This document shows, piece after piece, positions 1 to 64,000 of a stretch of 64,000 bases of DNA (positions are counted from its first letter, which is position 1; every line of letters starts with the position of its first letter). A program made the position numbers and the translations under genes. Below the pieces are notes generated by a model, which was not told where the DNA came from, ran no database searches, and saw only the letters and a program-made list of their open reading frames with translations. Origin of the DNA: Diplonema japonicum (lineage: Eukaryota > Protista > Euglenozoa: Diplonemea); NCBI GenBank assembly GCA_964019335.1, contig OZ025758.1, positions 62,001 to 126,000 of the forward strand. Direction: 5' to 3'.

Positions 1-112
1 CTAAGTGCGGCTTCGCTGCTGCCTGCTTGTAGCGGCGCAATGCGCGAGTCTTTCCTGAACACGGTACTGGGTTTGGTATGATCAATTCGGCGAATTAATG
101 TTGACGTTTATG

Positions 113-319
113 TCAAACGTGATTCTGTGCACTGAAGAAGAAGTGGGCTGTGTCGAAGGGGGCAGGGCAGGGCTGAAGGGGCGTGGGTTTGATCAAGTGG
201 TAGGTGCAAAACCTCTCCCACTCCTTCTTGTAGGCTATTTTGCTTGCCGTTGGAAGCGTGTCTTCCATCACAGCTTTGGCCTTGGCTCGCTTCCCGGTCG
301 CCTTCGGTTTTCTTCCCAT
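113..319 (-). pseudogene. Possible relic of a tyrosine-recombinase (Crypton/DIRS-like) N-terminal fragment
   Basis: Short ATG-started ORF MGRKPKATGKRAKAKAVMEDTLPTASKIAYKKEWERFCTYH... The LPxxSKxxYxxxWxxF helix resembles the SAM-like N-terminus of eukaryotic YR elements. It terminates after 68 aa, has no catalytic domain in view, and lies next to an inverted repeat. Confidence 0.25.
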
Positions 320-339
320 TTTGCTAGAAATGACTTTGT

Positions 340-444
340 GGGAGTGAAATAAAGTACCTGATTTTTTCACGCCCAGCAAAATCACGCAACGTTTTGGCTT
401 AAAAACATGAGGGAAAAAAAAATCAGATACTTTATTTCACGCCC
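340..444. repeat. 28-bp imperfect inverted repeat (hairpin) with a ~49-nt spacer
   Basis: 340-367 is GGGAGTGAAATAAAGTACCTGATTTTTT. The reverse complement of 417-444 is GGGCGTGAAATAAAGTATCTGATTTTTT (26/28 match). Confidence 0.9.
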
Positions 445-517
445 TTTGCCGGCCTAAATTCTTTGAGAGAGCTGCTCAGAATTAAATAAATAAAAAAAAA
501 AAAAAAAATCAAGAAAT

Positions 518-967
518 TCAACAGACCTGCCTCGCCAAGGACACCTGCACGGCCGTTGCACCAAGTATGTTGGAGATATTCACCAAAGTGCTATGGCATG
601 CATTGTTGGGCTCCGAGTTGCATAGTTTTTGAGAATTATCGATATATACTTGGCTGCTCAAGAGAGTGGTTTGTGCTTGCGATAATGTGGAGGTGCAGAG
701 TAGTGCATGGTGTACGCACAGCACAGTAGTGCGATTTAATGCCCCTGATGCTTCTCGTACGCTAGTGTCCAGCCTCAGCACAGCAGGGAAGCACAAAGAT
801 CCGTTCCTCTGGCACAAGTCTATCGCCTTTAAATCATCAGCCACCGCCTCCCCTAAGTGCTGTGAGCACGTTCGCAGACCTGACGTGCACGTCACTTCAG
901 CCCCACCCATGCCCGTTGCAGAACTTGTGGTTACCACTACCAACAATATTAGGTAGTGCCGTGGCAT
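518..967 (-). CDS. Hypothetical secreted Cys-containing protein (149 aa)
   Basis: The ATG at 967 directly follows a long A-run, as in the other genes. N-terminus MPRHYLILLVVVTTSSA is signal-peptide-like. The sequence is homopolymer-free with about 10 Cys. TGA at 518-520; a CAG|GT at 526 could alternatively be a splice donor. Confidence 0.6.
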   Translation of the reverse strand: MPRHYLILLVVVTTSSATGMGGAEVTCTSGLRTCSQHLGEAVADDLKAIDLCQRNGSLCFPAVLRLDTSVREASGALNRTTVLCVHHALLCTSTLSQAQTTLLSSQVYIDNSQKLCNSEPNNACHSTLVNISNILGATAVQVSLARQVC

Positions 968-1132
968 TTTTTTTTTTTTTTTTTTTTTGCTTTTTTTTTT
1001 TTTTTCGGGAGAAGAATAAGAACAAAAAAATATTGAAACTGCAGGGAAAGAAAAAAAAAAAGCGGTTTTCCTTGATGGGGGGGGGGGGGGGTCAAGCAAG
1101 GGAAGGGACAGGGGGGGAGAGTGGGTCAGCCA

Positions 1133-1138
<6 letters not shown>

Positions 1139-1189
<51 letters not shown>

Positions 1190-1361
1190 GGTATCAAATA
1201 CAATTTTTTTTTGTCATGTTTCCTTTTTTTTTTTTCCAAACAACCCCGCAACTAACTACAACACTATCTCTCTCTCATCTCTGTTTAAGATTGAAAGAAA
1301 TACAAATAAAATTAAAAAAAAAGGATAATAATAATAATAATAAAACGGTATCAAGTACAAT
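1139..1361. repeat. 50-nt A homopolymer followed by a 20-bp direct repeat
   Basis: A-run at 1139-1188. AAAACGGTATCAAATACAAT (1185-1204) versus AAAACGGTATCAAGTACAAT (1342-1361), 19/20 match. Confidence 0.75.
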
Positions 1362-1609
1362 AATCATGAAAGATAACAATACTAAGATAAAATAAAATAA
1401 AAAAAGCAAGTGGGGTAGGAAGAGGGTCGCAGCCCAAGGCAGTGGTTAGGAAATGTGACATGCTGAAAGGTGTAAATATAGTATTTTAGTGTGGGATTTT
1501 TCCTCTCCGAAAAAAAAAAAAAAAAAAAAAAAAAAAACCCTGTGTATTGTGTGTGTGCGCGCCTTCCAAAGAATGATCCCCCCCAACCCGTTCATTACGA
1601 CACCGATAT

Positions 1610-1658
<49 letters not shown>

Positions 1659-2685
1659 TCGGGCACAAGTTAAACATAAGGTAGTATAAAGAAGAAAAAA
1701 AGAAAAGAAAAGAAAACAGGGACAGGGAGAACATAGATACCTTTTTTTTTTTTTTTTTTTTTTTTTTTGTGGATGGGTTTATAGCACAATTTCTTTTTGT
1801 TTATTTTCACCTCCTGGATAGCAAAAGATAGCAAAATCAAGTAGGAGATTGTGGATAATAAGGGGGGGGGGGGGGGGGGAGTTGAGAGGTGTGCCTTTTT
1901 TTTTATCGAGGTCCGAAATGCAGGCACAACTAACATCAACAAAAGCCACTGGTGGAGGGGGGGGGGGGGGGGGGGGTTTGAAGAAACAACAAAAAAAGAG
2001 GAATAATGGTGATGGTGCCTCCATTTTCTTTTTTCTTTCCTTCTTGACCTCAAATGTGGGGAAAAAAAAATTGTTGCAGAATCAACACGGAGAGGGGTTG
2101 CCTAAAGCAAGGGGAGAGTTTTTTCTTTTTCTTTTTTTTTTTCCTTTCTTTTCTTTTTTTCCTAATCAAGTCAAGCACACATCGAAAGGGCAAAGAACTA
2201 TCATCTTTACTCAACATAAACCAAAAAAAAAAGAGGTTTTTTTCTTCTTCTTTCATTGTTTTCAAACAGGGAAAAAAAAAAAGAAAAAAAAAATATTGGA
2301 AGTTAATCCAAAGACAGATGGGAGAGAGGAGAAGAAGAAGAAAAAAAAAAGAGAAAAAAAACAACAGAAAAAGAAACACGATAACTAAGGAAGGGCCATT
2401 CTTTTCTTTTCTTCTTTTCCCCTCTTCCCCCTGGGTTTTAAAAAAAACCTCATGCCATGACTTGTGTACGTAAAAATAAAAAAATAAAATAAAAATAAAA
2501 AAAACAAAAAAAAACCAGTGTGGAGGAGAGAGAGTGGTGGGGGTGGTGGTGGTGTCCAAAAAGGTCACCAATATACGGGGTTTATTCATTTTTCTCCTTT
2601 TTTTTTTGTTCCCACCCCCCCCCTTTTTTTTTAAAAATACAAAAAAATCCCTCTCTCTCTCTCTCTCTCCCCCCCCTTTGTTTTT

Positions 2686-3390
2686 TCAACAAAACCTCAA
2701 TACCAGGACACCGAAGAATGAGAGCATAGTGGCGGGCACTACGATGTACCACAGCATCACAAGGCCCTCGTCCGGGTCTGGCTGCTCTTCACTGTAAGTG
2801 GCGCCGACAACGATGATAGCTTCGGCCTGGCCTGTTGGAGTGGTACAAGTGGTAGTTCCCGCTGACTCGGGAACAGCACGCGGAAGCACCACTTTAGTGT
2901 ATGGGGGCGTGAGGGGAAAGTGCTTCCTTCGAGGCAGGGCAATCGGTTTATTGAAATGCCTTTGCTGCCGAGACGGTGGAGGGGGCACCAAGGGTGGAGG
3001 TCTCGCCTGGGGTTTAAGCTCGTTGAAAACAGCCGACACCGACAGAAAAAATTTGTGATAAGTTGTGTGCAAAAGCCTGGCTGCTTTTTCGCCGTCTGCC
3101 ACCGTTTCCCTGATCGCCTCCTCATCGTTTTCAAGAACCTCGAGACCCAGTCCTTCTGTGCTTAGCGATATAGATGAAAGGGAAATGGGGCTTGCTCCCA
3201 CTCCTTGGGAACCGACAACGCACCATGACCCTGCAGAGGTCGGGACAGGGCTGTGCCACCATCTGTTTCTGCCAGAGTCGTTTGGTTCTTCTTCTGTGAG
3301 GCTGCTCTTGCCTCCTATTTTTTCACCACCCCAGATGCTGTTTGTACTGGAAGACGGAGTAATGCTCGGACCGCGTAGTGACTGGTCCAT
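2686..3390 (-). CDS. Hypothetical tail-anchored membrane protein (234 aa)
   Basis: ATG-started ORF that exactly fills an island of complex sequence between homopolymer spacers. Ser/Pro-rich, probably disordered body, with one C-terminal hydrophobic segment (LVMLWYIVVPATMLSFFGVLVL) followed by RFC-stop. Confidence 0.65.
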   Translation of the reverse strand: MDQSLRGPSITPSSSTNSIWGGEKIGGKSSLTEEEPNDSGRNRWWHSPVPTSAGSWCVVGSQGVGASPISLSSISLSTEGLGLEVLENDEEAIRETVADGEKAARLLHTTYHKFFLSVSAVFNELKPQARPPPLVPPPPSRQQRHFNKPIALPRRKHFPLTPPYTKVVLPRAVPESAGTTTCTTPTGQAEAIIVVGATYSEEQPDPDEGLVMLWYIVVPATMLSFFGVLVLRFC

Positions 3391-3838
3391 TCCTTCCTCT
3401 CCCCCTCCCTTGCCCCCCCCCCCCCCCCCCTCCTCCTCTCCCCCTCTTTTTTTTTAAAGGGGGGCGGATGGGAAAAAAAAATAATAATAAGAATAAAAAA
3501 AGCCCACGACCGGTGCTCGGAAGAAAAAAAAAGAGAAAAAAAAAATGGGGGAGGGGAAAGGGCTGTGTGAAAGGGGGAAAACCAAAAGAAAAGAAAAGGA
3601 GATGGGGGAAAGAAAAGAGGGATTCGGGGGGGGGGGGGGGGGGGGGAGATATGCCAAAAGATATGAATGGCATTTTATTATTTTTTTATTTTTTATTATT
3701 TATTTCCCCTTTTTCCTCTTCTCCCCCCACCCTGTCCCGGGGCGGGTTATTTTTCACAAATTTTCATAAACGTTTTGTTGCTGTGGCCTTTTTTTTTTCT
3801 CCCCCTCCTTCCCCTCCCTCCCTCCCTCCCTCCCATCG

Positions 3839-3870
<32 letters not shown>

Positions 3871-4023
3871 CTCTTCAAAGAAAAAAAACACAAGGGGAAA
3901 AAATGGGGAGGAAGGTAAAAAAAAAAAAAAAAAATGGGAAAGACAGAAAAAAAAAACTTTTTTTTACACTAAAAAAAAAAAAAAAAAAAAAACTAACTCA
4001 CGTTTCTTTTTTTTTTTTCCCTT

Positions 4024-5634
4024 CTAAAGGGGGATGTTCCCGTGCTTCTTCCAGGGGTTGGTGCTGGCCTTGTCCTTCAACCTTTCAAGGTCTTCACAGA
4101 TCTGAATAAAAAAAAATTTTTTTTTTCTCCTCCCCACGATCATATTACATACCAGCTTCCTTGTCTGCGAAGGTTTGATCACAGCGTCAATGTAGCCCTT
4201 CTTGGCAGCCTCTGTAGGCGTGCAGAATTTGTCTTGATACTCGGTCACCTTGGCCTCGAGCTCCTCGGCTGTTTTCACGTTTCTGTGGATGATCTCGCAG
4301 GCACCCTTGGCTCCCATCACCTTTATTTTTTTTTTAAAAAAAAAATTTTTTTTCTCCCCCCCCCAATATACCGCAATCTCAGCAGTGGGCCAAGCATAGT
4401 TCATATCCCCTCTAATATGCTTGCTGGACATGACATCGTAGGCCCCACCATAGGCCTTTCTCGTGATGACGGTGATTTTGGGAACGGTTGCTTCACAGTA
4501 TGCGTAAAGAAGCTTTGCACCATGGCGGATAATCCCGCCCCATTCCTGCCCGGTACCAGGGAGGAATCCGGGGACATCCACAAATGTGATAATGGGGATG
4601 TTGAAGGCGTCGGCGAAACGGACAAAACGAGCGGCTTTTGTGGATGAATCGATGTCGAGGACCCCCGCGTTGTGCTCCGGCTGGTTCGCGATCACCGCGA
4701 CCGTCTTCCCCTCCATGCGCGCAAAACCCGTCAAAATATTTTTCGCATACTTCGGCTGCACCTCGTACCAGCTTCCTTCATCAATAACAGGCAAGATAAC
4801 CGAACGCATGTCATAAGCCTGTGTGGACTCAGGCGGGATGACCCTGTTCAAGACAGAGCAGTCTCTGTCCCTAGAATCGCTGTGTTCGTACACAGGCGTG
4901 CCTGATTTGTTGTTTAAAGGAAGGTAGGAGTAGAATGTTCGCAGTTTCTGGAGAGCTTCAATTTCGTTTGTGAAAGATCCGTGAGACACACCCGACTTGA
5001 CGTGGTGGGTGTTCGCGCCGCCGAGCTCTTCCTTGCTAACTACTTCGTGTGTCACAGTTTTGACCACATCAGGGCCCGTTACAAACATGAAGGAATTGTC
5101 CTGAACCATAAACGTGAAATCTGTCAATGCTGGGGAGTACACTGCTCCTCCCGCACAAGGGCCCATGATGACTGAGATTTGCGGTACAACACCCGACGCC
5201 ATTGTGTTGCGGAGGAAGACGTCCGCGTACCCTGCCAAGGATGTGATGCCTTCTTGGATCCTTGCACCACCAGAATCGTTCAGCCCCACGATCGGAACCC
5301 CAACACGCATTGCCTCGTCCATAATTTTGCACATTTTCTGTGCGTTGGTTCCCGACATAGAGCCGCCCAGAACCATGAAATCCTGGCTGAAAACGTATAC
5401 GGGTCTGCCGTGGATTGTACCCGTGCCCGTCACCAAGCCGTCGCCCTCAGGGTGCGTCTTCCCGAGACCGAAGTCGGTGCAGTTGTGGACGACCCCTGCG
5501 TCCCTCTCTCTGAAGCTTCCTTCGTCGCAGAACAGCTTCACCCTCTCCATCGCTGTCAGCTTATGCCTTGCATGCTGCTTTTTAATGGCTGCCTCGCTTG
5601 CCCATCTGCGTGCCACACCACGGATAGATAGCAT
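4024..5634 (-). CDS. PCCB: Propionyl-CoA carboxylase beta chain (carboxyltransferase), mitochondrial; exons 5634-4372, 4320-4153, 4101-4024; 502 aa spliced
   Basis: Carboxyltransferase motifs [49 protein letters not shown] and C-terminal [10 protein letters not shown]. Short Arg-rich presequence [13 protein letters not shown]. Removing two GT-AG inserts restores the conserved AEIA|VMGA and RKL|ICEDL. Confidence 0.95.
4102..4152 (-). other. Spliceosomal intron 2 of PCCB (51 nt, phase 0, no in-frame stop)
   Basis: CTG|GTATGTAAT...A-run/T-run...ATTCAG|ATC. Translates as the non-homologous insert [17 protein letters not shown]. Confidence 0.9.
4321..4371 (-). other. Spliceosomal intron 1 of PCCB (51 nt, phase 0, no in-frame stop)
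   Basis: GCG|GTATATTG...AAATAAAG|GTG. Translates as the non-homologous insert [17 protein letters not shown] inside the conserved [10 protein letters not shown] motif. Confidence 0.9.
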
Positions 5635-6276
5635 TTTTTTTTTATTTTCCCCCTCCCTCTCCCTCTTTTTTTGGGGGTGGGGGTGGGGTGGGTTTTTTTT
5701 TTTTGCAGCATTCTTTTTTTTTTTTCAGAAAAAAAAAATAGTAGTTATTAAAAAAGAAATGAAGTGTGGAAAATGAAGGGGGGGGGGGTGATCAGAGAGG
5801 GATGAAACATTTACCTTTTTAAACTTTATTTTTATTTTATATTTTTTTTTTACCGAATTTCGGTCGAACTTTAAGGGGGGAGGGGGGTGATAAAATAAAA
5901 AAAGGAGGGATATCAGAAACGGTTTGAGGTAGAGGCGAGGAGAAAAAGAGGGGGGGGAAAAAAAGAAGAGCAAAAGGGGGTGTGTGTGGGAAGGGGGGCT
6001 CGTCTTTTATTTTTCCCTCTCCCCTCAGTATTTCTTTTTCGTCAGTCACCCCTTTCCCCCCACCACCGTTTTCCATTCAAAAAAAATTGAATTATGGAGG
6101 GGGAAAAAAAAAAGCCACCAAAAAAGAATTTAAGAAAAAGAATTGGCGGGGGGACAGGGGGGGGGGGGGGGGTCAAAGCCATTCTTTCGTTGTTTTCTTG
6201 TTCTTTTAGGGGAAAAAAAAAAAAAAAAAAAAAACACACTACAAAAAAAAAAAAAAAATTAATAATTTAAAACAAC

Positions 6277-7523
6277 CTACAGCGCCTTGAGGCCCTCGGG
6301 GATGTTGAGGGTCTTGGGCTTCTCCCAGGTGAACCCCTTCTCGGAGGTCCTACCGAAGTGGCCCATGGAGGAGGTCTCGGAGTAGATGGGCCTCCTGAGG
6401 TCGAGGTCCTTGATGATGTCGTAGGGCCTGAGGCGGTAGTTGTTGTTGATGATCTTGAGGAGGTCCTCGTCGGAGTACTTCCCGGTGCCGTAGCTGTCCA
6501 CGTAGACGGAGAGGGGCTCCGCAACACCGATAGCATAGGCAAGCTGCACAATGCACCTCTTGGCAAGACCGCCGGCAACGATCGACTTGGCGATCCACCT
6601 GGCAGCGTAGCACGCAGACCTGTCCACCTTGGTGGGGTCCTTCCCGGAGAAGGCACCACCACCGTGCGCACCCCACCCACCGTAGGTGTCCACGATGATC
6701 TTCCTCCCGGTCAGACCAGCGTCACCCTGCGGCCCACCGATCACGAACCTGCCAGAGGGGTTCAAGTGGTAGATGGTCTGTTAATTTTTTTTTTTTATGT
6801 TTTAAGGGGGAAAAAAAAAAGAAATTTATTGTGTACCTTTTCGTCGAGGTATTTTGCGGGGATGACCTCCTTGCAGAGGGCCTTGAGGTCCTCCCTGATC
6901 TTCTCGTTGGTGACCTCCTCGCAGTGCTGGGAGGAGATGAGGATGCAGTGCACGCGGAGGGGGGTCAGGAGCTTTGCGGCGCCCTTCTCCTCGACCCTGT
7001 ACTCGACGGTGACCTGGGTCTTGGCGTCCGGGCGGGCCCATGCAAGGGTGCCGTTGTTACGCTTCTCGGAGTGCTTCTGGGCAAGCTGGCGAGCAAGCTC
7101 GTAGGAGAGGGGCATCAGTGTCTCGGTCTCGTCGGTGGCGTACCCGAACATGAGGCCCTGGTCACCGGCACCGAGGTCGCCCTCGTGCTCGTACTGGGTG
7201 CACTGGCCGATGTCGGGGGACTGCTGCTCGATGGCGACGAGCACGTTGCAGGTCTTGTAGTCGAAGCCCTTCGCGGAGTCGTCGTAGCCGATCTTCTTGA
7301 CCGTGTCGCGGAGCACTGTCTGGTAGTCCACCACGGCCTTCGTCGTGATCTCACCGAACACCATCACCATCCCTGTCTTGCAGCAGGACTCGCACGCCAC
7401 CTTCGACATGGGGTCCACAGCAAGGCACGCGTCCAGCACAGCGTCGGAGAACTGATCGCACATCTTGTCAGGGTGACCCTCTGTCACGTGCTCAGACGAA
7501 AACATGAAAGTACGGGTGGACAT
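6277..7523 (-). CDS. MAT: S-adenosylmethionine synthetase (canonical MAT, not MATX); exons 7523-6837 and 6777-6277; 395 aa
   Basis: Motifs [39 protein letters not shown] and [16 protein letters not shown]. The two ORF-track fragments join via a GT-AG intron to give YLDEK|[11 protein letters not shown]. Confidence 0.97.
6778..6836 (-). other. Spliceosomal intron of MAT (59 nt, phase 0)
   Basis: AAG|GTACAC...AAAATTAACAG|ACC. Removal restores the reading frame and conserved sequence. Confidence 0.92.
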
Positions 7524-7916
7524 TATTATTTTTTTTTTTTTTTTTTTTTTTTTTCCCGTGAAAATGAAACTGCAATAGCCTAAATGTGCGTGGGATTTTT
7601 TTTTTTTTTTTTTTTTCCGGCGAATTGTAAAAAAGAAAGAGAGAGGAAAAGATGAAGATAATGGGAATGGGGGGGTGGGTGTAATGATGGGGGGGGGGGG
7701 GGGGGGGGTTGTGAATTAAAGAAGGATTCAGAGTATATAAACACATATAAATATATATTTATTTTTACAAAAAAGGGGGGTGGCGAGGGAGGGGGGGACA
7801 TAAGGAGAAAAAAAAATTTAAAGAAGAGAAAATGATCGGGGGGAGCAAAAGAATCGAAAAAAAAAAATAGTCGAGAAATTAAGAGGAAAACTCTTTTTTA
7901 GGAAAAATAAAAAAGG

Positions 7917-9240
7917 GGGGGGAAAATGGGGTGCAGAAGCCAACACACCGGTAGGAGAGAATGAAAAAGGGAAGTTTTTTTTTAAAATAAAACACTGGGT
8001 CTGGAACACCCATTTTTTATTTTTTTTATTTTTTGTTTTCTACATTCCCTCTTCATCTTTTCCTTTGGGTTCTGCTTTCCCCCCCCTTTTTCTTTCCTTT
8101 CTGAACTACTCTTTACATTTTCTCTTTCTTTTTTTTTTCTTTTTGGTATTCTTTTCCAAATTCCCAATCACTATGAAGTTCCCCTCGAAATTTTCTTTTT
8201 TTCCTTCCCCCACCTCACCTCCCCCTTTTTTTTTTCACTCTTTCTTTTTTTTTTTTTTTTTAAATCCCATTTGATTCACTCTCCCCATCTCACACACTCC
8301 CTTTGTTCTTCACTGGTTATTTTTTTTTTGTTGAAAAAAATATAAAAATTTCGCATTATGGAAGAGAGAAAGAAGGTCGTGGGGTGGGTTAATAAACGGG
8401 AAAAAAAAAAGGAAATTTGTTGTTTTGAAGGAGGGGGTTTGGTGTAAATATATAAGTTTTCTTTTCTTTTTTTTTTCCCTCTCCCTTTTCGGAGTTACCA
8501 AAAAAGGAAAGAGAAGAGAAAAAAAAAAAAGTAATAAAGAGGAAAAAATAAAGTGCTGAAGCTGTTGCCAAAGAAAGAGGGAAAAAGAAGAAAGAAAGAA
8601 AGAAAGAGGGGGAGGAAAAAAAAAAGAAGAAAAAAAAGGGGGGACCTTATACAGTAGTTGCAGCAAAACTAAATTGGCGGCAATCAAATCCCATTTTTTT
8701 AAAAGAAAGTTTAAAAGGGTTTTCGTCAAGTTTTCAAGGACAGGAATCTCAAGGAGTTTTTTTTGGGGGGGGCCTTGGGGAGGATTATAAAAGAGAGGGG
8801 AGAAAAAATATAAAATATCGAAGACCGAGACTCTCCTTCTTCATATTTCAATATTCTTACCCCCCCCCCCCTGTTGTGTGTTGTTCAGGTAAAGATGCCC
8901 ACCACCAAGACGAAAAAAAAAAAAAAACTCAATTTATCCTCCTGACTTGTGTTGTTAAAAGTTATATTATATTCTTCATATTTTCAAAAAGATCCACATT
9001 CCAAAGGACCTGGCCATTTTTCCTTACTTGAAAAGAAACATGTAGTGGGGGAGGGAAAGGGAAAGGGAAAGGGATTTTGGCAAAGCTAACAAGGGGGTGG
9101 AGAGGGGATGTAATTTGAGGTACCTATAGAATACGAACCCTCAAGTGAGGGTCCCCTTTGGCAGTGAAGAAGAAAAAAAGTTTTTTTTTTTGTATCGTTT
9201 TTGGATGGGGAGAGGAATGGTAAGTTCAAGAATTCAAAAA
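7917..9240. repeat. Diverged paralogous 3' flank of giant gene copy 1 (homologous to ~53828-54865)
   Basis: Colinear shared islands: GGAAAATGGGGTGCAGAA (7921/53830), GGGTCTGGAACACCC (7997/53902), TGCAGCAAAACTAAATTGGC (8659/54285), TTCTTCATATTTC (8837/54424), ATTCCAAAG (8998/54611), GAGAGGAATGGTAAG (9210/54834). Confidence 0.85.
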
Positions 9241-9604
9241 AAAAAAAAAAATGAGGATGAGAAAAAAAGGAGGGGATAAAAAGAAGAAGAAAAAAAGCAA
9301 GAAAAAGAAAAAGAAGAAGAAAAAAAAATTTTTTTTCTCTTCCTCTTTTTTTTGTCCTCCTCGCCTTTTTATTTTTATTTTTATTTTTTGTTCTTTTTGT
9401 CCCCCCTCTTTTCCTGTCGCACTCAAGAAGAAAAAAAAGGGCGTGTACACAGGCGCAGAATATGCAACAAAACCAGAACTGAGTGGAGAAAAAAAAAATC
9501 GAAAAAAAAGAGAGAGAAAAAAAAAGAAGAAAAACGTTCGTAGCGGTAAAGCGATAAAATCTTATTTATATTTCTTTCCCCTCACTCACCTTTTTTTCGC
9601 AATC

Positions 9605-12600
9605 TCAATTGACATTGGCAGCATTGCCATCAGCATCCCTAAGCATGGTGCGGTTGCCGTCGTCCATCTCGAAGTCGTCGAACTGCTTGTTCTTGGAATC
9701 CAGCTCCTCGAGGTCCTTCTTCTCCTTCTGGCTCTTTATGAGGGCGAAGATGAGGAAGGCGATGAGCGCCACCACCACGATCCAGAGAACCAACACAAGG
9801 GCAGCAGGGAGGCAGGCCTCCCCGAGCTTCAATCCCTCGCAGCACTCCTCCCCGTTGCCGGAGGAGGCGCGCTCCGTGATGATCCCAGTGTCCTCGTCAG
9901 CCTCTGCTGTGACCTTGATGGTGTTCTTCCTGTTCCCGTCCCTGTCGTGCGTCTCGAGGGGTTTGAACTCTGCGCCGTCGAACCAGCAAACGGTGTACTC
10001 CTGCTGCGAGAGGGAAGCCTCGAAGTTGGCGGTGACGTCGACAAGCAGCTCCATCTGCGCAACGGGCTCCACAAGGGAGATGTTGTGCTGCACCGCCACA
10101 GCGCACGGTGTCTTGGCCTCCCCGATCGTCGAGAGCTTCCCGCTGTCAGTCCTCGTGCACTGCGGGGCGGCCGTCTGCTTGCAGTCCTCCGCGGGGTCGC
10201 CGGTGGTCGCGTTCACCACACGAACCGTGCGGTCCGTCTCGCTGCTCGCGTTGAAGCACCCGTGGATGATCAGGGAGAAGGTCTGCCCCTTCATCGGCTG
10301 GTTCGGGTACGCCGTGTACCAGTACGGGGCACCGCCGCTGCAGGCCCTCAGGCTGCAGTCCGCGCCCGTCCACCCGCCGTCGCAGACGCACTGGTTCTCC
10401 TCCCCGCAGCTCCCGTGGCCGGAGCAGGTTCCCTCCCTGCTGCAGAGCGTGCAGGTCTCCCTGTCGGACGACTCGTCGAACCCGCACTCGTTGCACTCCT
10501 GTCCGCTCCACCCTGGTATGCACTTGCAGCAGTCCGTGTTGCTCTCCCCGCACTTCCCGTGGTTCGGGTTCACGATGCACGCCCCGTTCTCCTGGCCCGG
10601 TGCCGCCTCCTTTTCGTTCGGCTCGACCCACTTGCACTTGTTCAGGTTGGACCCCGTCCTTGTTGCTTCTCCCGTGCACGCCTCCTTGTCCGTGCGCACG
10701 ATGCAGGCCTCGGGGTTCTTCGACACGCACACCATCTTGTCCTTGTCCTTGTCCCCCTCCGCCGCTGCCACCCACTCGCACCCACCGATCCGCTTGTCCG
10801 CGTCGCAGCTGGTCCCCTCCTTGTGCACGGCGCACCCGAGCTTCACGCACTTGTTCTTCTTCCTGTCCTCCTCCCAACCGCATCCCTCCTGCTGCAAGCA
10901 GTCTCCCTCGGTGGTCTTCGCAGGGCACTCCTCCGCGCACACGGGTTCTCCGCCGGTCCCCATGTCGTCGCCGGTGAACCAGTCGCATCTCTCCGAGGCC
11001 GCCGCGCCGAAGCACGACGCCGAGCTTCCGCTGTAGCGGGCGCACCCGGTCGCGGGCACGCACTCCAGCGTCGCCTTCTTCCACATGCACGGAACCCCGG
11101 CTTGGTTGGCGCCGCGCTCGCAGCTCACCTCTCCCTGGAAGCGAGGGCAGCCCGTCTTCTCCGTGCAGGTCTGCTCCTTCCACTGGCACAGGGCGTCGTT
11201 CTTGCAGTTCGCCTCCGCCGTCCCCGCCTCCGCGTTGTACGAGGCGCACCCTTCCACGTCCACGCACTTCCCGTCCGTGACGTTCCACATGCAGGCCCCG
11301 GCCTCGGGGGCCTCGCACCCCTCCTTCTGCGTGTAGTACGCGCAGTTCTTCTCCACGCACACCGCGTTCGACTTGTCCCACACGCACTCCCTGTCCACCG
11401 TGCACGGGGCCTCCGTGCTGTGCACCAGGCACCCGGACCTGTCCTCGCACTGCGAGGTGGCCGTGTTCCACGCGCACTCCTCGTCGGCGTTGCACTCGGG
11501 GAGCGACGTGTGCACCACGCACCCGTGCCTCTCCTGGCACTGCTCGTCGTTCGCGTCCCACTTGCAGTTCCCGTCCAGGGCGCAGGTCTCCTTCGTCTCC
11601 TTCGCGGGGCACCCCACCTGGGGCTTGCACTCCTCCACCCCGGTCACCCCGGTCACCCAACGGCACCCCTCCGCCGTGTTGCACACCGTCTTCGCCGGGT
11701 ACGCGCACACCTTCCTCGCGCACGACGCCCCGTCCCAGCCGCACATGTTCCCGGTGTCCGCCTCGCACGCCGCCTCGCTGCAGTGCCGCAGGCACGGCGT
11801 CGCCTCGCACGCCGACGCCACCCGGCTCCAGGCACACGCGCTGTCCGCCTCGCACCCGCTCGCCGCCATCCACTCCCCGCAGCTGCTCTTGTGCACGGGC
11901 TCCCCGTGCTTCGACAGGAAGTAGCCGAAGGTGCTGTTCTCGTTGCACAGGTTCTCAAACACCTCCTCCAGCTCCGCCATCGTCGTGTCCAGGGTGTGCC
12001 CCGCAGACGGGTTCGTCGCGAACGCCTCCATCTTCCCCCGCTGCGCCTCGTCCTCCGCGCTCGACACGCTGTACTGCCTCACGTGCACCGAGAACACCTG
12101 CACGCGCTGCTGCTCCAGGTGCCCCGACACCGTCACCATGGACGGCGCCTCCGCGTCGGGGATTTCCCCGTCCGCCACCACCACCAGCACGCGCTTCCTG
12201 TCCGTCGGCGAGCTCTCGAACATCTTCGACGCCATCTCCATCGCCTGCGTCAGGAACGAAGCGTCCGTCGCGTGCGAGGTGAACTGCCCCTCGTGCCAGT
12301 GCACGTCGGCGTCCACCTCGGAGAGCACCCCCGACAGCCTCCCCCCTGTCCCGGTCCCCTTCGGGGCCTTCATCGCCTCCCCTTGCGCCGAGAACTGCAC
12401 CACTCCCACCCGGAAGCCCGCCGCCAAAACCGGGTCGCTCGCAACCCCCGCAGCCTCCCCGGTCAGCGGCAGCCTCTTCGACATGTCCAGCAGCATCTCC
12501 GTCACCGCGAAGAACCCGTGCGGGTGCCTCCCGAACCGCTCCCCCATGCTCAAAGACCCGTCCACCGCCACCACCAGGTCCACAGCGGGGCAGTTCGCGT

Positions 12601-13974
12601 ACAGCGACGCGGCGCACCTCCCCGTCTTCCCGTTCCACAGGCACCCCTGCATCTGCCCGCACGCGCAGGCCTCCGTCTCCTTCCCGCAGAGGGTCACCCC
12701 TTCGTCGCACTTCGAGGTCTTCTTGTCCCACGCGCAACCGTCCGTGTTCTTCTTCGCCTCGCACTCCGCCTCCGCCTTCGGGACCCTGCACTCCTTCACA
12801 CCGCAGTGCGCGGGAGAGTGCGCCGTCTTCCACTGGCAGTCTCCACTCTCGTCCGTGTTGCAGTCCTTCTCGTTCGTGTGCGCCACGCACTCGTTCACCA
12901 CCTTGCACGCCCCTCCCTCCCACATGCAGTCGAACGAGTGCTTCTCGCAGTCCGCCTGCGCCTTGTACGGCACGCACGGCTTCTCCACGCACTGCTCGAT
13001 CGCCGCGTCCCACTTGCAGTCCGGCTTCATCCCGCACGGGGTCTCCGTCTTGTCGTTGCACACCTTCACCTTGCACACGGCTGTCACGTCGTCCCACTCG
13101 CAGCCGTGCGGGTCCGCCACGCACCCATCCTCGGAGGTCGCGGTGACGCAGGGGTAGACGATGCACGACGGTGTTGCTGTTCCTGTCGCCTCCCAGTAAC
13201 ACTCCGCAGCCTTGCACTCGTTCTCGGTCGTGTGAGCACACTCCACGGTCCTCCCGCAGCTCCCGTCCTTCCACGCGCAGGCCTTCCCTTGCTCGTCCTC
13301 GCTCGACACGCAGATGTCCATGTTGCAGTGCTTGTGGCACGTGCTCCACTCGCACGACACCTGCTCGTCGTTCCACCTGCACAGCCCGTCCTTCCAGCAG
13401 ACTGCAGCCTCCCGGAACGACCCGCACGGCACGTGTCCGGCACCGGTGTTCAGGGAGTCCCCTTGGTAGGCCAGGATGATCTTCCCGAACTTGCTGTTCG
13501 GGTTGCAGAAGTCCTTCAGCACAGACCCCGAGAAGTCGTCCAGCGGGATGTTCATGTAGTGGTCCTCCCTCGGCTCCGACACGATGGTCGACAGCACCTG
13601 CTCCGCGTCGATGTCCGTCTGCGTGTGCGTCGAGAACCTCCTCAGCACCACCCCGAAGGTCTGCACCCCCTGCCCGTCCAACACCGCGCGCGCGCTCCCC
13701 AGCTGCGACGCGTCGTGGATCTTCCCGTCCGTCAGGATCAGCAGGATCTTGGCGCGCCCCGGCGCCGCGGCCGACTGGAACATCAGCCCGACGTACTGCA
13801 GGGCCTCCGAGATGTAGGTCTGTTCCATCGCGTAGTTGTCCTCGTGCCAGTCCAGATCCGTTCCGAGCTCAGTGAGGGAGCCCGAGAAACGGCCCCCGGT
13901 CCCTGTCCCGGGAGGGGTCTTCAGGGCGCTGTTCGGGGCGGAGAACTGCACCAGCCCGATCCTCACCCCGGTCG

Positions 13975-14010
<36 letters not shown>

Positions 14011-17000
14011 TCCCCGCCTCTTCCTTCGTCAAAGGAAGGGTCTTGAACCAGTCCCGGAGAGACTCCACCATCGCGTAGAACCCGTGCGGGTGACGCCCGA
14101 AGGACTGGCTCATCGAGCCGCTCCCGTCGAACACGACCGCCACGTCCATCGAGGGGCAGCCCCCGAAGTCCTCCGACTTGCACACGGCGTTCTTCGAGTC
14201 CCACGAGCACACGTCCCTCGCGTTGCAAGCGCACTGGTCCGCCAGGTCCGAGCACACCACCTCCTTGCACACGGCCTCGTCCCCCTTCCACGCGCACTTC
14301 TTGTTGTTCTCGCAGAGAGCCTCCGTCTTCAGCTTCCGGCAGTACTTCTCGCTGCAGATCGTCGGCGACTCCTTCACGTCCCAGTGGCACGCCTCGTCGT
14401 GGTCGCACGTCTTCTCGTCCAGGTGGTGCACGCAAGGCTTCACCTTGCAGCTGTTCGACTCCCACGTGCAGCGCCTGCTGTCCTCCAAGCACTCGCTCGG
14501 GCTCGTCGTGGTGCACGGCTGCTCCACGCACTGCGCCCACGGCTGCGTCCCCGAGATCGCCTCGTCCCACGTGCACGCCCCGTCCAACGTGCACGCCTCC
14601 TTGCTCTCGTAGGTGCACGGGCGCTTGTAGCAGTGGTCCGACTTGCTGCTCCACACGCACCCCGTGGGGTCGCTCAGGCACCCGGACTCCGCCTCGTGCT
14701 GGCACTCCTTCTCCGCGCAGGTCGACTCCGCCGCCTTCCACTCGCACCCGGGGTCCGTCGGGCAGACCGCCATCTCGTGGTCGCAGATGCGCTGCTTGTA
14801 GCAGATCCCCTGCGCCTCGTCCCACTCGCACAGGTTCGACGCGTCCGCGGCGCACACCTCCTTCTCGCAGTGTCGCACGCACGCCGAGTCGGAGCACACC
14901 AAAAGGCTCGCGCTCCACCTGCACGCAGCGTCCTTGTTGCAGCCGTTCCTCTCGAAGTACATCGGACACGGCTGCTTCGGCTTCAACGCCCCCGCCCCGC
15001 CTCCCTCCGCCGAGGAGATGAGCTTCCCGAACTGCTGCGACGGGTCGCACAGGGTCGCCAGGATCGTCTTCAGGTCCTCCATCTGCGCGTCCAGGAAGTG
15101 CTCGGCGCGGACGTCGCTCAGCACGTCCAGCATCGCGGAACGTCCCTGCCCCGCCGTCGCCGGGAACGCCGCCGCCGGGCGCAGGAGCACCCCGAACACC
15201 TTCACCCCGGCCCCGAACAGCGCGCTCACCGCCGTGTTCACCTCCGCCCGCCCCGCGTCCATTAGCACGCTGTCCGACACCACAAGCAGCACCTTCTTCC
15301 GGTCGGGCCTCGTGAACATGTCCTGCGCCAGCTCCAGGGCGTCCGCCACGTACGCGTCCTTCGTGTCGATCATCTTCGCCTCCTGGTAGTCCAGATCCGC
15401 CCCCAGCTCAGACAGCACCCCGGTCAGGTGCCCGCCGCTCCCCACCGCGGGGCCCGTCTTCGTTGCCCGCCCCTTCGCCGCGAACTGCACCACCCCGACC
15501 CGCACCCCGTTCTCGATCCTCTTCGTCGGCGACACCTTCCCGGAGTCCCCGCTCAGCGGCAGCGTCTTCGCCCAGTCCCTCAAGAACTCCAGCACCGCCT
15601 GGTAGCCGCTGGCGTGCCTCCCGAACGCCTGCTTCATCGAGCTCGTCCCGTCCACCAGCACCACCACGTCCATCAGGGGGCACCCCCCGAAGGACCCGGA
15701 CACGCACGCCCCGCTCGAACCGAACCCGGTGTCCCAGAAGCATCCCGCGTCCTTGTTGCACGGGCACGGCGTCTGGATCTTCGAGCAGTCCTTGTCCGCG
15801 CACTTCTGCGCTGCCTCGTCCCAGCTGCACCTCAGCTGCGGGTCCGTCTCGCACGTCCCCTCCGACTCGTACCTCAGGCACACCTTCACGTCGCACTTTG
15901 CGGGCGCGGTGCTCACGTCCCAGTGGCACTCGTAGTCGTGGTCGCAGGTCTGCTCGTCGTCGTGCTCCCTGCACTTCTTGAACACGCACTCCTGCGCCTT
16001 CCACTCGCACGCGTCGTCCGACGTGCACGACGCAGGGTCCGTCGAGCTCGTGCACCTCTGCTTCTTGCAGTGGTCCTTGGACCACACGCAGGAGGAAGCG
16101 GCCGCCGCGGCGTTGCAGGTCTGCTCCGTTGTGTGCGTGCACTCCTTCTTCGTGCACACCTTCGTCTTCGAGCTCCACTCGCAAACGTTCGCATCCGTGA
16201 TGCAGCTGTCCTCCGTGTGGTGGTTCACACACGGCTTCTCCGTGCAGCGGTAGAAACCGATGTCCACCATCGTCCACGCGCAGCCTCCGTTCTCCGTCAC
16301 CGCCTCGCACGCCGCCTCCGTCTTCTGCGACGGGCACGTCGTCGTCGGCTTCTTGAAGCACGACGACGTCGCCCACTCGCACGCCACGTCCGCCGCACAC
16401 GCCGTTTCGTCGCACCCGTACGTCCTGCAAGGGTGCACCGTGCACCGCAGCAGAGCCTCCGACCACACGCACCCCGCGTCGGCCCGGCAGTCTCCCGCTC
16501 CGGCGTAGCTCAGGCAAGGCATCATCTTTTCCGCCGCCGCTTGCTGTTGCTCGAGGGTCATCGCGTTCTTCTTCAGCATCGCAGCCCCGAACACCTTCGT
16601 TTGGTCACACATCGCGTTCAACACCCTCCCCACGAGGTCGTCGATCTCCAAATCCAAGAAGTGCTCGGCGTGCGTCACCGACACGAGCGTCTTCATCTGG
16701 TCGGCCGCCGCGTTGTCCTGCGGCGTCCGCGTGCTCAAGCGGCGGAGGCTCACCCCGAACACCTGCACCGTCGGGTCCAGCTTCTCCATCGCCACCTTCA
16801 GCTTGTCCTCGTCCGAGACCTTTCCGCTCGTCACCAGCAGCACCGCCTGCGCCCTCGTCGTCGGGCTCTGGCTGGAGAAGATCGTGTGGATGTGCTCCAT
16901 CGTCCTCTCCGTGAAGCGGCCTCCGTTTCCTCCTCCGATCATGTTGACAGAGTGGAAGGCGAGGTCCCCGAGGAGCTGGTTCACGTCGCCGGACAGCAAC

Positions 17001-20000
17001 CCGGCCGCCGACGGGGTCGACGGCGTCGTCGGGCTCGTCACCAGCATCGGCTGCACGTCGGTCCCCATCTGCACGAAGGCCACCCTCGTCCCCTCCGCCT
17101 TCGCCGCCGCCTTCGGCACGATGTACGAGTCCCCGTTCAACGGGAGGTCCCGCACCCAGTCCTTCAGCATCTCCATCAGCGCCTCGAACCCGTTCGGGTG
17201 TCTCCCGAACCCCCACCCCATCGGCATCGTCCCGTCGAACGCCACCACCATGTCCACCGGAGGGCAGGCTCCGAAGGCCGCCTCCACGCACGCCGACCTC
17301 GTCTCCACCCAGAAGCACGACGGCTCCGCCGCGCACTCGCAAGGCTTCCCGTCGTGTCGCATGCACGTCGACGGCACGCAGATGTTGCTCCCCTGCTCGT
17401 CGAAGGCGCACGCCGCGTCCGAAACACAGTCTCCCTTCGTCGTCCACCTCGAGCAGTAGGTCTCCTTGCAGAAGGCGGGCGACGCCGTCACGTCCCACTC
17501 GCACCCCGCCTCCGCGATGCACGACCCTTCCTCCAGGTGCCCCACGCACCTCTTCTTCTCACACTTCGCGTTGGTGTTCCACACGCACTTCGCGTCCTCC
17601 TCGCACGGCTTCGCCGAGGCGTGCGTGCACGCCTTCACCCCGCACACCGACGCCGTCTGGTCCCACTCGCACCGGTCCCCATCCGCCGTGCAGTCCACCG
17701 CCTCCGCGTGCACGCACTCCTTCTTCTCGCACTTCACCCCGTTCACCCACTCGCACCCCGCGAGGTCCGACACGCACGCGGGCTCCGTGTGGTGCTGGCA
17801 CGGCGACGGCTCGCACCTGTCGTTCATCCAGTCGCACTCGTAGTCTTGCAGGCACTTTTGCTGGTCCGCGTGCGCGCACACCTTCTCCTTCGAGCACGTC
17901 GCGTCCCCGCTCACGTTGAAGCGGCACCTGTACGCCGGGTCCGACAGGTCCTCGCACAGCTCCTTCGAGCAGTACTGCAGGCACGGTGACACGGTGCACG
18001 CCACCAGCCCCTCGTCCCACGCGCAGCCCGAGTCGCGGTTGCACTCCGCCGACCCCTTGTGGAAGGAGCACGGGAGGTGCGAGTCCGTCGTCTTCAGCTC
18101 CACCAGCCAGCTTCCCCAGGCGGTGCTCGGGTTGCACCACTTGTCGAACACCTTCTCCTTCAGGTCGTCGATCGCGATGTTTGCGAAGTGTGCCGCCGTC
18201 GGCTCCGTCACGATCGGCTTCAGCGACGCCTCCGCCTCGTTGTCCACCACCGCGTGCGAGTCGCTGCGTCGCACGACGATCCCGACCAGGTGCGCCCCCG
18301 CCGACTGGATCTTCGCCAGCGGGTCCGCGAGCCTGTTCTCGTCCATCACCGGGCTCCCCGACAGCACGAGCACGATCTTCTTCCTCCCGTCCGCGGGGTA
18401 CAGGGGCCCCGACAACAGACCAGCCGCCATGTCGAGGGCGCTCGCCAGGAAGGTGTCCTTCGCCATGTGGAAGTGCTCCTGGAACGACAGGTCCTGCCTC
18501 AGCTCGGGGACGTAGCCGGAGAGCCTCCCCTTCGCCCCGTCGGGGGACACCAGCGCCGACCCCGGGACCTTCCCGCTCGCGTCCACGAGCCTCTCGTCCC
18601 CGCCAAACTGCACCACCGCGACACGCGCCGACCCGCGCGCGTACTGCGTCGGGTCCTTCCCGGCCGCCCCGACGTCGCCGGGGAGCGGCAGCAGGTACAC
18701 CCAGTCCTTCAGCATCTCGATCAGGGCGAAGTAGCCGTTCGGGTGCCTCCCGAAGGGCTGCGTCATCACGCCGCTCCCGTCCAGCAAGACCACGATGTCC
18801 ATCGTCGGGCACGCCCCGTAGTGCACGTCCACGCACGTCCCGTCGTGCCAGAAGCAACCGGGGTCCGTCGTGCACGCGCAGTGCTCGTGCACGTCCTCGC
18901 ACCGCTTCGTCCCGCAGGTCCCGAAGTCCCAGGTGCACGCCGGCTCCAAGTCGCACGTCGTCTCGTTGTACTTCGCGCAGTACTTCTCCTTGCACATTCC
19001 GGGCGAGGTCGTCGGGTCCCACTCGCACTGGCTCTCCGTCGCCGACGAGCAAGACAGCTCGTCCACGTAGCCCACGCACGGCTTCTCCACGCACGCCCCC
19101 GTGTCCTTCTCGAAGTCGCACCACACCTTGTTCTCCGCCGCCTCGCAACAGGTCTGGTTTCCGGCCGGGCACGACACGCACCTCCTCGGCTTGCACACCG
19201 CGCCGATCCGGTTCGCGTCCGACGTGTCCCAGGTGCAGGTCTCCGCGAGGTCCTTGCACCCCACCTCCGTCCTCTGCGTCTTGCACGGCTCGAGGGTGCA
19301 CACCCCGACCACCGAGTCCCACACGCAGCTCGTGGGGTCCAACAGGCACGGCTCCTCGTCGCCGTGCTTGCACGGCTTCTCCACACACGTGTTGTTCCCG
19401 TTGTCCCACATGCACTCCGCGTCCCTCGCGCACGCGGGCGCCGTGTCGTGGCTGCACGGCGTCTCCTTCTCGCACCCCTGCGTCCCCGCGTTGTAGACGC
19501 AGTGGTTGTCCACGTCCGCCGTGCACTCCGCCTCCTCGCAGTGGTCGTAGCAAGGGGTCGCCCCGCAGCTCAGCGTCGTGTCCGACCACACGCAGCCCCC
19601 GTTTCGGTTGCAAACGAGCTTCTCGTCCAGCTGCACGCACGGCACGGGTCCGTCCCCGGTCCCCGCGGACCCGCCGTTCGTCGCCGACACGAACCTGCCC
19701 CACCTGCTGCTCGGGTCGCAGAGCCCCGTCAACACCTCCGTCGGGATCTCGTCCATCGTGAGGCTCATGAAGTGATCGTCCGCCAGCTCCGAGACCACGG
19801 GCTTCAAGGCCGCCTCCGCCGCGTCGTCCTCGGCGCTGTGGGCCTTGAACCTCCTCACAGCGATACCGAAGGTGAGGACCTGCAGCTGCTGCAGCTTCGC
19901 CCTCACCGTGGTGAGGCGGTCCCCGTCCATCAGCACCCCGTCCGTGATGATGATCACGATCCTGCGGCGCCCGTCCAAAGGCGAGTCGTTCGTCAGCATG

Positions 20001-23000
20001 TCCGCCGCCATGTTCAGCCCCTCCTCGATGAAGGTCAGCTGCGCCATGTAGTTCCCCTCGTGCCAGCTGATGTCTCCCTCCAGCTGCTTCAGGTCTCCGC
20101 TGAGGCGGCCCTCCGTCCCGACCCCGAGCGGCGTCCTCTGCGCCGAGTTCACCACCCCGCCCGTCGCGGGGTTCACCGAGTTCGGCTCCCCGCTGAACTG
20201 CACCAGCCCGAGCCTCACCCCGCCGGTCGACGCCGCCGACCCGGCCCCAACCGAGGACAGCTCTCCGCTCAGAGGCAGAGTCCTCACCCAGTCCCGCACC
20301 ATCTCCATCATCGCGTAGAACCCGTGAGGATGCCTCCCGAAGGCCTGGCTCATCGACCCGGATCCGTCCAGCACGAGCACCGCGTCCAGGGTCGGGCACT
20401 TCCCGAACACCTGCTCCTCGCAGCGGGCCTTCCCTCCCTGCGTCGACCAGAAGCAACTGGTGTCCTTCTGGCACTCGCACCGGGTCGGGATCGTGTGGCA
20501 CGTCTTCTTCACGCACGCGCTCTCCTTTCCGACCCACTTGCACGTCGTGTCCAGGTCGCAAGTCGTCTCGTTCTCGTACCTCGCGCACGGCTCCAGTTGA
20601 CAGCTCCCCGGTGCCGCCGTTGTGTCCCAGTGGCACTTCTTGTCCGCGTCGCAAGTCATGTCGTTCTCGTACAGCACGCACGGCCTCACCACGCAGTTCT
20701 GCGCCACCTCCTCCCACTGGCACAGCACGTCCTTCTTACAGGTGTCCTTGTCCTTGTGCGGCACGCACTTCAAGGGGGTGCACTGCTCCTTGTTGTTGTT
20801 GTTGTTGGCCGCCGCTGCTGCGTCCCACTCGCACACCCGCGGCTCCGCCTCGCACTCCTGCTGGGTGCTCTTCCCCACACACGGTCGCACGATGCAGTCC
20901 GAGCGGTCCGCTTTCCACTCGCACGCGAACTCCTTCTCCGACAGACACCCGTCCTCCGTCGTGTGGTAGCACGGCCTCTCCCCGCAGGCCGCCGACGTCG
21001 CGTTCCACCCGCACCCGGCCTCCGCCTCGCACGCCTGCGAGTCCCCGCCGGCGCACTCCTCCTTCCTGTAGCAGGTCTCGTCCGTCGAGTCCCAGCCGTT
21101 CAAGCAATCGTTCGCGACGTCCTTGTGGCAGGTGTTCTCGTCGCAGTGCATCACGCACGGCGAGGTCGTGCACGTCAGCTGGCTCCACACGCACCCTGCG
21201 TCCCGCATGCAGTCCCGCTTCGCCGTGTAGGTTCCGCAAGGCTGGTGCTTCCCGCCCGCCCGCACCCCCATCGCGATCGAGGATCCGAAGGCGGTCGCGG
21301 GGTCGCACAGCTGCGTCAGCGGGCCCTTCTCGGACGCCAGCTCGTCCATGTCGACGTTCACGAAGTGCGCGCTGTGCGGCGCCGAGGTCACCGGCTTCAG
21401 CGCCTCCTCCGCGTCGGTGTCCACCTTCGTGTGCGAGGTGAACCTCCTCACCACGATCCCGAACACCTCCGCGCCCACCGTGTCGAGCTTCGCCTTCGCA
21501 TCCTCTAAATAGGACTGGTCCTGCAGCTGCCCGTCCGTGATGATGTACACCGCCCTCCTCCTCCCGTCCGTGGGGGAGCTCTGCAGGATGCTCGCCGCCA
21601 TCTGCAACCCGAGGTTCACGTAGGTCCCCTTCTCCATGAAGTTCGCCTCGTGCCAGTCCAGGTCCGCGGAGAGCTCCCCGAAGTCTCCGGAGAGCCTCCC
21701 GGCCGTTCCGACCCCCGCGGGGGTCTTCACCGCCGACCCCGCGATCGGCGTCTTCGTCAGCGGCGCCGTCGCCACCCCGCTGAACTGAACGAAGGCGACG
21801 CGCACCTTTCTCGAGGCCGACGTCGTCGTGCTCGCCGCCCCGGCCTTCTCCCCGCTCAGCGGCAACCCCTTCGCCCACGCCCTCAGCATCTCCACCATCC
21901 CGTAGAACCCGTGCGGGTGGCGCCCGAACACCTGGCTCATCGACGCAGACCCGTCGAACACCACCACCACGTCGAGCGTCGGGCAGGTCCCGTACCTCTG
22001 GTCCACGCAGCTCTTCTCCCCGGCGAGCCAGAAGCACTCGGGTTCCTTGTGGCACGCGCACTGGTCCTGCAGCAGCCCGCACTCCTTCTTCCTGCAGATG
22101 CTGGAAGAGGGGTCCGTCAAACACGCGGGGTCCTGGTTGCACTCGTCCTCGTCGCAGATGCTCGTCTTGACGTCGCAGTACTTCCTGCAGTACTTCACAT
22201 CGCAGGTCCCGGGCGCCACCGCGGTGCTCCACTCGCAGCTGTCGTCCGACACGCAGAGCTTCTCGCTCGTGTACTGCTTGCACAGGGCGGGCGTGCACTT
22301 CTCCCCCACGCTCTTCTGGTCGTCCCACTCGCACATCCCGGGCTCCCTGGTTTCGCACTCCTCCTCCGTCGTGTACGGGGTACACTTCTTCACCTCGCAC
22401 TGCACCGCCTCCACGTTCCACACGCACTCCTTCTTCGCGTCCAGGTTGCAGCTGTCCGCGTTGTCGTACACGCAACGCTTCTTCTCGCACTCCTGCTTCA
22501 GGTTGTCCCACGCGCACACCACGGGGTCCGCGAGGCACCCTTGCTCGTTGTCGTGCTTGCACTCCTTCCCGATGCAGGTGTTCCCGCCGGACAACCACTC
22601 GCACCCCGCGGTGTCCGCCTCGCACGCCGCCTGCTGCCCGTGGTTGCACACCTCCTCCTTCCCGCAGGCCCCCGACTTCCACTCGCACAGGTTCAGGGCG
22701 TGGTCCGCCCTGCACTCCGCCTCCGAGCAGTGCTTCAAACACGGGGAGTCCGCGCAAGACAGGGTGCTGTCGAACCACACGCACCCCGCGTCCTTGTTGC
22801 ACGAGTCCTTCATTCCGTGAAGCTGGCACGGCTGCCTCCCCCCGGTCGGGTAGCCGACGAACCTCCCCCACTCGGCGTTCGGGTCGCACAGCCCGCTCAG
22901 GGACCCCGCGAGCTCGTCCACCTGCAGGTTCACGATGTGGCCCTTCTTCGGGGACGCCACGAGGGGCTCCAAGGTCTGCTGCGCCTTCTCGTCCAAGGCC

Positions 23001-26000
23001 GTGTGGGTGTCGAAGGGGCGCACCACCGCGCCGAACACCTGCACCTGCGCCTGGTCCAGCTCCGCCCGCACCTTCTTGTACTGGTCCTTGTCGTCCAGCT
23101 CCCCGTCCGTCACGATGATCAGCACCCTCCTCCTCCCGTCAACGGGGCTCGTCCTGAAGAGGCTCACCGCCTTCTCCATCCCCGCCAACAGGTAGGTCAT
23201 CTGCGGGGTCGGCTGCGTCAAGAGGCTGCCCCCCATGAAGTTGTCCTCCAGGAAGGTGAGGTCCTTCTCCACCTCCTCGAGGGAGCCGGTGAGGCGGCCC
23301 TCGCTCGTCCCGGGACCCGTCGGGGTCAAGGCCTGCCTGCTGTCGCCCGCCGCCCACAGCTCGCTCCCCGCGAACTGCACGAAGGCGAGGCGCACCGTCT
23401 GCGAGTCGGCCGCGGGGGTCGCCACCGACCCCGCGTCCCCGCTCAGCGGCAGGGACTGCGCCCAGTCGCGCACAACCTCGATCAAGGCGTAGAAGCCCTG
23501 CGGGTGCCTTCCGAACTTCCTCCCCATCGACACCCCGCCGTCCAGGAGCACCACCACGTCCAGCGTGGGGCACGTCCCGTAGCGCTGGAAGGTGCAGTGC
23601 GATTTCCCCGAGGCCGTGCTGTAGTAGCAGTCCGGGTCCGCCTCGCACGCGCACTTGTCCGTCAGCTTGTTGCAGTCCTTCTCCACGCACCTGTTCTTCC
23701 CCTGCTCCCACATGCACGACCTCTCGTTGTCGCAGTTCGTCTGGTCGAACTTCCTGCACGGTCCCACGCTGCAGATCGCGGGCGACTGCTTCACGTTCCA
23801 GTGGCACCCCGCCAGCTCCTCGTTGTGGTTGCAGCACCTCTCGTCCGCGAACGACACGCAGGGCCTCACCTCGCACCGCTGCGTCGTGTTCCCCCACTCA
23901 CACCTCGCGTCCGCGGAGCAGGCTCCCGCCTCCGAATACTGGCACGGCTTCGGCACGCACACCGCGGGGATCCCCGTCGCCACGCACGCCGTGTCCCACT
24001 CGCACCCTCCGTCCGCGTTGCAGGCTCCCTCCTCCGTGTGTTGGCACGGCTTCTCCTGGCAGCTCCCGTCCTTCGACAACCACTCGCAATCGTAGGTCGA
24101 GTCGGCGGTGCAGCTGTTCTCGTCCGGGTAGTTGCACGGCTTGTCCACGCACTTGGCGTCCCTCCAGGCGCACGTCCCGTCCGCGTTGCAGCTCGGCTCC
24201 GCCGCGTGCGTCTGGCACCCCTCCTCCTTGTAGCACACGCTCTCGTCCCCCTTCCAGAAGCACTTGTTCGACGTGTCCGCCTTGCAGAGGTCCTCCGCGC
24301 AGTGCTTGATGCACGGGGTGTCCACGCACGCCGCCAGCACGTCCCTGAACACGCAGCCGGAGTCGCCGTTGCACGGGTCCTTCTCCTTGTAGTTCCCGCA
24401 CGGCCTGTGCACCCCGGCCTGTTGGCTTGTCGCCTCCACAATGTACTTCCCCCACATGCTCGAGGGGTCGCACAGCCCGTCCAGCGTGTCCGAGATCTCG
24501 TCCAGGAGGAGGTTGTAGTAGTGCTCCGCGTGCGGCTTCGAGGTGATCGGCTTCAGCGTCGCCTCCGCGTCCTTGTCCGTTTGGGTGTGCGTGTTGAAAC
24601 GCCTCACCACGATCCCGAAGGTCATCACCTGCTCCTGCTCCAGCCTCTTCCGCGCGTCCACGAGCTTGTCCGCGTCCTGCACCATCCCGTCGGTGAAGAT
24701 CAAGAGCACCCTCTTCCTCCCGTCCTTCGGCGACGCCTGGAACATGTCCGCCGACACGTCCAGCGCCGCAGCGAGGTACGTCCCTCCCTCCATGAAGTTC
24801 GTCTCCTGCCACACCAGGTCCGCCTTCAGCTCCGCCCCGTCGCCGGTCAGCCTGCCCCCGCTCCCTGTCCCGGTGGGGGTCTTCTGCGCCCCGTCCACGA
24901 GGTCCGTTCCGGGGATCTTGATCGCAGGCTTCCCGCTGAACTGCACCACCCCGACCCTGGTCTTCCCGCTGCTGCCGGCCTTCGTCGTCGGTTCCCCGGC
25001 CTTCTCCCCGCTCAGGGTGAGCTTCCCGGTCCACCCCTTCAACACCTCCATGAGCCCGTAGAAGCCGTGCGGGTGGCGCCCGAAGGTCTGCGTCATCGAC
25101 GCCGACCCGTCCACCGCGAGCACCACGTCCAGGGTCGGGCACTCCCCGAACTTCCCGGTCTTGCACACCCCCTTGTCCCAGAAGCAGTCCGAGTCCTTGT
25201 GGCACCTGCAGGTGTCGTTCTGGAACGCCTCGCAGTCCTTGTCCACACACTTCTTCTCCATCTTGTCCCACATGCACAGCCCGTCTCCGTCGCACGCGTT
25301 CTCCTCCCCAGCGTACCTCTCGCAGTACTTCGGCTCGCACTCTGTCGTCCAGTCGCACCCGCTGTCCAGCTTGCACTCGATCTCGCTCAGGTACTCCTTG
25401 CACGGAAGCGGGGTGCACTCGTTCGTGTTGTTCGACGACGACTTCTTCCACTCGCACATCCCGGGCTCCACCGTCTCGCACGCCGTCTGGTTCTTGTACG
25501 CGCACAGCTTCGGCACGCACTCGGGCACGAGCGGCTTCCACTCGCAGTCCGTGTCCAGCTCGCACTGGTCCAGGTTGTCGTAGTTGCACGGCTTCTTCTC
25601 GCAGGTCGCCTTGATGTTGTTCCACACACAGGTGTCGGGGTCCGCCACGCACCCTTGCTCCGTGTCGTGCTTGCACTTCTTCCCGATGCACGACCCTGTG
25701 TTGTCGATCTCGCACTCGAAGTCCGCCTCGCACGCCGCCACGTCCACGTGCTTGCAGATCTCCTCCTTCTCGCACGCCGACCCGCTCCACACGCACCTGT
25801 TCATGAAGTCCGCCTTGCACACAGGCTCCGAGCAGTGCGTCAGGCACGGGGAGTCTCCGCAGGACAGGGTGCTGTCGAACCACACACAACCCGCGTCCTT
25901 GTTGCACACCAGCTTCTCTGCGTGCAGGTTGCAAGGCTTGTGTTGTTGTTGTTGTGCTGTCTCAGCCACGTACTTCCCCCATTCACTGTTGGGGTCGCAC

Positions 26001-29000
26001 AACCCGTTCAGAGAGGTCGCAAGCTGGTCCACCTCCACGCTCACGAAGTGGTTCTTCTTCGGGTCCGACACCACCTGCTTCAGGTCCGCCTCCGCCTGCA
26101 GGTCGTCCGCGGTTTGCGAGGTCAACGGGCGCACCGAGGCTCCGAACACCACCACCTGCGATGCAGAGAGCTCTGCCAGCACAGTCTGGTACTTGTCCTT
26201 GTCCGCAAGAGGGCTGTCCGCCACGATGATCAGCACCCTCCTCCTCCCGTCAACGGGGCTTGTCTTGAAGAGGCTCGCAGCCTTCAGCATCCCCGCCAGC
26301 AGGTAGGTCGTCTGCGGAGCAGGCTGCCTCGCTGCGTTGCTCCCCATGAAGTTGTCCTCCAGGAAGGTGAGGTCCTTCCCTATCTCCTCGAGGGAGCCGG
26401 TGAGGCGGCCCTCGCTCGTCCCGTAACCGGTCGCCGACAAGGCCTGCTTCGCGTCGTTCGCAGGCCACAGCTCGCTCCCCGCGAACTGCACGAAGGCGAG
26501 GCGCACCGTTTGTGTGTTCGCCGCCGGCGGCGTCGCTGCCGCGTCCTTGCTCAGAGGAAGCGTTTTCGCCCAGTCGCGCACAACCTCGATCAAGGCGTAG
26601 AAGCCCTGCGGGTGCCTTCCGAACTTCCTCCCCATCGACACCCCGCCGTCCAGGAGCACCACCACGTCCAGCGTGGGGCACGTCCCGTAGCGCTGGAAGG
26701 TGCAGTGCGGGTCCCCGCCCTTTGCCACGAAGTAGCAGTCCGGGTCCGCCTCGCACGCGCACTTGTCGGGGTGCTCGCTGCACCTCTTCTCCAAGCAGGT
26801 GGCGGAGCTCGGTTCCCACATGCAGCCCCTGTCCGCTCCGCACGTCCCCTCCGACTTCAGCTTCCTGCAGGGGAGCTCGGAGCACACCGACGGCGCCTGC
26901 TTCACGTCCCAGTGGCATCCGTGGTCGCTGTTGCAGCACTTCTCGTCCGGGTAGTGCGCGCACGTCGCGACAGAGCAGCCTCCGTCCCACGTGCACACCA
27001 CGTCCTGCTTGCAGGCGGTCTCGTTCGTGTGCGTGCACGGTTTCACGATGCACATCTGGTCCTCAGGCTTCGCGCACGCTGCCTCCCACATGCAGCCCGC
27101 GTCGGCGTTGCAGTCCGCGCTGGTGTTGTACACGCAAGGCTTCTCCTTGCACTCCTTCTTCACCGTCGACCACACGCAGTCGTACGTTGCGTCCGCGATA
27201 CAGCTCTTCTCGTCCGGGTAGGTGCACGGGGTCTCCACGCACTCCGTCTTCTTCGCGTCCCACACGCACTCCGCGTCTCCGTTGCAGGCCGTCGCCTCCG
27301 TGTACTTGCACACCTCCTTCTTGAAGCACTCCTCGACCGTCGCGTCCCACTGGCACGCCGCCGCCTTCTCCGCCTCGCACTTCGGCTGGTCGCAGTGCGC
27401 CACGCACACCGACTCCAGACACGCCGTCAGCGCCTCCGACCACGTGCACCCGCGGTCCGCCACGCACCCCGTCTTCGTCACGGAGTTCGCGCAGGGCTGG
27501 TGCACCCCGCTCGCCGCGGCGTGCTGGTGCTGCGTCGGGTCCACCACGAGGTGGCCCCACAACCCGTTCGGGTCGCACAGCCCGTTCAGCGCCTTCTCCG
27601 GGATCTCCTCGATCTCCAGGTTCATGAAGTGCTCGTCCTTCGGGAGCGACACCAGGGGCTTCAGCGTCGCCTCCGCGTCCATGTCCGTCTGCGTGTGCTG
27701 CGTGAACCTCCTCACCACGATCCCGAAGGTCTGCACCGACAGCCCGTCCAGCTCCTGCCTGGCCTGTGCCATGATGTCCTTGTCCGCCCCCGCGTCCTGG
27801 ATCATCCCGTCCGTGATCACGATCAGGACGCGCTGCCTCCCGTCCACGGGGGACGACGTCGTGAAGACGGTGGCCGCCCTCTTCAGCCCCTTCGCAACGT
27901 ACGTCCCGGCCTCGAGGTAGTTGCTCTCGTGCCAGTCCACGTCCGACTTCAGCTCCGACGCAACCCCGGAGAGGCGGCCCGCCGTCCCGACCCCGACGGG
28001 GCTCACCGCCACCGAGTCTACCACTGGGCCGCTCCACGTGTTCGGGGGGCTGAAGAACTGCTGCCTCCCCGAGAACTGCACCACCGCAACCCTCACCTTC
28101 CCGGTCCCTGCCTGCGACGCTGCCCCGACGGACGCAGCCTCCCCGTTCAAAGGAAGCTTCTTCATCCAGTCACCGAGCATCTCCATCAGGGCGAAGAAGC
28201 CGTGGGGGTGGTGCCCGAAGGACTGGCTCATCGATGCAGATCCGTCCACAAGAAGCACCACGTCCATCGTGGGGCACTCTCCGTAGCTGTTCTTCACGCA
28301 CGATCCTGATCCTGATCCTGATCCTGATCCCGCCGAAGACGCCTTCCAGAAACACTTCGGGTCCTCCACGCAAGGGCATTTCGCGAGGTCGTTGCAGTTC
28401 TTCTCCACACACTTCTTCTTCCCGTCGTCCCACATGCAGTCGCTGTCGGCGTTGCAGGTAGGCGTGTCCTTCAACTTCGCGCACGGCTCCTCCACACACA
28501 TCGCGGGCGAGATGGACGGGCTCCAGTGGCACCCCTCCCTCTTGTTGCACGGAAGCTCCTCCATCACCTCGGTGCACGGCTTCTGCACGCAGGTCGTGGT
28601 GTCCACGAGCCAGTCGCAGTACGGGTCCGCCACGCACCCCGCGCGGCTGGTCTCCGTGCACTTCTTCTCGATGCAGCCTCCCGCGTTCACCACCACGGTT
28701 CCGACCGACCCGATGCAGGCCGGGCTGTTGGAAGCGCCTCCCCACTCGCATGCGTAGCCGAGCACAGCCTTCGTGTCGTCCACGGGGTCCACGCTGCTCC
28801 ACTCGCCGTTCGGGAAGAAGTACGCGTCAGCTGCGGCCGCCGAGGGCTGTCCAACCATCCAGTTGTCGTAGCTGCTGATGGGCTGCCCGGCCTCCGGACC
28901 GGTGCTCCACGTCCACGCCCCACCCGCCGCAGACGCACCCATCCAGCCCTCTCCCGCGACCCTGTCCCTCGCCACCTCCGTCTCCTCCGGAGAGGTCACC

Positions 29001-32000
29001 GTCAACAGGTACCCCGCCGTCCCGAGGAACGATTTCTCCGCGCACGCCTGCTTCGCCTTTTCCCAGGTGCACGCCGCGAGCTTCACCCCCCCGGGGCTCT
29101 GGCACGGGGTCTCCGACGCGTAGTAGCGGTAGTAGTGGCCCGTCCTCGCGTCGAACACTCCCTCACCGTAGTTCCAGGTCATGCTCCTCTCCTTCCCAGC
29201 CGCCGAGCTGGTCTTGAAGCTCACCTTCGCCATTGCCTCCGCGAAGGCGGTCAAAGACTTCTCCTGCCCGTCCATCGAGGTCAGCACCAGCGACCCCGTC
29301 GACGCCGACCACTCCGTTTTCATCCCGAGGGCCGGACACTCCGCGCACTCCAGCGTGTCCTTCCCCTTGATGTAGTCGGCGCTGTCGATGCTCACCGCCG
29401 CGCCGTTCACGAGCCCGCCGCACTTCCCGGGGCAGGTCGTCGTCGCCTCGTCACAGGTAAGCGAGGCGAAGGGGAACATCGCCACCCCCTTGCTGTAGGA
29501 CAGGCTGTTGTTCCCGCTGTTCCAGTCGCAGACCGCGTCTCCGGTGCACGCCGCCTCCTCAACGTAGTTGCAAGGCCTCTCCGTGCACTCCTGCTTCAGG
29601 TTGTTCCACACGCACTTGTCGGGGTCTGCGAGGCAGCCCGGCTCCGTGTCGTGCACGCACTTCTTGTCCAAGCAGGTCGTCTTGTTGTCCGACAGCTCGC
29701 ACCCGGGGTTCTGGGGGCACTCCGTCACCGACAGCGAGTCGCACCCGACCTTCGGCTCCTTCTGGCACACTCCCTTCGCCGCCTCCCACATGCAGGTGTT
29801 CGCTGTGTCCGCCTTGCACTCTCCCTCGTCGCAGTGCTGCACGCACGGGGTGTCCGCGCACGACAGGGTCGCGTCGTACCACACGCACCCTGCGTCTGCG
29901 TTGCACTCCCCTGTGAGCACGTGCTGTTTGCACGGCTTGTGGAGCCCGCTGCTGCTGCTGCTGCTGCTGTTTCCGCTCTGCTTCCCCACCACGAGGCTCC
30001 CAAACTTCCCGTTCGGGTCGCAGATGTCTCCGAGCACCATCGTCGGAACCTCGTCGATCATGAGGTTCTGGAAGTGGGCGTCGTGCGGAGAGGACACGAT
30101 GGGCTTCAAGGTCTGCTCCGCGAGGTCGTCGATGGGGGTGTGCGCGTCCGCCCTGCGCACCACCACCCCGAACACCTGCACCTTCTCCTTGTCGAGCTCT
30201 CCGCGGGCCTTCGACAGCGCGTTCGGGTCGAAGATCTGCCCGTCCGTGATGATGATCAGGACGCGCTGCCTCCCGTCGTTCGGGGAGGCCCTGAACATCT
30301 CGGCCACATCGTCCAGCCCCTTCGAGACCATCGTCCCCCCACCGTAGTAGTTGTCCTCTTGCCAGTCGAGGTCCGCGTTCAGCTCGACGAGGTCTCCGCT
30401 CAGGCTTCCGGAGGTTCCGACCCCTGCGGGGGCGCTCTGGGCCTCCGCCTTCCCGGGGTCCGCTCCCCGCGCGTTCTTCCCAGAGAACTGCACGATCCCG
30501 ACGCGCACCTTCCCGCTGTCCGCGGCGGAGTTCACCCCCACGCTCCCCTTCTCTCCGCTCAGGGGCAGCGTCGTCAGCCAGTCCCGCACCATCTCCATCA
30601 TCGCCTCGAACCCGTGCGGGTGCCTCCCGAAGGACTGGCTCATCGACCCGCTTCCGTCCACCAGGAGCACCAGGTCCAGCGTGGGGCACTGCCCGAACTT
30701 GTCGGCGGCGCAGAACTGCTTCGCCCCGTTCCAGAAGCATCCCGTGTCCTTCTTGCACTCGCACTCGCTCAGCTTCCCGCACTCCTTCTCCACGCACTTG
30801 TTCTGCTCGTACACGCACGCGCTGTCGCTGTTGCACTTCGGCTCGTCCTTGTTCATCGTCGCGCAGTAGGTCAAGCTGCACTGCGCCGGCGACACCGAGA
30901 TGTCCCAGTGGCAGTCCCCGTCAGCGTTGCAGCACCTCTCCCCCGAGTGGATCGCGCACGGTTCCTGCGCGCACGCCCCGCCCACCCAGCTGCAGCGGGT
31001 GTCCTTCGTGCACGCCACCTCGTCCGTGAAGACCGTCGCGTCGCAGCTCTTCTTCTGGCACGCACCGCCGCCGACCACCCCGGCGCACGCGTCCCACTCG
31101 CACGCCGCGTCCGAGTTGCAGTCGTCGGGAGCCGTGTGCTTGCAGGGCTTCTCCACGCACGTCTTCTTCCCCGCGAGCCACTCGCACACCGCCGGGTCCG
31201 CCTCGCACTCCACCTCGTTCGGCTGGTTGCACGGGCGCTCCACGCACTTCTTCTTCCTGTCCCAAGCGCACTGCTCGTCCGCGTCGCACGCCGCCTCGTC
31301 GTCTCCGTGCGCGCACAGCGACGCCACCCAGCACGACGGCTCGGTCGTCCCGTTCACCACCTTCCACTCGCAGTGGTTCAGCGTGTCCTTGCTGCACTTC
31401 GGTTCCTCGCAGTGCGCCACACACGGCGAGTCCACGCACGACAGCCCGACGCTGCTCCACACGCAACCGGGGTCGGCCGCGCACCCTGCTTGGTCCAGGT
31501 GCTGCGGGCACGGCATGTGCATCCCCGCTTGCTTTTCCTGCTGCGCCCCCGCGGGCATGAGGAGCTGGCCCCACTTGCTGTTCGGGTCGCAGATCCCGTT
31601 CAGGACCTGCCCGGGCATCTCGTCGATCAGCACGTTCATGAAGTGGTCGTCGTGGTCGTCCGAGGTGATCGGCTTCAGCGCCGCCTCCGCGTCGACGTCG
31701 AGCTTCGTGTGCACCGCCGCCTTTCGCAGGACCACCCCGAAGACCCGCACCCCTTGCGAGGTGAGGAGGGCCGTCGCGGGCGCCAGAGCCGCCGTGTCCT
31801 TGATCGCCCCGTCGGTCACGATCAGCAGCACCTTCTGCCGGGTCGAGGGGGAGAAGGCGAACATCGCCCCCGCCCAGTTCAGCCCGGTCGCGATGAAGGT
31901 GCTTCCCTGGATGTAGTTCGCCTCGTGCCAGTCGATGTCCTCCTGCAGCTCCTTCAGGTCGCCGGTGAGCGAGCCCTCCGACCCCACCCCGAGCGGCGTC

Positions 32001-35000
32001 TTCACCGCCTCCGGCACGGGGCCCGAGAACTGGATCAGTCCCATCCTCAGCCCGCCGTTCGGCGCCGTCGAAGCCTTCCCGACCGTGCGGTCCTCCCCGG
32101 TCAGGGGGAGGGTCATCGCCCAGTCCCGGATCATCTCCATCATCGCGTAGAAGCCGTTCGGGTGCCTCCCGAAGGCCTCGCTCATCGACCCGGACCCGTC
32201 CAGCAGCAGCACCACGTCCAACACGGGGCACTCCCCGAACTTGCTCTCCACGCACTTCGGGCTCGACGCCCGCACGTCCCAGTAGCATCGGTCCTCCGCC
32301 TGGCACTTGCACCTGTCGCCGTCGAACTTCGAGCACTCCTTCTCCACGCACTTCGTCTTCCCAGGCTCCCACATGCACTCGTCCTCGGCGTCGCACTCCA
32401 CAGACCCCTTGAAGGCCCTGCACGGCTTCTCCTTGCACATCGCCGGCGAGCTGCTCACGTCGTACCTGCAGTCCTCGTCCTTCGAGCACTCCTTCTCGTC
32501 CGGGTACAGCACGCACGGCGCGATCACGCAAGGGTCGGTCGTTCCCCCGATCCAGTCGCAGAACGGGTCCGACTCGCACGTCCCCTCCGTGGTGTAGTTG
32601 CACTTCTCCGTCACGCACGCCCCGCCGATCAGGGTCACCTCGTCGCCGCCGCACGCGGGCTTCGACGCCGCCACCACCGTCCCGAAGTTCCACGACAGCT
32701 TCCTCCTCGCCCCGTCCTTCGACGAGGTTGTGAATTCCACGCTCGCCACGATCTCCGCGAGCTTCGCCCCGTCAGCCCCCACTCCTCCCGTCAGCAAGAG
32801 GGTCCCGCTCCCCTCGGTCCAGTTCACCGACACGGGAGGAGAGGAGGAGGAACCGCACGCCCCGCAGGTGAGGGAGTCCTTCCCGCTCACGTAGCCGGAC
32901 CCGATCTTCACAACCGCAGAGGTCTCCGACGCGCACCCGCAGCTCCCCTCACAGGTCGCGTTCGGGAAGGGGTTCAGCGGCATCAGCACCTCGTAGGAGA
33001 CGGCGCCGGTCTTCTTGTTCGACGCCGCTCCCGAGTACACCAGCCACTCGCAGCCCTCCTCCCCCTCGCACTTGCTCTCCGTCGTGTGCTGGCAGGGAAG
33101 CTTCTTGCAGGTCGGGGACGGGAGGAGCGCCCACTCGCACCCGTCGGGGTCCTGTTCGCACGCGGCCTCGTTGTCGTGCACGCACGGCGTCACCGTGCAC
33201 ACCGCCGCCTTCGCCACAGCCTTGTCCGTCGACGGCGGCCCGCACACGCACGTCCAGTCCCCGAGGCTCGTCGCGCTCGTGTCCGGGTCGAAGCAGGTCT
33301 GCGCGCAGTTCAGGGCTCCCCGGCAGTCCGCCACGCACTTCCACCCCTGCTTCTCGCACTCGTCCACCCCGCACTCCGCCGCCTTCCCGGTCGCCGTGTT
33401 CGTCGACGGCGGCGGGCACTTGCACACCCAGTCGCTCTTGCTGGAGGGCGACGTGTCCGGGTCCTCGCAGGTCTGCTGCTTCGCGCTGCAGGTGTCGTTC
33501 GCGCAGGTTCCGCACGCCGAGACGCACTCGTCGAGCACGCACCCCTTCGCCTTCTGCGCCACCGCCCTCCCGCTGCTCGGCGGCGGGCACACGCACTCCC
33601 AGTCCCCGAGCCTGCTGGTGTTCCGGTCCTCGCAGGTCTGCCCCTCCGCGACGCACGTCGCCCCGTGCTCCTCGCACTCGTCGACCGCGCACATCGCCGC
33701 CTGCGCCACCGCCTTCCCGGTCGTCGGCGGCGGGCAGTTGCACACCCAGTCCCCGAGGCTCGTCGACGCCACGTTCGGGTCGAAGCAGGTCTGCTGGCAG
33801 TTCGGGGCCTTCGGGTCCGATCCCTCGCAGTTTGCCGTGCAGTTGTTCTGCGGGAGGTCGCACTCGTCGACGTCGCACTGCGCCACCTTCGCCGTCGCCA
33901 CGTGCGTCGACGGAGGCGGGCACTTGCACATCCAGTCCCCCTTGCTCGCCGTGTCGGGGTCCTCGCACTCCTGCCCCGCCTTGCTGCAGGTGTCGTTCGC
34001 GCAGGTCGCGCAGTTCTGCTCCACGCACTCGTCGAGCAGGCACCGCGCCCCGCGCATCGTCGCGTTCCCGGTCGCCGGTGGCGGGCACTGGCACGTCCAA
34101 TCGTTCAGCTTCTTCAAATCCACGTCGAAGCAGGTCTGCTCCTCCGTGAGGCACACCGCCGCCTTCTCCTCGCACTCGTCGTACTCGCAGTGCACCACGG
34201 GCCCCGCCGTTTGCTTCCCGGTCGCCGGCGAGGGGCACAGACACATCCAGTCCCCCACGCTCCCCGCCGTCGGGTTCGGGTCGTAGCAGGTCTGCCCGCA
34301 GTCCAGCGTCCCGGGGTCGCAGTTCTCCGTGCACTGCCCCGCCTTCTTCGGGTCCTTGCACTCGTCGAGGTCGCACTCCGCCACCTTCGCCGTCGCGCTG
34401 TGGTTCGACGGAGGCGGGCACTTGCACACCCAGTCGCTCGTGCTCGACGGCGCCGTGTTCAGGTCCTCGCACTCCTGCCCCGCGTCGCTGCAGGTGCTGT
34501 TCGCACAGGTCGGGCAGTCTTGGATCACGCACTCGTCGTACACGCACTCCGCGGGCATCGCCGTCGCGTTCCCGGTGCTCGGCGGCTTGCAGCGGCACTC
34601 CCAGTCCCCGACCCTCGTCAGGTCGGGGTCGAAGCAGGTCTGCCCCTGCGCCAAGCAGGTCGCCGCCTTCAGCTCGCACTCGTCCACCTCGCAGGGGGCC
34701 GCCGCCTTCCCCGTCGCCTTCCCGATCATCGGCGGGGGGCACTCGCACTCGAAGTCCGACGGCGTCCCGCACGCCGTGTTCGGGTCGAAGCAGGTCTGGT
34801 TCGCCGCCGCGCACACCGTGTCGCTCAGGCACTCGTCGCAGACGCACGCCGCCGCCGCCTTCGCCGTCGCGGAGTTCGCCCCCGGAGGCTTGCACGTGCA
34901 GGTCCAGTCGCTCAGGCTCGTCGTCGTCGGGTTCGGGTCGTTGCAGGTCTGGTCCGCGTCAGCACAGGTGCTGTTCGCGCACGTCGGGCACGCCTCCACG

Positions 35001-38000
35001 CACTCGTCGAGCGCGCACCCCGCCGCCGCCTGCGCCACAGCCATCCCGGTGCTGGGCGGGGGGCACAGGCACTGCCAGTCCCCGAGCTTCGTCTTGTCCG
35101 GGTCGTTGCACTTCTGCCCCGCCGCCGTGCACGTCGCCCCCTTCTCCAAACACTCGTCCACCTCGCACGAGGCGGGCTTCGCCGTCGCCACCCCGCTCAG
35201 CGGCGCCTTGCACTCGCACACGTAGTCTCCCTTCTTGTCGCAGCTCGTGTCCGGGTCGTAGCAGATCTGGTTCGCCGGCGCGCACACCTGCGTCGCCTCC
35301 TTGCACTCGTCGCACACGCACGTCGCCGGCTTCGCCGTCGCGCTCCCCACCGCCGGCGGCGCGCACGTGCAGATCCAGTCGTTCAGGGAGTGCACGTCGA
35401 TGCTCGGGTCGTGACAGGTCTGCCCCTCGTTCGCGCAGGTCCCCTTCGAGCAGGTCGGGCAGTCCGTCACCACGCACTCGTCGAGCGTGCAGTTCGCGAG
35501 CGCCGTCGTCGCCGGTCCCCCGGTCCACGGGGTCGGGCACTTGCACACCCAGTCCCCGAAGGTGCTCTTGTCGGGGTCCTCGCACAGCTGCCCCTCCGAG
35601 GCGCACAGGTTCCCGGGGCTCGTCTTCGTCTGCGCGCACGTGGGGCACACCTCCACGCACTCGTCGGTCTCGCACACCACGTTCGCGCTCGCCGTGGCGT
35701 TCGCCCCCTTCGTCGGCGGCGCGCACATGCACACCCAGTCCTTCGTGGAGGACGGGCTCGGGTTCGGGTCGTCGCAGAGGTGCCCCGCGTCCGTGCACTT
35801 CAAGGCCTCCGGGTCCGTCTTGCACTCCCCGGGGTACTCGCAGTCCGCAGGCTTCATCACCGCCGACGCCTTCTTCACCGCCGGCGGCACCACGCACCGG
35901 CACTCCCAGTCGTTCCGGCTCCCCAGGGTCGGGTTCGGGTCCACGCACAGCTGCCCCGCGTCCGCGCACTTCGCCTCGTTGTCCGGGATCTTGCACTCGT
36001 CCACCACGCACGGGCTCGCCGCCTTCGCGGTGGCGAACCCGGTCGACGGGGGCGGGCACGTGCAGATCCAGTCGCTCAGGCTCGTCGACGCGATGTTCGG
36101 GTCGTGGCAGGTCTGCCCCTCATTCACACAGGTCTTGTTCGAGCAGGTCGGGCAGTCCGCGACGCACTCGTCGATCACGCAGTCCGCGGCGTTCGCGATC
36201 GCCACCCCGGTCGACGGAGGCGGGCACGTGCAGGTCCAGTCGCTGGTCGAGGTCCCCGCGGTGTTCGGGTCGTGGCAGGTCTGCCCCTTGTCGCTGCAGG
36301 TCGTCTTCGCGCAGGTCGGGCAGGTCTGCACCACGCACTCGTCGAGCTTGCACTCCGCCGGCATCGCCGTCGCCGTCCCGTTCATCGGCGGGCGGCACTT
36401 GCACTGCCAGTCTCCCGCCTTCGACGGGTTCGGGTCCACGCAGTCCTGGTCGTGGTTCGTGCAGGTGTGCTTGTGCAGGTCGCACTCGTCGACCTCGCAC
36501 CCGGGCGTCACGGGCCCGAGCAGCTGCGCCGGCTTCTGCGCCGGCGGCGGGCACGAGCACGTCCAGTCGCTCAGCTTGCTGTGGTCCGGGTCGTTGCAGA
36601 TCTGCGACGCGTTCGAGCAGGTGTTGTCCGAGCAGGTCGGGCACTTCTCGACGCACTCGTCGATGAGGCACGTCGCCTGGTTCGCGATCGCCACCCCCTT
36701 GAACGGAGGCGGGCACGTGCAGGTCCAGTCGCTGGTCGAGGTGCTCGCGATGTTCGGGTCGTTGCAGCTCTGCCCGACCGAGCTGCAGGTGTCGTTCGCG
36801 CAGGTCGGGCAGTCCTGCACCACGCACTCGTCCAGCTGGCAGTGCGCGGGCTGCGCCGTCGCGCTCCCGTTCATCGGAGGCTTGCACTGGCACTGCCAGT
36901 TTCCGGACACCAGCTTGTTCGGGTCCACGCACACCTGCCCCACGTTCAGGCAGATGTCCTTCATCTTGTCGCACTCGTCGACGTCGCAGCTCGCCACCGC
37001 CGCCGTCACGGCGCTCTGCGTCGCCGGAGGCGGGCACGTGCACGTCCAGTCGCTCAGCTTGCTCGTGTCCGGGTCGTGGCAGGTCTGGTTCTTGTCGCTG
37101 CAGGTCGTCCCCGCGCAGGTCGGCCCGGTGCAGGTCGTCGCGCACTCGTCGAGCACGCAGGTCGCCTGGTTCGCGATCGCCACCCCCGTGTACGGCGGCG
37201 GGCACGTGCAGGTCCAGTCCAGGGTCGACAGCACCGACGGGTTCGGGTCGTTGCAGGTCTGCCCCACCGAGCTGCAGGTGTCGTTCGCGCACGTCGCGCA
37301 GTCCTTCACCACGCACTCGTCCAGCTGACAGCTCGCCGCCTGCGCGATCGCCGTCCCGTTCATCGGCGGGGGGCACACGCACTTCCAGTCGTCCGCAACG
37401 AGCTTGTTCGGGTCCTGACAGGTCTGCTTCTGGTTCGTGCAGGTCGTTCCGTGCAGCTTGCACTCGTCGACGTCGCACCCCGGGGTCACGGGCCCCAGCT
37501 TCACCGGCGGCAGCTTCGACGGAGGCGGGCAGCTGCAGGTCCAGTCGCTCAGCTTCGTGAAGTCCGGGTCGTGGCAGATCTGCTTCACCGCGCTGCAGGT
37601 GGTCTTGGCACAGGTCGGCCCCACGCAGGTCGGCGCGCACTCGTCCATCTTGCACGAGGCGGCCGACGCGATCGCCGACCCCTTGTACGGGTCCTTGCAC
37701 AGGCACTTCCAGTCCCCGGTGCTGTGCGCCGCCTTGTTCGGGTCCGTGCAAAGCTGGTTCTCGTCGCTGCAGGTCGTCTTCGCGCAGGTCGGGCAGGTCT
37801 GCACCACGCACTCGTCCAGCTGGCACCACGCCACCTGCGCCGTCGCGCTCCCGTTCGTCGGAGGCTTGCACTTGCACATCCAGTCCCCGAGCTTCGCCGG
37901 GTTCGGGTCCAAGCAGGTCTGGTCCGCGTTCTCGCAGGTCGACTTGTGCAGCTTGCACTCGTCGACGTCGCAGCTCGGCACCGCCGCCGTCAGCATGCTC

Positions 38001-41000
38001 TGCGTCGACGGAGGCGGGCACGTGCAGGTCCAGTCGCTCAGCGTCGTCGTGTCCGGGTCGTGGCAGGTCTGTCCCTTGTCGCTGCAGGTCGTCTTCGCGC
38101 AGGTCGGGCAGGTCTGCACCACGCACTCGTCGAGCTGGCAGACCGCCGCGTTGGCCACCGCCATCCCCTTGTACGGGTCCCTGCAGGTGCAGGTCCAGTC
38201 GTTCAGGCTCGTCGTCGTCGGGTTCGGGTCGTTGCAGTCCTGGTTCGCGTCGCTGCAGGTCGTCCTCGCGCACGTCGGGCAGGTCTGCACCACGCACTCG
38301 TCGAGCTCGCACTGCGCGGCGAACTTTCCGGGGCTTCCGCCCCCGACCCGCACCGCCGGCGGCACGCAGTCGCAGTGCCAGTCGTCCTTGCACGGTGCGG
38401 GGTTCGGGTCCACGCACTTCTGGTTCTTCGCCCCGCAGGTCAGGGCCCCCACGTTCCCGGGGGCGCACTGGTCGTGCTGGCACGCCCCGCTGGCCGCGTC
38501 CCACTGGCACTTCGGGTCCGATCGGCACATCTGCTCGTCGTACACGGGGTCCCCCGTGTTGAACTCGCAGTCGCACTTCGGGTCCGGCGCGTTCGTGCAG
38601 ATGCTCCCGTTCACCCAGGTGCACTTGTTGTTGGGGTCCGCTCGGCAAGCCGAGTCGCTGCAGTGCATCAGGCACGGGCTGTTCAGGCACACCGCCCCGA
38701 CGTCCGACCACGAGCAGCCGGGGTCCTTCTTGCAGGTCCCCTGCGTCTTGTAGTCCGGGCACGGGAGGTGGTATCCGCTCGAGGGCTGCGGAGGGTTCTT
38801 CACGATGAGGTGTCCCCACGGGCCGTTCGGGTCGCAGATCCCCCTCATCAGGTCGGGGACCTCGTCGATCATCACGTTCTTGAAGTGGTCGTCGTGCGGG
38901 TCCGAGGTGATCGGCTTCAGCGTCGCCTCCGCGTCCCAGTCCGCCTTCGTGTGCTGCACCGCCTTCCGCACCACGATACCGAAGGTCTGCACCCCCTCGC
39001 GGTCCAGCTCCGCCCTCGCCCCCGACAGGGAGTTCGGGTCGTAGATCTTTCCGTCCGTGAAGATGAACAGGACCCTCTGTCTCCCGTCCACGGGGGACTC
39101 GTGGAAGATGTCGGCCGCCATGCTCAGACCCATCTCAATCATCGTTCCCTCTCCCATGTAGTTGTCCTCGTGCCAGTCGATGTCGTCCTCCAGCTCCGGG
39201 AGCACCCCGGACAGCCTCCCCGCCGTCCCCTTCCCCCACGGGGTCTTCCTCGCCTCGCTCCTCCTCCTGTTTCGTCCGGAGAACTGCACCATCCCGACCC
39301 TCACCCCGCCGTTCCCTTGCTTGCTGTTGATCCCCACCGTCGCCGGTTCCCCGTTCAACGGCAGCGTTCGGATCCAGTCCCGCATCATCTCCATCAGCGC
39401 ATCGAACCCGTGCGGGTGGTTCCCGAACCTCGCGGCCATCGACCCGCTCCCGTCCAGCACCAGCACGATGTCCAGGGTCGGGCACTCCCCGAACTGGATC
39501 GTCACGCACCCGCCCGCTCCCGTCGTCCCCGCTCCGGGCTTCCAGTAGCACTTCGAGTGCTGGTTGCAGGGGCACATGTTCGGGAACTTGCTGCAGTCGA
39601 GGTCCGTGCAGTGCGCGGGGTTCGCCGTCGCGTCCCACATGCAGTCGCTCTGGGTGTCGCACTTCTTCTGCGTCTTGATCGCCGGACACTTCTTCACCGC
39701 GCAGAGCGCGGGGCTCGCCGCCGGGTCCCACTTGCACAGCGGGTCCTTGTCGCAGCAGCGCTCCGTTCGGAACTGCGCGCACTGCCTGTCCTTGCACGAG
39801 GACAGCGCGGGGTCCCACACGCAGTGCACGTCCGCCGTGCAGGTCGAGCGCGACCCGATCGTGTCGCACCCCTTCTGCATGCACTGCAGGTTCGTCGTGC
39901 TCCCGCACAGCGGGTAGTCCCACTTGCAGTTCGGGTCCGCCAAGCAGGTCGACTGGAACGCCGACGAGCAAGGACTCACGACGCAGATGCTGTTCCCGCC
40001 GCCGTTCGGGTTCGGGACCCACGAGCACCCGTTCTGGTCGGCGTTGCAGTCCGCTTGGTTCTTGTTCGGCGTGCACGGCGGCGACACACACTTCCCCGTC
40101 TTGTCCCAGGTGCACAGGTCCGGCGAGCTCAGGCACGACGTCCTGTCCGTGTACGCGCACTTCGTGTCCTTCCAGCACTCCTGCCCGTTCCAGGTGCACA
40201 GGTTCGTGAGGTCCTTCACGCACGAGGTCTTGTCGCAGTGCGCCATGCACGGCGAGTCCTTGCACTCGAACCCTGCGGGGTGCCACTCGCACCCGGGGTC
40301 CACCGAGCAGGTGTGCGGGTCGTTGTAGTTCCTGCAGGGCTGGTGCTTCCCGCCCTGGGTCTGCGTCCCGCCGCCGCCGCCGGTCTTCTTCGCCAGTGCC
40401 GCCACCAGGTGTCCCCACTTCCCGTTCGGGTCGCAGATGTCGCCCAGCACGGACCCCGGGACCTCGTCCAGCATGAGGTTCTGGAAGTGGTCGTCGTGCG
40501 GGTCCGAGGTGATCGGCTTCAGCGTCGCCTCCGCGTCCCAGTCCGCCTTCGTGTGCTGCTGCTGCTTCCTCAGCACGATACCGAAGGTCTGCACGTCCTC
40601 CTGGTCCAGCACCCGCCTCGCCGGGGCCAGCTTGTTCGGGTCGTAGATCTTCCCGTCCGTGAAGATGATGAGGACCCTGGGACGGACGGCGTGCTGGTGC
40701 GAGGCGTCGAACATGTCCCCGACCATCACCAGACCCTTCTCAATCATGGTCCCCTCTCCCATGTAGTTTCTCTCGTGCCAGTCCAGGTCCCTGTTGATCT
40801 CCCTCAGGTCTCCCGAGAGGTGGCCCCCGGTTCCGACCCCGCCGGGGGTCTGGATCGCCTCGCTTCTTCCCCTGCGCCTCCTCCAGGGGTTCTGTCCGGA
40901 GAACTGCACGAAGCCGAGTCGGAGCCCCCCCGATGCGGGACCGGGTCCCGTGTTCGTCCCCGCCGGCTCCCCGGTCAGGGGAAGCGTTCGCACCCAGTCC

Positions 41001-44000
41001 CTCAGGATCTCGATCAACCCGTAGAAGCCGTGCGGGTGGTTCCCGAACCAGGCGTCCATCGACCCGGACCCGTCCAGCAGCATCACCACGTCCATCGTGG
41101 GGCACCCCCCGAACTTCTGGTCCGTGCACTTGTTGTGCTGCGCGTCCCAGTAGCAGTCCGGGTGCGCCCTGCACGGGCACTTTGCCAGCTTGCTGCAGTC
41201 CTCCTCCACGCACAGCAGCTTTCCTGAGTCCCACATGCACTTGCTGTCCGCGTCGCACTGCGTCTTCGTCCCCTGCGACGGGTAGGTCCTCGGGCAGTAC
41301 TTCTCCGTGCACACGGGCGGGAAGGTCGTCACAGACCAGTGGCACGCGTCGTTGTGGTCGCAGCACTTTTCCGTCGGGTACTTCGCGCACAGCCCCAGCT
41401 CGCATGTCAAAGAGCTCGTCCACACGCACCACGAGTCCGCCACGCACCCGGCCTGCGTCTGGTGTCCCGGCTGCGAGCAGCGCTTCGGCACGCACTTCTG
41501 GTCCGACGGGTCCGCGCACACCTCGTCCCACTCGCAGTTCGCGTCCGCCGCGCACGGCGCCTTCGACGGGTAGAAGCACGGCGTCTTCACGCACATCGCC
41601 GTCGGTCGGATCGACGCGTCCCACGTGCACTGCGGGCCCAGGTTGTTGCAGGTCATCCTGTCCGTCGCCTGGCACGGCCCGTCGTAGCACGGCGGGTTCT
41701 TCGACGGGTCCCACGTGCAGCCGCTGTTCCTGCAGTCCGGCGCGTTCGTGTTGTCCGTGCACGCGCTCTTCTCGCACTGCAGGGTCCCGCTGTTGAACTT
41801 GCACTTGTTTGTCGTGTCCGCCACGCAGTCCGTCTCGCTGCAGTGTCGGAAGCACGGGTGGTCCGTGCACGCCGCTGCCAGCCCGCTCCACTCGCAGGTT
41901 TTCCTTGCCTCGCAGTCTGCCGTTCTTTGGATCGTGTTGCAAGCAGGGGAGTGTACCGCCGAGCCGCTACCGCCACCGCCACCTCCGTTGGTTGAGGACC
42001 CGCTCGTGATGAGAGCCCCGAACACACTGTTCGGGTTGCAGAAGTCGTCCAGCACCTGGTGCGCCTCGTCGATCTGCATCATCAGGGCGTGGCTGTCCTC
42101 GGGGGGGGTCACGATCTCCTTCAGAATCTCCAAATTCTGCTGGTCCTTGTTGGTGGGGTTCCCCCTCGACAGCACGATCCCGAAGGTCTGCACCCCCTCG
42201 GCCCGGAGGACCGCTCCTGCAGGGCCCAGAGACCCCTTGTCCTGGATGCGGCCGTCCGTGAAGATCAACAGGATCTTCTTCCTGTAGGAGGGAGACTCCT
42301 TGAAGACCTCCCCCGCAAACTCTTCGGCCTCCTTCACCAGGGTCTGCGACCTGCGGCCCACGCTCTCGTGCCAGTCGATGTCCGCGTGGAGCTGTCCCCT
42401 GTCTCCCGTGAGCTTCCCGCAGTTGTCGGCGGGGCGGTTCATCCCCTGGCGGTTCATCACGCTGTTCGTGGGGATCCCGTCCCCGGTCGTCCCGGGGGCC
42501 GGGACGCACGCGCACGACGGGCACTCCGCGAGACGCACCCCCTTGTCCCACTGGTTGAAGGCGACACGCACCTTTCCGTTCCTGTCCGTGGAGGGGACCC
42601 CGGCTCTCTCGCCCGTCAGGGGCAGCGCCGTCACCCAGTCCCTCAGGGCCTCCATCAACCCGTCGAACCCGTTCGGGTGCGTTCCGAATCGCTTCTTCAT
42701 CGACGACGATCCGTCGAAGGCCACCACCACGTCCAGGTCCGGGCACTGCGTGAAGGTCTGGTCCCTGCACACGGGGTTGCTCGGGTTCGACCTGTCAACC
42801 ACGCACCTCGGGTCCGCCTGGCAGTCACACATCCTGTTCGGCCCCATCGCAGGGTTGTTGTAGGTGTCGCAGAGCTTGTTGACGCACTTGTTGTTCGCCG
42901 TGTCCCAGGTGCACTGGCCCTTCGGGTCCGCGTTGCAGCTTCCGGAATCCTTGAAGGTCTTGAAGCAGTACTTCTCCTTGCACCCGGCGCACCCTGTCGG
43001 GTCCCAGTGGCAGTCCGTGTCCCGGTCGCACGTCGGCTCCGTCGCGTGCTTGTAGCACTTCGACTCCGCACAGCTCGACCCGCTCCACACGCACGCCTCG
43101 TCCGAGATGCACGCGTTCTCCGTGAAGGCTGTTGTGCAGCGCGTCTTCTGGCAGGCTCCGCTCCCCGCGTCCCACGAGCAGCCTGCGGGGCTCCCCTGGC
43201 ACGCTCCCTGCGAGGTCTCGCCGCACACCTTCTTCACGCACTTGTCGGCGTCGCAGTCCCAGTCGCACGACCCGCTCACGTGGTTCAGGCAGTCCAGCTT
43301 GTCGTAGATCGTCCCGCAGTCCGGGGTCTTGTCCTTGCAGGTCTGCGACGCAGGGTCCCACTGGCAGCTCTTGTCCGCGTTGCACGTCCCCTGGCTGAAG
43401 TGCAAGCACGTCTTCGGCACGCACGTCGCCGGCACCTTAGACGTGTCCCACATGCACATCGAGTCCGGGTCGCTCTCGCACCTGTTCTTGTCCGGGTACT
43501 GGCACACCTTCCTCTGGCACCGGTCCACGTCCCAGAAACAGTCGTTCGCGGTGTCCTGCTCGCAGGGTCCCTGGGAGCAGTGCTCCTCGCACTTCGTCGC
43601 CCCGCAGTAGCCGCTCCCCACCGGGTTGTTCGTCCCGAAGGAGCAGCTCACCGCACCCCCGGACAACAGGCAGTTCGAGCAGCTCATCCCGGCCGCCCTC
43701 TGCGCCGACGGGAGCTCCAAACAGTTCAGGTTCCTGCAACCGTTGTTCCCGGGGCAGGACGAAGGGGCGGGGGTCTTCCAGTCGCAAGCCTGGTCCGACC
43801 TGCACTCCAGCTTCACCCCCCACTTGGAGCACGGAACTGCTCCCGACTGCGCGGGAGGGTTCGTCGTTGTGCTCCCACCACCACCACCGTTGTTCTGGAT
43901 CTGAACCTGTTGAGCGATGGCAGCCCCGAACCTCCCAGCAGGGTTGCAGAAGTCGTTGAAAACCTCGTCAAGCATGTCGTCCAGCGGCACGTTCACGAAG

Positions 44001-47000
44001 TGGTCGTCGTGGTCGTCCGAGGTGATCGGCTTCAGGGTCTCCTCCGCCTCGATGTCGGCCTGGGTGTGCTGCCTTCCCTTTCGCACCACCACACCGAAGG
44101 TCACAACCCCTTCCGCGTCCAGCTTCCTTCGGATGGGCGGAATCTCGGTGCTCTTCTGCGGCTCCAAGGGGTTCATCTGCCCGTCCGTGATGATGACGAG
44201 GACGTGCGCGCGGTGCGAGGGAGACCCGTGGAAGATGTCGACCGCGTCCTCCAAAGCTGCCGCCATGTAGGTGAGGGAGCTCATGTGGTTCGTCTCGTGC
44301 CAGTCCAGGTCGTTCTCCAACTCGGACAGGTCGCCCGTGAGCTGGCCGTTGGAGCAGGTGCGGCCCCCCGAGAGGCGCGGCATCGGGCACTGCTTCCGGT
44401 ACTTTCGCCCGTCGCATCCGTCGGCCCCGTTCCTGCACACCCAGTACTCGTTCTCGATGGAGAACTGCACGAAGGCCAGACGGAAGGTTCCCCCCGTCAC
44501 CTTCGAGTTCACCCCGACCGTGTTGTCCTCCCCGGTCAGGGGAAGCGTTCGCATCCAGTCCCGCAGCATCTCCAGCATCCCGTAGTAGCCGTTCGGGTGC
44601 GACCCGAAGCGCGCGTTCATCGACCCGCTCCCGTCCAGCACGAACGCGACGTCGAGGTCTGGGCAGCTCGAGGTCTGCACGTCCTTGCACTTCGGTGCGG
44701 GCGGCGTCACAGACGGGTCCCAGTAGCACTTCTTGTCGGCCGCGCAGTCGCAGTTGTTCGTGTGGTCGGAGCAGCGCGCCGGGTAGCAGTACGGTCCCTT
44801 GTTGTCGCTCCCCGGTCGGCACTCCGGGTCGCTCGTGCAGGCCCCCTGGTCGATCGTCCCCATCGTCGTCGGGTTCGGTCCCAGCCCGGGGTACTTCGTG
44901 TTGTGCTTCGTGGTGCACACGGTCGGTTGGCACGAGGCCGGCGTCGTCCCGGAGCTCCAGTGGCACCTCGGGTCGTGGTCGCACTTCACCTCGTCGTCCC
45001 CGTACTGCGGGCAGTAGTCGGGGACGCACTCGTTCTTCGTCGCGTCCCAGTGGCACAGCCCCGTCTGCCTCCCGCAGTCCGGCTGGTTCAGAGGCTGGCA
45101 GCGGTCCTGCGAGCAGACGCTGCTCGCGGCGTTCCACGAGCAGCTGTCGCAAGCCTTGCAGTCTGCCTGCGTCCTCGCCACCGTGCACTTCTTCTCCACG
45201 CACATCACCCCCGTCCACTCACAGTCGCTGCTCACCGCGCAGCTCCCTGGGGTCGGGTACGGGCACCGCGTGTCCCTGCACACCGAGTTCTCGCAGTCCC
45301 AGGCGCAGTTCGGGTCGCTCTTGCACGCCGCCGCGTCCGTCGTCGCCGTGCACGTCGCGACCGGCTTGCACACCGGCGGGTCCACCGCCGTGTCCCACTG
45401 GCAGTCTGCGTTCGGCGCCTTCAAACACTTCTCCCGCACGAAGATCGCTCCGCAGGGCTTCGGGTCGCACTTGGTCCCGTCCCACTTGCACAGGAGGTCC
45501 GGGTCGTTCACGCAGGCCTGCTGGTCCGTGTACTCGCACACCTTCCTCACGCACACGTTGTCCGGGGTCTTCCAGTTGCACGTGGGGTCTGCATCGCAGC
45601 AGCTCTTGTCGCAGCACTTCGCGCAGTGGGTCTCCGAGCAGGTCCCTCGGATCGCCGACTTCACCGACGACCCGCAGATGATGGTCGCGCGCTGGAGCTT
45701 GCACTTCTCACAGTCGTACATCCCCTTGTACTGCTGCGGGATCCCCTGGCAGTTCAGCTTCGGGCAGCCGGTCCCCGACGAGCAGCTCGACAGACGCGGG
45801 GTCTGCCACTCGCACACAGGGTCGGCGTTGCACTCGTCCTTGAAACCCCAGGTCGCGCACTGGAAGTGCGTCGCGGTCACCGGAGACACCAGCACCTTTC
45901 CGAACTTCGAGGTCGGGTCGCAGAAGGGTTCCAACACCTCCCCCGGGATCTCGTCCAGCATCAGGTTCATGAAGTGGTCGTCACGCGGCGTGCTCACCAG
46001 CGGCTTCAGCTTCGCCTCCGCGTTGTCGTCCTGGAAGGTGTGGTAGCTGAACCTCCTCATGATGATCCCGAAGACCACAACGTCCTCGTCCCGAAGCTTC
46101 TGCTGCGCGTCGTCCAGAATCCTCGGGTAGCTGGGCTTCCAGCGCGAGTCGCACCCCCTCGGGCACTGCCCGCAGGACGTCCCGGCGCTGCAGGCGTCGC
46201 CGTCGTAGTCCGTCAAACCCCCGTCCGCGATGATGATCACCACGTGCTTCCTGTGCGGCGGGCTCTGCGAGGGGAGGAAGGTGTGGTCCGCCACGTCCAT
46301 GAGGGCGTCGTGGATGTAGGTCCACTGCGACTGGTAGTTCGCCTCGTGCCAGTCGATGTCTCCCATCAGCTCGTTGATGTCTCCGGAAAGGAGACCGTCC
46401 GTGCACTGCCCGACCGCGCAGTTCGTGGGGTGGTCCTCGCTCGGCTTCGCCTCCGCCTTCGAGAACTGGATGAAGGTGAGACGGAAGCCGCCTCCCTTCG
46501 CGCTCGAGCTCGCCCCGACCGTGTGGTCCTCCCCGGTCAGGGGAAGCGTCCTCACCCAGTCCCTCAGGGTCTCCATCAGCCCGTAGAAGCCGTGCGGGTG
46601 GTTCCCGAAGGACCTCGACATCGACCCGGACCCGTCCAGCACGAAGGCCACGTCCAGATCCGGGCAGGTCGAGAAGGTCGTCTTCGAGCAGTGGCCGTTC
46701 GCCCCCGTCTTGTCCACCACCCACGTGCAGGCAGGGTCCTGCACGCAGTCGCACTTCTTCCCGCTGTGCTTGTCGCACCCGGTCAGCACGCACACGTCCG
46801 GCTGCTGCCACGCGCACTTCGTGTTCCCCGCGCACGAACCCTGCGAGGTCAGCGCCCCGCACTCCGTCGGCAGGCAGATCGACGGGCTCGACGTCACGTC
46901 CCAGTGGCACGCCCTGTCTTGGTCGCACCGCAGCTCTCCCAAATGCTTCTGGCACCGGCCCTCCTCGCACTTCGACAGCGGGTCGTTCCACACGCAGAAC

Positions 47001-49033
47001 GGGTCGTTCTCGCACTGCTGCATCGTCACGTGCTGGCACTTCTCCTGCGTGCAGTAGTCGACGAGTGTTGAAGGAGGCCCCGCCGGAGCCGGCGTCGTCA
47101 GCGGCACCCACTTGCACCCGGACTCCTGCAAGCACGTCCCCTCCTTCGTGTGCAGGCAAGCCTTCGGGTTGCACGCGGGCGCCCGCATCACGTCGAACTC
47201 GCACACGTTCAGGAAGCAGTAGTCCGGGTTCCCGGCGGGAGGGCTGCACGGCGCGGGCATCTCCACCGCCACCGCCACGCACGCCTGCTCGTTCGTGTGC
47301 GTCCTGCAAGGGTTCTCCACGCAGGTCGACGGGGTCGCCCACATCACGTTCCACAAACACTTCGAGTCGCTCCTGCAGGACGACGCGTCCGTGTGGCCCG
47401 CGCACCCGGCAGGCTCCCTCCTGCAGTCCGACCCGTCCCACGCGCAACCGGCGCGGGCCAAACACGTCGTCTGCGTGCACAGCACGTAGCACTCCGACAC
47501 CTGACACAGCGGCGTCTTCGAGGTGTCCCAGAAGCAGGCGCTGTCCGCCATGCACGACCCCTCGTCGCCGTTCCCGGAGCACAGGGGCTTGCTCGACGGG
47601 TCGAGGCACCGTCCGGACTCCCACGCGCACTTCGGCGAGGCGGCGAGGCACCTGCACTTCTCCGTCACGTCGCTGCACACAAGCGTCTGGCACTTCTTGT
47701 CCCCGGCGATCTGGGAGTTCCAGTGGCACGGTCCGCCCGTCGTCCTGTCGGCGTTGCAGTCCTGCTCCTCCACGTGCGTCACCGCGCAGTAGTTGTCCAC
47801 GCACTCCGCGGGGCGCTTCCTCGTGTCCCAGTCGCATCCCAGGTCCGCCTCGCAGGTCGGCTCCGTCGGGTACGAGTGGCACCCCCAGTCCACGCACACC
47901 CCGTCCTTCTGAGAGATGTCCCACTTGCACGAGCCGATCGGGAGCTGCGCCTCGCACGCCCCCTGGTTCGTCGCCCCGCCGCACCCGGAGGTCAAGACCT
48001 GCGACCCGTACACGTCGTCCTTGTTCACGCACAGGTCGCCGACACCCCCCCACTCGCACACGTACCCTTCGATGTTCGTGTGGGCGTTCGGGTAGTCGTT
48101 CCACTCGCCGTTCCCGTAGTAGTGTCCGTAGTCCTCACCGGTCGTGTCGCACGTCCCGGGGCAGGTCTTCGAGTACTCGTTCGGCTCTCCGGACTCCCAG
48201 TTCGTGAAGGCTCCCGCTGCAGGTTGGAAGCCCGCGCCCTTCCCGGTCCCGATCAGGGTCCCCTGCCCGCAGTCTGGTCCGGAGCACGGCGTCTTCGTCG
48301 CGGGGAGCGGGTACCCCAGGTCGCAGGCCGAACGCTGGGCCCCCGTCGCCGCCACGTTGTAAGGCGGGCACCCCTCGGGACCCGTCAGCCAGCGCCACTC
48401 CCCCTCCTGCGCCAGATCCCCGCTTCCGATCCACCCCTCGCCGTGCAGCTTCGCCGAGGCCACATCCTGCTCGTCCTGCGAAGTGATGGTGATGAGGTAC
48501 CCCACGAGCCCCAGCACATCCTTCGAGGTGTCCGCGCACTCCGCCTGCGCCTCGTCCCAGTGGCAGTTCCCTGCTGTGTTGCAGTTCACGCTGTTCTTCG
48601 GGTAGTACTCGTAGAAGTTTCCGGTGTGTGTGGAGTACATGGCGTGCCCGAAGTTGTAGGTCAAGCGGCGGGAGGTTCCAGCTCCCGACGTCGACTTGAA
48701 GGTCACAGACGAGATCGCCTGCGCGTACTCGTCGATCGTCGCATCCCCTGACATCTGCAGGATCCCCGTTGTCCTGTCGAAGGTGGGGGTGATCCCGAGC
48801 CCCGCACACGCTCCACAGGTCAGCGTGTCCGCCGCAGGGTCGAACCCATCCTCCACGTCCACCACGGACCCGCTGATCTTCGTCCCACAGCTGCACGCAC
48901 CAGACGTGAAGGTGATGTCCGCACACTTCACGTCAGGGAACGGCGTCATGGGCACTCCCTGGTTGTACGCTGCCCCGAAGCACGAGGCTGCTAGCGACAG
49001 CAGCACCGCAGGGCGGTGCAATGCATGCGCCAT
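9605..49033 (-). CDS. Giant (13,142 aa) single-exon type-I membrane protein with Ig-like, C-type lectin, 18 VWA, ~32 cbEGF-like and many Cys/Trp repeat domains; putative adhesin or surface-coat protein
   Basis: Uninterrupted 39,429-nt ORF with strong G/C third-position bias. Signal peptide MAHALHRPAVLLSLAASCFG. 18 repeats of CPxhDhhhhhDG(S/T/G)xx (MIDAS), most with a later hhhTDG-type strand. Tenascin-type EGF CSGHGSC...CVCDGGWTGADCS. TM AALVLVLWIVVVALIAFLIFALI at ~9737-9805, then a 43-aa charged tail. Confidence 0.95.
13974..14009 (-). repeat. Coding microsatellite (GTT)12 encoding a poly-Thr tract in VWA17
   Basis: Visible directly. Protein reads GKTTTTTTTTTTTTTGVRIG. The same tract length occurs in copy 2 at 59356-59391. 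Confidence 0.95.
28735..29505 (-). other. Internal Ig-like plus degenerate C-type lectin cassette of the giant protein
   Basis: Paralog of the N-terminal cassette: GKDTLECAEC...WSASTGSLVL...VSFKTSS...HYYRYY...TWEKAKQAC...GYLLTVTSPEE...GEGWMG...WTWSTGPEAG...YDNW..GQPS...GEWSS...GYACEWGG. Confidence 0.8.
33197..38476 (-). repeat. Tandem array of ~32 calcium-binding-EGF-like repeats (49-62 aa) in the giant protein
   Basis: Consensus x(V/L)DEC...C...(G)QxCxDP...DWxCxCxPP..G.A....A.C, counted 32 times. Resembles the cbEGF consensus DxDEC...CxD/N...(Y/F)xCxC. Confidence 0.8.
48044..48628 (-). other. N-terminal C-type lectin domain with EPN and WND motifs
   Basis: WDEAQAEC...GYLITITSQDEQ...WIGSGDLAQEGEWRWLTGPE...FTNWESGEPNE...GEWNDYP...GYVCEWGG. 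EPN codons at 48179-48187. Confidence 0.88.
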
Positions 49034-49168
49034 CTTCTCACACGAGTTTTTGCTTTTTGTTTGAACTCCCTTATATCCGGGTGTTCAGTAGTAGTAGCTT
49101 TTGTTGTCTCTCGATGGATATATAGTTTTTTGTGTGTATGGGGGGGGGGGGGGGGGGAGAACCTTTGG

Positions 49169-49436
49169 TGTGTTTGAGTTGTATTGGATAAGCACGTGGG
49201 GAATAAAAAAAAAGCAGAAAAAAGAAAGAAGTGTAGGGATGAAATGAAATGGTTTCAAAAGAGCTTTGGTGTAAAATGAAACAAAATGTTTGAATCTCAT
49301 TTGACATTGGGAGTCAGAGAGAGTGCATGTTGTTTCAATTTTATCAATCGGGGGAAGGGGGTGAGGAGGGCGACCGCAAAGGACAGCACTTGTTCAAAAA
49401 AAAAAAAAAGATAAAAATGAACGAGTGTCATAAAAT
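49169..49436. repeat. Direct repeat copy A (~270 bp), upstream of the giant gene; probable trans-splicing/processing region
   Basis: Near-identical to 52068-52348 (TGTGTTTGAGTTGTATTGGATAAGCACGTG...GAACGAGTGTCATAAAAT) apart from small indels. It reads pyrimidine-rich on the minus strand near its gene-proximal end. Confidence 0.92.
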
Positions 49437-49632
49437 TTACGTGACGAGCAATACTGATGTGGTGATTCTATGCGATGCAAGTAGGGAAAGGTGGCACACA
49501 CAAGGAAATGAAATGAAAACTATTCTTTTAAGGTATGCGTTTTTGCGCTCACTGGCCGCGCTGTGAAAAGAAACAGGTGGCTGAAATGTTGTAAGTGGGA
49601 ACAAACAGAAGAGACGACAACACACTCGCTCT

Positions 49633-52011
49633 TCACTGCCTTTCATCGTGGTCTTCGTACTTCCTTTTCACACCCCTCCTTTCGGGAGAAGCCACCTTGC
49701 GCCTTGCCAGAAGAAGCGCCCGAATGGACTCAATGTTACTCCCCTCAGCCGCGTAGAACAGTGGGGTGAACCCCTCCCCGTCCCTCACACAAGGGTCCTG
49801 CTCGTAGGAATCCAGTAGCAGCTGCATCGCCTCAGTACAGTTTCCAGCAGCCATGTGCAAAGGAGTAAGCCCCCCATTGTCCCGCACACAAGGGTCCTGC
49901 TTGTATTCATCGATGAGGAACTTCACCACCTTCACGCTCTTACTTGCTGCATAGTGCAACGGTGTCTCGCCATAGTTGTTCATCATGCCAGCATCCAGTT
50001 TGCACTCATCGAGCAGGTACATCATCACCTCCATGCACCCCTCACTTGCTGCTACGTGCATGGTGGCTCTTCCGATGTCTGATTCGATGTAAGGGTCAAG
50101 CTTGCACTCTTTGACAAAGAACTTCACCACATCAACTTTGTTCTCCATTGCCGCCCTGTGCAAGGGTGTCATGCCTGTCCCATCCTTCATCCCAGGGTCA
50201 AGTTTGCAGACTTCAGTGAGATACCTGACCACCTCCAGCTGTCCACCCTCTGCTGCGATGTCCATGGGTGCTATGCCGCCAGTGTTCCTTGAGCCAGGGT
50301 TTTGCTTGTGAACTTCGACAAGGTGCCTCACTGCCTCCAGCTGACCATCTCGTGCTGCATACATAATCGGTGTGAATACCTTGTCCTCGACAGTCAGCTC
50401 CTGTTTGTAAACATTGACGAGACAGTCCATTGCTGCTAGCTCGCCTGTTTGCGCAGCAAAGTGGAGAGGTGTGGTGCCCTTCTGGTCCCTTGCCCCAGGG
50501 TCCAACTTGTACTCGTCGATGAGAAACCTCATTGCCTCCACGTGACCATTAATTGCTGCCACATGAAGGTAGGAGGTTCTTTCATCATCCACAAGGCTTG
50601 GGTCAAGCTTGCACTCTTCGATGAAATACCTCATCACATCAACATGGTTCTTCATTACCGCCAAGTACAAGCCTCTCCTGTTCTTCATCCCACCAGGGTC
50701 AACCTTGCAGACTTCAGTGAGATACCTGACCACATGCAAGTGGTTGTGACACGCAGCAAGGTCTATGGGTGCCATGCCTCTATTGTTTCTTAAATTGGGA
50801 TCTGCCTTTAAGTCACTCACGAGCCACTCCAGTGATTGAAGACTCCCCTCTACCGCTGCGTAGTGGACGAGAGTTGCACCGCAGGGATCCACAATTGTAG
50901 GGTCTTGCTTGCACTCTTCGATGAAATACCTCATCACATCAACGTTGTTCCTCATTGCCGCCCTGTGCAAGGGTGTCGTGCCTGTCCCATCCTTCATCCC
51001 AGGGTCAACCTTGCAGACTTCAGTGAGATACCTGACCACATGCAAGTGGTTGTGACACGCAGCAAGGTCTATGGGTGCCATGCCTCTATTGTTTGGCAAA
51101 TAAGGATCCAACTTAAAGTCACTCACGAGCCACTCCAATGATTGAAGCCTTCCCGCTTCCGCTGCGTAGTGGACGAGAGTTGCACCGCAGGGTTCCACAA
51201 ATGTAGGGTCTTGCTTGCACTCCTCAATGAGGTACTTCATCGCCTCGAACTGACCTTTTGTGAGAAGGACTGCAACAAGGCCATCGGCAGTCGGGGTCGC
51301 AGGGTCTATCTTGCACACCTCAATGAGGTACCTCAAGGCCTCCACGTGACCACCCAGTGCCGCCCTGTGAATGTGAGCATAGCCCTCATCGTCCTCACCG
51401 CTCGGGTCAAGCTTGCACTCTTCGATGAAATACCTCACCACATCAACTTTGTTCTCCATTGCCGCCCTGTGCAAGGGTGTCATGCCTGTCCCATCCTTCA
51501 TCCCAGGGTCAAGTTTGCAGACTTCGCTGAGATACCTGACCACCTCCAGCTGTCCCCCCTCTGCTGCGATGTCCATGGGTGCGAAGCCTCTTGTGGTCCT
51601 TGAGCCAGGGTTTTGCTTGTGAACTTCGACAAGGTGCCTCACTGCCTCCAGCTGACCATCTCGTGCTGCATACATAATCGGTGTGAATACCTTGTCCTCG
51701 ACAGTCAGCTCCTGCTTGTAAACATTGACGAGACAGTCTATTGCCGCAAGCTTGCCTGTTTGCGCAGCAAAGTGGAGAGGTGTGGTGCCATTCGTGTCCC
51801 TTGCCCCAGGGTCCAGCTTGTACTCGTCGATGAGGAGCCTCATGGCGGCGACCTGACCGTGCCTTGCTGCAGTGTGCAAAGCTGTCACGCCACGCGGACC
51901 AGTCACACTTCTGTGCACCCCGTACTTCTGGATGATTGCCTTCATGTGTTGCAGGTCGCCTCTCGCAGCAGCTGACTTCACCTCGCCAAACACTTCATTG
52001 TCCTCAACCAT
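49633..52011 (-). CDS. Ankyrin-repeat protein (792 aa, ~22 repeats) with a basic C-terminal tail
   Basis: Repeated G.TPLH.AA..G....(V/M)RYL.E.CK.DP units of about 34 aa. Intronless. Tail RRKVASPERRGVKRKY is NLS-like. Confidence 0.93.
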   Translation of the reverse strand: MVEDNEVFGEVKSAAARGDLQHMKAIIQKYGVHRSVTGPRGVTALHTAARHGQVAAMRLLIDEYKLDPGARDTNGTTPLHFAAQTGKLAAIDCLVNVYKQELTVEDKVFTPIMYAARDGQLEAVRHLVEVHKQNPGSRTTRGFAPMDIAAEGGQLEVVRYLSEVCKLDPGMKDGTGMTPLHRAAMENKVDVVRYFIEECKLDPSGEDDEGYAHIHRAALGGHVEALRYLIEVCKIDPATPTADGLVAVLLTKGQFEAMKYLIEECKQDPTFVEPCGATLVHYAAEAGRLQSLEWLVSDFKLDPYLPNNRGMAPIDLAACHNHLHVVRYLTEVCKVDPGMKDGTGTTPLHRAAMRNNVDVMRYFIEECKQDPTIVDPCGATLVHYAAVEGSLQSLEWLVSDLKADPNLRNNRGMAPIDLAACHNHLHVVRYLTEVCKVDPGGMKNRRGLYLAVMKNHVDVMRYFIEECKLDPSLVDDERTSYLHVAAINGHVEAMRFLIDEYKLDPGARDQKGTTPLHFAAQTGELAAMDCLVNVYKQELTVEDKVFTPIMYAARDGQLEAVRHLVEVHKQNPGSRNTGGIAPMDIAAEGGQLEVVRYLTEVCKLDPGMKDGTGMTPLHRAAMENKVDVVKFFVKECKLDPYIESDIGRATMHVAASEGCMEVMMYLLDECKLDAGMMNNYGETPLHYAASKSVKVVKFLIDEYKQDPCVRDNGGLTPLHMAAGNCTEAMQLLLDSYEQDPCVRDGEGFTPLFYAAEGSNIESIRALLLARRKVASPERRGVKRKYEDHDERQ

Positions 52012-52067
52012 GTTATTTCTTTTGTCAATAAAGCACAGAATTCTGTTAAAAAGGGAGTCTTTTAGGT

Positions 52068-52348
52068 TGTGTTTGAGTTGTATTGGATAAGCACGTGAGT
52101 AGGAAAAAAGAAAGAAGTGTAGAGATGAAATGAAATGGTTTCAAAAGAGCTTTGGTGTAAAATGAAACAAAATGTTTGAATCTCATTGACATTGGGAGTC
52201 AGAGAGAGTGCATGTTGTTTCAATTTTATCAATCAGGGGAAGGGGGGGGGGGGGGGGTGAGGAAGGAAGTGTCCTGACAACAATTCTGCGACCGCAAAGG
52301 ACAGCACTTGTTCAAAAAAAAGATAAAAATGAACGAGTGTCATAAAAT
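52068..52348. repeat. Direct repeat copy B (~280 bp), upstream of the ankyrin gene
   Basis: Near-identical to 49169-49436. Confidence 0.92.
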
Positions 52349-52599
52349 ATATTCAAGAAAAAAAGAGAAAAAGAGAGGGAGAAAAGAGAAGAATGAAAGA
52401 AAAGATATCAAAACAAACGTCGCGGCAGCTGTAGGTGGGAAGAAAAGAATGTGTTATAAAAAAAACCCCCCCCACAAAACCCTCTGGTGTGTCACAGCAT
52501 TCAGGGATGGAATCCTGAGCAAAGACTGACGGCTTGCTTTGGTTTTTTTTTTCTTTCTTTCTTTCTTTCTTTCTTTTTTTTTTTTTTTAAACCCCCTTT

Positions 52600-53661
52600 T
52601 CAGCCAATCTTCTCACCGCCCCAGTAGTTAGCCTCGGGCTTCAAGCACTGTGCGTACCACCTGCTCTGCTTGTAGCACCCAGCTCCGGGGGTGCAACAGC
52701 TCGGTGTCTTCAAACAGTTTCCCCACAGGGGGACAACGAAGGAACAACTGCCAGGGGACGGGGGAGGGGTGGCAGGAGGAGGAGGCGGTGTGGAAGGGAC
52801 CGGTGTGGGGACAGGGGTAGGGGGCGAGGGTGTCGGGACGGGCGAGGGTGTGGGAACAGGTGTGGGGAGGGGCGTCGGAGGGGCTGTCGGAGGGGTGGGT
52901 GTCAAGTTCGCTGGGGTGCAGTGCGCAAACCACCTGTTCACCTGGTGGCACTTGGCTCCAGGTGCACAGCAGTGTGTTTCGGTGGTGCATGTTGCCCAGA
53001 GAGGGATCACACGAGAGCATGAGGCAGGAGGGGGGACAGGGACAGGGACAGGTGGAACAGGGACAGGTGGGCTGTTACCACCACCACCACCACTACCACT
53101 ACCAAAGTCCAAGTCGATGGCGTTGTAGAAGGTGTTGGCAGTGTCACCCACATCCCAGACAGCGAGGACGACGTGGTAGCCCGCCTTGGAGGGGAGGGTG
53201 CAGGAGTGCGTCGTCAGGATCTGCGGGTTCATCATGTTCCCCATCACGGAGCAGAAGGGGGTCCCTTCGAAGCTGCTCCTCGCAAGCGGTGCCTCCTGGT
53301 CCCATCCGTCCCTCGTGATGTAGTACCGCCAGTCCAGAGTCGCGTGGTTCGCCTGGAACCACCAAGTGAAGTCTGTCCTCCCAGCTGACGCTGCTGTCTT
53401 CGCCCACCTCGTCGAAGACTGCTCGTTCAGAGGGGTCCACCGGGAGCTCCCCGCTGCAGCCAGCGTCCCGTCAGGAGGCCCGCTCACAGGGTACCTGTCC
53501 GGACCCTCCACGCTCTGGGGCTCGTACTGCACCGCACCGCAGTTCTGGTTCTCCCCCCCGGTCCTGCACATGTAGTTCCTCGATGGAGGGACCTTCACGT
53601 ACCCGTGGCCCTCCACACCTGACGCTGCAAGCAGCACGGGGAGCGCAAGGCGTTGTAACAT
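52600..53661 (-). CDS. Secreted AA10 lytic polysaccharide monooxygenase (GbpA/CBP21-like) with Pro/Thr linkers and two CBM1-like modules (353 aa)
   Basis: Signal peptide ends VEG|H, placing His19 (53605-53607) at the mature N-terminus. Motifs HGYV..P.SR, CGAVQYEPQSVEG, ANHAT.DWRYYIT (second His) and GYHVVLAVWDVGDT.N.FYNAID (axial Phe). C-terminal modules PLWATC...C.PG.KCHQVNRWFAHC and PLWGNC...C.PG.GCYKQSRWYAQC. Confidence 0.93.
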   Translation of the reverse strand: MLQRLALPVLLAASGVEGHGYVKVPPSRNYMCRTGGENQNCGAVQYEPQSVEGPDRYPVSGPPDGTLAAAGSSRWTPLNEQSSTRWAKTAASAGRTDFTWWFQANHATLDWRYYITRDGWDQEAPLARSSFEGTPFCSVMGNMMNPQILTTHSCTLPSKAGYHVVLAVWDVGDTANTFYNAIDLDFGSGSGGGGGNSPPVPVPPVPVPVPPPASCSRVIPLWATCTTETHCCAPGAKCHQVNRWFAHCTPANLTPTPPTAPPTPLPTPVPTPSPVPTPSPPTPVPTPVPSTPPPPPATPPPSPGSCSFVVPLWGNCLKTPSCCTPGAGCYKQSRWYAQCLKPEANYWGGEKIG

Positions 53662-53827
53662 AGTAGTTTTGTTTTTTTTTCTTCTTCTTTTTGTGTGTCA
53701 GAAGGACTGAGTGTGAAGAGCTTGAGGGGGGAAGCAATGACCATTCAATAGCAACTGGAATAGGGGGACGGAAGTGGGAGTACTAGAAAAAGAAAAGAAA
53801 AGAAAAGAAAAAACAAAAATAAAAAAT

Positions 53828-54743
53828 AGGGAAAATGGGGTGCAGAAACTCCAAACACACCGGCAGGAGAGATGAAGAGAACCCATAAAAAAAACAACAA
53901 AGGGTCTGGAACACCCTTTTTATTTTTTTTCTTCTTCTTCCGTCCCCCCTTCATCTCCTCTTCCTTTGGGGTTCTGCTTTCCTTTTTTTTGTTTTTGTTT
54001 TATTTCCTTCTTTTTTTTTTCCCTTTCTTCTTTTGCCTCCCACCACTGTTGTCGGGGGGTGAAAAATTGAAAATTCGCATTGGTGGAGAGAGAGGGAAAA
54101 AAAGGGGGGGGGGGCATGGGGTTAATAACAAAGGGTTGAAAGGGCAGAGAGAGGAATATAAGAAGCTTTTTTTGTAATCACAAAGGTTTTTTTTTTCTGG
54201 GGATAAAAAAAAAATTGGAGAGAGAGGGAGAGAGCGAGCTATGTTGCCAAAGAGTTTCCATAAAAAAAAGGGGGCCTTATAGGATGCAGCAAAACTAAAT
54301 TGGCAGCAAAAATTCCCAATTTACATTTTTGGATCTTTTAAAAACAAGGAGAGGGGGGGAGAAAAAGATTTTCGTGAAAGAGAAGGGAGTAGGACAAGAA
54401 AACAAGGAAGACGAGGGCCCTCTTTCTTCATATTTCGTTATCCATTAAAAAAAAAAGAGTCGGCTGATTGCTTGTGCATGGGTAAGCGGACAAAAAAAAA
54501 AAAAAAGAAAAAAACCAAACCATATGTCCGTCGTGGATTCACGAACGGGTGTAAAAAAAAAAATCGGCAATTGCTGTTTAAACAAAACCGGTATAAGATA
54601 GAAGAGACCCATTCCAAAGTACCTTCTGTAGGGGTGGGGAGAGGGAGGGGGTTTGGCAAAGCTCAGGGGAGGGGAAAAAAAGGCAAATGGAGAAAGGCAC
54701 CAATTAATATGAACCTTCTCAAAGAAGGTTCCTTGGTGTGTGT

Positions 54744-54785
<42 letters not shown>

Positions 54786-54865
54786 TTGTTCAAACATGGT
54801 TTCCACAAGGAAAAATAAAAAAGAATTGGATGCGAGAGGAATGGTAAGATCAAGAACTTAAAAAA
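53828..54865. repeat. Diverged paralogous 3' flank of giant gene copy 2 (homologous to ~7917-9240)
   Basis: Same colinear islands as listed for 7917-9240. Confidence 0.85.
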
Positions 54866-54986
54866 TAAAAAAATAAAAAAAAAAGAGAGAAAAAAATATA
54901 TATATTGGAGGGAGAAAGGGGAGAATAGAAGAAAAGGAGATTAATTTTATTCCCCCCTCACTCACCTTTTTTTCGCAATCTCAATC

Positions 54987-57900
54987 TCAATTGACATTGG
55001 CAGCATTGCCATCAGCATCCCTAAGCATGGTGCGGTTGCCGTCGTCCATCTCGAAGTCGTCGAACTGCTTGTTCTTGGAATCCAGCTCCTCGAGGTCCTT
55101 CTTCTCCTTCTGGCTCTTTATGAGGGCGAAGATGAGGAAGGCGATGAGCGCCACCACCACGATCCAGAGAACCAACACAAGGGCAGCAGGGAGGCAGGCC
55201 TCCCCGAGCTTCAATCCCTCGCAGCACTCCTCCCCGTTGCCGGAGGAGGCGCGCTCCGTGATGATCCCAGTGTCCTCGTCAGCCTCTGCTGTGACCTTGA
55301 TGGTGTTCTTCCTGTTCCCGTCCCTGTCGTGCGTCTCGAGGGGTTTGAACTCTGCGCCGTCGAACCAGCAAACGGTGTACTCCTGCTGCGAGAGGGAAGC
55401 CTCGAAGTTGGCGGTGACGTCGACAAGCAGCTCCATCTGCGCAACGGGCTCCACAAGGGAGATGTTGTGCTGCACCGCCACAGCGCACGGTGTCTTGGCC
55501 TCCCCGATCGTCGAGAGCTTCCCGCTGTCAGTCCTCGTGCACTGCGGGGCGGCCGTCTGCTTGCAGTCCTCCGCGGGGTCGCCGGTGGTCGCGTTCACCA
55601 CACGAACCGTGCGGTCCGTCTCGCTGCTCGCGTTGAAGCACCCGTGGATGATCAGGGAGAAGGTCTGCCCCTTCATCGGCTGGTTCGGGTACGCCGTGTA
55701 CCAGTACGGGGCACCGCCGCTGCAGGCCCTCAGGCTGCAGTCCGCGCCCGTCCACCCGCCGTCGCAGACGCACTGGTTCTCCTCCCCGCAGCTCCCGTGG
55801 CCGGAGCAGGTTCCCTCCCTGCTGCAGAGCGTGCAGGTCTCCCTGTCGGACGACTCGTCGAACCCGCACTCGTTGCACTCCTGTCCGCTCCACCCTGGTA
55901 TGCACTTGCAGCAGTCCGTGTTGCTCTCCCCGCACTTCCCGTGGTTCGGGTTCACGATGCACGCCCCGTTCTCCTGGCCCGGTGCCGCCTCCTTTTCGTT
56001 CGGCTCGACCCACTTGCACTTGTTCAGGTTGGACCCCGTCCTTGTTGCTTCTCCCGTGCACGCCTCCTTGTCCGTGCGCACGATGCAGGCCTCGGGGTTC
56101 TTCGACACGCACACCATCTTGTCCTTGTCCTTGTCCCCCTCCGCCGCTGCCACCCACTCGCACCCACCGATCCGCTTGTCCGCGTCGCAGCTGGTCCCCT
56201 CCTTGTGCACGGCGCACCCGAGCTTCACGCACTTGTTCTTCTTCCTGTCCTCCTCCCAACCGCATCCCTCCTGCTGCAAGCAGTCTCCCTCGGTGGTCTT
56301 CGCAGGGCACTCCTCCGCGCACACGGGTTCTCCGCCGGTCCCCATGTCGTCGCCGGTGAACCAGTCGCATCTCTCCGAGGCCGCCGCGCCGAAGCACGAC
56401 GCCGAGCTTCCGCTGTAGCGGGCGCACCCGGTCGCGGGCACGCACTCCAGCGTCGCCTTCTTCCACATGCACGGAACCCCGGCTTGGTTGGCGCCGCGCT
56501 CGCAGCTCACCTCTCCCTGGAAGCGAGGGCAGCCCGTCTTCTCCGTGCAGGTCTGCTCCTTCCACTGGCACAGGGCGTCGTTCTTGCAGTTCGCCTCCGC
56601 CGTCCCCGCCTCCGCGTTGTACGAGGCGCACCCTTCCACGTCCACGCACTTCCCGTCCGTGACGTTCCACATGCAGGCCCCGGCCTCGGGGGCCTCGCAC
56701 CCCTCCTTCTGCGTGTAGTACGCGCAGTTCTTCTCCACGCACACCGCGTTCGACTTGTCCCACACGCACTCCCTGTCCACCGTGCACGGGGCCTCCGTGC
56801 TGTGCACCAGGCACCCGGACCTGTCCTCGCACTGCGAGGTGGCCGTGTTCCACGCGCACTCCTCGTCGGCGTTGCACTCGGGGAGCGACGTGTGCACCAC
56901 GCACCCGTGCCTCTCCTGGCACTGCTCGTCGTTCGCGTCCCACTTGCAGTTCCCGTCCAGGGCGCAGGTCTCCTTCGTCTCCTTCGCGGGGCACCCCACC
57001 TGGGGCTTGCACTCCTCCACCCCGGTCACCCCGGTCACCCAACGGCACCCCTCCGCCGTGTTGCACACCGTCTTCGCCGGGTACGCGCACACCTTCCTCG
57101 CGCACGACGCCCCGTCCCAGCCGCACATGTTCCCGGTGTCCGCCTCGCACGCCGCCTCGCTGCAGTGCCGCAGGCACGGCGTCGCCTCGCACGCCGACGC
57201 CACCCGGCTCCAGGCACACGCGCTGTCCGCCTCGCACCCGCTCGCCGCCATCCACTCCCCGCAGCTGCTCTTGTGCACGGGCTCCCCGTGCTTCGACAGG
57301 AAGTAGCCGAAGGTGCTGTTCTCGTTGCACAGGTTCTCAAACACCTCCTCCAGCTCCGCCATCGTCGTGTCCAGGGTGTGCCCCGCAGACGGGTTCGTCG
57401 CGAACGCCTCCATCTTCCCCCGCTGCGCCTCGTCCTCCGCGCTCGACACGCTGTACTGCCTCACGTGCACCGAGAACACCTGCACGCGCTGCTGCTCCAG
57501 GTGCCCCGACACCGTCACCATGGACGGCGCCTCCGCGTCGGGGATTTCCCCGTCCGCCACCACCACCAGCACGCGCTTCCTGTCCGTCGGCGAGCTCTCG
57601 AACATCTTCGACGCCATCTCCATCGCCTGCGTCAGGAACGAAGCGTCCGTCGCGTGCGAGGTGAACTGCCCCTCGTGCCAGTGCACGTCGGCGTCCACCT
57701 CGGAGAGCACCCCCGACAGCCTCCCCCCTGTCCCGGTCCCCTTCGGGGCCTTCATCGCCTCCCCTTGCGCCGAGAACTGCACCACTCCCACCCGGAAGCC
57801 CGCCGCCAAAACCGGGTCGCTCGCAACCCCCGCAGCCTCCCCGGTCAGCGGCAGCCTCTTCGACATGTCCAGCAGCATCTCCGTCACCGCGAAGAACCCG

Positions 57901-59356
57901 TGCGGGTGCCTCCCGAACCGCTCCCCCATGCTCAAAGACCCGTCCACCGCCACCACCAGGTCCACAGCGGGGCAGTTCGCGTACAGCGACGCGGCGCACC
58001 TCCCCGTCTTCCCGTTCCACAGGCACCCCTGCATCTGCCCGCACGCGCAGGCCTCCGTCTCCTTCCCGCAGAGGGTCACCCCTTCGTCGCACTTCGAGGT
58101 CTTCTTGTCCCACGCGCAACCGTCCGTGTTCTTCTTCGCCTCGCACTCCGCCTCCGCCTTCGGGACCCTGCACTCCTTCACACCGCAGTGCGCGGGAGAG
58201 TGCGCCGTCTTCCACTGGCAGTCTCCACTCTCGTCCGTGTTGCAGTCCTTCTCGTTCGTGTGCGCCACGCACTCGTTCACCACCTTGCACGCCCCTCCCT
58301 CCCACATGCAGTCGAACGAGTGCTTCTCGCAGTCCGCCTGCGCCTTGTACGGCACGCACGGCTTCTCCACGCACTGCTCGATCGCCGCGTCCCACTTGCA
58401 GTCCGGCTTCATCCCGCACGGGGTCTCCGTCTTGTCGTTGCACACCTTCACCTTGCACACGGCTGTCACGTCGTCCCACTCGCAGCCGTGCGGGTCCGCC
58501 ACGCACCCATCCTCGGAGGTCGCGGTGACGCAGGGGTAGACGATGCACGACGGTGTTGCTGTTCCTGTCGCCTCCCAGTAACACTCCGCAGCCTTGCACT
58601 CGTTCTCGGTCGTGTGAGCACACTCCACGGTCCTCCCGCAGCTCCCGTCCTTCCACGCGCAGGCCTTCCCTTGCTCGTCCTCGCTCGACACGCAGATGTC
58701 CATGTTGCAGTGCTTGTGGCACGTGCTCCACTCGCACGACACCTGCTCGTCGTTCCACCTGCACAGCCCGTCCTTCCAGCAGACTGCAGCCTCCCGGAAC
58801 GACCCGCACGGCACGTGTCCGGCACCGGTGTTCAGGGAGTCCCCTTGGTAGGCCAGGATGATCTTCCCGAACTTGCTGTTCGGGTTGCAGAAGTCCTTCA
58901 GCACAGACCCCGAGAAGTCGTCCAGCGGGATGTTCATGTAGTGGTCCTCCCTCGGCTCCGACACGATGGTCGACAGCACCTGCTCCGCGTCGATGTCCGT
59001 CTGCGTGTGCGTCGAGAACCTCCTCAGCACCACCCCGAAGGTCTGCACCCCCTGCCCGTCCAACACCGCGCGCGCGCTCCCCAGCTGCGACGCGTCGTGG
59101 ATCTTCCCGTCCGTCAGGATCAGCAGGATCTTGGCGCGCCCCGGCGCCGCGGCCGACTGGAACATCAGCCCGACGTACTGCAGGGCCTCCGAGATGTAGG
59201 TCTGTTCCATCGCGTAGTTGTCCTCGTGCCAGTCCAGATCCGTTCCGAGCTCAGTGAGGGAGCCCGAGAAACGGCCCCCGGTCCCTGTCCCGGGAGGGGT
59301 CTTCAGGGCGCTGTTCGGGGCGGAGAACTGCACCAGCCCGATCCTCACCCCGGTCG

Positions 59357-59392
<36 letters not shown>

Positions 59393-62300
59393 TCCCCGCC
59401 TCTTCCTTCGTCAAAGGAAGGGTCTTGAACCAGTCCCGGAGAGACTCCACCATCGCGTAGAACCCGTGCGGGTGACGCCCGAAGGACTGGCTCATCGAGC
59501 CGCTCCCGTCGAACACGACCGCCACGTCCATCGAGGGGCAGCCCCCGAAGTCCTCCGACTTGCACACGGCGTTCTTCGAGTCCCACGAGCACACGTCCCT
59601 CGCGTTGCAAGCGCACTGGTCCGCCAGGTCCGAGCACACCACCTCCTTGCACACGGCCTCGTCCCCCTTCCACGCGCACTTCTTGTTGTTCTCGCAGAGA
59701 GCCTCCGTCTTCAGCTTCCGGCAGTACTTCTCGCTGCAGATCGTCGGCGACTCCTTCACGTCCCAGTGGCACGCCTCGTCGTGGTCGCACGTCTTCTCGT
59801 CCAGGTGGTGCACGCAAGGCTTCACCTTGCAGCTGTTCGACTCCCACGTGCAGCGCCTGCTGTCCTCCAAGCACTCGCTCGGGCTCGTCGTGGTGCACGG
59901 CTGCTCCACGCACTGCGCCCACGGCTGCGTCCCCGAGATCGCCTCGTCCCACGTGCACGCCCCGTCCAACGTGCACGCCTCCTTGCTCTCGTAGGTGCAC
60001 GGGCGCTTGTAGCAGTGGTCCGACTTGCTGCTCCACACGCACCCCGTGGGGTCGCTCAGGCACCCGGACTCCGCCTCGTGCTGGCACTCCTTCTCCGCGC
60101 AGGTCGACTCCGCCGCCTTCCACTCGCACCCGGGGTCCGTCGGGCAGACCGCCATCTCGTGGTCGCAGATGCGCTGCTTGTAGCAGATCCCCTGCGCCTC
60201 GTCCCACTCGCACAGGTTCGACGCGTCCGCGGCGCACACCTCCTTCTCGCAGTGTCGCACGCACGCCGAGTCGGAGCACACCAAAAGGCTCGCGCTCCAC
60301 CTGCACGCAGCGTCCTTGTTGCAGCCGTTCCTCTCGAAGTACATCGGACACGGCTGCTTCGGCTTCAACGCCCCCGCCCCGCCTCCCTCCGCCGAGGAGA
60401 TGAGCTTCCCGAACTGCTGCGACGGGTCGCACAGGGTCGCCAGGATCGTCTTCAGGTCCTCCATCTGCGCGTCCAGGAAGTGCTCGGCGCGGACGTCGCT
60501 CAGCACGTCCAGCATCGCGGAACGTCCCTGCCCCGCCGTCGCCGGGAACGCCGCCGCCGGGCGCAGGAGCACCCCGAACACCTTCACCCCGGCCCCGAAC
60601 AGCGCGCTCACCGCCGTGTTCACCTCCGCCCGCCCCGCGTCCATTAGCACGCTGTCCGACACCACAAGCAGCACCTTCTTCCGGTCGGGCCTCGTGAACA
60701 TGTCCTGCGCCAGCTCCAGGGCGTCCGCCACGTACGCGTCCTTCGTGTCGATCATCTTCGCCTCCTGGTAGTCCAGATCCGCCCCCAGCTCAGACAGCAC
60801 CCCGGTCAGGTGCCCGCCGCTCCCCACCGCGGGGCCCGTCTTCGTTGCCCGCCCCTTCGCCGCGAACTGCACCACCCCGACCCGCACCCCGTTCTCGATC
60901 CTCTTCGTCGGCGACACCTTCCCGGAGTCCCCGCTCAGCGGCAGCGTCTTCGCCCAGTCCCTCAAGAACTCCAGCACCGCCTGGTAGCCGCTGGCGTGCC
61001 TCCCGAACGCCTGCTTCATCGAGCTCGTCCCGTCCACCAGCACCACCACGTCCATCAGGGGGCACCCCCCGAAGGACCCGGACACGCACGCCCCGCTCGA
61101 ACCGAACCCGGTGTCCCAGAAGCATCCCGCGTCCTTGTTGCACGGGCACGGCGTCTGGATCTTCGAGCAGTCCTTGTCCGCGCACTTCTGCGCTGCCTCG
61201 TCCCAGCTGCACCTCAGCTGCGGGTCCGTCTCGCACGTCCCCTCCGACTCGTACCTCAGGCACACCTTCACGTCGCACTTTGCGGGCGCGGTGCTCACGT
61301 CCCAGTGGCACTCGTAGTCGTGGTCGCAGGTCTGCTCGTCGTCGTGCTCCCTGCACTTCTTGAACACGCACTCCTGCGCCTTCCACTCGCACGCGTCGTC
61401 CGACGTGCACGACGCAGGGTCCGTCGAGCTCGTGCACCTCTGCTTCTTGCAGTGGTCCTTGGACCACACGCAGGAGGAAGCGGCCGCCGCGGCGTTGCAG
61501 GTCTGCTCCGTTGTGTGCGTGCACTCCTTCTTCGTGCACACCTTCGTCTTCGAGCTCCACTCGCAAACGTTCGCATCCGTGATGCAGCTGTCCTCCGTGT
61601 GGTGGTTCACACACGGCTTCTCCGTGCAGCGGTAGAAACCGATGTCCACCATCGTCCACGCGCAGCCTCCGTTCTCCGTCACCGCCTCGCACGCCGCCTC
61701 CGTCTTCTGCGACGGGCACGTCGTCGTCGGCTTCTTGAAGCACGACGACGTCGCCCACTCGCACGCCACGTCCGCCGCACACGCCGTTTCGTCGCACCCG
61801 TACGTCCTGCAAGGGTGCACCGTGCACCGCAGCAGAGCCTCCGACCACACGCACCCCGCGTCGGCCCGGCAGTCTCCCGCTCCGGCGTAGCTCAGGCAAG
61901 GCATCATCTTTTCCGCCGCCGCTTGCTGTTGCTCGAGGGTCATCGCGTTCTTCTTCAGCATCGCAGCCCCGAACACCTTCGTTTGGTCACACATCGCGTT
62001 CAACACCCTCCCCACGAGGTCGTCGATCTCCAAATCCAAGAAGTGCTCGGCGTGCGTCACCGACACGAGCGTCTTCATCTGGTCGGCCGCCGCGTTGTCC
62101 TGCGGCGTCCGCGTGCTCAAGCGGCGGAGGCTCACCCCGAACACCTGCACCGTCGGGTCCAGCTTCTCCATCGCCACCTTCAGCTTGTCCTCGTCCGAGA
62201 CCTTTCCGCTCGTCACCAGCAGCACCGCCTGCGCCCTCGTCGTCGGGCTCTGGCTGGAGAAGATCGTGTGGATGTGCTCCATCGTCCTCTCCGTGAAGCG

Positions 62301-64000
62301 GCCTCCGTTTCCTCCTCCGATCATGTTGACAGAGTGGAAGGCGAGGTCCCCGAGGAGCTGGTTCACGTCGCCGGACAGCAACCCGGCCGCCGACGGGGTC
62401 GACGGCGTCGTCGGGCTCGTCACCAGCATCGGCTGCACGTCGGTCCCCATCTGCACGAAGGCCACCCTCGTCCCCTCCGCCTTCGCCGCCGCCTTCGGCA
62501 CGATGTACGAGTCCCCGTTCAACGGGAGGTCCCGCACCCAGTCCTTCAGCATCTCCATCAGCGCCTCGAACCCGTTCGGGTGTCTCCCGAACCCCCACCC
62601 CATCGGCATCGTCCCGTCGAACGCCACCACCATGTCCACCGGAGGGCAGGCTCCGAAGGCCGCCTCCACGCACGCCGACCTCGTCTCCACCCAGAAGCAC
62701 GACGGCTCCGCCGCGCACTCGCAAGGCTTCCCGTCGTGTCGCATGCACGTCGACGGCACGCAGATGTTGCTCCCCTGCTCGTCGAAGGCGCACGCCGCGT
62801 CCGAAACACAGTCTCCCTTCGTCGTCCACCTCGAGCAGTAGGTCTCCTTGCAGAAGGCGGGCGACGCCGTCACGTCCCACTCGCACCCCGCCTCCGCGAT
62901 GCACGACCCTTCCTCCAGGTGCCCCACGCACCTCTTCTTCTCACACTTCGCGTTGGTGTTCCACACGCACTTCGCGTCCTCCTCGCACGGCTTCGCCGAG
63001 GCGTGCGTGCACGCCTTCACCCCGCACACCGACGCCGTCTGGTCCCACTCGCACCGGTCCCCATCCGCCGTGCAGTCCACCGCCTCCGCGTGCACGCACT
63101 CCTTCTTCTCGCACTTCACCCCGTTCACCCACTCGCACCCCGCGAGGTCCGACACGCACGCGGGCTCCGTGTGGTGCTGGCACGGCGACGGCTCGCACCT
63201 GTCGTTCATCCAGTCGCACTCGTAGTCTTGCAGGCACTTTTGCTGGTCCGCGTGCGCGCACACCTTCTCCTTCGAGCACGTCGCGTCCCCGCTCACGTTG
63301 AAGCGGCACCTGTACGCCGGGTCCGACAGGTCCTCGCACAGCTCCTTCGAGCAGTACTGCAGGCACGGTGACACGGTGCACGCCACCAGCCCCTCGTCCC
63401 ACGCGCAGCCCGAGTCGCGGTTGCACTCCGCCGACCCCTTGTGGAAGGAGCACGGGAGGTGCGAGTCCGTCGTCTTCAGCTCCACCAGCCAGCTTCCCCA
63501 GGCGGTGCTCGGGTTGCACCACTTGTCGAACACCTTCTCCTTCAGGTCGTCGATCGCGATGTTTGCGAAGTGTGCCGCCGTCGGCTCCGTCACGATCGGC
63601 TTCAGCGACGCCTCCGCCTCGTTGTCCACCACCGCGTGCGAGTCGCTGCGTCGCACGACGATCCCGACCAGGTGCGCCCCCGCCGACTGGATCTTCGCCA
63701 GCGGGTCCGCGAGCCTGTTCTCGTCCATCACCGGGCTCCCCGACAGCACGAGCACGATCTTCTTCCTCCCGTCCGCGGGGTACAGGGGCCCCGACAACAG
63801 ACCAGCCGCCATGTCGAGGGCGCTCGCCAGGAAGGTGTCCTTCGCCATGTGGAAGTGCTCCTGGAACGACAGGTCCTGCCTCAGCTCGGGGACGTAGCCG
63901 GAGAGCCTCCCCTTCGCCCCGTCGGGGGACACCAGCGCCGACCCCGGGACCTTCCCGCTCGCGTCCACGAGCCTCTCGTCCCCGCCAAACTGCACCACCG
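54987..64000 (-). CDS. Second copy of the giant multi-VWA membrane protein; 3' portion only (5' end beyond the window)
   Basis: Matches 9605-18618 at a constant offset of 45,382 nt. The translated 3,003 aa and the shadow ORFs lying wholly inside the duplicated block are the same as in copy 1. The annotated start at 63998 is a window-edge artefact. Confidence 0.93.

Follow-up and report, generated by a model that had tools for sequence, protein, structure and literature searches.

The minus strand of the DNA analysed here, a stretch of 64,000 nucleotides (the window) from the marine diplonemid flagellate Diplonema japonicum, carries a giant gene that belongs to a set of about ten paralogues. 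It is probably functional and probably codes for a giant adhesin or surface fibril that is anchored in the membrane with type I topology. The integrity of its reading frame, the identities of its domains, and the conservation of its family under purifying selection are established.

The giant gene and its family

The gene comprises 13,142 codons plus a stop codon in one uninterrupted minus-strand open reading frame (39.4 kb; window positions 9605-49033); the intronless frame of the original prediction was thus found again, with no stop codon within it. The calculated mass, 1.41 MDa, agrees with the roughly 1.4 MDa given earlier; the protein has a pI of 4.8 and contains 1,141 cysteines. Four genes were read in the window, all of them as uninterrupted open reading frames. 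The giant gene and the features of a duplicated unit to which it belongs are positioned as follows.

9605-49033, minus strand: whole coding sequence of the giant gene (single open reading frame; paralogues collinear over the full length; dN/dS 0.39)
49633-52011, minus strand: 792-residue ankyrin-repeat gene in the duplicated unit, identical in both units
52600-53661, minus strand: 353-residue AA10 LPMO gene in the duplicated unit, identical in both (Pfam LPMO_10, E = 1e-43)
54987-64000, minus strand: second tandem copy of the giant gene, its 3' 9 kb, identical; it continues past the window, its ATG lying at window-equivalent position 94415

The genome contains about ten frames of ~13,000 residues that belong to this family. 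On other contigs lie paralogues with 77% and 59% identity to the window copy; they are collinear with it across all ~13,000 residues and possess the same number and order of modules. The dN/dS against the paralogues is 0.39 overall, and 0.30-0.64 when calculated segment by segment along the gene. The family is under purifying selection. The original prediction had missed both the existence of this multigene family and the fact that the window copy has an identical tandem partner: a 44.4-kb unit consisting of the giant gene, the ankyrin gene, and the AA10 LPMO gene is repeated once in tandem with zero substitutions, and the two units differ only by two homopolymer lengths.

So close an identity could reflect duplication by the assembler, and some paralogues are broken (C11, into 4,578 and 8,524 residues; C64, 6,565 residues), as might be expected if the repeat array had been inflated during assembly or the gene were an untranscribed relic. 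We nevertheless consider an artefact or a dead gene extremely unlikely. An assembly expansion of the module array, a possibility raised in the original prediction, is contradicted by the presence of the same array in independent, diverged, and collinear paralogues on other contigs and by internal DNA repeats that are only 73-80% alike; these observations, together with the dN/dS values, refute the artefact or relic reading as regards the gene itself. Moreover, the 5' 4.5 kb of the gene recur exactly in contigs from four runs that belong to three studies; the depth of these runs is even and looks like that of DNA. Because the 39-kb frame is free of stop codons and dN/dS is below 1 along its whole length, the gene is not a relic.

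With about ten diverged members in the genome and a dN/dS that is elevated for so large a protein, the family would also fit a molecule for self/non-self or gamete recognition whose specificity stems from paralogue diversity. We regard this as very improbable: divergence among the paralogues is spread evenly along the protein and is not focused on a hypervariable head, and sex is undocumented in diplonemids.

All named relatives of the giant protein are diplonemid. Public databases hold fragments and shorter members from at least nine diplonemid species; those of Diplonema papillatum include KAJ9442392.1, named 'Halomucin', as well as several hypothetical proteins with DIPPA_ identifiers. Trinity transcriptomes of Rhynchopus, Namystynia, Artemidia, Hemistasia, Sulcionema, and Diplonema contain homologues that measure up to 6,951 residues and correspond collinearly to large portions of the giant protein; the homologues are hence transcribed in other diplonemids. 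The notion that such a combination and scale had not been described in a protist stands insofar as our literature search found no paper on the family, but members of it were already present in the public diplonemid databases.

Domain architecture from signal peptide to cytoplasmic tail

Every element of the architecture proposed earlier was recovered, with qualifications that concern the thresholds for the EGF-like repeats of the rod and the domain previously termed 'Ig-like'. From the N- to the C-terminus, the features are the following.

48971-49033, minus strand: signal peptide, residues 1-21, MAHALHRPAVLLSLAASCFGA (direct reading)
48584-48970, minus strand: N-terminal beta-rich domain, copy 1, residues 22-150, the former 'Ig-like' domain (AF2 pLDDT > 90)
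48029-48583, minus strand: CTLD1, residues 151-335, with EPN at 283-285, WND at 311-313, and a loop insertion of ~50 residues (Pfam, AF2, fold search)
46670-48016, minus strand: first block of Cys/Trp four-cysteine repeats, residues 340-788 (direct reading, repeat count)
38804-46669, minus strand: VWA supermodules 1-5, starting at residues 789, 1456, 2096, 2643, and 3183, each a VWA domain followed by Cys/Trp repeats
33197-38500, minus strand: rod of 32 cbEGF-like repeats, residues 3512-5279, of a 49-residue six-Cys and a 57-residue eight-Cys type
32654-33031, minus strand: beta-rich N-domain, copy 2, residues ~5335-5460, without a lectin domain (direct reading; equivalent matches in paralogues)
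29990-32233, minus strand: VWA domains 6 and 7 plus linker, residues 5601-6348 (Pfam, in-house HMM)
28664-29521, minus strand: beta-rich N-domain, copy 3, plus CTLD2, residues 6505-6790, sugar-site motifs degenerate (QPS, WSS)
11915-28279, minus strand: VWA supermodules 8-18, residues 6919-12373, with a period of 508-532 residues
10604-11914, minus strand: C-terminal block of Cys/Trp repeats, residues 12374-12810 (direct reading, repeat count)
10343-10591, minus strand: membrane-proximal EGF domains of the teneurin/tenascin type, residues ~12815-12897 (Pfam, PDB profile)
9854-10342, minus strand: beta-rich domain, residues ~12898-13060, conserved in nine paralogues
9737-9850, minus strand: juxtamembrane CCEGLKLGEAC and TM helix (residues 13075-13099), invariant alignment columns
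9608-9736, minus strand: 43-residue cytoplasmic tail with the invariant motif K-x-F-[DN]-D-F-E-M-[DE]-D-G (paralogue alignment)

The predicted signal peptide is evident by direct reading, and its n/h/c pattern recurs in the paralogues C63 and C14. The domain that follows it is confidently modeled as beta-rich, but no fold was assigned to it; similar modules are repeated in bacterial giants of the RTX/cadherin type. Both C-type lectin domains were re-found; the EPN/WND sugar motif (Ca site 2) is present in CTLD1 only, where it is kept in most paralogues. Pfam Lectin_C (PF00059) matches 15 of the 16 family copies (best E = 7.8e-12); the window copy itself reaches 21.1 bits, below the cut-off of 22.6. 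The AF2 model of the domain (pLDDT 90.7) matches the corresponding domains of collectins, ASGPR, and CEL-I with Z-scores of up to 13.1 (13.1 to CL-K1; 12.4 to tetranectin, SP-D, and ASGPR; 24-28% identity), and Foldseek yields TM values of 0.64-0.75.

The predicted number of 18 VWA domains was confirmed with an in-house HMM, which places them in groups of 5, 2, and 11; Pfam VWA (PF00092) scores 104.7-207.3 bits per piece of ~3,300 residues, with a cut-off of 23.8. The AF2 model (pLDDT 89) reaches VIA Z-scores of 19-21 (rmsd 2.4-2.8 over 180-190 residues) and a Foldseek probability of 1.0. Its fold matches, at Z ~20 overall, include TRAP, integrin I domains, collagen VI, and the vWFA domain of LapA, and the mussel byssus protein PTMP1 is also among them. 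A complete MIDAS motif (DxSxS...T...D) is present in 13 of the 18 domains; it is degenerate in those starting at residues 7451, 8487, 10074, 10589, and 11117. Because of these five degenerate motifs, and since CTLD2 lacks the sugar-site motifs, some of the array may have a purely structural role.

The claim of 32 cbEGF-like repeats holds for the count, which is exactly 32, and for the cysteine pattern, but not by Pfam thresholds. The repeats run as triplets of ~160 residues; they share the motifs DxDEC and C3-x-D and have an aromatic residue two places ahead of C4; in the six-Cys pattern, C5, C12, C19, D21, C32, C34, and C49 are invariant, and D3, E4, and W30 nearly so. All rod repeats remain below the gathering scores: EGF_CA (PF07645) matches 8 and EGF 13 of the 32, with best E-values of 5.4e-4 and 7.1e-4, and the first repeat attains 20 bits against a cut-off of 27. 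A PDB profile search with these repeats gave no match. The Cys/Trp four-cysteine repeats were likewise re-found, at ~127 per protein, and AF2 models each as a short helix plus a beta hairpin.

Close to the membrane, the C-terminal EGF region proposed earlier scores above the Pfam thresholds (EGF_Teneurin, 24.8 bits; EGF_2, 22.6 bits), and its PDB profile matches are mastigoneme proteins, reelin, and teneurin EGFs. For the adjoining beta-rich domain, we obtained no credible PDB sequence match (a single weak one, E 0.57) and no usable Atlas match. The TM helix and the 43-residue tail are both present by direct reading, as predicted, and the TM and tail motif (KKFDDFEMEDG) are invariant in nine paralogues, down to 39% identity.

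The Cys/Trp repeat and the VSG C-terminal domain

A pattern C-x8-C-x5-C-x-W-x6-C is common to the Cys/Trp repeat and the C-terminal domain (CTD) of the variant surface glycoprotein (VSG) of Trypanosoma brucei, both organisms being Euglenozoa. When a profile built from 150 Cys/Trp repeats was compared with the PDB, 10 of the 12 sequences matched were VSG CTDs (best E = 9.1e-4, which is marginal), and both CTD subdomains of MITat1.13 were hit; the only other domain-level matches were the PSI domains of Semaphorin-4D and plexin-B1. Conversely, the PSI profile matches 11 of 49 single Cys/Trp repeats with E-values down to 0.0026, although the repeats stay under the PSI (PF01437) gathering score (best 16.8 bits vs 23.1). 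A search of the D. japonicum genome with Pfam PF10659 produced no candidates, and the control was likewise without match. Reports of the VSG CTD are confined to the T. brucei group (PMC8591177), and the domain occurs in one or two copies beside a GPI anchor, as opposed to the ~127 repeats of the giant protein. Given these limits and the marginal E-values, we consider direct descent and, on the other side, convergence or a common PSI-like ancestry to be equally likely, and we treat the resemblance as a lead, not as proof. The Cys/Trp module might conceivably be an ancestral euglenozoan homologue of the VSG CTD, the latter having been recruited from the stalk of a giant adhesin, but on the sequence evidence at hand we consider this rather doubtful. 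If true, the membrane-proximal domain of the antigenic coat of trypanosomes would derive from ancient giant adhesins that free-living diplonemids still carry.

Adhesin, coat, or matrix

As an adhesin or surface fibril, the protein lends itself to a simple mechanistic model. Its signal peptide would send ~13,050 residues outside the cell, where ~160 small disulfide-locked modules (~127 Cys/Trp and 35 EGF-like) would build a long semi-rigid stalk, with an estimated length of ~0.4-0.5 micrometre if extended. The 18 VWA domains, of which 13 have an intact metal-binding MIDAS site, would be spaced along this stalk every ~530 residues, and a Ca-dependent C-type lectin of the mannose/GlcNAc type would be situated at its distal tip. 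Such an array with a distal lectin should permit multivalent, Mg/Ca-dependent binding to proteins and glycans presented by substrate, detritus, or prey. The invariant TM helix, the juxtamembrane Cys motif, and the KKFDDFEMEDG motif would couple the molecule to a conserved partner inside the cell, which could be a sorting adaptor or the cytoskeleton. From this architecture we infer where the protein is located (the surface), what it binds, that its adhesion depends on cations, and that its tail has a partner. The earlier view of a membrane-anchored, divalent-cation-dependent adhesion filament is supported in part; it fits all that was tested, namely the type I topology with its invariant TM helix and tail motif, the MIDAS-complete VWA domains, and the EPN/WND CTLD. 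Its alternative of extrusome cargo is disfavored because the membrane anchor and the cytoplasmic motif are conserved.

The same domains could mainly cross-link neighboring molecules into a mesh, so that the protein would serve as a protective or structural surface coat of glycocalyx fibrils, a barrier or decoy against viruses, grazers, and enzymes. The many paralogues and their moderately fast evolution (dN/dS ~0.4), the very disulfide-rich stalk, the automatically assigned name 'Halomucin' of the D. papillatum homologue, the degenerate binding motifs in five VWA domains and CTLD2, and the likeness of the Cys/Trp module to the membrane-proximal domain of the VSG coat in trypanosomes are all in keeping with this. 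However, 13 MIDAS-complete VWA domains and a canonical EPN/WND distal lectin have been conserved, as expected for ligand capture, and the protein has only 48 N-glycosylation sequons (sequence count) and, by direct reading, no Ser/Thr/Pro-rich mucin tracts; a coat is consequently unlikely. We rate lower still, as quite improbable, a shed or secreted extracellular matrix or mucilage protein whose proteolytically released ectodomain would provide sessile stages with an adhesive matrix or sheath. Such stages occur in some diplonemids, the VWA, EGF, and CTLD set is that of animal matrix proteins (collagen VI, matrilins), and PTMP1 of mussel byssus is a fold match; yet no cleavage site was identified, and conservation within the C-terminus is highest in the TM helix and the cytoplasmic motif, an argument for a function that requires the anchor.

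Among the closest known parallels of the anchored adhesin that we favor are the gliding adhesins TRAP, MIC2, and CTRP of apicomplexans. These too are type I proteins of protists, in which MIDAS-bearing VWA domains precede small disulfide-rich repeats, a TM helix, and a tail that is short and acidic. With Z 20.0 and 17.5, the VWA structures of TRAP and MIC2 rank among the best matches by fold, and CTRP also has several VWA domains. However, the giant protein is ~10x larger, has 18 VWA domains vs 1-6, and stems from an unrelated lineage (Euglenozoa); none of the Pfam scans detected thrombospondin type 1 repeats (TSP_1), and the acidic tail (FDDFEMDD) lacks the subterminal Trp of TRAP and MIC2.

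Collagen VI (VWA, Z 19-20), matrilins, AMACO/VWA2, SVEP1, and fibrillin-type rods share the vocabulary of VWA arrays, cbEGF rods, and CTLDs, and presumably the logic of cation-stabilised rods that carry adhesion heads. In contrast to these animal proteins, the giant protein is membrane-anchored rather than secreted, its EGF-like repeats have diverged too far to reach the Pfam thresholds, it possesses no collagen or coiled-coil oligomerisation region, and its dominant Cys/Trp stalk module is absent from them.

A functional analogy may be drawn to LapA, MpIBP, and the Aeromonas Lap protein, giant bacterial adhesins of the RTX/LapA type, which are megadalton cell-anchored fibres with a repetitive extender and distal Ca-dependent vWFA and sugar-binding modules. 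The vWFA domains of LapA and Aeromonas match at Z 17-18, and the N-terminal beta domain of the giant protein resembles modules of RTX/cadherin-like giants. Unlike RTX/LapA adhesins, it has no T1SS signal, no Big/BIg extender domains, and no Pfam match to RTX nonapeptide repeats (PF00353); it is composed of disulfide-rich modules of the eukaryotic secretory pathway and held by a C-terminal TM anchor.

Finally, tubular mastigoneme proteins of stramenopiles (PDB 9ufe) are the best PDB matches of the membrane-proximal EGFs (E = 3.2e-7). Although this likeness is confined to generic EGFs of the teneurin/tenascin type, with no shared architecture or flagellar location evident, the giant protein and the mastigoneme proteins alike are surface-fibre proteins of protists that are rich in Cys and contain EGF domains.

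Architecture and domain content of the giant protein

Window positions 9605-49033 on the minus strand hold a single stop-free open reading frame of 13,142 codons, the product of which (the window protein) has a computed mass of 1.41 MDa, a pI of 4.8, and 1,141 Cys and 290 Trp residues, in keeping with the original prediction of an uninterrupted frame encoding a protein of about 1.4 MDa. To our knowledge, the length of this 39.4-kb coding exon is exceptional, and the members of the family rank among the largest eukaryotic proteins predicted. The giant-gene stretch has a G+C content of 65-70% (flanks, 40-50%), and the long open reading frames in the other five frames are a by-product of this composition. 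Reading of the translation and tests of the individual modules recovered the previously proposed architecture module by module.

Layout of the window protein (gene on the minus strand; residue numbers)
aa 1-21, minus strand, signal peptide (read directly from the translation)
aa 22-335 and 6505-6790, units of N-domain (a beta-rich domain formerly called Ig-like) and C-type lectin domain
starts at aa 789, 1456, 2096, 2643, 3183; 5601, 6115; and 6919 through 12147, 18 VWA domains (5 + 2 + 11)
aa 3512-5279, EGF-like rod of exactly 32 repeats
between the other domains, about 127 Cys/Trp repeats, C-x8-C-x5-C-x-W-x6-C
C-terminal region, membrane-proximal EGF domains (Pfam EGF_Teneurin and EGF_2, both above threshold)
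C-terminal region, after these EGF domains, a conserved beta-rich domain
aa 13075-13099, minus strand, TM helix (read directly from the translation)
after the TM helix, minus strand, cytoplasmic tail of 43 aa (read directly from the translation)

All 18 predicted VWA domains were found again, with Pfam VWA scoring 105-207 bits in each 3,300-aa piece of the protein; the metal-binding MIDAS motif (DxSxS...T...D) is complete in 13 of them, and in supermodules 8-18 (a supermodule being a VWA domain with its Cys/Trp linker) they follow one another at a regular spacing of 508-532 aa. An alignment of 47 supermodules from three paralogues (A2; 33-59% identity to its first sequence) yielded a structural model with a pLDDT of 89, whose VWA part resembles TRAP, integrin I domains, collagen VI, anthrax-toxin receptors and the vWFA domain of LapA (Z of about 18-21). 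VWA domains likewise filled the match lists when a 529-residue supermodule was used in fold searches.

The N-domain is present in three copies; after two of these comes a C-type lectin domain (CTLD1 and CTLD2). In Foldseek and VIA-align comparisons, the C-terminal two thirds of the AlphaFold2 model built from 16 N-domain and lectin units of the same genome (alignment A1; mean pLDDT 90.7) group with C-type lectin domains, for example CL-K1 (Z 13.1) and tetranectin, SP-D and ASGPR (Z 12.4), at 24-28% identity. Pfam Lectin_C matches 15 of the 16 family copies (best E = 7.8e-12), while the window copy lies just under the cut-off (21.1 versus 22.6 bits). The lectin with EPN and WND motifs foreseen near the N-terminus is CTLD1, which carries both; CTLD2 has QPS and WSS at these positions and has therefore probably lost the canonical sugar site. 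Searches of a protein atlas returned generic VWA and lectin clusters only, with scores of 0.80 or less, and no match to the C-terminal beta-rich domain.

The predicted number of rod repeats, 32, was exact. They are of two types, 49 aa with six Cys and 57 aa with eight Cys, and retain D-x-D-E-C, C3-x-D and a Trp two residues ahead of C4, the consensus of the cbEGF calcium site. Pfam EGF matches only 13 and EGF_CA only 8 of the 32 (best E-values near 6e-4; one repeat scored 20 bits, below the cut-off of 27), and a profile of the repeats found no match among PDB sequences. Because the calcium-site consensus is kept but the Pfam matches are few and weak, "cbEGF-like" is, as judged from these motifs, the right wording.

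Each Cys/Trp repeat, a small four-Cys stalk module, is predicted in the A2 model to form a short helix and a beta hairpin. When a profile of 49 repeats was run against all PDB sequences, the three matches were all C-terminal domains (CTDs) of Trypanosoma brucei VSGs. With a profile of 150 repeats (A6), 10 of 12 matches were VSGs, the best being MITat 1.13 (E = 9.1e-4), both CTD subdomains of which align; the only other domain-level matches were PSI domains, those of semaphorin-4D (E = 0.033) and plexin-B1, and single repeats match Pfam PSI weakly. In the reverse direction, Pfam PF10659 (VSG-C) found no match in the D. japonicum genome, and the control of this search was likewise unmatched. The CTD occurs in VSGs of T. 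brucei and T. evansi and is absent from those of T. congolense and T. vivax (PMC8591177), a restriction that makes direct descent less parsimonious. Homology of the Cys/Trp repeat with the VSG CTD, as suggested by these profile matches, appears unlikely to us. As a small disulfide module the repeat is new, and VSG CTDs and PSI domains are the only relatives of known structure that could be detected for it.

Paralogues, gene integrity and relatives in other organisms

Searches of the 62.5-Mb genome (132 contigs; the window is C111:62001-126000) revealed some ten frames, each about 13,000 aa long, that share their N- and C-termini. About ten genes, each with an uninterrupted 39-kb frame, amount to 0.4 Mb of coding sequence in the 62.5-Mb assembly.

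Family members by contig, with identity to the window protein
C111, two copies, 100%
C63, two copies
C64, C61 and C5, about 80% at the N-terminus
C14, 59%
C99, 56%
C11, C30, C29 and C9, shorter or broken members
C11:765792-804678, C64:146809, C30:357662 and C29:454623-467758, positions of shorter or broken members

The frame of the C11 member is broken into 4,578 and 8,524 aa, and C64 bears a truncated copy of 6,565 aa. At C13:706186-714703 and C35:401251-418197, small genes with the N-domain and lectin unit (590-616 aa and about 1,900 aa) stand in tandem arrays.

Compared over their whole sequences, the paralogues on C63 (13,023 aa, 77% identity) and C14 (13,165 aa, 59% identity) are collinear with the window protein from signal peptide to tail and need hardly any gaps. 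Only the C14 protein departs from this, by an extra supermodule in its N-terminal Cys/Trp block, at aa 474, which gives it 19 VWA domains; module number can therefore change, and rarely does so. The dN/dS ratio (Nei-Gojobori) between the window copy and its C63 paralogue is 0.39 overall and 0.30-0.64 across all 1,500-residue windows, and purifying selection consequently acts over the whole length. Tandem repeats at the DNA level are confined to the EGF rod and are 73-80% alike, too diverged for inflation by the assembler. Together with the collinear paralogues, this divergence rules out an assembly expansion of the module array, a possibility that the original prediction had named as one that would undo it.

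In four public runs belonging to three studies, short contigs match the 5' 4.5 kb of the gene without a difference. Logan contigs covering 5,901 bases have an even depth and most likely derive from DNA (seven runs found, none recorded as RNA). The short-read contigs of all four runs stop at 49156-49162, upstream of the ATG; we rejected an mRNA end as the cause, since a C-homopolymer explains these breaks. Intergenic C/G homopolymers of about 15-20 nt lie at window 49139-49160 and 52250-52270.

A query of 10,000 aa found ten ENA proteins of 5,516-7,575 aa, mostly with 45-54% identity and one with 29%. When the first 1,100 residues were used in an exhaustive HMMER search, 2,042 proteins were returned, with E <= 1e-30 for 119. 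All named relatives are diplonemids.

Named relatives of the window protein
Rhynchopus humris, Trinity transcript, 3,899 aa
R. euleeides, Trinity transcripts, up to 6,951 aa
Namystynia karyoxenos, Trinity transcripts, 4,650 and 4,898 aa
Artemidia motanka, Trinity transcript, 4,201 aa
Hemistasia phaeocysticola, Trinity transcript, 5,040 aa
Sulcionema specki, Diplonema japonicum and D. ambulator, Trinity transcripts
D. papillatum, GenBank KAJ9442392.1 ("Halomucin", 4,686 aa), DIPPA_09731, DIPPA_02028, DIPPA_05526 and others

In tblastn comparisons, the R. humris transcript follows the window protein collinearly over aa 1-4,000, and those of R. euleeides and Namystynia do so over its central and C-terminal 4,600-6,400 residues. 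The long Trinity transcripts thus indicate that very long mRNAs of homologues are made in several genera, Hemistasiidae among them. The D. papillatum proteins reach at best about 50% identity. Curators of gene models should note that public databases annotate the family in fragments or misleadingly ("Halomucin"). A bacterial origin was considered and rejected, the named kin being exclusively diplonemid. A distant relative in ENA (P0010; 7,575 aa, on a 34-kb contig of AT-rich DNA) has the same Cys/Trp repeats, four VWA domains and, in addition, Trefoil and PA14 domains, and the module set may extend to an organism beyond the named diplonemids.

Membrane anchor, proposed function and known systems

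In a C-terminal alignment of nine paralogues, the juxtamembrane CCEGL-LGE-CL motif is invariant, even in the C99 copy with its 39% identity in this alignment. Invariant down to the same copy are the key residues of the TM helix, its Trp among them, and the cytoplasmic motif K-x-F-[DN]-D-F-E-M-[DE]-D-G, whereas the C99 ectodomain has diverged freely. The ENA relatives possess a related tail, DDEKWNKQFEAQVDE. The invariance of anchor and tail motif suggests that the protein acts in its anchored state and would engage a conserved cytoplasmic partner through its tail motif. Because of this conservation, the MIDAS-complete VWA domains at regular spacing and the EPN/WND lectin at the distal tip, the sequence is best read as that of an adhesin or surface fibril, multivalent and Mg/Ca-dependent; at an assumed 2.5 nm or so per small module, it would be roughly 0.4-0.5 micrometre long when extended. 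The rivals to this reading are a protective coat, a shed matrix or a recognition molecule. Of the functions first envisaged (filament, cell-coat hair or extrusome cargo), the anchored filament fits best, and extrusome cargo is disfavoured, as the conserved membrane anchor speaks against it.

The component parts are known domain families. The window protein differs from the TRAP family in lacking a TSR and the tail Trp, and from RTX adhesins in lacking RTX repeats, features by which these families are defined. It is a functional analogue of both, and the earlier comparison with giant bacterial RTX adhesins fits at this functional level; we class it with the giant modular cation-dependent adhesins. 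Our literature search turned up no paper describing the combination, the scale, the Cys/Trp module or the lineage, in agreement with the earlier statement that no such protist protein had been described. VWA, CTLD and cbEGF-like domains, the "animal ECM" toolkit, have been independently assembled in Euglenozoa at megadalton scale. The family, made of cation-dependent adhesion domains and conserved among diplonemid genera, in which it is also transcribed, offers concrete candidates.

The tandem unit and neighbouring genes

Window positions 9600-54015 recur at 54982-99397 with a period of 45,382 bp, and the second unit extends past the window. Between the two 44.4-kb units, each containing the giant gene, a 792-aa ankyrin-repeat gene and a 353-aa AA10 LPMO gene, there are zero substitutions, the only differences being two homopolymer lengths. 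Perfect identity stops 5 nt beyond the stop codon of the giant gene, and the regions downstream of the two units show patchy likeness, at 74-88% in short collinear blocks. The pattern suggests that gene conversion has recently homogenised an old duplication; the alternative is an identical unit created by duplication in the assembly.

Genes neighbouring the giant gene
window 4024-5634, minus strand, acyl-CoA carboxylase carboxyltransferase gene, 536 aa, uninterrupted, full-length Pfam Carboxyl_trans coverage
window 49633-52011, minus strand, ankyrin-repeat gene, 792 aa, nearly all ankyrin repeats, between the LPMO and giant genes
window 52600-53661, minus strand, AA10 LPMO gene, Pfam LPMO_10 (E = 1e-43)

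The AA10 LPMO (353 aa) is of secreted type with a Cys-rich C-terminal extension, and its gene adjoins that of the giant adhesin and is duplicated together with it. Introns are absent from all four genes read in the window. No stretch of the window matches the 19-nt 3' part of the spliced leader, even with up to 3 mismatches. The 3' part of the spliced leader, of the diplonemid/kinetoplastid type (CAGTTTCTGTACTTTATTG), occurs 232 times genome-wide and is spread over most contigs, often near contig ends, and is not confined to tandem SL-RNA arrays.
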